NCBI GenBank assembly: GCA_964016885.1
Contig: OZ024761.1
Location: 3,782,001-3,846,000, forward strand
Source: Eledone cirrhosa
Taxonomy: Eukaryota
Direction of reading: 5' to 3'
DNA length: 64,000 bases
Of this stretch, positions 1 to 64,000 are shown piece by piece. The notes under the pieces were generated by a model, which saw nothing but the letters and a program-made list of their open reading frames with translations, ran no database searches and had not been told where the DNA came from. A program made the translations under genes and the position numbers. The stretch's first letter is position 1. Each line of letters starts with the position of its first letter.

Positions 1-3000
1 TGGTGTCTGGTGAGATATGGAGTCTGGTGTGATATGGAGTCTGGTGTGATATGGAGTCTGGTGTGATATGGTGTCTGGTGTGATATGGTGTCTGGTGAGA
101 TATGGTGTCTGGTGTGATATGGTGTCTGGTGTGATATGGTGTCTGGTGAGATATGGTGTCTAGTGAGATATGGTGTCTGGTGAGATAGATATGGTTTCTG
201 GTGAGATATGGTGCCAGGTGTGATATGATGTCTGGTGAGATATGGTGTCTGGTGTGATATGGTGTCTGGTGAGATATGGTGTTTGGTGAGATAGATATGG
301 TGTCTGGTGAGAAAGATATGGTGTCTAGTGTGATATAGTGTCTGGTTAGATATGGTGTCTGGTGTGATATGGTGTCTGGTGTGATATGGTGTCTAGTGAG
401 ATATGGTGTCTGGTGTGATATAGTGTCTGGTGAGATATGGTGTCTGGTGAGATATGGAGTCTGGTGTGATATGGAGTCTGGTGTGATATGGTGTCTGGTG
501 TGATATGGTGTCTGGTGAGATATGGTGTCTGGTGTGATATGGTGTCTGGTGTGATATGGTGTCTGGTGAGATATGGTGTCTAGTGAGATATGGTGTCTGG
601 TGAGATAGATATGGTTTCTGGTGAGATATGGTGCCAGGTGTGATATGATGTCTGGTGAGATATGGTGTCTGGTGTGATATGGTGTCTGGTGAGATATGGT
701 GTTTGGTGAGATAGATATGGTGTCTGGTGAGATATAGTGTCTGGTGAGATATAGTGTCTGGTGAGATATGGTGTCTGGTGTGATATGCTGTCTGGTGAGA
801 TATAGTGTCTGGTGTGATATGGTGTCTGGTGTGATATGGTGTCTGGTGAGATATAGTGTCTGGTGTGATATAGTGTCTGGTGAGATATGGTGTCTGGTGT
901 GATATGCTGTCTGGTGAGATATAGTGTCTGGTGTGATATGGTGTCTGGTGTGATATGGTGTCTGGTGAGATATAGTGTCTGGTGAGATATAGTGTCTGGT
1001 GAGATATGGTGTCTGGTGTGATATGCTGTCTGGTGAGATATAGTGTCTGGTGAGATATAATGTCTGGTGAGATATGGTGACTGGTGTGATATAGTATCTG
1101 CTGTGATATGGTGTCTGGTGAGATATGGTGTCTGGTGACATATGGTGTCTGGTGACATATAGTGAGTGGTGAGATATGGTGTCTGTTGTGATATACTGTC
1201 TGGTGGTGAGATAGATATGATGTCTGGTGTGATATGGTGTCTGGTAAGATATGGTGTCTGGTGAGATATAATGTCTGGTGTGATATAGTGTCTGGAGAGA
1301 TATTGTGTCTGGTGTGATATAGTGTCTGGTGAGATATAGTGTCTGGTGAGATATGGTTTCTGGTGAGATATGGTGTCTGTTGAGATATGGTGTCTGGTGT
1401 GAAATGGTGTCTGTTGAGATATGGTGTCCGGTGTGATATGGTGCCTTGTGAGCTATAGTGCCTGTGAGATATGGTGTCTGGTAAGATATGGTGTCTGGTG
1501 AGATAGATATGGTGTCTGGTGAGATACAGTGTCTGGTGAGATATAGTGTATGGTGTGATATGGTGTCTGGTGTGATATGGTGTCTGGTGAGATATAGTGT
1601 CTGGTGAGATATGGTGTCTGGTGAGATATGGTGTCTGGTGAGAAGTGGTGTCTGGTGTGATATAGTGTCTGGTGTGATATGGTGTCTGGAGAGATATGGT
1701 TTCTGGTGTGATATGGTGTCTGGTGAGATATGATGTCTGGTGAGATATGGTGTCTGGTGTGATAGATATTGTGTCTGGTGAGATATAGTGTCTGGTGTGA
1801 TATGGTGTTCGGTGCGATATAGTGTCTGGTGAGATATAGTGTCTGATGAGATATAATGTCTGGTGAGATAGATATGGTGTCTGGTGTGATATGGTGTCTG
1901 GTGAGATATAGTGACTGGTGAGATATGGTGTCTGGTGTGATATGGTGTCTGGTGTGATATGGTGTCTGGTGTGATATGGTGTCTGGTGAGAACAGTGTCT
2001 GGCGTGATAGATATGGTGTCTGGTAAGATATGGTGTCTGCTGAGATAGATATGGTGTCTGGTGAGATACAGTGTCTGGTGAGATATAGTGTCTGGTGTGA
2101 TATGGTGTCTGGTTAGATATAGTGTATGTTGTGATATAGTGTCTGGTGCGATATGGTGTCTGGTGAAATATGGTGTCTGGTGAGATATAGTGTCTGGTGA
2201 GATAGATATATTGTCTGGTGAGATATGGTGTCTGGTGAGATATGGTGCCAGGTGTGATATGGTGTCTGGTGAGATATGGTGTCTGATGAGATATAGTGTC
2301 TGGTGAGATATAATGTCTGGTGAGATAGATATGGTGTCTGGTGAGATATGGTGTCTGGTGTGATATGGTATCTGGTGTGTTATAGTGTCTGGTGAGATAT
2401 AGTGTCTAGTGAGATATGGTGTCTGGTGAGATAAATATAGTGTCTGGTGAGATATGGTGTCTGGTGAGATAAAATGTCTGGTGTGATATGGTGTCTGGTG
2501 AGATAGATATAGTGTCTGGTGAGATATGGTGTCTGGTGGGATAGATATGGTGTCTGGTGAGATATGGTGTCTGGTGTGATATGGTATCTGGTGTGTTATA
2601 GTGTCTGGTGAGATATAGTGTCTGGTGAGATATGGTGTCTGGTGAGATAAATATAGTGTCTGGTGAGATATGGTGTCTGGTGAGATAAAATGTCTGGTGT
2701 GATATGGTGTCTGGTGAGATATAGTGTCTGGTGTGATATGGTGTCTAGTGTGATATGGTGTCTGGTAAGATATGGTTTCTGGTGAGATATAATGTCTGGT
2801 GTGATATAGTGTTTGGAGAGATATTGTGTCTGGTGTGATATGGTGTCTGGTGAGATATAGTGTCTGGTGAGATATGGTGTCTGGTGAGATATGGTGTCTG
2901 GTGTGATATGATGTCTGGTGAGATATGGTGTCTGGTGTGATATGGTGTCTGGTGAGATAGATATAGTGTCTGGTGTGATATGGTGTCTGGTGAGATAGAT

Positions 3001-3875
3001 ATAGTGTCTGGTGTGATATGGTGTCTGGTGAGATATGGTGTCTGGTGTGATATGGTGTCTGGTGAGATATGGTGTCTGGTGTGATATGGTGCCTTGTGAG
3101 ATATAGTGCCTGTGAGATAGATATGGTTTCTGGTGAGATATGGTGTCTGGTGAGATATAGTGTCTGGTGAGATATGGTGTTTGGTGTGATATGGTGTCTG
3201 GTGAGATACAGTGTCTGGTGAGATATAGTGTATGGTTTGATATGGTGTCTGGTGTGATATGGTGTCTGGTGAAATATGGTGTCTGGTGAGATATGGTGTC
3301 TGGTGTGATATGGTGTCTGGTGAGATACAGTGTCTGGTGAGATATAGTGTATGGTTTGATATGGTGTCTGGTGTGATATGGTGTCTGGTGAAATATGGTG
3401 TCTGGTGAGATATGGTGTCTGGTGTGATAGATATTGTGTCTGGTGAGATATGGTGTCCGATGAGATATAATGTCTGGTGAGATAGATATTGTGTCTGGTG
3501 AGATATGGTGTCCGATGAGATATGGTGTCTGGTGTGATATGGTGTCTCGTGTGATATGGTGTCTCGTGAGATATGGTGTCTGGTGTGATAGATATTGTGT
3601 CTGGTGAGATATGGTGTCTGGTGTGATATAGTGTCTGGTGAGATATGGTGTCTGGTGAGATATGGTGTCTGGTGTGATATAGTGTCTGGTGAGATATGGT
3701 GTCTGGTGTGATATGATGTCTGGTGTGATATGATGTCTGGTGTGATATGTCGTCTGGTGAGATATAATGTCTGGTGAGATATGGTGTCTGGTGTGATATG
3801 GTGTCTGGTGAGATATGGTGTCTGGTGTGATATGGTGTCTGGTGAGATATGGCGTCTGGTGTGATATGGTGTCTG
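1..3875. repeat. 17-bp satellite (TGGTGTCTGGTGWGATA)n with occasional 21-bp (+GATA) variants
   Basis: Continuous tandem array from the window start. Positions ~40-300 recur almost exactly 420 bp later. ORF 580..1158 is a translation artefact. Confidence 0.97.
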
Positions 3876-4109
3876 TTATTGTCTGTCATCATTTTCTCAG
3901 GGAGATTTTTTTATACAGAACCAAACTGTGGAACTAAAATAAGCACAGAAATAGAAATCCCTCTCAGAAATGGTAAAAAGGGTTACCTCATGAAAAGATG
4001 GGGACATGTGACATGTGACAGAACTGAAATGTATTTAAACCGAAACGTATATAAACCTAATCTTAGTTTATAAAATGTATATTGATGTATGTATATGTAT
4101 ATATCTATG

Positions 4110-4266
4110 CAGTGGAATCCCGTTAAAGTGAAATTCATCGGCTATAAAAAAATTCGTTTTAGCGAGATTGTCCTAACATATTTAGCGTGTGACCCGGGAA
4201 TGAAGGAAATACGTTATACTGAAAAATTTGTTATAATGGTCTTCGTTAAAATGGAATTTTACCTGT
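4110..4266. mobile_element. Degenerate Tc1/mariner (pogo/Tigger-like) MITE
   Basis: Imperfect terminal inverted ends CAGTGGAATCCCGTTA...TAAAATGGAATTTTACCTG in TA-rich flanks. A related left end lies at ~27131. Confidence 0.4.
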
Positions 4267-4330
4267 GTATATATATAACCACAGTCAGTAAGGTATTCAA
4301 TACATTAGTAGAGTATATAGAAAAACATTT

Positions 4331-4450
4331 AATATAGAAATGGCTTCTACAAGACTAGAACTGTTTCATTCGAAGGAAATCATCAGGGATTTTCCTGATG
4401 ATTTCCTTCGACTGAAACAGTTCTAGTCCTGTAGAAGCCATTTCTATATT
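4331..4450. mobile_element. Palindromic Penelope-like terminal remnant with back-to-back hammerhead-like cores
   Basis: Arms 4331-4387 and 4394-4450 are near-perfect inverted repeats. Each carries CTGATGA-(12 nt)-GAAAC. Same family at 47680-47799. Confidence 0.6.
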
Positions 4451-4457
4451 TAAATTT

Positions 4458-4505
<48 letters not shown>

Positions 4506-5167
4506 AAAAAAAAAATTTTGCTTCACATGGCTGAATACAATAAATGTAGTCTGAGTTTTTCGAATATTAATAATAACATTCGATTTGTTTACAATTATGC
4601 AAAGAAGCCTCATTTTTAAATCCATGTGAGTAGAATGAACCCTTCATTCTTGCTCTTGTGTTGGCATATATATATATAAAGAGTGAGAAATGAAATTTTG
4701 TTTCATTTTTTTCCGTTTATATATATATATATATGATGAAGGACTAGCATCTGAAACATTAAGACCCTCTTCCTGCTATATCAAGTGTTAACCTAATATA
4801 TCCCTTCCATATTCTGTACCGATTGTGTTATTATTTCTGTTTACCTTTTACACACATATATATATATACGATATTAAACAAATGGAAACTATATTTATAT
4901 TTATAAAACCATATTTATTTCTCCGGCTTAGCCTGTTCCCCCCCTTTTTGGAACTTTCCCCCGTTGATGGGCGTGAGCCCGAAATATTGGGATTAAATCT
5001 CCACTACGGTAACCCTTCTACCTTTGTTTTGTTTTCATCTTTGTCTCTCTCAATTTTCACTTTCTCCTATTTCTCCTATCTATCATTCACTTCCTACCTC
5101 GAGATTTCCCTCTGCATTGTTGTGGCTTTCTAAACTACGTATTTTATATATATATATATATATATAT

Positions 5168-5538
5168 TTGTTTAGCAAGATTCTTTATCTGAAATCGTGT
5201 GTTGAAACCGATATTGTTATACTTTGGGAGGGTCATGTTGCCAATAAGAAACACACGCACCAGTTGTTTCACTTCAATTTATTATAAACAAAATGGCGTA
5301 GGACAGAACAAAGGAGAGGCACAAAAACAAAGAAAAGAATCCCCAGTCACTGAAGAGGTCACAGAATGTGTGACGAAAGAACTTTGACAATATATAAACA
5401 ACTATCTGGTTGTGGAACCAACCAACCAACCAGAAATTTAATTTATAAATTCCTAAATTTATAAATTTATTATAATAAATTGATGTGAAACAACTGGTGC
5501 GTGTGTTTCTTATTGGCAACATGACCCTCCCAAAGTAT

Positions 5539-5546
<8 letters not shown>
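5168..5546 (+). mobile_element. Penelope-like element terminus (inverted-arm structure) containing a hammerhead ribozyme
   Basis: ~75-bp inverted repeats (5211-5287 / 5470-5546) surround a hammerhead core, in (TA)n flanks. Second copy 6920-7340; remnant ~45820-45975. Confidence 0.7.
5346..5388 (+). ncRNA. Minimal type I hammerhead ribozyme motif
   Basis: gtca-CTGAAGA-g-gtcaca(gaatg)tgtgac-GAAA-gaac-TT-tgac. Stems I and II pair; stem III is minimal. Confidence 0.7.
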
Positions 5547-5577
<31 letters not shown>

Positions 5578-5581
<4 letters not shown>

Positions 5582-5761
5582 TCTACTTTAGGCACAAGGC
5601 CAGCAATAACCCAGTTCATTACTGGTACTTTATTTTATCGACCCCGTAAGGATGAAAGGCAAAGTCAACCTCGGCGGGATTTGAACTCAGATCGTAAAGG
5701 GACGTATGTATGCTGGAAAGCATGGCGTCCGACCCTCTACCGATACTGCCAATCCACCGCC
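5578..5761 (-). mobile_element. tRNA-derived SINE
   Basis: On -: A-box-like TGGCAGTATCGG, B box GAGTTCAAATCC, then the conserved GCCTTTCATCCTT...GGTCGATAAAATAAAGTACCAG core. Further copies at 39460-39697, 39745-40016 and 47100-47265. Confidence 0.8.
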
Positions 5762-5993
5762 TATATATATATATATATATATGTGTGTATGTATGTATGT
5801 ATGTATGTATGTATGTATGTATGTATGTATGTATGTATGTATGTATGTATGTATGTATGTATGTATGTATGTATGTATGTATATATGTATGTATATATGT
5901 ATGTATATATGTATGTATATATGTATGTATATATGTATGTATATATGTATGTATATATGTATGTATATATGTATGTATATATGTATGTATATA
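5762..5993. repeat. (TA)n/(TATG)n/(TATGTATGTATA)n compound microsatellite
   Basis: Read directly from the sequence. Confidence 0.95.
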
Positions 5994-6794
5994 TCATCAT
6001 CATCATCATCATCAACGTTTAACGTCCGTGTTCCACGCTTGCATGGGTTTGGACGGGGATTTTCCCACTTGAGGCAAGAGTGATTGTCTTGCTCGCATAG
6101 GACTGTCTGGCGGGTTTTCTACAGCTGGATGCCTTTCCTAACACCAACCACATTTACAGTGTGGGGCTGGGAGGTTTTTACCGTGTTGCCTACACGGCCA
6201 CATTACAGCGTGGACTGTCTGGCAGGTTTTCTACAGCTGGATGCCCTTCCTAACACCAACCACATTTACAGTGTGGGTCTGGGAGGTTTTTACCGTGTTG
6301 CCTACACGGCCGCATTACAGCGTGGACTTTGTGTTTTTTTGTCGTGACACCTACACGATCTCATTTGTTTCGGCCTGGATGTTGTGGCACCAATATAACT
6401 TTACATTGAAGGGGCGGTGTGGATGGGGTGGGGGTGGTGGGACGGGGGTGTATTTTGTTAGAGATGCCTCCTGGCTGTAGTAGGTTTTACTTTGTATTTA
6501 GGTAAGGCGGGTCTTCTCTATTACTGAGTACCGCCAAAGGTCTCGGTCCAGTGACATTGTCTTGGAGAGGCGTAAGTGTGTGAGGTCAGAATTTATCAGC
6601 TCGTCCCAGGTTTTTCTGGGTCTGCCTACTCCATAGCTACTGTCTATCTTTATTGCCCTGCACTTTGTTATACAGCTGTCGTCTTTCATGCGCATCACGT
6701 GACCATACCAACGTAGCCTTCTCTCGAGTCACGTGACCATACCAACGTAGCCTTCTCTCGAGTCACGTGACTATACCAACGTAGCCTTCTCTCG
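5994..6794 (-). mobile_element. 5'-truncated RTE-clade LINE (ORF C-terminus + 3' UTR + (TGA)n tail)
   Basis: ORF 6498..6698 contains GRPRKTW...DRDLWR, preceded by RRLRWYGHV. (TGA)n tail. A 34-bp unit is triplicated at the 5' break (6696-6794). Near-identical shorter copy at 26423-26895. Confidence 0.85.
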
Positions 6795-6869
6795 ATATAT
6801 GTATGTATATATGTATGTAAATATATATGTATGTATATAAATATATATATAGTCTATATCCATAGTATA

Positions 6870-6919
<50 letters not shown>

Positions 6920-6927
<8 letters not shown>

Positions 6928-7340
6928 ATACTTTGGGAGGGTCATGTTGCCAATAAGAAACACATGCACCAGTTGCTTTCACTCAAATTTATTATAAATT
7001 AAATTATAAATGTAAAAAAACTAAGCACACGACACACACAAAAACAAGATGGCGTAGGACAGAACAAAGGAGAGGCACAAAACAAACAAAAGAATCCCAG
7101 TCACTGAAGAGGTCACAGAATGTGTGACGAAAGAACTTTGACAATATATGAACAACCGCCCGGCTGTGGAACCAACCAACCAACCGGAAATTTATAAATA
7201 TAATTTATAATAAATTGGAGTGAAAGCGACTGGTGCGTGTGTTCTTATTGGCAACATCAACCTCCCAAAGTATAACAATATCGGTTTCAACACACGTTTT
7301 CAGATAAAGAATCTTGCTAAACAAATTCAGGAACGAAATA
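6920..7340 (+). mobile_element. Second copy of the inverted-arm Penelope-like terminus, with hammerhead at 7100-7142
   Basis: Same core as 5346-5388. The right arm extends further than in copy 1. Confidence 0.7.
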
Positions 7341-7626
7341 TATATATATGTGTGTGTGTGTGTGTGTTTTAAAAAAGAAAGAAAAGATATGACTTCTAAT
7401 TAGATAAAGCAATAAACATTGTAATTTTATAGCTCTGACAGTTTACTGATAAAATAAATATTACATTTTATCTCTCACTCTTAACGTTTGTTAAGTTCAC
7501 ATCTCTTTGTATATATACATATATATATAGAGTGTCCCCCAAACATGTATACACACTTTGATTACCTGTACAGGCAATATTTATTAGAATGTTTTTCAAG
7601 TGTGTATATATTTTTCGGGGACACCC

Positions 7627-7687
<61 letters not shown>

Positions 7688-8001
7688 TGTTCAAACACAT
7701 ATATGTATGTATAATATATATATTTTCTTCTTTCAGTTGGGAAACACAACAGCAGGTGATAGGGAGAAGAGAACATCTTTTTAATAAGCTCAACATTTTA
7801 ACATTAATAAGAGCAGCCCAACTTGTATATAATCCCAGTTCAATGGAATCAATATCGATCACCAAACTAAATATTGAGTGGCCGCGTCTCTGAGAGAAGC
7901 AAAAAACAATATTTTTCAGTTAAAAGATTTTATTTTTTTCAACGTCGATATTTTTGCTATTTTTTTTCCATGTCTTTCGTTTATTGTAAAAAGGAAAAGT
8001 G

Positions 8002-9019
8002 ATGTCTGCAGTGGATCATCATAAATATTATTTAAAATCTATCATAGCTGGTTCGATCTTCAGACGGAGAGATGTTTTATTTTCTTATCAGAAAATGAAT
8101 TCAAAACGATATTTTAATGTTGATATTAATTATAACATCGACTTCAATGTCATTCCATCGTCCTATTATTTTATAACGACTATTTCTATAATAATTCTCA
8201 TTATTTTTGCTACTATGAATGGCTGTGTGGCTGAAAATATACCTTCATCCCCATCTTCTTATTCGTTAGATTTCAATATGTCTAGATACCACAATTACGA
8301 AGAAATGACGAGGTTTTTGAAGAAATGTGTACAGATTTACCCTAACCTGGCTCGGTTGCACGAGGTGGGTAGAAGTGTAGAGAATCGGACGTTGTGGGCC
8401 CTGGAAATCTCCGAGTCTGTCGGAATAGCAGTTCCAGGGAAACCCAAATTAAAGCTAGTCGCTAACATACATGGCAACGAAGCTGTCGGACGAGAACTTT
8501 TGCTTCGATTAGCCTGGTATCTACTTCGAACTTACAACTATACCGGTATCGATCGAATCAGTCAACTTCTGAAGACTGCCTATATTTATTTAATGCCGTC
8601 CATCAACCCTGACGGCTTTGAGAAAGCTAATGAAGGCGATTGTACGGGGAGCACGGGTAGACTCAATTCAAATGGGGTCGATTTAGATAGGAATTTTCCC
8701 GATAAGTTCGCGTCGGACCCAGAACATTCTAAATATTATATTGAACCAGAAACAGAAGCTATGAAAAACTGGCTGACCCGAAACCACTTTGTGCTGTCGG
8801 CATGTCTTCGCGGGAGTAAATTAGCAGTAACTTATCCTTTCAACAACTCACTTCAAAATAAACCTAAAGGACCTTACACTACTGACGCTGCCCTCTTCCA
8901 ACACTTGGCACATGTTTACCTCGATTCCCACCCAACCACGTCCGGGGGTGACCAATGCTCAGGAAATAATTTCAACACCCAGGAGATTACCAAAGGCATA
9001 TACAGGTCTGAGAAAATAG
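8002..9019 (+). CDS. CPD: M14B metallocarboxypeptidase (carboxypeptidase D-like), first coding exon; predicted catalytically inactive domain
   Basis: Motifs YHNYEEM, GRSVENRTLWALEIS, PGKPKLKLVANIHGNEAVGRE, MPSINPDGFE, GRLNSNGVDLDRNFPD, EPETEAM..W. A hydrophobic signal-like stretch precedes the domain. Donor AG|GTAAGT at 9019/9020 (phase 1). The start could be ATG 8002 or 8095. Orthology to CPD versus a paralog is not proven. Confidence 0.9.
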
Positions 9020-9199
9020 GTAAGTACCCACAAAGATTTTTTATTAATTATTTTCATTGGTTTCGGTCATTAGACTATGTCCATGCTGGGGTACCGGGTA
9101 CCACATTGATGGGTCTTTGTTTTTCTTGGTCCTATCCACCCCAATCTCCTTTCTGCCGAACTACTAAACTACAGGAACTAAACAAATAGCAAACGTAAA

Positions 9200-9345
<146 letters not shown>

Positions 9346-9494
9346 CATAAACAGACATACACAGACACACCTGAGCATTGTACACAATGATTTCATTATT
9401 ATTATCATTTTAGACACACACACACACTCAAACACATAAACAGACATACACAGAGGCGCACACACTGACACACTCACACCCACACACATGCACA

Positions 9495-11492
9495 CAAGCT
9501 GGTAATACATACATCTACAACACATAAGCAGGTAATACATACATCTAGGACCACATGCAACACACAACCAGGTAATACACACATCTAGGACCACATACAA
9601 CACACAATCAGGTAATACACACATCTAGGACCACAAACAACACACTGTCAGGTAATACACACATCTAGGACCACATACAACACACAAGCAAGTAATACAC
9701 ACATCTAGGACCACATACAATACATAAGCAGGTAATACACACATCTAGGACCACATACAACACACAAGCAGGTAATACACACATCTAGGACCACATACAA
9801 CACACAAGCAGGTAATACACACATCTAGGACCACATACAACACACAAGCAAGTAATACACACATCTAGGACCACATACAATACATAAGCAAGTAATACAC
9901 ACATCTAGGACCACATACAACACACAACCAGGTAATACACACATGTAGGACCACATACAACACACCAGCAGGTAATACATACATCTAGGACCACATACAA
10001 CACACAACCAGGTAATACACACATGTAGGACCACATACAACACACCAGCAGGTAATACACACACCTAGGACCACATACAACACACAAGCAGGTAATACAC
10101 ACATCTAGGACCACATACAACACACCAGCAGGTAATACACACATCTAGGACCACATACAACACACAAGCAGGTAATACACACATCTAGGACCACATACAA
10201 TACATAAGCAAGTAATACACACATCTAGGACCACATACAACACACAACCAGGTAATACACACATGTAGGACCACATACAACACACCAGCAGGTAATACAT
10301 ACATCTAGGACCACATACAACACACAACCAGGTAATACACACATGTAGGACCACATACAACACACCAGCAGGTAATACACACACCTAGGACCACATACAA
10401 CACACAAACAGGTAATACACACATCTAGGACCACATACAACACACCAGCAGGTAATACACACATCTAGAACCACATACAACACACAAGCAGGTAATACAC
10501 ACATCTAGGACCACATACAACACACCAGCAGGTAATACACACATCTAGGACCACATACAACACACAAGCAGGTAATACACACATCTAGGACAACATACAA
10601 CACACAAGCAGGTAATACACACATCTAGGACCACATACAACACACCAGCAGGTAATACACACATCTAGGACCACATACAATGCACCAACAGGTAATACAC
10701 ACATCTAGGACCACATACAACACACAAGCAGGTAATACACACATCTAGGACCACATACAACACATAAGCAGGTAATACGCACATCTGGGACAACATACAA
10801 TACATAAGCAGGTAATACATACATCTAGGACCACATACAACACACCAGCAGGTAATACATACATCTAGGACCACATACAACACATAAGCAGGTAATACAT
10901 ACATCTAGGACCACATACAACATACAAGCAGGTAATACACACATCTAGGACCACATACAATACATAAGCAGGTAATACACACATCTAGGACCACATACAA
11001 CGCACCAGCAGGTAATACATACATCTAGGACCACATACAATACATAAGCAGGTAATACATACATCTAGGACCACATACAATACATAAGCAGGTAATACAT
11101 ACATCTAGGACCACATACAATACATAAGCAGGTAATACATACATCTAGGACCACATACAATACATAAGCAGGTAGTACATACATCTAGGACCACATACAA
11201 TACATAAGCAGGTAATATATACATCTAGGACCACATACAATACATAAGCAGGTAATACATACATCTAGGATCACATACAACACATAAGCAGGTAATACAC
11301 ACATCTAGGACCACATACAACACACCAGCAGGTAATACATACATCTAGGACCACATACAATGTACCAACAGGTAATACACACATCTAGGACCACATACAA
11401 CACACAAGCATGTAATATATACATCTAGGACTACATACAATACATAAGCAGGTAATACATACATCTAGGACCACATACAATACATAAGCAGG
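9495..11492. repeat. 40-bp minisatellite (CAGGTAATACACACATCTAGGACCACATACAACACACAAG)n, ~50 units
   Basis: Strict 40-bp period with variant positions. The repeated ORFs indicate a 320-bp internal duplication. Confidence 0.95.
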
Positions 11493-12295
11493 CGAAAGGG
11501 GTGAACAAACCAACCACTACCACACTAAAAGATAACAATATTGCGAGGAGCACTGGAAAACCTCTCTAATAATTTTTAAGGCAAGCCATCACTCTTGCAG
11601 CATGACCTCGGGTGATGGCGAGGCTGATACGCTGGAACAGCCAAGCTCATTCACAAGCATCACCAGTTACCTCAATTAGGATAATGGTCCTGTGCACAGT
11701 TTCCGTCTACCAAATCTCACTTAAAAGACATTGTTGATATCAAGGCTATAGTAGAAGAATGTCATTTGACTAAGATGCCTGGCAATGGGACTGAAATATT
11801 TGAAGGTTGTAAATAGAGTCAAACATCTGGATTAAGTTTGCATGTGACCCTTAGCTGAAAATTTCATTAAGGCCCTTATGTAACATGTGGGTTGAGTTTA
11901 CATAGGTTTGTTTGGCTGAAATTTTAATTGGTACCAATGTGTATGGAGGTGATGGCAGATTAGGCTTGCATGTGGCCACTACATAAACATTTAATTGGGG
12001 TCTGGGGGGGGGGGGATTTTGTGTAGGATGTGGATTAACCTTGCATGTTATCTCTAGTTGAAAATTTCATCAAGGTCCTTGTGGACATTAAGCTTGTATG
12101 AGGTCCCTGGCTCAAGGTCATTGTGCATGGAAGGATGGGAGTTTAAATTAAGGTTGTATGAGGTCCCTGGCTCAATAATTTTATCGGGGCACTTGCAATT
12201 TATCTAGATCCCGCTAAATATTGTGGGGCTCTAAACTGCAACCTTATTAGCCTACACCCTTTAATCTGCTACTGGTCACAAAGGAAATTCTAAAC

Positions 12296-14177
12296 CACAC
12301 CACCATACCACACCACACCACACCACACACATCACACCACACCACACTACACCACACCACACAACACCACACCACACCACACTACACTACACCACACTAC
12401 ACCACACCACACTACACCACACCACACTACACCACACTACACTACACCACACCACACCACACCGCACTACACAACACCACACCACACCACACCACACACA
12501 TCACATCACACCACACTACACCACACTACACCACACCACACCACACCACACTACACCACACTACACTACACCACGCCACACACATCACACCACACCACAC
12601 TACACCACACCACACTACATCACACCACACCACACCACACTTAACCACACTACACCACACCACTCTACACCAGACTACACCACACCACACCACACTACAA
12701 CACAGCACACTGTACTATACCACACCACACTACACTACACTACACTACACCACACTATACCACACCACACTACACCACACTACACCACACCATACCACAC
12801 AACACTACACCACACTACACTACACTACACCACACCATACCACAACACACCACACCACACCATACCACACTACACTACACCACACACCATACCACACTAC
12901 ACTACACCACACACCACTACACTACACCACACCACACTACACCACACCACATCACACCACACTACACTACACCCCACTACACCACACCACACTACACCAC
13001 ACCATACTACACCACACCACATACAACCCACACCACACCATACCACACTACACCCACCACACCAGTAGTGTGCTGTAGTGTGTGTTGTAGTATGGGTTGT
13101 AGTGTAGTGTTTTGTGGTGAAGTGTGGTGTGGTGTGGTGTGGTGTGGTGAAGTGTGGTGTAGTGTGGTTTAGTGTAGTGTGGTGGGGTGTGGTGTAGTGT
13201 GGTGTAGTATAGTGTGATGGGGTGTGGTATAGTGTAGTGTAGTGTGGTGGGGTGGGGGTATAGTGTAGTGTGGTGGGGTGGGGGTATAGTGTAGTGTGGT
13301 GGGGTGTGGTGTAGTGTGGTGTAGTGTGGTGTAGTGTGGTGTGTTGTAGTGTGATGTAGTGTGGTATGGTGTAGTGTAGTGTAGTGTGGTGTGGTGTAGT
13401 GTGGTATGGTGTAGTGTAATGTGGTGTGGTATAGTGTGGTGTGGTGTGTTGTAGTGTGGTGTGTTGTAGTGTGGTGTGTTGTAGTGTGATGTAGTGTGGT
13501 GTGTTGTGGTGTGGTGTGGTGTAGTGTGGTGTGTTGTGGTGTGTTGTAGTGTGGTGTAGTGTATTGTAGTGTGTTGTGGTGTAGTGTAGTGTAGTGTGGT
13601 GTGGTGTGGTGTGGTGTAGTGTAGTGTATTGTAGTGTGGTGTGTTGTAGTGTGATGTAGTGTGGTGTGTTGTGGTGTGGTGTGGTGTAGTGTGGTGTGTT
13701 GTGGTGTGGTGTGTTGTAGTGTGGTGTAGTGTATTGTAGTGTAGTGTGGTGTAGTGTAGTGTAGTGTAGTGTGGTGTAGTGTGGTGTGTTGTGGTGTGGT
13801 GTGTTGTAGTGTGGTGTAGTGTATTGTAGTGTGGTGTGTTGTAGTGTGGTGTGGTGTGGTGTAGTGTGGTGTGTTGTGGTGTGGTGTGTTGTAGTGTGGT
13901 GTAGTGTAGTGTATTGTATTGTAGTGTAGTGTAGTGTAGTGTGGTGTAGTGTGGTGTGTTGTGGTGTGGTGTGTTGTAGTGTGGTGTAGTGTATTGTAGT
14001 GTGGTGTGTTGTAGTGTGATGTAGTGTGGTGTGGTGTGGTGTAGTGTGGTGTGTTGTGGTGTGGTGTGTTGTAGTGTGGTATAGTGTATTGTAGTGTAGT
14101 GTGGTGTGGTGTAGTGTAGTGTAGTGTGGTGTGTTGTGGTGTGGTGTAGTGTAGTGTGGTGTAGTATAGTGTGGTGT
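12296..14177. repeat. Inverted pentanucleotide arrays: (CACCA/CACTA)n followed by (TGGTG/TAGTG)n
   Basis: The strand of the same repeat flips at ~13064. Confidence 0.92.
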
Positions 14178-14565
14178 GACATTAAACTACATCCAGTGGC
14201 AAGGCTCCAGTTCGGGAGTTCAGGAGCTGTGGGGAATGTGGAGTTACCCCTTAGTTGTCATAACTCCCAGGTCTGCTCTGGCCCGGAGTAGTAGTACCTG
14301 TTAGGGCCCCGTTTGTGGGTTAAATAATTACCTTATTCAAGTGGCACCGGTAAGGTATTGTCAGCCATTGAAAAGAACCATGGAGAGTCTATTTAACAGC
14401 ACTAGGGTTAGAGCCCCTAACTACACTGTCAAGGAGCAGTCTGGTCATTATGTCTCTGCTGGGTTAGAGCCACAGGGAGGGCCAGTGGATGATGGATCAG
14501 CTGTCTCTGAGACAAATATAAAGAATGCAGTTTTTTATCTCAGGAATTTTAGCCGCCCTATATAT

Positions 14566-14886
<321 letters not shown>

Positions 14887-15574
14887 CAAACATAAATTAT
14901 CGAGATTTGCATTTCGGCCCATGAAATAACGAAAAACAACCTCCGAGATGAACCAGAGCTATAACAAACGTTAAAGGCCAAACACACTGAGACGATGGTT
15001 AAACAATCATTCGTATACCTAAAAAAAACGATCAAGTAATTCAGGTATTGAAAATTTACCCGGACCCCTGGAAGGTTGGTAAAATCCAGTATATGGGTTT
15101 CTGTGGCTCCTAAATCAAGTACCGTCCGTCTACATAAATAATGTCAGGCTTCTGGTAAGATGATTGAACAAGGAAGCCACTTTCTCAACAGGTTTTAGTT
15201 CAATGTTAATACAAGGACTGACTATTGCTGACCCACATGGGGATCGGCAAGGGAGGAAACCCCTATATCAGGCGAATGAATTCAGTTGTGTATATTTTTG
15301 CAAGAATGCAAAAACATCACAAATCGAATAGAGTTCTCAACAGAGGGGTTAAAATTAACATAAGCTATTCATCAGTCAATAGAATCAACTAAAAAATCAA
15401 GAAAATTAACTGGTCAATAGCTAGAGTCTGGAGAATAATATATATATATATATAATATAATAATAATAATAAATTTGAAGACTAAAATGCAAAGAGGGCT
15501 CGATAAGGATAAATATATATCAAATATATAAGAACCGTAGAGCAAATATTTATGGGTTAAATAATTACCTTACT

Positions 15575-17400
15575 TGTTTCTTTGAGGCTTTCCCGTCTAT
15601 CTACTAACGAGCATATTTTCAACGACCATTCCACTTATTACAATGAAGCTCTTGCACGGAGTGGATTTGTCGATAAGGTAGCATATACAGAGTACGAGAA
15701 TAGACCTAGAAGAAATAGATCCCGACGCATTATATGGTATAACCCACCATATAATAAGGAGGTGGCCACACCATTAGCTAAGATCTTTCTCTCCCTTATT
15801 ACAAAACATTTTCCCCCTACACATAAATATAGTAAAATTTTTAATAGAAATACTATTAAAATTTCTTACTCTACGACTCCTAACCTTGCACATAACATCA
15901 CAGCTTCAAATTTAGCTAAACTACCTAGCCGTAGGAACACGTGCAGCCTTGTAGTTAGTAATAACTGTAATTGTAGGACTCGGGTTGACTGCCCCCTATC
16001 CGGGAAATGCCTCTCTAGTAACATTGTCTATAAATGTAAGGTCGAAACACCCACGACTAGTAGGGCCTATATAAGGTTAACCACCAATAGATTCAAGCAG
16101 CGTCTTTACATGCATACCCATTCTTTTCTTAACCCTTTAAGAAGGAATATGAAGTCACTTTCAGCTTATATCTGGAGTCTGAAAGACACACCACACCCAA
16201 TATAAGTTACACTGGGAGATCCTAGCTAGGGCTAGATCGTATAATGGAAATAAAAGACCATGTGACCTCTGTGCCGCTGAGGCCCTGGAAATACTCTACG
16301 CCACAGACCACATCTTAAACAAAAAATCTGAGGCAATTTCGGCTTGTAAACATAAATTGCACAAAACTTTCCTGTATTACAGCCCCACATTATACCCTAA
16401 CGGATAGTACGATCTATACGCGGATATTTTACTTCTTGATGTGGTAGCTAAGTATATGTTATGTTTATACTATTACTTATTTGTATAGGTTAGTGTATAT
16501 TACCTGTATGTTTTGTGAAGGTATGTATACTTTCTCGTACGTATATTTGATTGTATATGTTATGGCGTATATTTTATATATTCTGGTACATATGCTTTTG
16601 GTTATGTGTATACGTGAGTTTCGCGTCTGTGTGAGTATGCGGGTTTGTACGTATGTTGGGTGTGTATATGTGTACTTTGTGTTTTGGTTGACGTTCGTCT
16701 CCGAACATATGTGTATTTACGTGTAGGTATGTGTGTGCGCTTGTTATATACGTATTTATTTATTTATATACGTTTATTTAATTATTTGTATACACGCACA
16801 CACACACATATATATGTGCATGTATTTGTATACCTATGGCGAGTGTTTTCGCGTATGCTTGTGTATGTACGTATATGGATGCGTGTATGTATTTATTTAA
16901 TTTCAATTACCTCTGTATTTTATTTACTTTATTCTTAACTCTGAAGCCAAGAATCATTCGGTTTCCTAGTTAGAATTTTAGTCTACGACTTCAGTTATAC
17001 CATTTACGTGTTTTTGTCTTTGCGTGCAATTGTTCTCCCGCTCCACATATAACGTATTATCTTTGTTTTTTCCGTTCATTGCCAGAGAACGTCTCTATGA
17101 ACCACCTAATAGAATACTAGTCTACGACTTCTTTTATACCATAAACGTGGTTCTGTCTTTGCGTGTAATTGTTTTTCACCGCTCCAAATAATGACGTATT
17201 ATATTCGTTTTTTCCCGTTCTTTGCCAGGGAACGTTTCCACGAACCAAAGTATCATCTTCCTGTCTTCCTCCGGTTGCAACCTTTTTTGAAATATTTACT
17301 TCTGCGTTCACAGATTGACTTTTTTAGTTTCAGAAGATCCCATTAAGGGTGAAAGCAGCGATTCTTTGCTTAAACTTTAATCTGTTATTTTAATAAATAT
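15575..17400 (+). mobile_element. 5'-truncated Penelope-like retroelement (GIY-YIG endonuclease end, probably Naiad-type) with 3' UTR and hammerhead-like motif
   Basis: ORF 15582..16205 has WYNPPY, KIFNRNTIKISYS, a CxC-x5-C-x5-C linker and a degenerate GIY-YIG (NIVY...AYI). After a frameshift it reads WEILARARSY...CDLC..E...LNKKSE...CKH. Tandem ~140-bp duplication at 16980-17245. Confidence 0.85.
17311..17384 (+). ncRNA. Type I hammerhead-fold motif with variant core CAGAAGA
   Basis: agttt-CAGAAGA-tccc(attaa)gggt-GAAA-gca(...)tgc-TT-aaact, with distal pairing cagattga/ttaatctg. Copies at 34220-34294 and ~41002-41060. Confidence 0.55.
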
Positions 17401-17431
17401 ATATATAATATATATATATAGAAAATGAAGA

Positions 17432-17678
17432 AAGTGGGGTAAGGAACTAGGTGGACCATAACGCACCAGAGTACTCAATACTTAGGGTAGTAGAGTGGGT
17501 AATGAGTCAAGACGGCTTGAGCTCTGTTGTTGGGGTCTTGAACATTTTCCTATATATATATAGTATGAGCTTGAGCTCAGCCGTCGGGGTCCTACTCGTT
17601 CCTATTACCCACTCTACTACCCTAAATATTGAGTACTTTGGTGCGTTATGGTCCACCTGGTTCCTTACCACATTTCCT
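17432..17678. repeat. Inverted repeat (~70-bp arms) in (TA)n context, likely an inverted transposon terminus
   Basis: GGTAAGGAACTAGGTGGACCATAACGCACC...GGGTAAT mirrored by ATTACCC...GGTGCGTTATGGTCCACCTGGTTCCTTACC. Confidence 0.7.
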
Positions 17679-18289
17679 TTGTTATATATATATATATATA
17701 TGTGCGCGTGTGCATGTATAAGTATATATATATATATACATGTGTGTGTGTGTGTATATATATATGTGTGTGTGTTTGTGTATATATATGTGTGTATATA
17801 TATATATATATGCGTGTGTGTGTATATATATGTGTGTATATGTGTGAATCAGTTTCAAACGAGGTCTATACACACCTTATATACACACTAACGTGTTTAA
17901 TCTCTCACAACACCAATTGGATGTCAAACTCATTCCAAGATCTGTATATATAAGATTATAAAATAACAATAATATTTACATTTGAGTCTTTTTACCTCAG
18001 AACTAATATTGTCTTTAAATATTTCACTATTGTTTTTAAATATTTCAGTAATGTCTTTAAATATTTCAGTAATGTCTTTAAATATTTCAGTAATGTCTTT
18101 AGATATTTTCATATATCGATATTGTTTGACCTGTCTTCTTATATGCAGGGGTTGAAGCATACATCTAGTATGTACGACCTTACCCCTAGCTCCCTTCCAT
18201 ACACCTCCCAACACCTTAACACTCAACACATGTCCTAACACCCCATCTTTTACCCATGTCCTTACACCCCACTGTCCCAGTCTACATTG

Positions 18290-18985
18290 TTGTGGTCGTT
18301 TTGGTGTCACAACATATAGTGCCTAGCCCACACTGTAAAGTGGTTGTGTTGGTGTCCAGACAAAAAGGACCCAGCCCACACTGTAAAGTGGTTGTGTTGG
18401 TGTCCAGACAAAAAGGACCCAGCCCACACTGTAAAGTGGTTATGTTGGTGTCCAGACAAAAAGGACCCAGTCCACACTGTAAAGTGGTTATGTTGGTGTC
18501 CAGACAAAAAGGATCCAGTCCACACTGTAAAGTGGTTATGTTGGTGTCCAGACAAAAAGCACCCAGTCCACACTGTAAAGTGGTCATGTTGGTGTTCAGA
18601 CAAAAAGCACCCAGTCCACACTGTAAAGTGGTCATGTTGGTGTCCAGACAAAAAGCACCCAGTCCACACTATAAAGTGGTCATGTTGGTGTCCAGACAAA
18701 AGGCACCCAGCCCACTCAGTAAAGTGGTCATGTTGGTGTCCAGACAAAAAGCACCCAGCCCACTCAGTAAAGTGGTCATGGAGGTGCCACAACAAAAAGC
18801 ACCCAGCCCACTCAGTAAATGTGGTTAGTGTAAGGAAGGGCATCCAGCCGTAGAAATCTAACCAGAAACAGTTCTATATGAGCAAGACACAGTCATCTGA
18901 CCTGATTTGTCCCAAATAGGACAACTCATCTAATCTATGCCTGTATGGAAAATGTTAAACGCTGATGATAATGATGATGATGATA
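18290..18985 (+). repeat. 48-bp minisatellite (~11 units) expanded inside a SINE/RTE-tail element
   Basis: Unit CCCAGTCCACACTGTAAAGTGGTCATGTTGGTGTCCAGACAAAAAGCA. The array runs into GTAAGGAAGGGCATCCAGCCGTAGAAA and a (TGA)n tail. Confidence 0.85.
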
Positions 18986-19818
18986 TTAAGGTATGGTTTA
19001 ATTTAACCCAGAGACCTAGGTACATTCCTCTCACTGCAATCCCAGGTTTCCTTCATCTGTCCCCCATTTTAAATTGTCATCAAGTAATTTTTCACCTAAG
19101 CTCTATATTAACATGACCAAGCTTTATAAATTTCAATAATTCTATTGTCCCAAACTGGATTAACCCTTTAGCATTTAAACTGGCCATATCTGGCCAGAAT
19201 TCTCTCACCTCTTTCTATTCAAACCAGCTGTAGCCAGCTGCTCATACTTATGTTAAGGTATTGTTCTCAAAATAAATAATAGGAAAATCTCGTAGATATG
19301 ATATTATGTGAGATATTATGTGAGATAAAGTGTTTACCATGAAAATACAATAGTATATATAGAGTAATGTAAATGTTATGTGAGATATTATGTGAGGTAA
19401 AGTCTTTACTGTGAAAATACAATAGTATATATAGAGTAATGTAAATGTTATGTGAGATATTATGTAAGGTAAAGCCTTTACTGTGAAAATATAATAATAT
19501 ATATAGAGTACTGTAAATGTTATGTGAGATATTATGTAAGGTAAAGCCTTTACTGTAAAAATATAATAGTATGTATAGAGTGGTTTCTTTATTTGCCACT
19601 AGGGCACAAAAGGTAGGGACAGATACAAGGGGGGAAGTTTACATATAATTAACGAGTACAAAAATATAACAATGAAATAACAACAACAAACGAAGTCCTC
19701 AATAGGGAGGGGGCATTAACATGGGTCGCACACACCCCGGAAAAAATGTGTAACCCTTCTCCTCAGGAGCACAAAGAGTAGGTGCTTCCCTCGTCTCCGC
19801 TTTTTCCTCTTCTTTCAC

Positions 19819-22800
19819 CTACAGGCTGATATAGAGAGAAGACCCATTCACTCTGGCCATTCTCCCTACTTTCACCCACCTTTCATAAAACTTGCTGGGG
19901 TAGAGCACCTCTCTCTCCATTCTGATCCTTCTTTTAAAATGGTATTTGAAAAAGGGGACCAGTTGTTGGCCGGAGAGAAAGGTGTCTGACCTCAGCCCTT
20001 TCAGCCTCGTCCACCATACAACTTCTTTAGCCATGGCTACCACACAGAGAAAAACCGCCTCTCCTTCGTTTTTGAAAGGGGGAGGCGGTTTGATCGTGAC
20101 AATGGACTCGGTGGTCAACCGGATTGGTCCCACCCTCGACAGTAGTCGTTCCACATAGCCCCACAGGTCAGCAATGCCTGGGCAGTGTACGAATGCGTGC
20201 GCAACGGTTTCGTCATCATGCACGCATCTCGGACAGATCTTATTCAAAGGATCTCTACCCAGGCTCCCATGCCTGTGGAGCTTGTCTCGAACGGGTAGAG
20301 CCCCTCGGTAGCACTGCCAAGCCAGGGACTTTTGGAAGTTGTCCATCGGTCCAGGGCCAAACGTCCTACCGAACAGACTGGCCAGTTCATCTTCCTCCAT
20401 GCCTAGAGCTTCTCCGAGAGCATCGTCGCACCTGCTGCGTACCAACCCTCTATAGAATGTCGAGGTGGAGTCTCCACTGATTGCCGGGTCCGCTTTCCAG
20501 AGGGCCGTGAGCGCCTGGGCACATTCAATGTGCCAGTCGTCCACTTTTCTCGGTCTTTGCTTGACCCAGGATTGCAGCTCGGTGAGCGAGACGAGTCTGG
20601 GAAAGGCTCGCCTCACAAACGGGGCCCACACCGGTTGACCGGTGAGGAATACCTGGAGGTGCCGTAGCCTTAATGCGTGTTTACGCATCTGTAGCCACGG
20701 CATCCCCAGCCCTCCTTTCGAAGGGTGTTGACAGCAGATGGATCTCCTCACCAAAGGGGTCCGCTTGTTCCAAAGAAATTGGAACAGCGCGCACTCCATT
20801 TTGGCGAGTCTTTTCACTGGGCAAGGCACGACGGTCAAGCGGTAGTAGATGACGGATGCTATATAAGTATTCGCCACCTCCGCTCGACCTTTCAGGGATA
20901 GTTTGCACTGGGCCCACTTCTGGGTGAGTGCAAACACCCTGGCCGTTACCTCGTTCCAGTTTTTCTCCACCTGGAGGTCTGGTCCGAACCAGACCCCAAG
21001 CAGCTTCACCGGGCCCTCCGTCCAGCGTCCGACGACGTCGTTGGAGGGCATCGGTTTGCCTCTCCATGTTCCGAGTTGCAAACCGACGGACTTGTCCCGG
21101 TTCAGCTTGGCTCCTGTAAACCTTTCATATTCCTCCAGTAAGGTGCCGATCTCACCGATTTGCGAGGTTTTCGACACCATTACTGTCACGTCATCGGCGT
21201 AGGCCGACGCCGCTTTCTGCAATCCCGGTTCCAAAGGGATGCCCTGCAACCGCTCCAACTTCCGCAGTAGTGGCTCAAGAGCCAGCACATACAGTAGGGA
21301 GGAGAGAGGGCATCCCTGTCGGATGGATCGCATGATTTGGAACGGCTCCGAGAGGTGGCCGTTCACCTTGACCCTTGAGCAGACGTTGCTGCTGTGCATC
21401 GCAGCAATCCAACCCCTGAAAACGGGTCCGAAGCCTGCCGCCGCGAGCACCGCATCCAGGTAACGATGGTCAACCCTATCGAAAGCTTTAGATTGATCCA
21501 AGTTGATCAGGGCCCCACCAAAGCCGGGTTCATTCCCTACCCTCTCTATGATGTATCGCATAAGGTGGAGATTGTCGTGAATGGACCTGGACGGGATTGC
21601 GCATGTCTGCGCTTCTCCCACCAGGTTTCCAACGACAAGCGCCAACCTCTTCGCTAACACCTTGGCCAAAATCTTTAACTCTGTATTTAGCAGAGTTATG
21701 GGCCTGAAGTTACTTATGTCATCCCCCTTGTTCTCATCCTTCCTCACCAGCGTAACTACGCCCTTGGTCACAGAACTGGGAATTCTCCCGTTCTGCTGCC
21801 AGTTGCAGTAGACCGCTTCGAGGATATCGGAGAACAAGTCCGGCATCGCTACATATAGCTCGTATGGTAGACCATCGAGACCCGGGGATTTGCGTTTGCC
21901 GCATTGGCTCAGCGCCGCCCCTATCTCAGCAGCTGAAATCGTCCTTTCGCAGGACTTCGCCTCCGCGTCCGAGAGGCGCGGCAGACCGTCGAGGTATGGA
22001 TTGAAATCCATAGTCTCACCCGGCGCGCCGCCCCTCTCGAACAGTCGTGCAAAGTGCCGCTGAAAGGCCGCACACATCTGCCCAGGTTCAAGGATCACAC
22101 GCCCATCCTGGTCCTTCAAAGACCGAATCGTGGACTTGTTCCCACTTTTTGCCTCTGTCACTCGGGCCCAGCTTACAGCTTTGGCTCCCTCATTACCCAG
22201 AGCACGTATTTTACTCCTGACAACGCAGCCTTCATGCTTCACCTCAAAGAACTGGTCTAAGGCCATTCTTGATGCCAGCACGCCGGCTACATTGCCACTC
22301 CTAATCGCCTCTTCTACTCTATCTACTAATTCCCTTTCCGTCTTGTTCCTATCCCTTGCTAATTCCTGACTAAAACCTATCGATTCTATTCTAATTGCTC
22401 TCTTAAGAGAGCTCCACCACCTGTTGTTGACAATTGCCCCTGTCAAATTCTGCTTAACTAACGTGCTAATCCGTTTACTGTAAGCTTTGCTTCTCGGTAA
22501 GGACAAGTTCAGCTTCCAGTAACCGGGTCCCTGTCTATGGGTTCTATCAAGGTTGGCTATGCAGGTCACTAACTTGTGATCCGAATAGTCAACCATGAAC
22601 ATTTTTGGACAGCTAAATGTGTCCCTATCGTTCTCTCTAACTAGGACCCTATCTAGGTACGACCTAGATGTTCCACTGCGATTGGTCCACGTCCATAGTG
22701 GTACAGTCGGAAAATCTAGTCGATATCTATCGGCCAGGTCAAATCGGCCGATTAACCTTTTGAGGCTTTTACACCCCCCTCTATTGGCACATGCCCCTAC

Positions 22801-23256
22801 ATAGTCCCAACGTGCATCCAGGATACCATTCCAGTCCCCCACTAAAAGCAAGGAGCGGGACGTTCCCAGAAAAGTTTCCAGACGTTGGAAGTATTCCGGC
22901 CGCGCTGCCCAAAAAGGGGCGTACACAGCTATTAGTCTAAGGGCTCCACTTTCACTACTGCCGACGTCTAAAACCACCAGTCGACCCTCCGGGTCCAGGT
23001 GCACCTTCTGTATGGCGAGGCCCAGGTGTTTTCGCAGCAGAACGACAACTCCACCCCCACCCCCCGGTTGACAGAGAGATGCGAAGATCTCAAAGTCGTC
23101 GAAGAGGGGCGCCAGTTGGTGCTCGCTGCTGATCCTGGACTCGCAAATAGCCATTACATCCATTCTATGTGACCTGAGATCGTTTAAAAGTTTGCCTTGT
23201 TTCCAAGACAGTCCCAGGCCACGTACATTCAGAAACCCAACTCTTATATCAGCCAT
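19819..23256 (-). CDS. LINE ORF2: APE endonuclease + reverse transcriptase + C-terminal Cys/His zinc finger (1145 aa)
   Basis: APE motifs NVRGL, ICES, GDWN, SYLDRV, SDH. RT motifs KSPGLDGLPYE, NFRPITLLN, KAFDRV, RQGCPLS, YADD. Zinc finger CPRC-x8-H-x4-C. Confidence 0.97.
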   Translation of the reverse strand: MADIRVGFLNVRGLGLSWKQGKLLNDLRSHRMDVMAICESRISSEHQLAPLFDDFEIFASLCQPGGGGGVVVLLRKHLGLAIQKVHLDPEGRLVVLDVGSSESGALRLIAVYAPFWAARPEYFQRLETFLGTSRSLLLVGDWNGILDARWDYVGACANRGGCKSLKRLIGRFDLADRYRLDFPTVPLWTWTNRSGTSRSYLDRVLVRENDRDTFSCPKMFMVDYSDHKLVTCIANLDRTHRQGPGYWKLNLSLPRSKAYSKRISTLVKQNLTGAIVNNRWWSSLKRAIRIESIGFSQELARDRNKTERELVDRVEEAIRSGNVAGVLASRMALDQFFEVKHEGCVVRSKIRALGNEGAKAVSWARVTEAKSGNKSTIRSLKDQDGRVILEPGQMCAAFQRHFARLFERGGAPGETMDFNPYLDGLPRLSDAEAKSCERTISAAEIGAALSQCGKRKSPGLDGLPYELYVAMPDLFSDILEAVYCNWQQNGRIPSSVTKGVVTLVRKDENKGDDISNFRPITLLNTELKILAKVLAKRLALVVGNLVGEAQTCAIPSRSIHDNLHLMRYIIERVGNEPGFGGALINLDQSKAFDRVDHRYLDAVLAAAGFGPVFRGWIAAMHSSNVCSRVKVNGHLSEPFQIMRSIRQGCPLSSLLYVLALEPLLRKLERLQGIPLEPGLQKAASAYADDVTVMVSKTSQIGEIGTLLEEYERFTGAKLNRDKSVGLQLGTWRGKPMPSNDVVGRWTEGPVKLLGVWFGPDLQVEKNWNEVTARVFALTQKWAQCKLSLKGRAEVANTYIASVIYYRLTVVPCPVKRLAKMECALFQFLWNKRTPLVRRSICCQHPSKGGLGMPWLQMRKHALRLRHLQVFLTGQPVWAPFVRRAFPRLVSLTELQSWVKQRPRKVDDWHIECAQALTALWKADPAISGDSTSTFYRGLVRSRCDDALGEALGMEEDELASLFGRTFGPGPMDNFQKSLAWQCYRGALPVRDKLHRHGSLGRDPLNKICPRCVHDDETVAHAFVHCPGIADLWGYVERLLSRVGPIRLTTESIVTIKPPPPFKNEGEAVFLCVVAMAKEVVWWTRLKGLRSDTFLSGQQLVPFFKYHFKRRIRMEREVLYPSKFYERWVKVGRMARVNGSSLYISL

Positions 23257-23277
23257 GTTGGTTAAAAGAGGAAGGAC

Positions 23278-25008
23278 CTACCTGTTCGGCTCCTGAGGAG
23301 CAGGTTGCACAATATCCATGGGCGTATTGGAGGGGTTGTTTGGTGGGGTGTTGTTCTGTGGTGGAGTGGGGGTGTTTGGTGAGGTGTGGGTGGGGAAACG
23401 TTTCAAGAGGACGCGGTTATAGGGTCGAGTACATGTTTTCCCCACGTCCTCAGGAAAGTTCTCTCTTAGTTTTGCATAGATGTCCATTGGGAGTCTTATC
23501 ATTTTTAAATGCGGTTTGTTGGCCGCGCTTGCAAAGAATTGCCCTTCAGTTTCCACCAAAGGGTCTTTGTGTATTGTTTTTACTAGTTCTTTGTTATTTG
23601 TGTTAATGTATGTATACTGTTTTATTTGTGTTGTGTTTGTTTGTTGTTCTTGTGTGTGCTTACGTTTTGTTGTATGTGTTATGTTTTGGGGTGGGGCGGA
23701 TTTTGTTTGTTCTGTTTGTTTTGTTTTTGTTGGTGGTTGTGTGTTTGTTTCGTTTATGTTCGAGTGGTGCTTTCTTTTTTTCCTTTTTACAGGTTGGAAG
23801 GGTTCCCCCTCTTCGTCACTAGGTGCCGTTTCCGCTGGGTCCTCGTCCGTGCTGTCGGGTAGTGGTGTATTTTGGGGTTTTGTTGTATTTGTGTGTGTTT
23901 TGGGAGTTGTTTTGGGTGGGGCCGTGTCTTGTGTTATTTTTCCCTGTTGTTTTTGTTGTTGTTGTGGTGGTGGTGGTGGAGGTGGTGGTGGCGGTGGTGG
24001 TGTGTGGGGTGTAGGCAAAAGAGCCTTTTTTTTTGTCAATTGAGGACAAGCAGCCCTTAGATGACCCCTGCTTGAACAGTAGTAACATATGGGCCTCCTA
24101 CCCTCGGCTGAAATATATATAAATGTTTCTCCATCGAGGGACACCCTCTGTGGTATTCTAGCGATTCGTTCTGGTCTCATTTGGACCAGAACCTCCACGC
24201 TCAAACCGCCGAAAACGTCTGTGGTGACTTCTCCTACTGAGAGGATTCCGTCCTCGTCTTCTAAAAATCCTGTTAGTACCCAGGAAATGCATGCATTTGG
24301 CCGGATTCCGGAGACCCTTATCTTCTGCGTTCTTTTCCCTAAATATGTGGGGAAAAATGTATATATCTTGGAAACAATTGGTGCCACAGAGTATTTCCTG
24401 GCCGTCAATTGATCCTTCATTAGGACCGTTATATTCCCATAGAGTGGCCCTTTTTGTATGAACGATATATCACTCCACACATTTTTTAGGACCAGCTCAA
24501 TCTCTTTTTGGGATAATTGAGTTGGTTTCCTTGTTATGTTTGAAATTGTTCTGAAAGATATCGTTCTTAGCGTCGTGTCTCTTTTGATTTCTTGTGGGGA
24601 GGTGATTGTGAAGTCTCCTCCTTCTTTGAAAGTTACATACTGTTTCGCTTCCTTCATCTTTTCTCTCAGAGTTGTAATGTCCAGTTGCTTGCAGGTTTGT
24701 GTTTTCCGGACCGCCTGTGCAAAGGAGGTACCAGTAGTGGGTTCACTTTGTTTGGTGTTATCGTTATTTTTTCCTTGGTTGGTGTTGTGACTATTGCTGT
24801 TATTGTCGTTGATGTTTTTGTCTGCGTTTATGTGACTTTCTGGGTTTTCACCCATTTCTACAAATTTTTCTTTTAATTCCGTGTTCCATGTTTCTTTTGC
24901 AGAAGTGAGGAGGGAAGACTTAGAGCCTTGTGCTTCTAGCTTCTCTGTATCACCTTTCTTAGGGGGCGTGGCTTTCACGTTAGGATGAGATGTGAAAATT
25001 CCGTCCAT
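23278..25008 (-). CDS. LINE ORF1 (gag-like, CCHC zinc knuckle, Pro/Thr-rich tail), ~576 aa from ATG 25008
   Basis: CYYCSSRGHLRAAC (CX2CX4HX4C), poly-Pro tract and basic KRKKRK. Ends 21 nt upstream of ORF2. Confidence 0.9.
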   Translation of the reverse strand: MDGIFTSHPNVKATPPKKGDTEKLEAQGSKSSLLTSAKETWNTELKEKFVEMGENPESHINADKNINDNNSNSHNTNQGKNNDNTKQSEPTTGTSFAQAVRKTQTCKQLDITTLREKMKEAKQYVTFKEGGDFTITSPQEIKRDTTLRTISFRTISNITRKPTQLSQKEIELVLKNVWSDISFIQKGPLYGNITVLMKDQLTARKYSVAPIVSKIYTFFPTYLGKRTQKIRVSGIRPNACISWVLTGFLEDEDGILSVGEVTTDVFGGLSVEVLVQMRPERIARIPQRVSLDGETFIYISAEGRRPICYYCSSRGHLRAACPQLTKKKALLPTPHTPPPPPPPPPPPPQQQQKQQGKITQDTAPPKTTPKTHTNTTKPQNTPLPDSTDEDPAETAPSDEEGEPFQPVKRKKRKHHSNINETNTQPPTKTKQTEQTKSAPPQNITHTTKRKHTQEQQTNTTQIKQYTYINTNNKELVKTIHKDPLVETEGQFFASAANKPHLKMIRLPMDIYAKLRENFPEDVGKTCTRPYNRVLLKRFPTHTSPNTPTPPQNNTPPNNPSNTPMDIVQPAPQEPNR

Positions 25009-25461
25009 TTCTATTAGTTTGCCGTAATAAATTTTTAACTGGAAAATTCGCCCCAAAAAGGGGCGAAAATAAATAAACTCAAAGTTTGACGACCAAGGCA
25101 AGGGGTTAACGTATATTACAGTATAAAAAAATTAATCAAAACTCACTTTTTGAGTAAGTAAATCCGACTCGGTAGCCGAGCTTGTTCACACACGTCAACA
25201 CACGTCTCTCGTATACGAGATGTTATGTGAGATATTATGTGAGGTAAAGCCTTTACTGTCAAAATACAATAGTATATATAGAGTACTGTAAATGTTATGT
25301 GAGATATTATGTAAGGTAAAGCCTTTACTGTCAAAATACAATAGTATATATAGAGTACTGTAAATGTTATGTGAGATATTATGTAAGGTAAAGCCTTTAC
25401 TGTGAAAATATAATAGTATATATGGAGTAATGTAAATGGAAAAGAGTTAAATAGCTATTAA

Positions 25462-25638
25462 TCCTTTAGCATATTATCTTACATAATATCTCACATAATA
25501 TCGAATCTATGAGATTTTGATATCATTTATTTTGAAAACAATACCTTAACATCAGTATGAGTGGCCAGTTACAGCTGGTTTGTACAGAAAAAGTTGAGAG
25601 AATTCTGGCTGGATATGGCTGGTTTAAATGCTAAAAGG
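25462..25638. mobile_element. Short copy of the same piggyBac-type element, opposite orientation, with only a fragment of the 72-bp unit
   Basis: TTAA|TCCTTTAGC ... GCTAAAAGG|TTAA. The body matches 31607-31729 and the reverse complement of 19164-19300. Confidence 0.75.
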
Positions 25639-25687
25639 TTAAAGAGAAGACATATGAAACTATAAATAGATTACAATATATATATAT

Positions 25688-25940
25688 ATCATCATCATCA
25701 TCCATGCTAGCATGGGTTAGACGGGATTGTCCCACTTGAGGCAAGATTGGTCGGGAGACCGTCTCTTGCTCGTATAGGACTGTATCTGGCAGGTTTTCTA
25801 CAGCTGGATGCCCATCCTAATACCAACCACTTTACAGTGTGGACTGGGAGCCTTTTTACTGTGTCTCCTACATGATCACTTTACAGTGTGGACTGGATGT
25901 TCTGTGGTACCAACATAACTTTACAGAGAAAGGATGGTGT
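25688..25940 (-). mobile_element. SINE/RTE 3' tail fragment
   Basis: (CAT)n followed by CTACAGCTGGATGCCC..CCTAATACCAACC and 48-bp-like units. Confidence 0.65.
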
Positions 25941-26422
25941 AATATATATAGTGGTGGACTGGCTAGGTTGTCAGGTTGCCCAGTGGCAGTATTTTAGGGG
26001 CTAATACTTTGCATTAAAAACAATCTGAAGTCTTAGAGAAAGAATAAAAATCTAAAAAAACAAAATAAACAATTAAGCAAAGCATTTGGTGTGTTAATTC
26101 CCGAGGGAATTAATACATTGAACTAAATTTATAGCTTACTGTATTTATTCATGCATACATACAATAATGATGGCTGCCCCCTTGATATCGAGTATGGCCA
26201 TTGCACAAGAACCCCCCCCCCCAAACCCATAATAATAACAATAATAATAATAATAACAACAATAATAATAACGACAACAACAACAATAATAACATACATA
26301 TATATATATACACACACGCGCACACACATAAACATATCTACACACAAACACACACAATAGCAATAAACAGCGCTGCGATCGAATGACATAATGTTGTAAT
26401 CTTGTATCAGTAATGACGGTAA

Positions 26423-26895
26423 TCATCATCATCATCATCATCATCAACGTTTAACGTCTGTGTTCCACGCTTGCATGGGTTTGGACGGGAGTTTTCCCAC
26501 TTGAGGCAAGAGTGGTTGTCTTGCTCACATAGGACTGTCTGGCGGGTTTTCTACAGCTGGATGCCCTTCCTAACACCAACCACATTTACAGTGTGGGGCT
26601 GGGAGGTTTTTACCGTGTTGCCTACACGACCACATTACAGCGTGGACTGTGTGTTTTTTTGTCGTGACACCTACACGATCTCATTTGTTTCGGCCTGGAT
26701 GTTGTGGCACCAACATAACTTTACATTGAAAGGGGCGGTGTGGATGGGGTGGGGGTGGGTGGGACGGGGGTGTATTTTGTTAGAGATGCCTACTGACTGT
26801 AGTAGGTTTTACTTTGTATTTAGGTAAGGCGAGTCTTCTCTATTACTGAGTACCGCCAAAGGTCTCGGTCCAGTGACATTGTCTTGGTGAGGTGT
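26423..26895 (-). mobile_element. RTE-clade LINE 3' fragment
   Basis: Near-identical to 5994-6570. Encodes TMSLDRDLWRYSVIEKTRLT-stop. Confidence 0.85.
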
Positions 26896-26996
26896 AATAT
26901 ATATATATATATGTGTGTGTGTATGTGTGAGTAGTGTGTGTGTTTGTTTGTATGCATGAGTGTTGATGTGTACATACAATAATAAAGGCATACATA

Positions 26997-27109
<113 letters not shown>

Positions 27110-27317
27110 GTATGTATAAGTTTATCCATACAGTGAAATTCTGTCATAATGAAATTCATGGGGTATAAAAAAGCATCGTTTTTTTGTGAACTGTTAAGTT
27201 TTTTTGGGTGGTTTTGTTTGATAGAACCAGAGCTGGTTCTGGACTGGGTTTCATATCAAATAGGTTAAATGTTTGCTCAACTATCACGTGGGTTCAGATT
27301 TGATCCCACTACAGGAC

Positions 27318-29940
27318 TCATCATCATCATTTTATGTCTGCTTTTCCCTGCTTGCAAGGATTGGACCGGTCCTATTCAGCACACCATCTTTCCACTTGTC
27401 ACGGTCCTTCGTCATCTCCTCGGCGAGTTTCAGTGATCTGAGGTCTGCTCTCACCACCTCTGCCCATGTTTTTCGTGGTCTTCCTGTACTGCGTTTTCCT
27501 TCTACTGGGATTTCCTGGCACTTCTTACCCAGCGGTCATCCTCCATGCGCATCACATGTCCATACCATCTCAGCCTTCTCTCCTGCACACCACAACTTAT
27601 CCCTCTTATACCCAGTTTCGTTCTCAACTCGTCTATGCTTGGTCGTTCACGCACATTGACATTGCACATCCACCGGAGCATACTTGCTTCATTTCTCTCC
27701 AGCCGTCGCATATCTTCTGTAGTTGTTACCCATGTCTCACTACCATGCAGCATCGCGCATCTCACACAGGCATCATATAACTGTCCTTTTGTACACAGGG
27801 AGAAACCCTTCTTTGTCAACAGAGGAAGCAGCTCCCTAAACTTCTTCCAACCCGTCCTTATTCTAGATACTATGGCCTCGAAGCACCCCCCTCCCATGCT
27901 AATCTGATCACCTAAGTACCGGAAGCTATCAACCACTTCTATAGAACCCACCTGCATTGGAATAATGAGTCTATCACAGCGATTACTACTGCCAACTTTC
28001 CCTGTAAATCTACTGCATACATTGTTTTCCCTACCCGTTAGTTTGCCTGCTATCCAACTACATCTCTTGTGTACCCAAGATCTGCATTGCATACATTTTA
28101 TGGAATTTATGCCAGTTCCTTTCCTATATCGAACATGGCCATTTCCCTGATGGAATCAGAGTATTGTCCTCTCTTCTACTTATGAACACTTTTGTTTTAG
28201 CTATGTTCACTCTCAGGCCTCTTGATTCCAACTGCTGTTTCCATAGCCAGAATTTATTCTCTAGCTCCTCTACTGATTCTGCTATAAGAACCAGATCATC
28301 AGCATAGAGAAGTTCCTATGGGCATCCAGTCTTAAGCTCCTCTGTTATAGCTTGGAGGACTATAATGAACAAGAGTGGGCTGAGGACCAAACCTTGATGT
28401 ACATCTACTTGTATCTTGAATTCCTCACTAAACTCCATTCCTATTCTCACTTTACTGACAGCACCCCTGTACATAGTTTACACTGTCCTCACAAGCCATT
28501 CCTCAACGCCTAGTTTCCTTAGGGACCACCAGATGACAGATCGGGGTACCCTATCAAAGGCCTTCTCTAGGTCAACAAAAGCTAAGTATAGTGGCTTATT
28601 CTTCTCTAAGAACCTCTCTTGTAGTTGCCCCACTAAAAAGAGGGCATCTGTTGTACTTTTTCCAGGTACAAAACCAAACTGCATCTCATCTAGTTTGACC
28701 CTTTCTCTAATCAGTTGTGCTAATATCCTTTCTGCCACTTTCATAACCTGATCCATCAGTTTTATACCCCTATAATTGCTCCTTTCTAGAGCATCCCCTT
28801 TACCTTTGTAGCAATTTATGAGAATACTGCTGCTCCAGTCTTTGGGTATGACACCACCATATATAGCCTGATTGATGATGCATGCAACCAGTTTAGTGCC
28901 TACGTCCCCTGATGCCTTCAGCATCTCAGCAACTATCCCCGACGGTCCAACAGCCTTACCATTCTTCATTTCTTAATTGCCTCTTGTACCCTATATTCGT
29001 CAATCTCAATAGCTGGTCCCTTTGTCGGATCTACTGGGGATAATTCCACTCTGTCCCATTCGTTCTCTACATTCATCAGTCTCTCATAATGACATTTCCA
29101 GGCTTCCTTCTTTTGATCATTCGTGACACTAAGTACACCGGCATCATTCCGGACACATTTATCTCCAACAACATCCTGATTTGCACTGACACACTGCCTT
29201 GTGGAACACCACATGTCTCTGATCTTCCCATCACAGAACATTGGCAAACCTCCTACTCTCAGCCTCCCTGCGTGCTAAGTACACCTGGCCTCTAGCTTCT
29301 TTCTTAGCAGCTGTGTATCCGTCTCTACTCCCACCATTTTTCCAAGCTTTCCATGCTAGTCTTTTGTCTCTAATGGCCCTATCTACTGTGCTGTTCCACC
29401 ACCAGGTCACTCTTTGTCTGGTTGGAGCTCTGCCCCAACCACAAGTTTCATCAGTAGCCTGCAGTAAGTTGTCACATAAGAAATTCCAGTTATCATCCAT
29501 GTCATACGTCTCTAAATCGTTTTCTTTTTCGTCGTACACGTCTTGAAAGGCTTTCCTAAATTTGTATTTTAGTGAAAGGTCTTTTAGCTTCCAAACCTTT
29601 CTTCTCCACACCTTCCTGTATGTCTCATTCCGTCTCTTGCTTACTGAGATATCACTAACGACTAACCTATGCTGTGGGGTACATTCTTCCCCAGGGTAAG
29701 CCTTAGTATTTGACACCATCCATCTGTCTCGCTGTCTAACTAGCAGGAAGTCAATCTGGCTTATGTGTTCGTCTGATTTGTAAGTTATTAGGTGGTTAGT
29801 AGGCTTCTGGAAGTTAGTGTTGCAAATGGTCAGTGCATTTGCATCACAAAATTCAAGAAGCCTCACTCCTTCTTCATTTCTTGAGCCGTAACCGTGCCTA
29901 CCATGTACCCCAGTGTATCCATCCTGGAGCTGTCCAATTG
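27318..29940 (-). mobile_element. Decayed RTE-clade LINE (APE + RT, frameshifted), 5'-truncated
   Basis: RNEEGVRLLEFC...SQIDF (APE); GKAVGPSGI, NYRGIKL, QFGFVPGKST, DLEKAFDRV, LYADD (RT); RRLRWYGHV; (TGA)n tail. Broken into several ORFs. Confidence 0.93.
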
Positions 29941-30590
29941 AAGCAAAATGTTGCGATGGACACAGACAGGGGTAGATAGTTAAGGTGTTCACTTTGTAGC
30001 CATGTGGTTTTTATTTCAATATCACTCTATGGCACCTTTTTTAATTGCCGGAAGCTCTGTATCAATTAAAGCCTTCTGAGTGAATTTACGTAGACAGAGA
30101 CAGAGCAGAAACCCATCAGATGGATTATACCTCTTCCTGTTCTTGAGTAGCAGACTTAATCTGTTGTCCAGTTCTAACATCATCATCATCATAACACGCA
30201 CCATGACAACCCACCATCTAGCTGTTGGAGGCCTTCAACAGAGCCCACTTGGTTGCAAGCATTCAAGCCAGTTAACTTGTTTGAACATAAGGTTTTCTCT
30301 TTGGATCCAATCGACAAGATCCCAGACCTCATTTGCTTGTCATCAAACCAAATCCAGGAACTAATGTTTCCATAGGTCTTTCCATTGCTATCTACCAGTC
30401 ACAACTCCTGGCAGAAAAAGCAATCTGAAATAAAGTGTCTTGATCAAGGACATAATGCATCGACCGGTCCAGGAATTGAACTCACAAGGTCACCATTGTC
30501 AATCCAATTATGTAACCACTAAGCCAAATACATTCACTTTAAAATTATAAAACATTGATGCAACAGTCTATTTATATTAAATTTGTTTAA

Positions 30591-31729
30591 CCCTTTAGTC
30601 TTTACATTACTCTATATATACTATTGTATTTTCATGGTAAAGGCTTTACCTCACATAATATCTCACATAACATTTACATTACTCTATATATACTATTGTA
30701 TTATCACAGTAAAGGTTTTACCTCACATAATATCTCACATAACATTTACATTACTCTATATATACTATTGTATTTTCACAGTAAAGGCTTTACCTCACAT
30801 AATATCTCACATAACATTTACATTAATCTATATATACTATTGTATTTTCACAGTAAAGGCTTTACCTCACATAATATCTCACATAACATTTACATTAATC
30901 TATATATACCATTGTATTTTCACAGTAAAGGCTTTACCTCACATAATATCTCACATAACATTTACATTACTCTATATATACCATTGTATTTTCACAGTAA
31001 AGGCTTTACCTCACATAATATCTCACATAACATTTACATTACTCTATATATACTATTGTATTTTCACAATAAAGGCTTTACCTCACATAATATCTCACAT
31101 AACATTTACATTACTCTATATATACTATTGTATTTTCACAGTAAAGACTTTACCTCACATAATATCTCACATAACATTTACATTACTCTATATATACCAT
31201 TGTATTTTCACAGTAAAGGCTTTACCTCACATAATATCTCACATAACATTTACATTACTCTATATATACCATTGTATTTTCACAGTAAAGGCTTTACCTC
31301 ACATAATATCTCACATAACATTTACATTACTCTATATATACCATTGTATTTTCACAGTAAAGACTTTACCTCACATAATATCTCACATAACATTTATATT
31401 ACTCTATATATACCATTGTATTTTCACAGTAAAGGCTTTACCTCACATAATATCTCACATAACATTTACATTACTCTATATATACCATTGTATTTTCACA
31501 GTAAAGGCTTTACCTCACATAATATCTCACATAACATTTACATTACTCTATATATACCATTGTATTTTCACAGTAAAGGCTTTACCTCACATAATATCTC
31601 ACATAATGTCGAATCTATGAGATTTTTAATGTTTATTTTGAGAAAAATACCTTAATGTCAGTATGAGGCACTGAACAGAAAGAGATGAAAGAATTCTGGC
31701 CGAATATGAAAGGTTTAAATGCTAAAGGG
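30591..31729. mobile_element. Intact piggyBac-type non-autonomous element carrying ~14 x 72-bp repeats (empty Tx1 target array)
   Basis: TTAA|CCCTTTAG ... CTAAAGGG|TTAA, i.e. TTAA duplication and CCCTTTAG terminal inverted repeats. 72-bp units at 30601-31606. Confidence 0.85.
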
Positions 31730-32157
31730 TTAAGTTAAATAAATAATCAGTCCCCAACATCTCTGCCACAGTCATGTTGCTCATTCTGGCCAGTGTCACA
31801 TCCCTAAAACACAGTTTTTAATTCATGAACACCATGTATCACTTTCGACATCACAACCATTACTCATTTCCCTTGACAAACACAACTATGTAAACCTAAC
31901 TTTTATTAATGATGTCATTTGTAAACTGTCTTTATTGTTTTGTTTAATTATAGTTGATTACTTTCAAAGCTGAAACTTGTTACCAGCTGTTTTATTAGCT
32001 ACTGTACTGGGCGAGGCAGGGCCTACATAGCAGCTGGCACACACTAAATAAATAATATCATAATCACCATTTCATCTCCTATACGCTAGCATGGGTTGGA
32101 CAAGTTGTCCTGGTGTGAGACAAGTCAGACACCAATACAACCACTTTACAATGTGGA

Positions 32158-33680
32158 TCATCATCATCATCATCACCGTTTTGCGTTCTTTTTCCATACT
32201 AGCATGGGTTAGATGAGTTGTCCTGTTGTGGGCAATGCCAGGTCAGGTGACCGTATATTGCTTGTACAGAACTGATTTTGGCTTGGTTTCTACAGCTGGA
32301 TGCCCTCCCTAACACCAACCTCATTTGCAGTGTTGACTGGGTACTTTTTGTTGTGACACCTACATGACCACTTTACAGTGTTGGCTGGTGCTTTTTGTTG
32401 TGACACTTACATGACCACTTTACAGTGTGGACTGGGTGCTTTTTGTTGTGACACCTACACGACCACTTTACAGTGTGGACTGGGTACTTTTTGTTGTGAA
32501 ACCTACATGACCACTTTACAGTGTGGACTGGGTACTTTTTGTTGTGACACCTACACAACCACTTTACAGTGTTGGCTGGTGCATTGTGTTGTGACACCTA
32601 CATGACCATTTTACAGTGTGGACTGGGTACTTTTTGTTGTGACACCTACATGACCACTTTACAGTGTGGACTGGGTATTTTTTGTTGTGACACCTACATG
32701 ACCACTTTACAGTGTGGACTGGGTACTTTTTGTTGTGACACCTACACAACCACTTTACAGTGTGGACTGGGAACTTTTTGTTGTGACACCTACATGACCA
32801 CTTTACAGTGTGGACTGGGTGATTTTTATTGTGAAACCTACACAACCACTTTACAGGCTGGACTGGGTGATTTTTGTTGTGACACTTACATGACCATTTT
32901 ACAGTGTGGACTGGGTACTTTTTGTTGTGACACCTACATGACCACTTTACAGTGTGGACTGGGTACTTTTTGTTGTGACACCTACATGACCACTTTACAG
33001 TGTGGACTGGGTGATTTTTGTTGTGACCCCTACATGACCACTTTACAGTGTGGACTGGGTATTTTTTGTTATGACACCTACATGACCACTTTACAGTGTG
33101 GACTGGGTGCTTTTTGTTGTGACACCTACATGACCACTTTACAGTGTGGACTGGGTACTTTTTGTTGTGACACCTACACAACCACTTTACAGTGTGGACT
33201 GGGAACTTTTTGTTGTGACACCTACATGACCACTTTACAGTGTGGACTGGGTGATTTTTATTGTGAAACCTACACAACCACTTTACAGGCTGGACTGGGT
33301 GATTTTTGTTGTGACACTTACATGACCATTTTACAGTGTGGACTGGGTACTTTTTGTTGTGACACCTACATGACCACTTTACAGTGTGGACTGGGTACTT
33401 TTTGTTGTGACACCTACATGACCACTTTACAGTGTGGACTGGGTGATTTTTGTTGTGACCCCTACATGACCACTTTACAGTGTGGACTGGGTATTTTTTG
33501 TTATGACACCTACATGACCACTTTACAGTGTGGACTGGGTGCTTTTTGTTGTGACACCTACATGACCACCTTACAGTGTGGACTCGGTGCTTTTTGTTGT
33601 GACACCTACATGGCCACTTTACAGTATGAACTGGGTGATTTTTGTCATGACTCCTTCATGAGCACTTTACAGTGTGGACC
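32158..33680 (-). repeat. SINE/RTE tail with 48-bp minisatellite expansion (~28 units)
   Basis: Unit ACTTTACAGTGTGGACTGGGTACTTTTTGTTGTGACACCTACATGACC, the reverse-complement relative of the 18290 array. It is adjacent to CTACAGCTGGATGCCCTCCCTAACACC and (CAT)n. Confidence 0.9.
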
Positions 33681-33719
33681 GAAAATAAAAAACAAAATTA
33701 GAACTTGAATTTTAGCAGC

Positions 33720-33774
33720 GAGGTATACAGTCCTGATGAAGGGGAATGACCCAGAAACATGTTGGCTGTTCCTC
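33720..33774 (+). ncRNA. Minimal type I hammerhead ribozyme
   Basis: gagg-tat-acagtc-CTGATGA-aggg(gaatga)ccca-GAA-ACATGT-T-ggctgt-t-cctc. Complete core, palindromic stem III, bulged stem I. Confidence 0.8.
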
Positions 33775-33919
33775 AATGCTACTGTTGAACAAATGGATGA
33801 AGCTTATGGAGGAGATGACGAAAGACTGTGATGAATGGAGAGATGCCATGCTTAATAAGACCCATCCCTCCCTTGCAAGCAGGGAAAAGTGGACGTAAAA
33901 TGATGATGATGATGATATA

Positions 33920-35280
33920 TCTATACTATAAAGCTGACGGCCGTATATAGGTAACAAACTTTCCGCCAAGCTGCTGGACCAAACAGCACCAAATTTGCAC
34001 CATAGATGTAACTTTTTCAAAGTAAAAAAGTGAGGGTACTTTCGTCTACTAAATTTTGTTAAAAGATTAAAGACATTATTTAAATATTCACTTCTTTAAA
34101 ATTTTCAAATGTCGACACTTCCGGTTATACAACATTCCTAACATCTTCATGAACCAAAGTATCATCTTCTTTTTTTCTTTCGGGTGCAACGTTTTTCGAA
34201 ATATTTACTTCTGCGTTCACAGATTGATTTTTTTTAGTTTCAGAAGATCCCGTTAAGGGTGAAAGCAGCGATTCTTTGTTTAAACTTTAATCTGTTATTT
34301 TAATATATATGTATATAAAATTATATATTTGTGTACAGATATTTTTGCATACACAAAAACAAAATATAAACACGTATTTATTACACGAAAGCACAGACGG
34401 CTTAGCATCATTGTTACTGCCAATTTGCTACCCAAAAAGTCCCAACCTGGCCGCAAGATCAGATTTTCCAGAAGAAAAAAATGTTATTAGAGCAACGGAG
34501 AGACTAAGCTTCACGATTACTATCAACAAAGCTCAGGGTCAAACCCTAAAAGTGGCTGGCCTTCATCTGGGAAAACCATGGTCAATTGTGTGTAGGATGC
34601 TCTAGGGTGAGCTCGCCAAACAATCTCTTCATCTTTGCTCCCGAGAGCCGAACAAAAAATATTGTATACCCTGAGGCTCTAACAATTTCATTTATGTGTT
34701 TTCTGTTACTTGGAATTTCCATTATGGTTGGAATTTCCATTATATTGTAAAGTTTGTTAAAAAATGTGTTCTCTGTTCAACCTTTATTGTTGTAACTATC
34801 AATTTTCTTTAACGTACTGGCTGCTGAACTGAGGAATCCTAAAAACTATTCAAACCCAACATCAGAGCAATTTTATAACACCAAAGAAGAAGAAAGACAT
34901 ACCACGTATGCTAACCAACCTGATTGCTATTTCTAGCAGGTTGGGAATCAACCATAAGGGATTCTCTCTGCGAGTTCGTTGTCAGTGATGATCGTGTTTC
35001 GCGGCCTATGTCTTCGATTCCAGCGGTGGTTTACACACACACGCACAGGCACACACATGAACACTCACACAGGCACACACACATACACACACATATATAC
35101 ACACACACACACACATATATATACACACTCACACAAACACTCACACACACATATATATATATATAGACAAACACACACACACACTGTAAACAAGACAATC
35201 CATTCAATACAGACGTTTTCTCTTCTGCCGGTCTTCTCTTATCATTTGTTAACCTTGGCAAAGCTGGGTACCTCAGCTAG
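33920..35280 (+). mobile_element. Internally deleted Helitron with Pif1 helicase C-terminal remnant
   Basis: A|TCTATACTATAAAG 5' end and ...CTAG|T 3' end. 34500-34680 translates to RLSFTITINKAQGQTL, then after a frameshift HGQL.V..SRV...TKNIVY.EAL. A Penelope-type fragment is nested at ~34150-34305. Confidence 0.8.
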
Positions 35281-35382
35281 TATATATATATATATATCAC
35301 CCGGGTGAACCTACAGTAACTCCAAGTTATATATATATATATCCCTAGATATATATATATATATGATATATTGATAGATAGA

Positions 35383-35853
35383 AGAGGCGTAACTAGGGTA
35401 TAGGAAGCATGGCAAGTATCCTGGGTACGACATGAAGGGGGGGGGGGGGGTGGCACCACAGGGGGGGCGCCACTTGGACTAGGAGCACGTGCCATGGGTC
35501 CCATTGGACTAGGGGCAAGTTCTATTAAAGTCAAATAAACCTTGTCAGAGAGTGAGAAAAGAAACTCCATCAGATGTATGATCTGGCTCTATCATGGGTG
35601 AGAACACTATGGTGGCTGGATCATTAAACCATTTATATAAATTGTTAGACCTCCATAGGTAGAAATACAGTGCTGGGCAGGGGTGCAATATTACTGCTTG
35701 CCATAGGGGCTATTTTCCCTAGTTATATCCTCTGGGCAGGGACACAATATCACTGCTTGCCATAGGGGCTATTTTCCCTAGTTATATCCTCTGGACAGGG
35801 ACACAATATCACTGCTTGCCATAGGGGGCTATTTTCCCTAATTATATCCTCTG
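35383..35853. mobile_element. hAT-like MITE with triplicated right terminus
   Basis: Left end AGAGGCGTAACTAGGG is inverse to the right end CCCTAGTTATATCCTCTG. The right end occurs three times in ~60-bp tandem units (35675-35853). Confidence 0.5.
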
Positions 35854-35876
35854 ATACATACATACATACATACATA

Positions 35877-36996
35877 ATCAAAAACTCACACCCAGAGAAG
35901 TCGCTCAGCAGTATCGCAGTGAATCCATGGATGAAAAACTGCATGCTTATCAGCAAAAAATCATGCATTGATATGTTGCCAGGAAGTTCCAGAGTGAGAG
36001 TAATATAGATAAGGAAAATAGTTTATCTTGGACCAACAACCGTTATATTGGCTCCCACTTTGAAGGATACGCTTTAGCAATCCAAGAACAGGAAATCAAT
36101 ACAAAATACCTGATTCAAAATACAAAATACCTGATTCACAAAAGAGATAGGGATGCAGCCAAAACACCTAGATGTGATAACAAGTGCAGACTCTGCAGAA
36201 TTAACATCAACGATGTTACCCATGTCATAAGCAGTCCAAAGATGTCATCGCAGTACTATCTACCTATGAGGCATGATGTAGTGGCCAAATCACTGTACAA
36301 TGCAATCCGTAGAAAAGATAGCCCCGATAATAAACACATTAAAAGCTACAGCAATGTGGAAGACATCCATATACATAATATGAAAGAGTACTGGTGGAAT
36401 GTTCCAGTAAAAACCCCAATAAAATGCAGGTATCACAGATCAGATATTATATGGGACAGGGAAAAGAAGGCATGCACAGTAGTGGAAGTTAGCTGCCCAG
36501 CAGATGCCAATATAATATCAAAGATTAGCGAAAAGGAGAATATTTATGCTGAACTGATGAGAAATCTGCAGATACTCCACCCTGATTACACCTTCAGATT
36601 TATGCCTGTGATTATTGGGGCACTGGGATATGTTAGTAACTGCCTCAATACAAATCTTGAGAAACTGGGCTTCACAGGAACAGAAAGAACACAACTAGTT
36701 AGGAAATTACAAGTACAATCCATTAATGGAACAGTAAAAATATGTAAAACATTCCAAAAATTTTGCATCTAATAACTGCATATACACATGTACAGCTACA
36801 AAGCATATACACATGCTCACATACAACTCAAAACATACACATCCACACATACAATAACATCCATATCTACACATGCATGCATGCAGACATACATACATTA
36901 GTTAATGTGTAAATTCCAATGGGAGAGTCTTGTGTCTGTTAGAAACCGACTCTCTCTCTATTGGTAACACTTTGTGAAATTATAAAACCAGAACAA
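35877..36996 (+). mobile_element. 5'-truncated R4/Dong-like non-LTR retrotransposon (CCHC + restriction-like endonuclease)
   Basis: AIQEQEINTKY, CRLC...THV, RHDVVAK, WWN, DII..W..K....VEVSCP, PVIIGALG. Flanked by (TACA)n on both sides. Confidence 0.85.
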
Positions 36997-37010
36997 CATA
37001 CATACATACA

Positions 37011-37042
<32 letters not shown>

Positions 37043-37384
37043 CATACATATGTACACGGAGGTCCCAATAGTAACTATGTGTATATACATGTGTGTGTGT
37101 GTATATTCACGTGTGTGTGTGTGTATATACATGTGTGTACATGTGTCTATACATGTGTGTGTGTGTGTATATACATGTGTGTGTACATGTGTGTATACAT
37201 GTGTGTGTGTGTGTGTGTATACATGTGTGTGTATATACACGTGTGTGTGTACATGTGTATACATGTGTGTGTGTGTGTATATATACATGTCTGTGTATAT
37301 AATTAGTAATGTAATCTTATGCACCCATTATTTTCTACAACTGAAACTAATAAAACAATATATATATAATTGTACAATTATGTT

Positions 37385-37880
37385 TGAAGGTGTGTGTGTG
37401 TGTGTGGGGGGGGGGTTAGTGTGTGTAGGGGGCTACTGGTTAGTGTGTGTGTGTGTGTGGGAGGGAGGGGGGGTTAGTGTGTGTAGGGGCTACTGGTTAG
37501 TGTGTGTGTGTGTGTGGGAGGGAGGGGGGGGGGGGGTTAGTGTGTGTAGGGGGATACTGGTTAGTGGGGGGCGGGGGGGTAGTGTGTGTGTGTGGGGGGT
37601 ACTGGTTAGTATGTGTGTGTGTGGGGGGGTGGGGGGTAGTGTGTGTAGGGGGAGTACTGGTTAGTGTGTGTGTGTAGGGAGAGGTACTGGTTAGTGTGTG
37701 TGTGTGGGGGGGGCAGTGTGTGTAGGGGGTACTGGTTAGTGTGTGTGTGTAGGGAGAGGTACTGGTTAGTGTGTGTGTGTGTGGGGGGGGTAATGTGTGT
37801 AGGGGGTACTGGTTAGTGTGTGTGTGTGTGTGGGGGGGGGGGGGGGGTTAGTGTGTGTAGGGGGGTACTGGTTAGTGTGT
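37385..37880. repeat. G-rich degenerate minisatellite (GGGGTACTGGTTAGTGTGTGT with G-runs)
   Basis: Read directly from the sequence. Confidence 0.8.
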
Positions 37881-38004
37881 GTGTTGATGAGTTGTATGTG
37901 TGTGTGTGGGTGTGTGTTTGTTAGTGCATGTATGTGTTTATATGTGTTGGTGCGTGTATGTGTGTATGTGTATGTGTGTGTGCGTGTATGTCTGTGTGTG
38001 TGTA

Positions 38005-38041
<37 letters not shown>

Positions 38042-38559
38042 CAGGTCACTCACAACCAGGCCTCTCTGGGAGGTCAGTAATCCCCCTTCAGTACTACTAT
38101 GTAAACCCAACCCTTAGCAGGGAAAGCAGATGTTAAATGATGATGATGATGATGATGATATGAGTGTATATGTATGTGTGTGTGTGTATGTGTATGTCAG
38201 GTCACTCACGTGTGCTATTGGTAACATATAACCCAGTTTTCGATGCTCAGAGGGTGAGATTGGTCGAGTGCAAAGCTTTTTCCCACTTAAAAATCTTCAA
38301 AGCACAGGCATTGCTTGTTCAGGATATGTTACAGGTTTGTGTGGCTGGCCATAGCCTAAAAGTGTACTATTTTCTGTAATCTGACAAGCAATACTCTTAA
38401 CAGAGTTTGCAGCCATCATGTGTGTATGTGTGTGTGTGTATGTTTGTATGTGTGTGTATGTTGTGGTCTCATATTTCACACATACTCTCTTGTTCTCACA
38501 AAGACACAGACCAAGTTAGTATTTTATCAAAGCAATTCTTGTTACATTTTTGGCATAAT

Positions 38560-39150
38560 TTCTACAGCTAGATGCTCCTCTTAACATCAAACACAGAGTG
38601 TACTGGGTGTATCTTATGACAGTATGGCAGTTGACATGTCCTTGCAGTGACAAAAGAATCCTCACTACATCTGTTGTAATGGCTGAAAGCCCTTCCTCAC
38701 TTTACAGAGTGTACTGGGTGTATTTTATGATGGCACCAGCACTAGGGAGGTTGTCATGTCCTTGCAGTGACTAAATACTTCTCTCTTCTCTGTGTTGTTA
38801 CAGATAGAATCCTTTCCTAACATCAAACACTTTACAGAGTGTACTGGGTGTATTTTATGATGGCACCAGCACTAGGGAGGTTGTCATGTCCTTGCAGTGA
38901 CTAAATACTTCTCTCGTCTCTGTTGTTACAGATAGAATCCTTTCCTAACATCAAACACTTTACAGAGTGTACTGGGTGTATTTTATGATGGCACCAGCAC
39001 TAGGGAGGTTGCCATGACTTTGGTCAACTAAAGTGTCTTTTCTATCCTTTTGGCAAAGATTGTCCTCAGCTTAGTGCCCTTCCTAACTCCAGTTTACAAA
39101 AGTGTATTGGCTGTATTCTACCATTGTAGCATCACACAGGAGGTTGTTGT
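38560..39150. repeat. Degenerate ~130-bp tandem units derived from a SINE body
   Basis: CACTTTACAGAGTGTACTGGGTGTATTTTATGATGGCACCAGCACTAGGGAGGTTG repeated. Confidence 0.65.
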
Positions 39151-39459
39151 GCCATTAATGCAATAATAATATAAAAAACGTCTAAAGTCTCTCTCGAGCC
39201 AACAGACTCATCAAACCAGTGCTTATCCTGGTTTCCAAGGCATTAAGTGACTGAGAGTATAAGACAACTCTGGATAGGATGCCAGGCCATCACAAGGTGA
39301 AGCCCCCAGTATACATGAAATATCACTACTAGGTGCTATATACACATTACGAAGAATACTTTCAATACAATAGGCACAACACCAAAAACAACACTGCACA
39401 TAGCCAAGACACACAGAGCTGTGCTCAGTAATGTTGTAACAGTACACAATGGAAATAAT

Positions 39460-40016
39460 AACGGTTTCTTATATTGGCACAAGGCCAGAAATTTGGGGGG
39501 AGGGGAAAGTCGATTAAATCGCCCCCCCCCCCCCCCCCCCCCCAGTGCGTGACTGGTACTTTATTTTATCGATCTCATAAGGATGAAAGGAAAGTTAACC
39601 TTGGTGGGATTTGAGCTCAGATCGTAAAGAGCCGTAACTCTACTATGCTGCAAAGCATGGCGTCCGACCCTCTACCGATACTGCCAATCCACCGCCCTCA
39701 CACACAATGGAAATAATAACAATAATAATAATGTTAGTAATAATTGTTTCTACATTAGGCACAAGGCCAGCAATTATCCCAGTGTATTACTGGTACTTTA
39801 TTTTATCGACCACCGTAATAATAATAATTGTTTCTACTTTTGGCACAAGGCCAGCAATTATCCCAGTGTATTACTGGTACTTTATTTTATCTACCTCGTA
39901 AGGATGAAAGGCAAAGTTAACCTTGGTGGGACTTGAACTGAGATCATAAAGGGCCGTAACTCTATGCCGCAACGCATGGTGTCTGACCCTCTACCGTTAC
40001 TGCCAATCCACTGCCC
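39460..40016 (-). mobile_element. Two tandem tRNA-derived SINE copies plus partial tail duplication
   Basis: Same family as 5578-5761. Confidence 0.75.
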
Positions 40017-40029
40017 CTTTTTTCCAAAA

Positions 40030-40570
40030 TAATGCAAAACAATTCTGAACTTTGGGATGAAACAATGGGAAGGGTGCTATCCCTAATGTTGATAAGGGTA
40101 AGGAGTTCTGGGACATGGGGAAACAGTATGAGGCATAGAAAGGATGTCAAGTGGATAGACACCATCATGATAGACTATCAAGGAGGAAATATACAAAAAG
40201 ATATTACGATAAGGACAGTTGAAGGATGAAGTAGCCAAGAGATGGAACTGGAAAGTCCTTGGACCAGACGGGATCCACGGGTTTTGGTTGAGAGTTGCAG
40301 TGCAATGTATGAGACTGGCAACACGAATGAATGTGTCCAGAAAGATGCAGTCCCAACTAGGATAGTTACAATGCTTGTGATAAAAAATCCAAGTAAGAGG
40401 AAGTTGTGGGGAAACAACTACCCTGTAGCATGCCTAAACATAATATGGCAGATTGTCACTGGGATATTTACAGGGAAGACATATGCTTTTCTGTCACAAG
40501 AAGGAATACTTAACAAGGGAACAAAAAGGATATAGGAAGAGGTCCCAGGGTACCAAGGATCATCTGGTTG
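40030..40570 (+). pseudogene. Decayed R4/Dong-like RT fragment
   Basis: Across frameshifts: NWK..GPDGIHGFW, NYPVACLNIIWQIVTGI, QKG.RK.SQGTKDHL. Confidence 0.6.
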
Positions 40571-40755
40571 CCTATTAGGTTAACGCTTGATATAGCAGGA
40601 AGAGGGTCTTAACGTTTTGGACGCTAGTCCTTCATCAGAAAAAAGAATGAGAAATAAGATAGATTGAGGGGACGGGCAGGTTGGAATTGGAAAAAATGTC
40701 TTAACTAGGGTGGGAGTGAAAAATAGATGGGTGAGAAGAAGAAGGTAGTGTGTGT

Positions 40756-40786
<31 letters not shown>

Positions 40787-41324
40787 AATGTATATAAATT
40801 TTGCCTTCGGAAAACAGAAATCTCCTGATTTTTTGATAGCAAAAATGTTTTTTCATAACAAGAATTAGTTCATATTGCTCCACATAATGACATATTTATC
40901 CTTGCATATATTTTGCCCATCTCAAGAGAATGTCTTCATGTTTTCTAAAGGCAATATTTGGTTGTAATGTTTTTTGAAATATTTACAAATTAATTTTTCT
41001 CGGTTTCGGAAGATCCTATAAAGAGTGAAATCAGAAATTCTTTACTTAAACTTTAATCTGTACTAATAATAAATATTTGCTCTACAGGTTTATATATACT
41101 TATATATATACAGTCCTTATTATGCCCTCATTTGCTCCATGTCAAGTTGTTAGAATAGTGAAATAACTGACCTAAATGTGATTAACAAAACACCAATAAT
41201 AATAATAACAACCATAATTATTGTCGGCATTATTGAGTGAATAATTAGCTAGATGGTAATTAACTCTAATAGGCTGGGTATAAATTATAACATTTAACAG
41301 GCTGTTGTTTGTGAGGTTACAACA

Positions 41325-41725
41325 CATACACCTCGCTATCCTGACATAGCTTATGTTAGACACACACACACACCTCACTATCCTGGCACAGCTTATGTTA
41401 CACGCACACACACACACACCTCACTATCCTGGCACAGCTTATGTTACACACACACACACACCTCACTATCCTGGCACAGCTTATGTTAGACACACACATA
41501 CACACACACACATCACTATCCTGGCACAGTTTATGTTAGACACACACATACACACATCACTATCCTGGCACAGTTTATATTACACGCACACACACACCTC
41601 ACTATCCTGGCACAGCTTATGTTACACACATACACACACATACACACACACCTCGCTAACCTGGCCCAGCTTATGTTACACACACACACACCTCTCACCA
41701 TCCTAGCACAGCTTATGTTACATGT
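41325..41725. repeat. Minisatellite CACCTCACTATCCTGGCACAGCTTATGTTA + variable (CA)n, ~9 units
   Basis: Constant ~30-bp block separated by (CA)n tracts of variable length. Confidence 0.85.
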
Positions 41726-41769
41726 ATACATACACATATATATATATATGTTTCAATAACTGTTTAATA

Positions 41770-42695
41770 ATATTTAAGACTTACAACCAGTAATAAATGT
41801 TTAATAATATTGGTAAAAAATCTTCAATTTCTCTATCCAACTTATTATGGAACTTAAAATCCAAAAATATAAACTATTCTTTATCTTGGAATATATTATC
41901 ATAAGCATCTGCTTACTGAAACACAGCTTTATCCAAATTTTGCAATTTATGTGTTGAAGAAATTTTCTTTATACTTAAATGTAAGAACTCCATTAATTTG
42001 CGTAATAATTTATTTAGTTCTTGTAAACATCGTTTAAATTCAACTTGTAGATATATATATAAAATGTACGGCTTAATACGGGATGTTTGTTTACAAACAC
42101 ACTGAGCGTTATAATAAATGTTCGGTGAATCCATACGTACATATATATATGTGTGCATGTATATATATATACATACTACAGTACGTCTGTATACATATAT
42201 GTATGTACGTGTACATACTTATATTTAAGTAGCAGCCGTACTAAGAGTGGGAAATGAAATTTCGTTTCATTTTTTCCGTTTATCGTTTTCGGTGCACCCG
42301 GCTGATTAACCCACTCGATATGCAAATTGGGCTACTCAGCCGTTAATATGCATAAGGTAAGTATATACGTTCAACAATCTGGCAGGAAGGTATACGTTGC
42401 TGACGATAGCTAATAAGCTTGAAACTAGTACAGCGTTCCTTTGTCAGTGTTGAACAAACGAGCAACGATGGTTGCTAGACACTACGGCTTAATACGGGAT
42501 GTTTGTTTACAAACACACCGAGCGTTATAATAAATGTTCGGTGAATCCATACGTACATATATATATGTGTGCATATATATATACATACTACTGTACGTCT
42601 GTATACATATATGTATGTACGTGTACATACTTATATTTAAGTAACAGCCGTACTAAGAGTGGGAAATGAAATTTCGTTTCATTTTTTCCGTTTAT
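41770..42695 (+). mobile_element. Penelope-like 3' fragment with pseudo-LTR direct repeats
   Basis: Degenerate GIY-YIG C-terminus (LSNLLWNLK...WNILS...FCNLCVEE...SCKHR). ~215-bp direct repeats at 42067-42283 and 42483-42695 bracket a hammerhead. Confidence 0.75.
42369..42456 (+). ncRNA. Minimal type I hammerhead ribozyme (predicted cleavage after GUA, 42430)
   Basis: gttcaaca..ctggca.gaagg-tat-acgttg-CTGACGA-tagct(aata)agctt-GAA-ACTAGT-A-cagcgt-t-cctt-tgtcag-tgttgaac. Long bulged stem I, palindromic stem III. Confidence 0.85.
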
Positions 42696-43949
42696 AAAAT
42701 GTAATTACACGTTTAATCTTCCCTACATAATGTTTACTCTATCCAAACACCTATAATCTCTTCTCTTAAATTATATTCATATATGCTCAGAAATTTAATG
42801 TAATTCTAATTTTAATATCTTTTACTCCGTAAATATATATAATTAACTTCTCACATCTCTAATTTACTTCTTAGAACCTTTTTTTAAAAATATTTTTACT
42901 TCATAAATATCTTTATTTTTACCTTTATTTTTACCTTTACTTATCTTACTTCCAAAATATCTCATAACCTTTTTAGAATGATAACTTAAAATTTTAAAAA
43001 AATTTTTAAATTTAAAAATTTTTTAAAAAATTATAAAACATTATTCTTTTTGGGTCAACTAATATTTTAATATTTTTTTAATTATATATTTTCCAATATT
43101 TTAAACACTTTTAAATATTTTAAATATTTTAAATATTTAAGTATTTTTAATATTTTAAATATTTAAGTATTTTCAAATATTTCTTAATACTTCTTTATAT
43201 TTTTGAATAATTTTAGCTTTTAATTCTAATTTATGAATAATTTTAAAATGTTTTTAAACATTTAAAAAAATGTTTGTGTATCTTCGGAGTTTTTTTGAGA
43301 TTTAAAAAAAATCTCCCCAAACTTTTTATAGTTTTTTATAGTCTGAATTTTTAAATGGTTTTAGTATATACTTTTAATTAATTATTTAATCTTTTGTAAA
43401 CTTTCGTAAATTTTCGTAATCTTTGTAATTTTTCCAAGTATTTAAGATTTGACTTACAACCAGTAACAAACTCTGGCTAAATATATCTTTTAAACATATT
43501 TTTGTCAAACTTATCTCATAATAACCAATAAATAAACAAAACTGGATTTTCAATATTTTTCCAATGTAAAACATTATGCATTTAAATAATGTATCATCTA
43601 TAACATGACATACTCATCTATATTCATATATTCTTATTAATATATTTTATTTTAATATATCTTTATTTTAATATAAATATAGCATAAAAACATGATATAT
43701 TTACGATATACGTACTCATCCTTGGATAAGCTTATTTCTTCACACTCTCTTCCTCCACTTTTTTCACTATAACTCTGCATATAATAATATTTTTTCTCTC
43801 TTCTTTCTCTTTTTTTCTCTCTCTTTTTTCTCTCTCTTCTTCTAACAGTATAATTTAAATAAACGGTTGTTTCTTCAATTTTTTCGGACATTCATTTGCA
43901 TACTCACACAGAACTTTGAATTACGCTCAATAAAAATGTTTATGTCAAC

Positions 43950-44047
43950 ATTTATAAAACAAATTTTGTATTTTATCTGATGAAAGCGCACCAAAACTGC
44001 CTTGGTTGCCCTTGAAATATATATAAAATAATTATGGTTTTATAAAT
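43950..44047 (+). ncRNA. Hammerhead ribozyme-like motif with long stem II
   Basis: atttataaaac..tattttat-CTGATGA-aagcgcaccaa(aactgcc)ttggttgccctt-GAA-ATATAT-ataaaata..gttttataaat. The cleavage-site register appears off by one nucleotide. Confidence 0.6.
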
Positions 44048-44070
44048 ATAGTTTCCATTTATTAATATAT

Positions 44071-44129
<59 letters not shown>

Positions 44130-44131
<2 letters not shown>

Positions 44132-45190
44132 CAGTAAAGAAGAACACATAGAGACATTCAATATAGAAGATAATATGCATGGTAACCAAAACCTCACACC
44201 CAGGGAAATTGCCCAGCAGTACCACAATGAATCCATGGATTAAAACCTGCAGACTTATCAACAAAAAGTCATGCATGGATATGTTGCCAGGAAGAACAAG
44301 AAATACCAACAAAATACTTAATGTACAAAAGAGATAGGGATGCAGGCAAAACACCTAGATGTGACAAGTGCAGACTCTGCAGAATTAACATCGAAGATGT
44401 CACCCATGTTATAAGCAGCTGTCCAAAGATGTCATCGCGGTACTATCTACCTATGAGGCATGAAGTAGTGGCCCAAACACTACAATGCAATCCATAGAAA
44501 AGACAGCCCCGATAATAAACACATTAAAAGCTACAGCAATGTGGAAGACATCCATGTACATAATATGAAAGAGTACTGGTGGAATGTTCTAGTAAAAACC
44601 TCAATAAAATGCAGGCATAACAGACCAGATATTATGATATGGGACAGGGAAAAGAAAGCATGCACAGTAGTGGAAGTTAGCTGCCCAGCAGATGCCAATA
44701 TAATATCAAAGATTAGCGAAAGGGAGAATATTTATGCAGAACTAATGAGAAATCTGCAGATACTCCACCCTGATTACACCTTCAGATTTATGCCTGTGAT
44801 TATTGGGACACTGGGGTATGTTAGTAACTGCCTCAATACAAATCTTGAGAAGCTAGGCTTCACAGGAACAGAAAGAACACAACTAGTTTGGAAATTACAA
44901 GTACAATCCATTAATGGAACAGTAAAAATATGTAAAATATACAAAAGATTTTGCATCTAATAACTGCATATACACATGTACAGATACAAAGCATATACAC
45001 ATGCACACATACAACTCAAAACATGCACATCCACACATACAATAACATCCATATCTACACATGCAGACATACATATCTACCTAGTTGATGTTGTGTAAAT
45101 TCCAATGAGAGAGTCTTGTGTCTATATTAGAAACTGACTCTCTCTCTCTATTGGCAAACATTTGTGAAATTATAAAACTAGAAGAACAAA
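44130..45190 (+). mobile_element. Second R4/Dong-like RLE retrotransposon 3' fragment
   Basis: Homologous to 35877-36996. CRLC...H...C, HNRPD, VEVSCP. The 3' end abuts (CATA)n. Confidence 0.85.
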
Positions 45191-46068
45191 CATAAATACA
45201 TGCATGCATGCATACATACATACATACTACATACATATATACATACATACATACATACATATATACATAGGTGATGGCTGCAGACTCTGCTAAGAGTATT
45301 GCACTCACTTGTGACAGATCCTGAACAAGCTGTGCCTATGCTTTGAAGGTTTTTTTAAGTGGGGAAAGGTTTTGTACTCGACCAATTCCACTCTCTGAGC
45401 ATTGAAAGCACTACCTGAAAAGGAGAACTGGTCAACAACATCGGATGCTTCCAAAGCCGCAGGTTTTTTTTTTCAGAGTTTCCCTCTCCTAGAATGGTTT
45501 TGTGACAACAACTGGGGTCCTTTCACTCCCAGGTGGGGGGAAAAAAACAAACTACTATTTGGATGGCCGTTGATTCTGCTGAGTTCCTCCACTCTCTGCC
45601 AGGTCTTGTATTTCATCCTGCAGGGTGTCCAAATATATCACCCTCCTCACCAAGCAAGCCTGGTGGGGTTGCCGGTTTAGTCGCCGACGATCCGACCATG
45701 AGACAGGTTGTACATACATATATACATACATACATGCACTGATACATACATATTAGCTGCCCCTCATTATTGAGGATGGTTATCACATGACATCTTGAAA
45801 TATATATATATATATATATTATTATACTTTGGGAGGGTCATGCTGCTAATAAAAAACACATGTACTTGTTGCATTTCACTTCAATTTATTATAATTTCGC
45901 AGTCAGTTAGTTTAATAATCAGATGGTTGTTTATTTGTTGATTGTCAAAGCTCTTTCATCACACATTTTGTGACCACCACAGCTGCCACATCACCATCAC
46001 TACCATCTTCACTATCCTCCTTCTAGTTAACACTTTACACTCTATCGGTTGTGTTTTGATTTATTCAG

Positions 46069-46211
46069 GTGGAATGCAAGACTATAACTATATGAAAGGC
46101 AGATGTTTTGAGGTCACAGTCTACCTGGCCTGCTGCAAGTATCCACCTTCGTCACACCTGGACAGGGAATGGCAGAACAACAGGGAATCTTTATTGGACT
46201 TCATGGATCAG
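46069..46211 (+). CDS. CPD: Carboxypeptidase D-like gene, next coding exon (GGMQDYNY...CCKYP...EWQNNRESLLDFMDQ)
   Basis: TTATTCAG| acceptor and CAG|GTACGT donor. Phase 1 start matches the 9019 donor exactly. Strong M14B motif content. Confidence 0.92.
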
Positions 46212-47317
46212 GTACGTACCTATGGATATTCTCTCTTTTAATCTGGAGTTTATTTTTGACCAGCCACCTTCCTGGTGGCAAGGTTGTAAAGAAAAGGAAA
46301 TTTCAGTGGTTCTTAGAAATACTTGGACTGCCCTTCTCCTCTCTGTTTGCTCACTGAGTTTAGCTTGCCACCATAAGCAGTTCTTGGGGTGTGGCCATCC
46401 AGAGTAAAAAGTGGGATCTGGTGCACCCGACCAGCCCTTCATGTATGTATATATGTGTGTGTGTTGTGTTTGTATGAATGTGTGTAGGGTGAAAGTTAAT
46501 AAAAGAAAAAACATAGAAAGAAAAAGATAGGTTGAAAGAGGGTGGGGAAGGGGAGATAGAGGTGGTGGGAGGGTGAGAGACAAGGAAGGGTATGTGGGGG
46601 TTAGTGGGAGGAGAGAGAGAGAGGTGGGGGGGGGGGGGGGTGAGAGAAGGAGGGCATGTGAGTTAGAGGGAGGAGAGAGATAGAGGTGGTGGGAGGGAGA
46701 GAGATAGAAAGAGAAAGAGAGAGACTAAAAGAAGGTCATTTGTCTTCCCTGAAATATTCCATTGAAATATTGTTTTAAAATACAAAACATTTCAGTAATA
46801 ATTTTTGAAACTATTTAAAAACAACAACAAATTAATATTAAATAAAAAGACAAAAGAAAATTATTGAAGAAAAAATGTTTTTTAAAATAATTTTCTCGAG
46901 ACAAAATATCTATTTTTTAATTGTTTGTGAAATGTTGAGTTTACAGAGAAAGAAGTTAGTGGAAGGAATTTGATAGTTTTTAGAAGATATGGTTTCATAT
47001 TTCTATTTCTTAACATCAACACAATGGCTTTACACTTTACAATCTTAGGTTTATTTAGATTTTCCTATATTTATTATTGTTCTCTTTCCTGCATTTACAA
47101 GGCAGAGTCGTTAGAACTGGTAGAGTTGTGACGTTAGAACTGGCAGAGTCGTTAGAACTGGCAGAGTCGTTAGAATGATTTATGGTATTCGTTAGGGCTA
47201 ACTAACTGCTCTCTGAGTTCAAATTCCACCAAGGTTAACTTTGCCTTTTATCCTTTCAAGGTCGATGTGGGGCTGGGAGCTTTATGTTACATACACAGAC
47301 ACACATAAATATATAAT

Positions 47318-47632
47318 ATCATCATCATCATTCGTCAACTACTGTCGAGATGATGGATCTCACTCTCATGCCCCAGAATTCCCTGTCCCCCATTGCTGCC
47401 CCCAGGTCCCGTCTACTGATTCCTGTATCCCTAGAGATAACGTCAGGGAATGACAGCTTCCTACTCCTAGTCAGGCTGGAGTCAGGGTTCCAGAGCAAGA
47501 GAGCGGATATGATTTCATTGCTGGCACGGTGACAGTGGCCAGCAAATTGAGCTCTCCGGGATTTTAGAAGGGCAGAGGCTCGAGGGAGTTTGCCATAGAT
47601 TTTAGACAAGGTGGGATGTCGTTTCCAGGATA
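47318..47632 (-). mobile_element. RTE/RTEX-like LINE 3' end
   Basis: ORF 47328..47609 has RRAQFAGHCHR...LLLW...MGDREFW, followed by a (TGA)n tail. Confidence 0.75.
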
Positions 47633-47679
47633 TATAAATATAGAAAAGATATATAATATATAAATATAATAAAGATATA

Positions 47680-47850
47680 TAATATAGAAAAGCTTCTACA
47701 GGACTAGAACTGTTTCATTCCTGAGAAATCATCAGGAAACTGTTTGATGATTTCTCACGATTGAAACAGTTCTAGTCCTGTAGAAGCTTTTCTATATTAA
47801 ATATTTATACTCTGCTTTGTATTGAGTACCTTACTTACTATGGTTACCCC
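47680..47850. mobile_element. Palindromic Penelope-like terminal remnant (family of 4331-4450)
   Basis: Inverted arms with TGATGA...GAAACAGTTCTAGTCCTGTAGAAGC. Confidence 0.6.
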
Positions 47851-47889
47851 CGATTGAACCCGGGATACACATATATATATATATATCAT

Positions 47890-48236
47890 AATCATCATCA
47901 TCATCATCATCATTTTACGTCCACTTTTCCCTGCTAGCAAGGGTGGGACAGGAACTGATTCTGGCTTGATTTCTACAGCTGGATGCCCTTCCTAACACCA
48001 ACCTCATTTACAGTGAGTGCTGGGTGCTTTTTTGCCGTGGCACCTCCACGACCCCTTTGCAGTGGAATGATAGGGACCCCAGTCCCTATCATCTCATTTC
48101 TACAGCTGAGTAAACTGGAGCAATGTGAAATAAAGTGTCTTGCTCAAGGAAACAACACATCACCCGGTCTGAGAATTGAACTCACAACCTTTCGATTGCA
48201 AGGCCAATGCTCTAACCACTAAGCCATGTGCCTCCA
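47890..48236 (-). mobile_element. Full-length tRNA-head SINE with CORE-like middle and RTE-derived (TGA)n tail
   Basis: A box TGGCTTAGTGG, B-box-like GAGTTCAATTCT, CCTTGAGCAAGACAC middle. The tail resembles the RTE end at 27318-27365. Confidence 0.8.
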
Positions 48237-48249
48237 TATATATATATAT

Positions 48250-49136
48250 ATATGTAAATATGATAATAATGGAGCTGCGGCGCTGCAAATGGGTTACATA
48301 TGAAAAAGTTTGTCCTCATCAGTGGCCATCCAACCGTCGTAGGCATTTCGTCGCATTAGAGGCCATATACCTCAGGTTGGTGCGAGCAACGGCTAAAAAA
48401 AAGTCGTTGGGACACGTAAATAAAGGGGACGCTAGGGTAAACGAACAAAATGGTTTAAGCAGCAGAAAGTAATGAAGAAGGAAACAAGTCCCAGATTTCT
48501 ATGAATATAAATTCGGTGAAATCGTGAACAAGAGAATAAAGACCATCAAACCTGGTTGAAATGTGAGCAAGGAAGGAATTTCGCACAGGTCTAACGGGAG
48601 GAAGAAGGGGTCTGGTCTGCGAATTCGGTAAACATAAGTTCTGTGAAGTCGCAGACGAGAGAGAGAGAGAGAAAAAAATTCATACCGGCTTGGCCAAGTG
48701 CCCGCGAGAAAAGGATTACGGACAGGTCAAACGGGAAGAAAGGGGAGGAGGAGAGGTAGTGACAGAGAGTGAGTGAGTGAAAGGTGAGCAAGAGGCTAAC
48801 AGAGAGAGAGAGACTGCTAGAAAGGGTAAAGATACAAAGAACGAAACAGACTGGTGGCAGCGGACGAAAAATATATGTGTAAATATGATAATAATGGAGC
48901 TGTGGCGCTGCAAATGGGTTACATATGAAAAAGTTTGTCCTCATCAGTGGCCATCCAACCGTCGTAGGCATTTCGTCGCATTAGAGGCCATATACCTCAG
49001 GTTGGTGCGAGCAACGGCTAAAAAAAAGTCGTTGGGACACGTAAATAAGGATAAACGAACAAAATGGTTTAAGCAGCAGAAAGTAATGCGACGAAATGCC
49101 TACGACGGTTGGATGGCCACTGATGAGGACAAACTT

Positions 49137-49142
<6 letters not shown>
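48250..49142. mobile_element. Non-coding element with ~210-bp direct repeats and an inverted terminal copy (Penelope-like architecture)
   Basis: 48253-48472 matches 48878-49086. 49084-49144 is the reverse complement of ~48922-48983. Flanked by (TA)n. Confidence 0.55.
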
Positions 49143-49213
<71 letters not shown>

Positions 49214-49237
49214 TGTATGTATGTCTGTCTGTCTGTC

Positions 49238-49268
<31 letters not shown>

Positions 49269-49629
49269 GACAGTAAAGAAGAACAGATAGAGACATTCGA
49301 TATAGAACGGAATTGGGAGATCCTAAAATCTAATGTACTGAAGCTGAGAGACAAGGCAGTGGTTGTAGCAAGACTACAGGGAGAAGGAGATGGACTTGGT
49401 GGTGGAACAATAAGGGCGAGAGACAGACATGGAAGTGGTCGATAAAAAAAATAGCAGTCAAGAACTGGGGTTGATTCTTTTCCTTTCTCTCATGCCCTCT
49501 ATCCTTCTGTGAAAGAAATAGGCTGTGTTCAGACCTGGAGAAGAGATGAGCTCCAGCAGGTTTTAAAATGCCCAAGAAACACTGTGTGTTAATATGGTGC
49601 TGCTAACCACTCCTTAGGAATTACGGGTT

Positions 49630-49965
49630 CATGCATACATACATATCTACGTATGTATGTACATACATACATATGTAGATATCTATGTATATACGTACAT
49701 ACATAGATACATACATACGTAGATCTGTACATACATACATATCTATGTACGAATGTATGTACATACATACGTACATATCTATGTATGTATGTACATACAT
49801 ACATACATATGTATATATGTACATACATACGTACATAGATACATATATACGTAGATATGTATGTATGTATGTACATACATACCTAGATATATATATACGT
49901 AGATATGTATGTATGTAGATACGTACATAGATATGTATCTATCTACATATATACGTGGATATGTA
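49630..49965. repeat. Degenerate (TACA/TATG/TAGA)n microsatellite
   Basis: Read directly from the sequence. Confidence 0.85.
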
Positions 49966-49985
49966 TGGGTTTGATGAAAATAAAT

Positions 49986-52900
49986 GAGAGAATTCTGGCC
50001 AGTTACAGCTGGTTTAAATGTTAAAGGGTTAAGTGTTTAACAACCTTGATAGCCAGGGTATTGGACATTAGAGAGTTCTGGCCAGTTACAGCTGGTTTAA
50101 ATGTTAAAGGGTTAAGGGTTTAACAACCTTGATATCCAGGGTATTGGACATTAGAGAGTTCTGGCCAGTTACAGCTGGTTTAAATGTTAAAGGGTTAAGG
50201 GTTTAACAACCTTGATAGCCAGGGTATTGGACATTAGAGAGTTCTGGCCAGTTACAGCTGGTTTAAATGTTAAAAGGTTAAGTGTTTAACAACCTTGATA
50301 GCCAGGGTATTGGACATTAGAGAGTTCTGGCCAGTTACAGCTGATTTAAATGTTAAAGGGTTAAGGGTTTAACAACCTTGATATCCAGGGTATTGGACAT
50401 TAGAGAGTTCTGGCCAGTTACAGCTGGTTTAAATGTTAAAGGGTTAAGTGTTTAACAACCTTGATAGCCAGGGTATTGGACATTAGAGAGTTCTGGCCAG
50501 TTACAGCTGGTTTAAATGTTAAAAGGTTAAGTGTTTAACAACCTTGATATCCAGGGTATTGGACATTAGAGAGTTCTGGCCAGTTACAGCTGGTTTAAAT
50601 GTTAAAGGGGTGAGGGTTTAACAACCTTGATAGCCAGGGTATTGGACATTAGAGAGTTCTGGCCAGTTACAGCTGGTTTAAATGTTAAAGGGTTAAGGGT
50701 TTAACAACCTTGATATCCAGGGTATTGGACATTAGAGAGTTCTGGCCAGTTACAGCTGGTTTAAATGTTAAAGGGTTAAGGGTTTAACAACCTTGATAGC
50801 CAGGGTATTGGACATTAGAGAGTTCTTGCCAGTTACAGCTGGTTTAAATGTTAAAATGTTAAGTGTTTAACAACCTTGATATCCAGGGTATTGGACATTA
50901 GAGAGTTCTGGCCAGTTACAGCTGGTTTAAATGTTAAAGGGTTAAGGGTTTAACAACCTTGATAGCCAGGGTATTGGACATTAGAGAGTTCTGGCCAGTT
51001 ACAGCTGGTTTAAATGTTAAAAGGTTAAGGGTTTAACAACCTTGATATCCAGGGTATTGGACATTAGAGAGTTCTGGCCAGTTACAGCTGGTTTAAATGT
51101 TAAAGGGTTAAGGGTTTAACAACCTTGATAGCCAGGGTATTGGACATTAGAGAGTTCTGGCCAGTTACAGCTGGTTTAAATGTTAAAAGGTTAAGTGTTT
51201 AACAACCTTGATATCCAGGGTATTGGACATTAGAGAGTTCTGGCCAGTTACAGCTGGTTTAAATGTTAAAGGGTTAAGGGTTTAATAACCTTGATAGCCA
51301 GGGTATTGGACATTAGAGAGTTCTGGCCAGTTACAGCTGGTTTAAATGTTAAAAGGTTAAGGGTTTAACAACCTTGATATCCAGGGTATTGGACATTAGA
51401 GAGTTCTGGCCAGTTACAGCTGGTTTAAATGTTAAAGGGTTAAGGGTTTAACAACCTTGATAGCCAGGGTATTGGACATTAGAGAGTTCTGGCCAGTTAC
51501 AGCTGGTTTAAATGTTAAAAGGTTAAGTGTTTAACAACCTTGATATCCAGGGTATTGGACATTAGAGAGTTCTGGCCAGTTACAGCTGGTTTAAATGTTA
51601 AAGGGTTAAGGGTTTAACAACCTTGATAGCCAGGGTATTGGACATTAGAGAGTTCTGGCCAGTTACAGCTGGTTTAAATGTTAAAAGGTTAAGGGTTTAA
51701 CAACCTTGATATCCAGGGTATTGGACATTAGAGAGTTCTGGCCAGTTACAGCTGGTTTAAATGTTAAAGGGTTAAGGGTTTAACAACCTTGATAGCCAGG
51801 GTATTGGACATTAGAGAGTTCTGGCCAGTTACAGCTGGTTTAAATGTTAAAAGGTTAAGGGTTTAACAACCTTGATATCCAGGGTATTGGACATTAGAGA
51901 GTTCTAGCCAGTTACAGCTGGTTTAAATGTTAAAGGGTTAAGGGTTTAACAACCTTGATATCCAGGGTATTGGACATTAGAGAGTTCTGGCCAGTTACAG
52001 CTGGTTTAAATGTTAAAGGGTTAAGGGTTTGACAACCTTGATATCCAGGGTATTGGACATTAGAGAGTTCTGGCCAGTTACAGCTGGTTTAAATGTTAAA
52101 GGGTTAAGGGTTTAACAACCTTGATAGCCAGGGTATTGGACATTAGAGAGTTCTGGCCAGTTACAGCTGGTTTAAATGTTAAAGGGTTAAGGGTTTAACA
52201 ACCTTGATAGCCAGGGTATTGGATATTAGAGAGTTCTGGCCAGTTACAGCTGGTTTAAATGTTAAAGGGTTAAGTGTTTAACAACCTTGATATCCAGGGT
52301 ATTGGACATTAGAGAGTTCTGGCCAGTTACAGCTGGTTTAAATGTTAAAGGGTTAAGGGTTTAACAACCTTGATAGCCAGGGTATTGGACATTAGAGAGT
52401 TCTGGCCAGTCACAGCTGGTTTAAATGTTAAAGGGTTAAGGGTTTAACAACCTTGATAGCCAGGGTATTGGACATTAGAGAGTTCTGGGCAGTTACAGCT
52501 GGTTTAAATGTTAAAGGGTTAAGTGTTTAACAACCTTGATATCCAGGGTATTGGACATTAGAGAGTTCTGGCCAGTTACAGCTGGTTTAAATGTTAAAGG
52601 GTTAAGGGTTTAACAACCTTGATATCCAGGGTATTGGACATTAGAGAGTTCTGGCCAGTTACAGCTGGTTTAAATGTTAAAGGGTTAAGGGTTTAACAAC
52701 CTTGATATCCAGGGTATTGGACATTAGAGAGTTCTGGCCAGTTACAGCTGGTTTAAATGTTAAAGGGGTGAGGGTTTAACAACCTTGATAGCCAGGGTAT
52801 TGGACATTAGAGAGTTCTGGCCAGTTACAGCTGGTTTAAATGTTAAAGGGTTAAGGGTTTAACAACCTTGATAGCCAGGGTATTGGACATTAGAGAGTTC

Positions 52901-55900
52901 TGGCCAGTTACAGCTGGTTTAAATGTTAAAGGGTTAAGTGTTTAACAACCTTGATATCCAGGGTATTGGACATTAGAGAGTTCTGGCCAGTTACAGCTGG
53001 TTTAAATGTTAAAGGGTTAAGGGTTTAACAACCTTGATAGCCAGGGTATTGGACATTAGAGAGTTCTGGCCAGTTACAGCTGGTTTAAATGTTAAAGGGT
53101 TAAGGGTTTAACAACCTTGATAGCCAGGGTATTGGACATTAGAGAGTTCTGGCCAGTTACAGCTGGTTTAAATGTTAAAGGGTTAAGGGTTTAACAACCT
53201 TGATATCGAGGGTATTGGACATTAGAGAGTTCTGGCCAGTTACAGCTGGTTTAAATGTTAAAGGGTTAATGGTTTAACAACCTTGATAGCCAGGGTATTG
53301 GACATTAGAGAGTTCTGGCCAGTTACAGCTGGTTTAAATGTTAAAGGGTTAAGGGTTTAACAACCTTGATATCCAGGGTATTGTATTGGACATTAGAGAG
53401 TTCTGGCCAGTTACAGCTGGTTTAAATGTTAAAGGGTTAAGGGTTTAACAACCTTGATAGCCAGGGTATTGGACATTGGTGAGTTCTGGCCAGTTATAGC
53501 TGGTTTAAATGTTAAAGGGTTAAGGGTTTAACAACCTTGATATCCAGGGTATTGGACATTAGAGAGTTCTGGCCAGTTACAGCTGGTTTAAATGTTAAAG
53601 GGTTAAGGGTTTAACTACCTTGATATCCAGGGTATTGGACATTAGAGAGTTCTGGCCAGTTACAGCTGGTTTAAATGTTAAAGGGTTAAGGGTTTAACAA
53701 CCTTGATAGCCAGGGTATTGGACATTAGAGAGTTCTGGCCAGTTACAGCTGGTTTAAATGTTAAAGGGTTAAGGGTTTAACTACCTTGATATCCAGGGTA
53801 TTGGACATTAGAGAGTTCTGGCCAGTTTCAGCTGGTTTAAATGTTAAAGGGTTAAGGGTTTAACAACCTTGATAGCCAGGGTATTGGACATTAGAGAGTT
53901 CTGGCCAGTTACAGCTGGTTTAAATATTAAAGGGTTAAGGGTTTAACGACCTTGATATCCAGAGTATTTGACATTAGAGAGTTCTGGCCAGTTACAGCTG
54001 GTTTAAATGTTAAAGGGTTAAGGGTTTAACAACCTTGATAGCCAGGGTTTTGGGCATTAGAGAGTTCTGACCAGTTACAGCTGGTTTAAATGTTAAAGGG
54101 TTAAGGGTTTAACAACCTTGATATCCAGGGTATTGGACATTAGAGAGTTCTGGCCAGTTACAGCTGGTTTAAATGTTAAAGGGTTAAGGGTTTAACTACC
54201 TTGATATCCAGGGTATTGGACATTAGAGAGTTCTGGCCAGTTACAGCTGGTTTAAATGTTAAAGGGTTAAGGGTTTAACAACCTTGATATCCAGGGTATT
54301 GGACATTAGAGAGTTCTGGCCAGTTACAGCTGGTTTAAATGTTAAAGGGTTAAGGGTTTAACAACCTTGATATCCAGGGTATTGGACATTAGAGAGTTCT
54401 GGCCAGTTACAGCTGGTTTAAATGTTAAAGGGTTAAGGGTTTATCAACCTTGATATCCAGGGTATTGGACATTAGAGAGTTCTGGCCAGTTACAGCTGGT
54501 TTAAATGTTAAAGGGTTAAGGGTTTAACTACCTTGATATCCAGGGTATTGGACATTAGAGAGTTCTGGCCAGTTACAGCTGGTTTAAATGTTAAAGGGTT
54601 AAGGGTTTAACAACCTTGATATCCAGAGTATTTGACATTAGAGAGTTCTGGCCAGTTACAGCTGGTTTAAATGTTCAAGGGTTAAGGGTTTAACAACCTT
54701 GATATCCAGGGTATTGGACATTAGAGAGTTCTGGCCAGTTACAGCTGGTTTAAATGTTAGAGGGTTAAGGGTTTAACTACCTTGATATCCAGGGTATTGG
54801 ACATTAGAGAGTTCTGGCCAGTTACAGCTGGTTTAAATGTTAAAGGGGTGAGAGTTTAACAACCTTGATAGCCAAGGTATTGGACATTAGAGAGTTCTGG
54901 CCAGTTACAGCTGGTTTAAATGTTAAAGGGTTAAGGGTTTAACAACCTTGATATCCAGGGTATTGGACATGAAAGAGTTCTGGCCAGTTACAGCTGGTTT
55001 AAATGTTAAAGGGTTAAGGGTTTAACAACCTTGATAGCCAGGGTATTGGACATTAGAGAGTTCTGGCCAGTTACAGCTGGTTTAAATGTTAAAGGGTTAA
55101 GTGTTTAACAACCTTGATATCCAGGGTATTGGACATTAGAGAGTTCTGGCCAGTTACAGCTGGTTTAAATGTTAAAGGTTCAATGGTTTAACAACCTTGA
55201 TAGCCAGGGTATTGGACATTAGAGAGTTCTGACCAGTTACAGCTGGTTTAAATGTTAAAGGGGTGAGGGTTTAACAACCTTGATAGCCAGGGTATTGGAC
55301 ATTAGAGAGTTCTGGCCAGTTACAGCTGGTTTAAATGTTAAAGGGTGAAGGTTTAACAACCTTGATATCCAGGGTATTGGACATTAGAGAGTTCTGGCCA
55401 GTTACAGCTGGTTTAAATGTTAAAGGTTCAACGGTTTAACAACCTTGATATCCAGGGTATTGGACATTAGAGAGTTCTGGCCAGTTACAGCTAGTTTAAA
55501 TGTTAAAGGGTTAAGTGTTTAACAACCTTGATAGCCAGGGTATTGGACATTAGAGTGTTCTGGCCTGTTACAGCTGGTTTAAATGTTAAAGAGTTAAGGG
55601 TTTAACAACCTTGATAGCCAGGGTATTGGACATTAGAGAGTTCTGGCCAGTTACAGCTGGTTTAAATGTTAAAAGGTTAAGTGTTTAACAACCTTGATAG
55701 CCAGGGTATTGGACATTAGAGAGTTCTGGCCAGTTACAGCTGGTTTAAATGTTAAAGGGTTAAGGGTTTAACTCCCTTGATATCCAGGGTATTGGACATT
55801 AGAGAGTTCTGGCCAGTTACAGCTGGTTTAAATGTTAAAGGGTTAAGTGTTTAACAACCTTGATAGCCAGGGTATTGGACATTAGAGAGTTCTGGCCAGT

Positions 55901-56381
55901 TACAGCTGGTTTAAATGTTAAAGGGTTAAGGGTTTAACAACCTTGATATCCAGGGTATTGGACATTAGAGAGTTCTGGCCAGTTACAGCTGGTTTAAATG
56001 TTAAAGGGTTAAGGGTTTAACAACCTTGATATCCAGGGTGTTGGACATTAGAGAGTTCTGGCCAGTTACAGCTGGTTTAAATGTTAAAGGGTTAAGGGTT
56101 TAACAACCTTGATAGCCAGGGTATTGGACATTAGAGAGTTCTGGCCACTTACAGCTGGTTTAAATGTTAAAGGGTTAAGTGTTTAACAACCTTGATAGCC
56201 AGGGTATTGGACATTAGAGAGTTCTGGCCAGTTACAGCTGGTTTAAATGTTCAAGGGTTAAGGGTTTAACAACCTTGATATCCAGGGTATTGGACATTAG
56301 AGAGTTCTGGCCAGTTACAGCTGGTTTAAATGTTAAAGGGTTAAGGGTTTAACAACCTTGATAGCCAGGGTATTGGACATG
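49986..56381. repeat. 83-bp satellite, ~77 highly homogeneous units, derived from the piggyBac-type element terminus plus flank
   Basis: Unit GAGAGTTCTGGCCAGTTACAGCTGGTTTAAATGTTAAAGGG-TTAA-GGGTTTAACAACCTTGATAKCCAGGGTATTGGACATTA. Confidence 0.97.
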
Positions 56382-56619
56382 AAACATTGATATTTCTATT
56401 CTTAGATTGCTCCCTCATTAACCCCCCCCCCCCATATCTCATTCTTCTCAACACATCCTCATTCCCTCATCCTCACCCCCTCCTCATCTACCCCGCCTCA
56501 CACCCCTTATCCCCCTATTTCGCCGTCTCCACCCCTTCTAATCCCACCCCCATAACAGGTTGTTAGTTCTAGACTCTAGCAACAGATGGTACATATGTTA
56601 ATAGCTGTACACTAACTCT

Positions 56620-56865
56620 AGTTGTAGTAGTGGTGGTGGTGGCGTTGGTGGTGTTGGCGGTGATGGTGGTGGTGGCAGTGGTGTTATTGGTGGTAGTGAC
56701 AGTGGTGGTGGTGTTAGTGGTGGTGGTCGTGGTGTTGGTGCTAGTGAGGTGGTGGTGGTGTTGGTGTTAGTGGTGGTGGTGTTAGTGGTGCTGATGTTGT
56801 TAGTGGTGGAGGTGTTGTTGTTAGTGGTGGTGGTGTTACTGTTGTTGGTGTTAGTGGTGGTGGTG
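56620..56865. repeat. (GGT/GTT)n low-complexity tract
   Basis: Read directly from the sequence. Confidence 0.85.
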
Positions 56866-59245
56866 TATGTGAGATATTATGTGAGGTAAAGCCTTTACTG
56901 TGAAAATACAACAGTATATATAGAGTAATGTAAATGTTATGTGAGGTATTATGTGAGGTATAGCCTTTACTGTGAAAATATAATAGTATATATAGAGTAA
57001 TGTAAATGTTATGTGAGATATTATGTGAGGTAAAGCCTTTACTGTGAAAATACAATAGTATATATAGAGTAATGTAAATGTTATGTGAGGTATTATGTGA
57101 GGTATAGCCTTTACTGTGAAAATATAATAGTATATATAGAGTAATGTAAATGTTATGTGAGATATTATGTGAGGTATAGCCTTTACTGTGAAAATATAAT
57201 AGTATATATAGAGTAATGTAAATATTATGTGAGATATTATGTGAGGTAAAGCCTTTACTGTGAAAATACAATAGTATATATAGAGTAATGTAAATGTTAT
57301 GTGAGATATTATGTGAGGTAAAGCCTTTACTGTGAAAATACAATAGTATATATAGAGTAATGTAAATGTTATGTGAGATATTATGTGAGGTAAAGCCTTT
57401 ACTGTGAAAATACAATAGTATATATAGAGTAATGTAAATATTATGTGAGATATTATGTGAGGTAAAGACTTTACTGTGAAAATACAATAGTATATATAGA
57501 GTAATGTAAATGTTATGTGAGATATTATGTGAGGTAAAACCTTTACTGTGAAAATACAATAGTATATATAGAGTAATGTAAATATTATGTGAGATATTAT
57601 GTGAGGTAAAGCTTTTACTGTGAAAATACAATAGTATATATAGAGTAATGTAAATGGTATGTGAGATATTATGTGAGGTAAAGCCTTTACTGTGAAAATA
57701 CAATAGTATATATAGAGTAATGTAAATGTTATGTGAGGTATTATGTGAGGTAAAGCCTTTACTGTGAAAATACAATAGTATATATAGAGTAATGTAAATA
57801 TTATGTGAGATATTATGTGAGGTAAAGCTTTTACTGTGAAAATACAATAGTATATATAGAGTAATGTAAATGGTATGTGAGATATTATGTGAGGTAAAGC
57901 CTTTACTGTGAAAATACAATAGTATATATAGAGTAATGTAAATGTTATGTGAGGTATTATGTGAGGTAAACCCTTTACTGTGAAAATACAATAGTATATA
58001 TAGAGTAATGTAAATGTTATGTGAGATATTATGTGAGGTAAAGCCTTTACTGTGATAATACAATAGTATATATAGAGTAATGTAAATATTATGTGAGATA
58101 TTATGTGAGGTAAAGCCTTTACTGTGAAAATACAATAGTATCATCATCATCATCTCATCTTCGTTTAACGTCCACTTTTCACCCTAGCATGAGTTAGACA
58201 GGAGTTGTCCCATTTGAAGCAAGGTTGGTCGGGTGACCGTGTCTCGCTCATATAGGACTATCTGGCAGGTTTTCTACGGCTGGATGCATTCTGTATTACA
58301 CTTTGTCCCGTCTTCTAGTAAGGATATAATCTATCTGGCTGGCGTGTTCCCCTGATCTACAGGTGATCAAGTGGTTTTCACGTTTTTTGAAGTTTGTGTT
58401 ACAGATAGTTAGGTTATTGCCGTCACAGAATTCCAGGATTCTGAAGCCTTCCTCATTTCTATTTCCAAACCCATAGCCTCCATGGATTCCATCATAGCCA
58501 TCATTATGTTGTCCAACGTGGCTGTTTAGATCGCCAGCAATAATTAAGTAGTCGCTGTCAGTTATTTGGGAGGTAGTGTGCATTAGCAGCTCATAGAACC
58601 TGTCCTTTATAACGTCAGGTAGGCCATATTGGGGTGCATAAGCGGATATTATTGTCACAGTAGTTTTATTTAGAATTAGTCTTATTTTAATTATTCTGTC
58701 ATTCACTCTATTTACGTCAATTGCCTTATCTACCCATTTTTCAGCTAACATAATTCCTACTCCACCCAGTCCGTTGTCGTTGTCCGTTGTCCATTTCCCA
58801 CCCAGAAAAGTTTATAGCATCGTTTTTTACCCACGATGAATCTGGCAGAGCCCCCTCTCCACCTAGTCTCTTGAATACAATAAACATCAACTTCTTTACG
58901 TTCAAGTATCTCTACAACCTCATTTGAGCGACCTTTCAATGTGCCTACGTTCATGGAGTAATGTAAATGTTATGTGAGATATTATGTGAGGTAAAGTCTT
59001 TACTGTGAAAATACAATAGTATATATAGAGTAATGTAAATGTTATGTGAGATATTATGTGAGGTAAAGCCTTTACTGTGAAAATACAATAGTATATATAG
59101 AGTAATGTAAATGTTATGAGATATTATGTGAGGTAAAGCCTTTACTGTGAAAATACAATAGTATATATAGAGTAATGTAAATGTTATGTGAGATATTATG
59201 TGAGGTAAAGCCTTTACTGTGAAAATACAATAGTATATATAGAGT
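56866..59245. repeat. 72-bp tandem array (~17 + 4 units) interrupted by an RTE fragment and ending at Tx1 copy 2
   Basis: Unit TGTGAGATATTATGTGAGGTAAAGCCTTTACTGTGAAAATACAATAGTATATATAGAGTAATGTAAATGTTA. ORF 56741..58153 is an artefact. Confidence 0.95.
58141..58956 (-). mobile_element. Internally deleted RTE element (APE N-terminus joined to 3' tail)
   Basis: NVGTLKGR...CIQETRW, ISAYAPQ, AGDLN, SQIDY, then directly the 3' tail and (TGA)n. Confidence 0.85.
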
Positions 59246-59482
59246 GGTTTCTTTATTTGCCACTAGGGCACAAAAGGTAGGGACAGATACAAGGGGGGAA
59301 GTTTACATATAATTAACGAGTACAAAAATATAACAATGAAATAACAACAACAAACGAAGTCCTCAATAGGGAGGGGGCATTAACATGGGTCGCACACACC
59401 CCGGAAAAAATGTGTAACCCTTCTCCTCAGGAGCACAAAGAGTAGGTGCTTCCCTCGTCTCCGCTTTTTCCTCTTCTTTCAC

Positions 59483-62400
59483 CTACAGGCTGATATAGAG
59501 AGAAGACCCATTCATTCTGGCCATTCTCCCTACTTTCACCCACCTTTCATAAAACTTGCTGGGGTAGAGCACCTCTCTCTCCATTCTGATCCTTCTTTTA
59601 AAATGGTATTTGAAAAAAGGGACCAGTTGTTGGCCGGAGAGAAAGGTGTCTGACCTCAGCCCTTTCAGCCTCGTCCACCATACAACTTCTTTAGCCATGG
59701 CTACCACACAGAGAAAAACCGCCTCTCCTTCGTTTTTGAAAGGGGGAGGCGGTTTGATCGTGACAATGGACTCGGTGGTCAACCGGATTGGTCCCACCCT
59801 CGACAGTAGTCGTTCCACATAGCCCCACAGGTCAGCAATGCCTGGGCAGTGTACGAATGCGTGCGCAACGGTTTCGTCATCATGCACGCATCTCGGACAG
59901 ATCTTATTCAAAGGATCTCTACCCAGGCTCCCATGCCTGTGGAGCTTGTCTCGAACGGGTAGAGCCCCTCGGTAGCACTGCCAAGCCAGGGACTTTTGGA
60001 AGTTGTCCATCGGTCCAGGGCCAAACGTCCTACCGAACAGACTGGCCAGTTCATCTTCCTCCATGCCTAGAGCTTCTCCGAGAGCATCGTCGCACCTGCT
60101 GCGTACCAACCCTCTATAGAATGTCGAGGTGGAGTCTCCACTGATTGCCGGGTCCGCTTTCCAGAGGGCCGTGAGCGCCTGGGCACATTCAATGTGCCAG
60201 TCGCCCACTTTTCTCGGTCTTTGCTTGACCCAGGATTGCAGCTCGGTGAGCGAGACGAGTCTGGGAAAGGCTCGCCTCACAAACGGGGCCCACACCGGTT
60301 GACCGGTGAGGAATACCTGGAGGTGCCGTAGCCTTAATGCGTGTTTACGCATCTGTAGCCACGGCATCCCCAGCCCTCCTTTCGAAGGGTGTTGACAGCA
60401 GATGGATCTCCTCACCAAAGGGGTCCGCTTGTTCCAAAGAAATTGGAACAGCGCGCACTCCATTTTGGCGAGTCTTTTCACTGGGCAAGGCACGACGGTC
60501 AAGCGGTAGTAGATGACGGATGCTATATAAGTATTCGCCACCTCCGCTCGACCTTTCAGGGATAGTTTGCACTGGGCCCACTTCTGGGTGAGTGCAAACA
60601 CCCTGGCCGTTACCTCGTTCCAGTTTTTCTCCACCTGGAGGTCTGGTCCGAACCAGACCCCAAGCAGCTTCACCGGGCCCTCCGTCCAGCGTCCGACGAC
60701 GTCGTTGGAGGGCATCGGTTTGCCTCTCCATGTTCCGAGTTGCAAACCGACGGACTTGTCCCGGTTCAGCTTGGCTCCTGTAAACCTTTCATATTCCTCC
60801 AGTAAGGTGCCGATCTCACCGATTTGCGAGGTTTTCGACACCATTACTGTCACGTCATCGGCGTAGGCCGACGCCGCTTTCTGCAATCCCGGTTCCAAAG
60901 GGATGCCCTGCAACCGCTCCAACTTCCGCAGTAGTGGCTCAAGAGCCAGCACATACAGTAGGGAGGAGAGAGGGCATCCCTGTCGGATGGATCGCATGAT
61001 TTGGAACGGCTCCGAGAGGTGGCCGTTCACCTTGACCCTTGAGCAGACGTTGCTGCTGTGCATCGCAGCAATCCAACCCCTGAAAACGGGTCCGAAGCCT
61101 GCCGCCGCGAGCACCGCATCCAGGTAACGATGGTCAACCCTATCGAAAGCTTTAGATTGATCCAAGTTGATCAGGGCCCCACCAAAGCCGGGTTCATTCC
61201 CTACCCTCTCTATGATGTATCGCATAAGGTGGAGATTGTCGTGAATGGACCTGGACGGGATTGCGCATGTCTGCGCTTCTCCCACCAGGTTTCCAACGAC
61301 AAGCGCCAACCTCTTCGCTAACACCTTGGCCAAAATCTTTAACTCTGTATTTAGCAGAGTTATGGGCCTGAAGTTACTTATGTCATCCCCCTTGTTCTCA
61401 TCCTTCCTCACCAGCGTAACTACGCCCTTGGTCACAGAACTGGGAATTCTCCCGTTCTGCTGCCAGTTGCAGTAGACCGCTTCGAGGATATCGGAGAACA
61501 AGTCCGGCATCGCTACATATAGCTCGTATGGTAGACCATCGAGACCCGGGGATTTGCGTTTGCCGCATTGGCTCAGCGCCGCCCCTATCTCAGCAGCTGA
61601 AATCGTCCTTTCGCAGGACTTCGCCTCCGCGTCCGAGAGGCGCGGCAGACCGTCGAGGTATGGATTGAAATCCATAGTCTCACCCGGCGCGCCGCCCCTC
61701 TCGAACAGTCGTGCAAAGTGCCGCTGAAAGGCCGCACACATCTGCCCAGGTTCAAGGATCACACGCCCATCCTGGTCCTTCAAAGACCGAATCGTGGACT
61801 TGTTCCCACTTTTTGCCTCTGTCACTCGGGCCCAGCTTACAGCTTTGGCTCCCTCATTACCCAGAGCACGTATTTTACTCCTGACAACGCAGCCTTCATG
61901 CTTCACCTCAAAGAACTGGTCTAAGGCCATTCTTGATGCCAGCACGCCGGCTACATTGCCACTCCTAATCGCCTCTTCTACTCTATCTACTAATTCCCTT
62001 TCCGTCTTGTTCCTATCCCTTGCTAATTCCTGACTAAAACCTATCGATTCTATTCTAATTGCTCTCTTAAGAGAGCTCCACCACCTGTTGTTGACAATTG
62101 CCCCTGTCAAATTCTGCTTAACTAACGTGCTAATCCGTTTACTGTAAGCTTTGCTTCTCGGTAAGGACAAGTTCAGCTTCCAGTAACCGGGTCCCTGTCT
62201 ATGGGTTCTATCAAGGTTGGCTATGCAGGTCACTAACTTGTGATCCGAATAGTCAACCATGAACATTTTTGGACAGCTAAATGTGTCCCTATCGTTCTCT
62301 CTAACTAGGACCCTATCTAGGTACGACCTAGATGTTCCACTGCGATTGGTCCACGTCCATAGTGGTACAGTCGGAAAATCTAGTCGATATCTATCGGCCA

Positions 62401-62920
62401 GGTCAAATCGGCCGATTAACCTTTTGAGGCTTTTACACCCCCCTCTATTGGCACATGCCCCTACATAGTCCCAACGTGCATCCAGGATACCATTCCAGTC
62501 CCCCACTAAAAGCAAGGAGCGGGACGTTCCCAGAAAAGTTTCCAGACGTTGGAAGTATTCCGGCCGCGCTGCCCAAAAAGGGGCGTACACAGCTATTAGT
62601 CTAAGGGCTCCACTTTCACTACTGCCGACGTCTAAAACCACCAGTCGACCCTCCGGGTCCAGGTGCACCTTCTGTATGGCGAGGCCCAGGTGTTTTCGCA
62701 GCAGAACGACAACTCCACCCCCACCCCCCGGTTGACAGAGAGATGCGAAGATCTCAAAGTCGTCGAAGAGGGGCGCCAGTTGGTGCTCGCTGCTGATCCT
62801 GGACTCGCAAATAGCCATTACATCCATTCTATGTGACCTGAGATCGTTTAAAAGTTTGCCTTGTTTCCAAGACAGTCCCAGGCCACGTACATTCAGAAAC
62901 CCAACTCTTATATCAGCCAT
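59483..62920 (-). CDS. LINE ORF2 (APE-RT-zf), 1145 aa, intact
   Basis: I see only two amino-acid differences from copy 1 (KVDDW/KVGDW and RVNGS/RMNGS). Confidence 0.97.
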   Translation of the reverse strand: MADIRVGFLNVRGLGLSWKQGKLLNDLRSHRMDVMAICESRISSEHQLAPLFDDFEIFASLCQPGGGGGVVVLLRKHLGLAIQKVHLDPEGRLVVLDVGSSESGALRLIAVYAPFWAARPEYFQRLETFLGTSRSLLLVGDWNGILDARWDYVGACANRGGCKSLKRLIGRFDLADRYRLDFPTVPLWTWTNRSGTSRSYLDRVLVRENDRDTFSCPKMFMVDYSDHKLVTCIANLDRTHRQGPGYWKLNLSLPRSKAYSKRISTLVKQNLTGAIVNNRWWSSLKRAIRIESIGFSQELARDRNKTERELVDRVEEAIRSGNVAGVLASRMALDQFFEVKHEGCVVRSKIRALGNEGAKAVSWARVTEAKSGNKSTIRSLKDQDGRVILEPGQMCAAFQRHFARLFERGGAPGETMDFNPYLDGLPRLSDAEAKSCERTISAAEIGAALSQCGKRKSPGLDGLPYELYVAMPDLFSDILEAVYCNWQQNGRIPSSVTKGVVTLVRKDENKGDDISNFRPITLLNTELKILAKVLAKRLALVVGNLVGEAQTCAIPSRSIHDNLHLMRYIIERVGNEPGFGGALINLDQSKAFDRVDHRYLDAVLAAAGFGPVFRGWIAAMHSSNVCSRVKVNGHLSEPFQIMRSIRQGCPLSSLLYVLALEPLLRKLERLQGIPLEPGLQKAASAYADDVTVMVSKTSQIGEIGTLLEEYERFTGAKLNRDKSVGLQLGTWRGKPMPSNDVVGRWTEGPVKLLGVWFGPDLQVEKNWNEVTARVFALTQKWAQCKLSLKGRAEVANTYIASVIYYRLTVVPCPVKRLAKMECALFQFLWNKRTPLVRRSICCQHPSKGGLGMPWLQMRKHALRLRHLQVFLTGQPVWAPFVRRAFPRLVSLTELQSWVKQRPRKVGDWHIECAQALTALWKADPAISGDSTSTFYRGLVRSRCDDALGEALGMEEDELASLFGRTFGPGPMDNFQKSLAWQCYRGALPVRDKLHRHGSLGRDPLNKICPRCVHDDETVAHAFVHCPGIADLWGYVERLLSRVGPIRLTTESIVTIKPPPPFKNEGEAVFLCVVAMAKEVVWWTRLKGLRSDTFLSGQQLVPFFKYHFKRRIRMEREVLYPSKFYERWVKVGRMARMNGSSLYISL

Positions 62921-62941
62921 GTTGGTTAAAAGAGGAAGGAC

Positions 62942-64000
62942 CTACCTGTTCGGCTCCTGAGGAGCAGGTTGCACAATATCCATGGGCGTATTGGAGGGGT
63001 TGTTTGGTGGGGTGTTGTTCTGTGGTGGAGTGGGGGTGTTTGGTGAGGTGTGGGTGGGGAAACGTTTCAAGAGGACGCGGTTATAGGGTCGAGTACATGT
63101 TTTCCCCACGTCCTCAGGAAAGTTCTCTCTTAGTTTTGCATAGGTGTCCATTGGGAGTCTTATCATTTTTAAATGCGGTTTGTTGGCCGCGCTTGCAAAG
63201 AATTGTCCTTCAGTTTCCACCAAAGGGTCTTTGTGTATTGTTTTTACTAGTTCTTTGTTATTTGTGTTAATGTATGTATACTGTTTTATTTGTGTTGTGT
63301 TTGTTTGTTGTTCTTGTGTGTGCTTACGTTTTGTTGTATGTGTTATGTTTTGGGGTGGGGCGGATTTTGTTTGTTCTGTTTGTTTTGTTTTTGTTGGTGG
63401 TTGTGTGTTTGTTTCGTTTATGTTCGAGTGGTGCTTTCTTTTTTTCCTTTTTACAGGTTGGAAGGGTTCCCCCTCTTCGTCACTAGGTGCCGTTTCCGCT
63501 GGGTCCTCGTCCGTGCTGTCGGGTAGTGGTGTATTTTGGGGTTTTGTTGTATTTGTGTGTGTTTTGGGAGTTGTTTTGGGTGGGGCCGTGTCTTGTGTTA
63601 TTTTTCCCTGTTGTTTTTGTTGTTGTTGTGGTGGTGGTGGTGGAGGTGGTGGTGGTGGTGGTGGTGGCGGTGGTGGTGTGTGGGGTGTAGGCAAAAGAGC
63701 CTTTTTTTTTGTCAATTGAGGACAAGCAGCCCTTAGATGACCCCTGCTTGAACAGTAGTAACATATGGGCCTCCTACCCTCGGCTGAAATATATATAAAT
63801 GTTTCTCCATCGAGGGACACCCTCTGTGGTATTCTAGCGATTCGTTCTGGTCTCATTTGGACCAGAACCTCCACGCTCAAACCGCCGAAAACGTCTGTGG
63901 TGACTTCTCCTACTGAGAGGATTCCGTCCTCGTCTTCTAAAAATCCTGTTAGTACCCAGGAAATGCATGCATTTGGCCGGATTCCGGAGACCCTTATCTT
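62942..64000 (-). CDS. LINE ORF1, C-terminal part (start outside the window)
   Basis: Same CCHC knuckle as copy 1. The poly-Pro tract is 4 residues longer, and there is an I->T change. Confidence 0.9.
   Translation of the reverse strand, partial: KIRVSGIRPNACISWVLTGFLEDEDGILSVGEVTTDVFGGLSVEVLVQMRPERIARIPQRVSLDGETFIYISAEGRRPICYYCSSRGHLRAACPQLTKKKALLPTPHTPPPPPPPPPPPPPPPPQQQQKQQGKITQDTAPPKTTPKTHTNTTKPQNTPLPDSTDEDPAETAPSDEEGEPFQPVKRKKRKHHSNINETNTQPPTKTKQTEQTKSAPPQNITHTTKRKHTQEQQTNTTQIKQYTYINTNNKELVKTIHKDPLVETEGQFFASAANKPHLKMIRLPMDTYAKLRENFPEDVGKTCTRPYNRVLLKRFPTHTSPNTPTPPQNNTPPNNPSNTPMDIVQPAPQEPNR

Follow-up and report, generated by a model that had tools for sequence, protein, structure and literature searches.

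A Tx1-like LINE at a single base of the 72-bp repeats of piggyBac-type MITEs, with a uniform 5' junction and a likely element-carried leader

Results

The window (the whole stretch of 64,000 nucleotides analysed here) possesses two copies of a Tx1-like LINE, a two-ORF APE/RT element of about 5.67 kb. Copy 1 (19582..25219, minus strand) has 5638 bp of unique sequence and ends in ...AATAAAGAAACC without poly(A). On its 5' side lies a 29-nt target-like leader (25220..25248, minus strand), which equals positions 8-36 of a 72-bp repeat unit and is likely carried by the element. ORF1 (23278..25008, minus strand; 576 aa) has a single weak CCHC zinc knuckle at residues 307-323, which scored below the cut-off (E 0.0068). 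ORF2 (19819..23256, minus strand; 1145 aa) contains APE endonuclease, reverse transcriptase (RT) and zf-RVT domains (Pfam matches PF03372, PF00078 and PF13966), with the APE domain at the N-terminal and the zinc-binding region at the C-terminal end. Its catalytic motifs are present and align with those of human L1 ORF2p, and the frame is open over 1152 codons in both window copies. Copy 2 (59246..64000, minus strand) is cut by the window end; in the assembly it is full length (L073), shows the same 5' junction as copy 1 and is 99.63% identical to it. Both ORFs are kept in 34 of 91 full-length records. Three subtypes of the LINE 3' end (AA, GA and GG) were distinguished, all at the same target site. 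The LINE is young and apparently active.

Copy 1 interrupts a piggyBac-type MITE (19164..25446, plus strand), which has TTAA at 19160-19163 and 25447-25450 and a degenerate right end. The 72-bp units on the 3' side of this copy (19304..19581, plus strand) are local and not derived from the element, the insertion being after ...ATAGAGT at 19581, and the remaining local array is situated on the 5' side (25249..25438, plus strand). The units on the 3' side of copy 2 occupy 58956..59245 (plus strand), with the insertion after 59245. The adjoining array of 17.7 units (56866..58141, plus strand) is followed by an unrelated insert within the array (58142..58955, minus strand) carrying an APE fragment that scores below the Pfam cut-off. 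A host MITE that holds 14 of the 72-bp units but no LINE is present at 30591..31729 (minus strand), with the termini CCCTTTAG...CTAAAGGG between TTAA on both sides. The flanking TTAA and the CCC...GGG termini of the host MITE are features of non-autonomous piggyBac elements. The same genome contains intact piggyBac elements of 2567 bp, 97-99.9% alike, with open PF13843 frames of 561 codons. They open with CCCTTTAGC at both ends and show the same two end types as the MITE, the similarity extending no further than the termini and some short stretches next to them. The first-pass annotation, made from the window alone, had proposed a piggyBac-type host, and these transposase-encoding elements with matching ends bear it out. 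It had also taken the array for internal cargo of a TTAA element. A TTAA element with 14 units is indeed present, but the array is the MITE's own subterminal stretch expanded in tandem and not foreign cargo. In 20/20 sampled interior copies the basic host is a single-unit MITE of about 220 bp, and no transposed composite containing the LINE was observed, so the description as a mobile, self-amplifying satellite holds only in part. Genome-wide, the LINE occupies about 1% of the exact internal sites (about 330 versus 29,806 empty).

At both copies the 3' junction joins ...AATAGTAT(G/A)TATAGAGT of the unit to GGTTTCTTTATTTGCC of the LINE (19581/19582 and 59245/59246), at the identical base and orientation of the 72-bp unit, as the first reading of the window had it. 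Genome-wide, exact 24-nt LINE 3' ends are preceded by ATAGAGT in 256 of 259 cases. Tabulation of the flanks of 3'-UTR copies, a check which had been proposed from the window, placed 320 of 329 genomic copies at the target, with AGAGT situated 28-33 nt before an internal 21-mer; three of the nine exceptions lacking the expected AGAGT were examined and these three also lie at the target. The site was found in all 101 records examined, a sample weighted to young copies and to the contigs listed first (ATAGAGT in 100, ACAGAGT in 1). With 256/259 and 320/329 at the site, the fixed 3' junction is not due to chance. The two window copies differ by 9 substitutions while their nearest relatives, on other contigs, are at 3 and 6 substitutions; therefore the window copies are not one duplicated locus. 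Identical LINE elements are also present on different contigs. The original view of sequence-specific, recent and independent insertion, rather than segmental duplication, is thus upheld genome-wide. Some neighbouring copies are local duplications (t2 and t4, 2 substitutions apart; L075 and L076, identical), and copy counts therefore overstate the insertion events. A DNA contig labelled as another organism also spans the 3' junction; on one side it extends for only 30 letters, short of the 31 required, and it was left uncounted.

The first-pass annotation was silent on the 5' junction, which is no less fixed than the 3' junction. It is common to all 91 full-length records among the 101 examined, shows an apparent 7-bp target loss and is followed by an identical 29-mer in 86 of the 91. 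At positions 8-32 the 5'-adjoining unit departs from a natural reference unit at only 4 of 2275 letters, while the other unit classes depart from it at 5.5-8.5%, and at positions 33-65 its variation is at background. A variant present in both neighbouring units was carried by the 5'-adjoining unit in 0/10 events at positions 8-36 (9 loci, about 7 separate arrays) versus 25/34 at 37-72 (Fisher p 4e-5). The 3'-side unit showed no donor tract (9/17 and 19/25 local), and the second unit was local (6/6 versus 0/6). Since the 29 bases ignore the variants of the local array, sequence comparison indicates that they likely come with the LINE. A target duplication of 65 or 36 bp was rejected, as only 3/32 private variants were repeated. 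An Rfam search of 24900-25700 (E up to 5) found no known ribozyme at the LINE 5' end. Folding produced a hairpin between the leader and the 5' UTR, but it is not significant (299/1000 and 62/1000 shuffles folded equally well) and was rejected as evidence. An older copy, L173, possesses a 60-bp local unit in place of the full leader.

Six of eight 5'-truncated copies have ordinary target duplications of 1-16 bp. A fixed 3' end and 5' truncations with short duplications, the hallmarks of target-primed insertion, are thus both present. No unit follows the insertion in 2/8 truncated copies versus 0/91 full-length copies. The genome-wide expectation for such terminal sites is 14.5% (p 6e-7), a figure that is too high since LINE-free regions contribute many of the terminal sites, and inside arrays the contrast is only 0 versus 6, 3, 5 and 2. 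Among the truncated copies, L124 has a 5' junction of the full-length type and L159 is a complex join.

To place the LINE, ORF2 was compared with known proteins by phmmer. Its relationship to the fish proteins with Tx1-derived names is only distant (318-362 bits); these include Tetraodon Q76IM5 (350 bits) and Polyodon 'YTX2' (318 bits), names that are automatic; human L1 ORF2p scored 184 bits. A quick tree, built from 80 rows of which 2 were dropped, left the LINE within an open node of 48 rows (87) that also holds the fish group, and plant L1-like rows fell outside this node. Membership in the Tx1 clade is no more than likely on these sequence comparisons, as the tree was drawn without a curated Tx1 reference or a vertebrate L1. 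In Tx1 clade elements, ORF1 is a frame of its own and encodes a CCHC zinc knuckle. ESM Atlas gave RT/APE clusters only, all unnamed. The family may already have a Repbase or Dfam entry. Sister families in the same genome, 68-71% identical in ORF2, are flanked by (ATT)n. This suggests a target switch, and the LINE family likely arose from an (ATT)n-using lineage.

Discussion

Taken as one joint claim, it is quite probable that a young APE/RT LINE inserts at one base of the MITE 72-bp repeat by a specific nick, target-primed reverse transcription and annealing of the 29-nt leader to the next unit. The ORF2 endonuclease would nick after ...ATATAGAGT and so expose a 3' end to prime cDNA synthesis; the 3' flank of the LINE is local target DNA. 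The transcript would include the leader at its 5' end, so that a full-length cDNA would end in unit positions 8-36, pair with the next unit and replace the first 36 bases of it. Such pairing and replacement would explain why the 5' junction is uniform, why 7 bp are apparently lost and why positions 8-36 have donor letters, all three of which are observed. cDNAs stopping early would lack the leader, and the corresponding copies mostly show the 1-16 bp target duplications. The APE domain need not be the sole source of specificity, as a further step, based on the homology of the 5' leader, is likely.

Targeting could also depend mainly on 3' RNA-DNA pairing, in which read-through target sequence primes at less specific nicks. 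In its favour, the 7 bases that immediately precede the junction do not vary (0/609 mismatches versus 1-3% elsewhere), poly(A) is absent and the older 3' end AA equals the next two target bases. But variants 8-13 bases off the junction are local, and the Tx1L endonuclease alone nicks its own target almost exclusively (PMC1950540). The endonuclease is also 64% and the RT 82% identical to those of the nearest (ATT)n-flanked sister, against 72% and 79% between two sisters, a comparison that is suggestive only. Pairing as the main determinant is unlikely. Somewhat more doubtful is a specific first nick followed by cleavage of the second strand at a constant distance of 7 bp, which would leave a plain 7-bp deletion, with positions 8-36 uniform through the protein's choice of canonical units. 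It would likewise yield the junction that L124 shares with the full-length copies, and target-deleting top-strand cuts are discussed for Utopia (PMC4640811). However, among variant neighbours the unit is chimeric, with canonical 8-36 and local 37-72 (L111), the truncated copies L129, L150, L155 and L148 lie at sites without canonical 11-36, and duplications instead of a deletion are found in 6/8 truncated copies.

Spread as DNA, whether through gene conversion, unequal exchange or piggyBac-moved LINE-bearing MITEs, would make the shared site the result of one old insertion. Local duplicates inside head-to-tail clusters and the near-identical intact transposase elements of the genome agree with it. 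Against this, donor letters are confined to the 5' side, copies that are truncated at the 5' end and bear short duplications have the same 3' site, and the AA, GA and GG ends all occur there. Unit numbers and outer flanks vary by locus, and matching arrays were found in one pair only of 91, with outer flanks matching too. As the main route such spread is largely refuted, and we regard it as very improbable. In a Tx1C-type composite, a LINE is moved inside a DNA transposon. No LINE-plus-array was found at different TTAA sites, the sole match (L075/L076) sharing its outer flanks.

Nick, reverse transcription and leader annealing, the favoured reading, can be compared with known systems. Tx1L of Xenopus laevis uses a specific site in Tx1D, a piggyBac family (PMC4494074; PMC1950540). 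Similarly, the LINE described here is of APE type and uses a specific site within a non-autonomous piggyBac family. It differs in its likely octopod host and its target sequence, and its ORF2 is only a distant relative of fish Tx1-named proteins. Tx1L makes a target duplication of about 23 bp, whereas full-length copies here have an apparent 7-bp loss and a donor leader. The first-pass annotation had proposed an invertebrate parallel of Tx1L/Tx1D that it did not recognise as described; transposon-targeting Tx1 elements are already known (PMC4494074). Among these, crocodilian Tx1-Mar and Tx1-9_AMi prefer a DNA-transposon site and, like the LINE here, have microsatellite-targeting relatives in the same genomes (PMC4494074). 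They differ in hitting Mariner or Harbinger elements, in a manner described as preferential, and main-text sections 15 and 20 of that paper report no fixed target-like leader for them. SINEU-2 was suggested to be transcribed from the transposon next to it (PMC4494074). The fish Tx1 families Kibi and Koshi target (TC)n and (TTC)n (PMC4494074) and so resemble the (ATT)n-flanked sisters; unlike them, the 72-bp-targeting family has probably left microsatellites. Invertebrate Tx1 targets may be listed in the supplements of PMC4494074.

Some R2 elements have ribozymes that cleave upstream, so that their RNA carries as much as 36 nt of target sequence; annealing of this stretch to the target explains their uniform 5' junctions, in springtail R2 with a fixed 7-bp deletion comparable to the apparent 7-bp loss here (PMC3774820). 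The LINE resembles R2 in that its 5' junction is uniform and is accompanied by target sequence that likely comes from the donor. The endonuclease of R2 is restriction-like, its target is 28S rDNA and its ribozyme is HDV-like, while the LINE has an APE domain, two ORFs, a transposon-repeat target and no ribozyme found by Rfam. We lean towards the joint proposal that an APE-type LINE independently evolved R2-style precise 5' joining, with 29 captured target bases as leader. About 9 in 10 copies would thereby be full length, full-length copies would be limited to MITE tandem arrays, autonomous transposase elements would be spared and the switch from (ATT)n would be concurrent.

The uniform 5' junction together with the 29-base target-like leader is new here. 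Second-end joining is poorly understood, and hundreds of natural base-exact junctions from an apparently active APE-type LINE show it. The target switch is testable by direct comparison with the (ATT)n-flanked sisters and, if true, two closely related endonucleases that differ in target occur naturally within one genome. Two-step targeting, by a specific nick and a short homologous leader, bears on RNA-templated gene insertion, for which R2 is the main model. In the genome itself the dependence has three levels, from the transposase element to the array-bearing MITE and to the LINE living in its arrays.

Site-specific insertion of the LINE

Both window copies of the two-ORF LINE are on the minus strand, copy 1 at 19582-25219 and copy 2 starting at 59246 and complete past the window end (locus L073, 99.63%). 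ATAGAGT of the 72-bp unit directly abuts the 3' end of both, as described in the first-pass annotation. The two are 9 substitutions apart and each is closer to copies on other contigs, so they are separate copies, and the independence claimed for them holds. ORF2 contains APE, RT and zf-RVT domains, with catalytic motifs alignable to human L1 ORF2p, while the CCHC knuckle in ORF1 is weak. Among named proteins, the nearest comes from Argonauta hians (68% over the RT region), which makes an octopod the likely host. Membership of Tx1 is likely.

The exact 24-nt LINE 3' end was found at 259 places in the genome, 256 of which are preceded by ATAGAGT. A 21-mer internal to the 3' UTR served as second probe, as it does not presuppose the LINE 3' end; among its 329 places, 320 have AGAGT at the expected distance. 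Three of the nine exceptions were fetched and all three lie at the target, their deviations being a variant, loss of 2 bp, or an end shorter by 12 nt. Older copies (95-98% alike), in which the terminal GG is replaced by AA or GA, retain the same insertion base. Tabulation of the flanks of genomic 3' UTR copies, as suggested earlier, thus revealed the target at nearly all places and not unrelated sequence, and the proposed specificity for the 72-bp unit is confirmed. The insertion is real, site-specific and young. The genome has 29,806 empty exact internal sites, hence about 1% are filled.

Elsewhere in the window, a 399-codon open frame at 7990-9186 (plus strand) matches zinc carboxypeptidase Peptidase_M14 (E 2e-50); it is unusually long for one exon and is possibly a retrocopy. 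An RT fragment at 28478-28972 (minus strand) belongs to a different retroelement.

Host MITE and its piggyBac relatives

The basic host is a TTAA-flanked MITE of ~220 bp with one 72-bp unit, and the array represents these subterminal 72 bases tandemly expanded. Both end types of the host MITE recur in 2567-bp elements whose piggyBac transposase frame is open for 561 codons, and this substantiates the piggyBac-type nature assigned to the array-bearing element. This autonomous family (L182-L197, e.g. G000:C1:205015761-205016813) is young, with copies up to 99.9% alike, and likely mobilises the host MITE. The target motif, sought at up to two mismatches in three 2567-bp elements, was absent from all three.

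Outer flanks differ among LINE-bearing hosts, and the only pair with matching arrays has matching outer flanks too; thus composite transposition, with the LINE inside a moved MITE, was not seen among the hosts compared. The earlier idea of a mobile, self-amplifying satellite is only partly borne out, given this absence and the single unit found in 20/20 MITE copies picked from the interior of contig C1.

A short, internally deleted host-MITE copy in opposite orientation (25462-25638) adjoins the host of copy 1. A second satellite, derived independently from the end of a MITE, lies at 49987-56380: this tandem array of 83-bp units (77 copies, 96% alike) has in its unit a stretch from a terminus of this family. 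On C1 and C2, the largest contigs, LINE copies occur only within ~45 Mb of the ends and single-unit MITEs occur in the interior; the distribution of 72-bp arrays may be restricted to distal parts.

Copy integrity and recent activity

We examined 101 records, comprising 39 of the 40 best sequence-search matches, one neighbour of these, 60 from the first 100 of the 259 listed 3'-end places, and window copy 1. The 5' end is reached in 91 records, 34 of which have both ORFs open, and eight of the 101 are 5'-truncated. L154 also reaches the 5' end with a small internal deletion, and in L153 the LINE is interrupted by another repeat. Very recent activity is indicated by elements on different contigs that show no substitution relative to each other. 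Local duplication accounts for some head-to-tail clusters. Clusters of 5-6 head-to-tail copies, often 65 bp apart, at C10:40.72-40.75 Mb and C1:4.22-4.26 Mb of assembly G000 mix such duplications with separate insertions.

A probable target-like leader at the 5' junction

In 91/91 full-length records the target resumes at position 8 of the unit, as if 7 bp had been lost; the 29-mer at this junction is identical in 86/91. Taking a natural 72-bp unit from the window as reference, positions 8-32 of the 5'-junction unit differ in 4/2275 letters, compared with 5.5-8.5% in the five other classes of unit. Starting at position 37, variation is at the background level. Variants common to both neighbour units appear in the 5'-junction unit in 0/10 cases at 8-36 and 25/34 at 37-72, and both the following unit and the 3'-side unit have local sequence. 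A long target duplication was looked for and none was found (3/32 private variants repeated). Hence ~29 target-like bases likely come with the LINE, on the 5' side only.

Truncated copies behave differently: in 6/8, target duplications of 1-16 bp replace the full-length-type junction. L124 is truncated yet has that junction, and L159 has a complex one. Sites without a following unit account for 2/8 truncated against 0/91 full-length copies. Of the 34,879 exact sites in the genome, 5,073 are terminal; counted within arrays, which is the fairer comparison, the contrast is 0 against 6, 3, 5 and 2.

At L077 (G000:C20:8668-16667), the LINE sits among derivative units of 38 bp, and two 72-bp units of canonical sequence adjoin its 5' side; these may represent a longer leader produced by read-through. 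In the nearby paralogous loci L102 and L164, the same AGAGT base is followed, beyond the first unit on the LINE's 5' side, by a different element that contains a direct repeat; judged by eye, this element is a putative LTR-type fragment.

The LINE's 3' site is fixed and its 3' flank local, the 5' junction is uniform and carries donor letters, most truncations show short duplications, and intact recent copies exist. This pattern is consistent with a specific nick at the target, followed by target-primed reverse transcription, after which the leader of the cDNA would anneal to the next unit. The leader on the RNA may stem from an internal promoter or from processing; an Rfam search found no ribozyme.

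Relatives and comparison with known elements

Each of two homologous C-terminal stretches, used as query, yielded ~60,000 first-look candidates. Sixty loci were read (two pairs coincide), and in 59 the element ends with AATAAA and then (ATT)n; in 14/14 longer stretches (ATT)n also precedes the 5' end. These sister families are 68-71% identical to the LINE in ORF2, 62-64% in the endonuclease and 75-82% in RT. They are very abundant (L211-L284, many contigs), with (ATT)n on both sides, and many are full length with open frames, often head to tail. These flanks suggest an (ATT)n-using lineage in which this LINE may have switched target.

Fish Tx1-clade surveys reportedly mention target fragments at 5' ends. 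In the literature searched, which was mostly non-subscription and without Repbase, no description came up of this family or of a Tx1 element with a leader of this kind. An Octopus vulgaris annotation gives 13 recently active L1-Tx1 families and does not contain the word 'target' (PMC13282606). For R2, uniform 5' junctions via target sequence on the RNA were postulated (PMC3774820), and 5' joining of our LINE likely works alike. Described cases include Tx1L, which sits in Tx1D, a non-autonomous piggyBac, and Tx1 families of crocodilians that occupy Mariner and Harbinger elements (PMC4494074); the Tx1L endonuclease is specific in vitro (PMC1950540). Target choice works as in Tx1L/Tx1D. Transposon-targeting Tx1 families are therefore already described, and the LINE of the 72-bp unit is a further variant.
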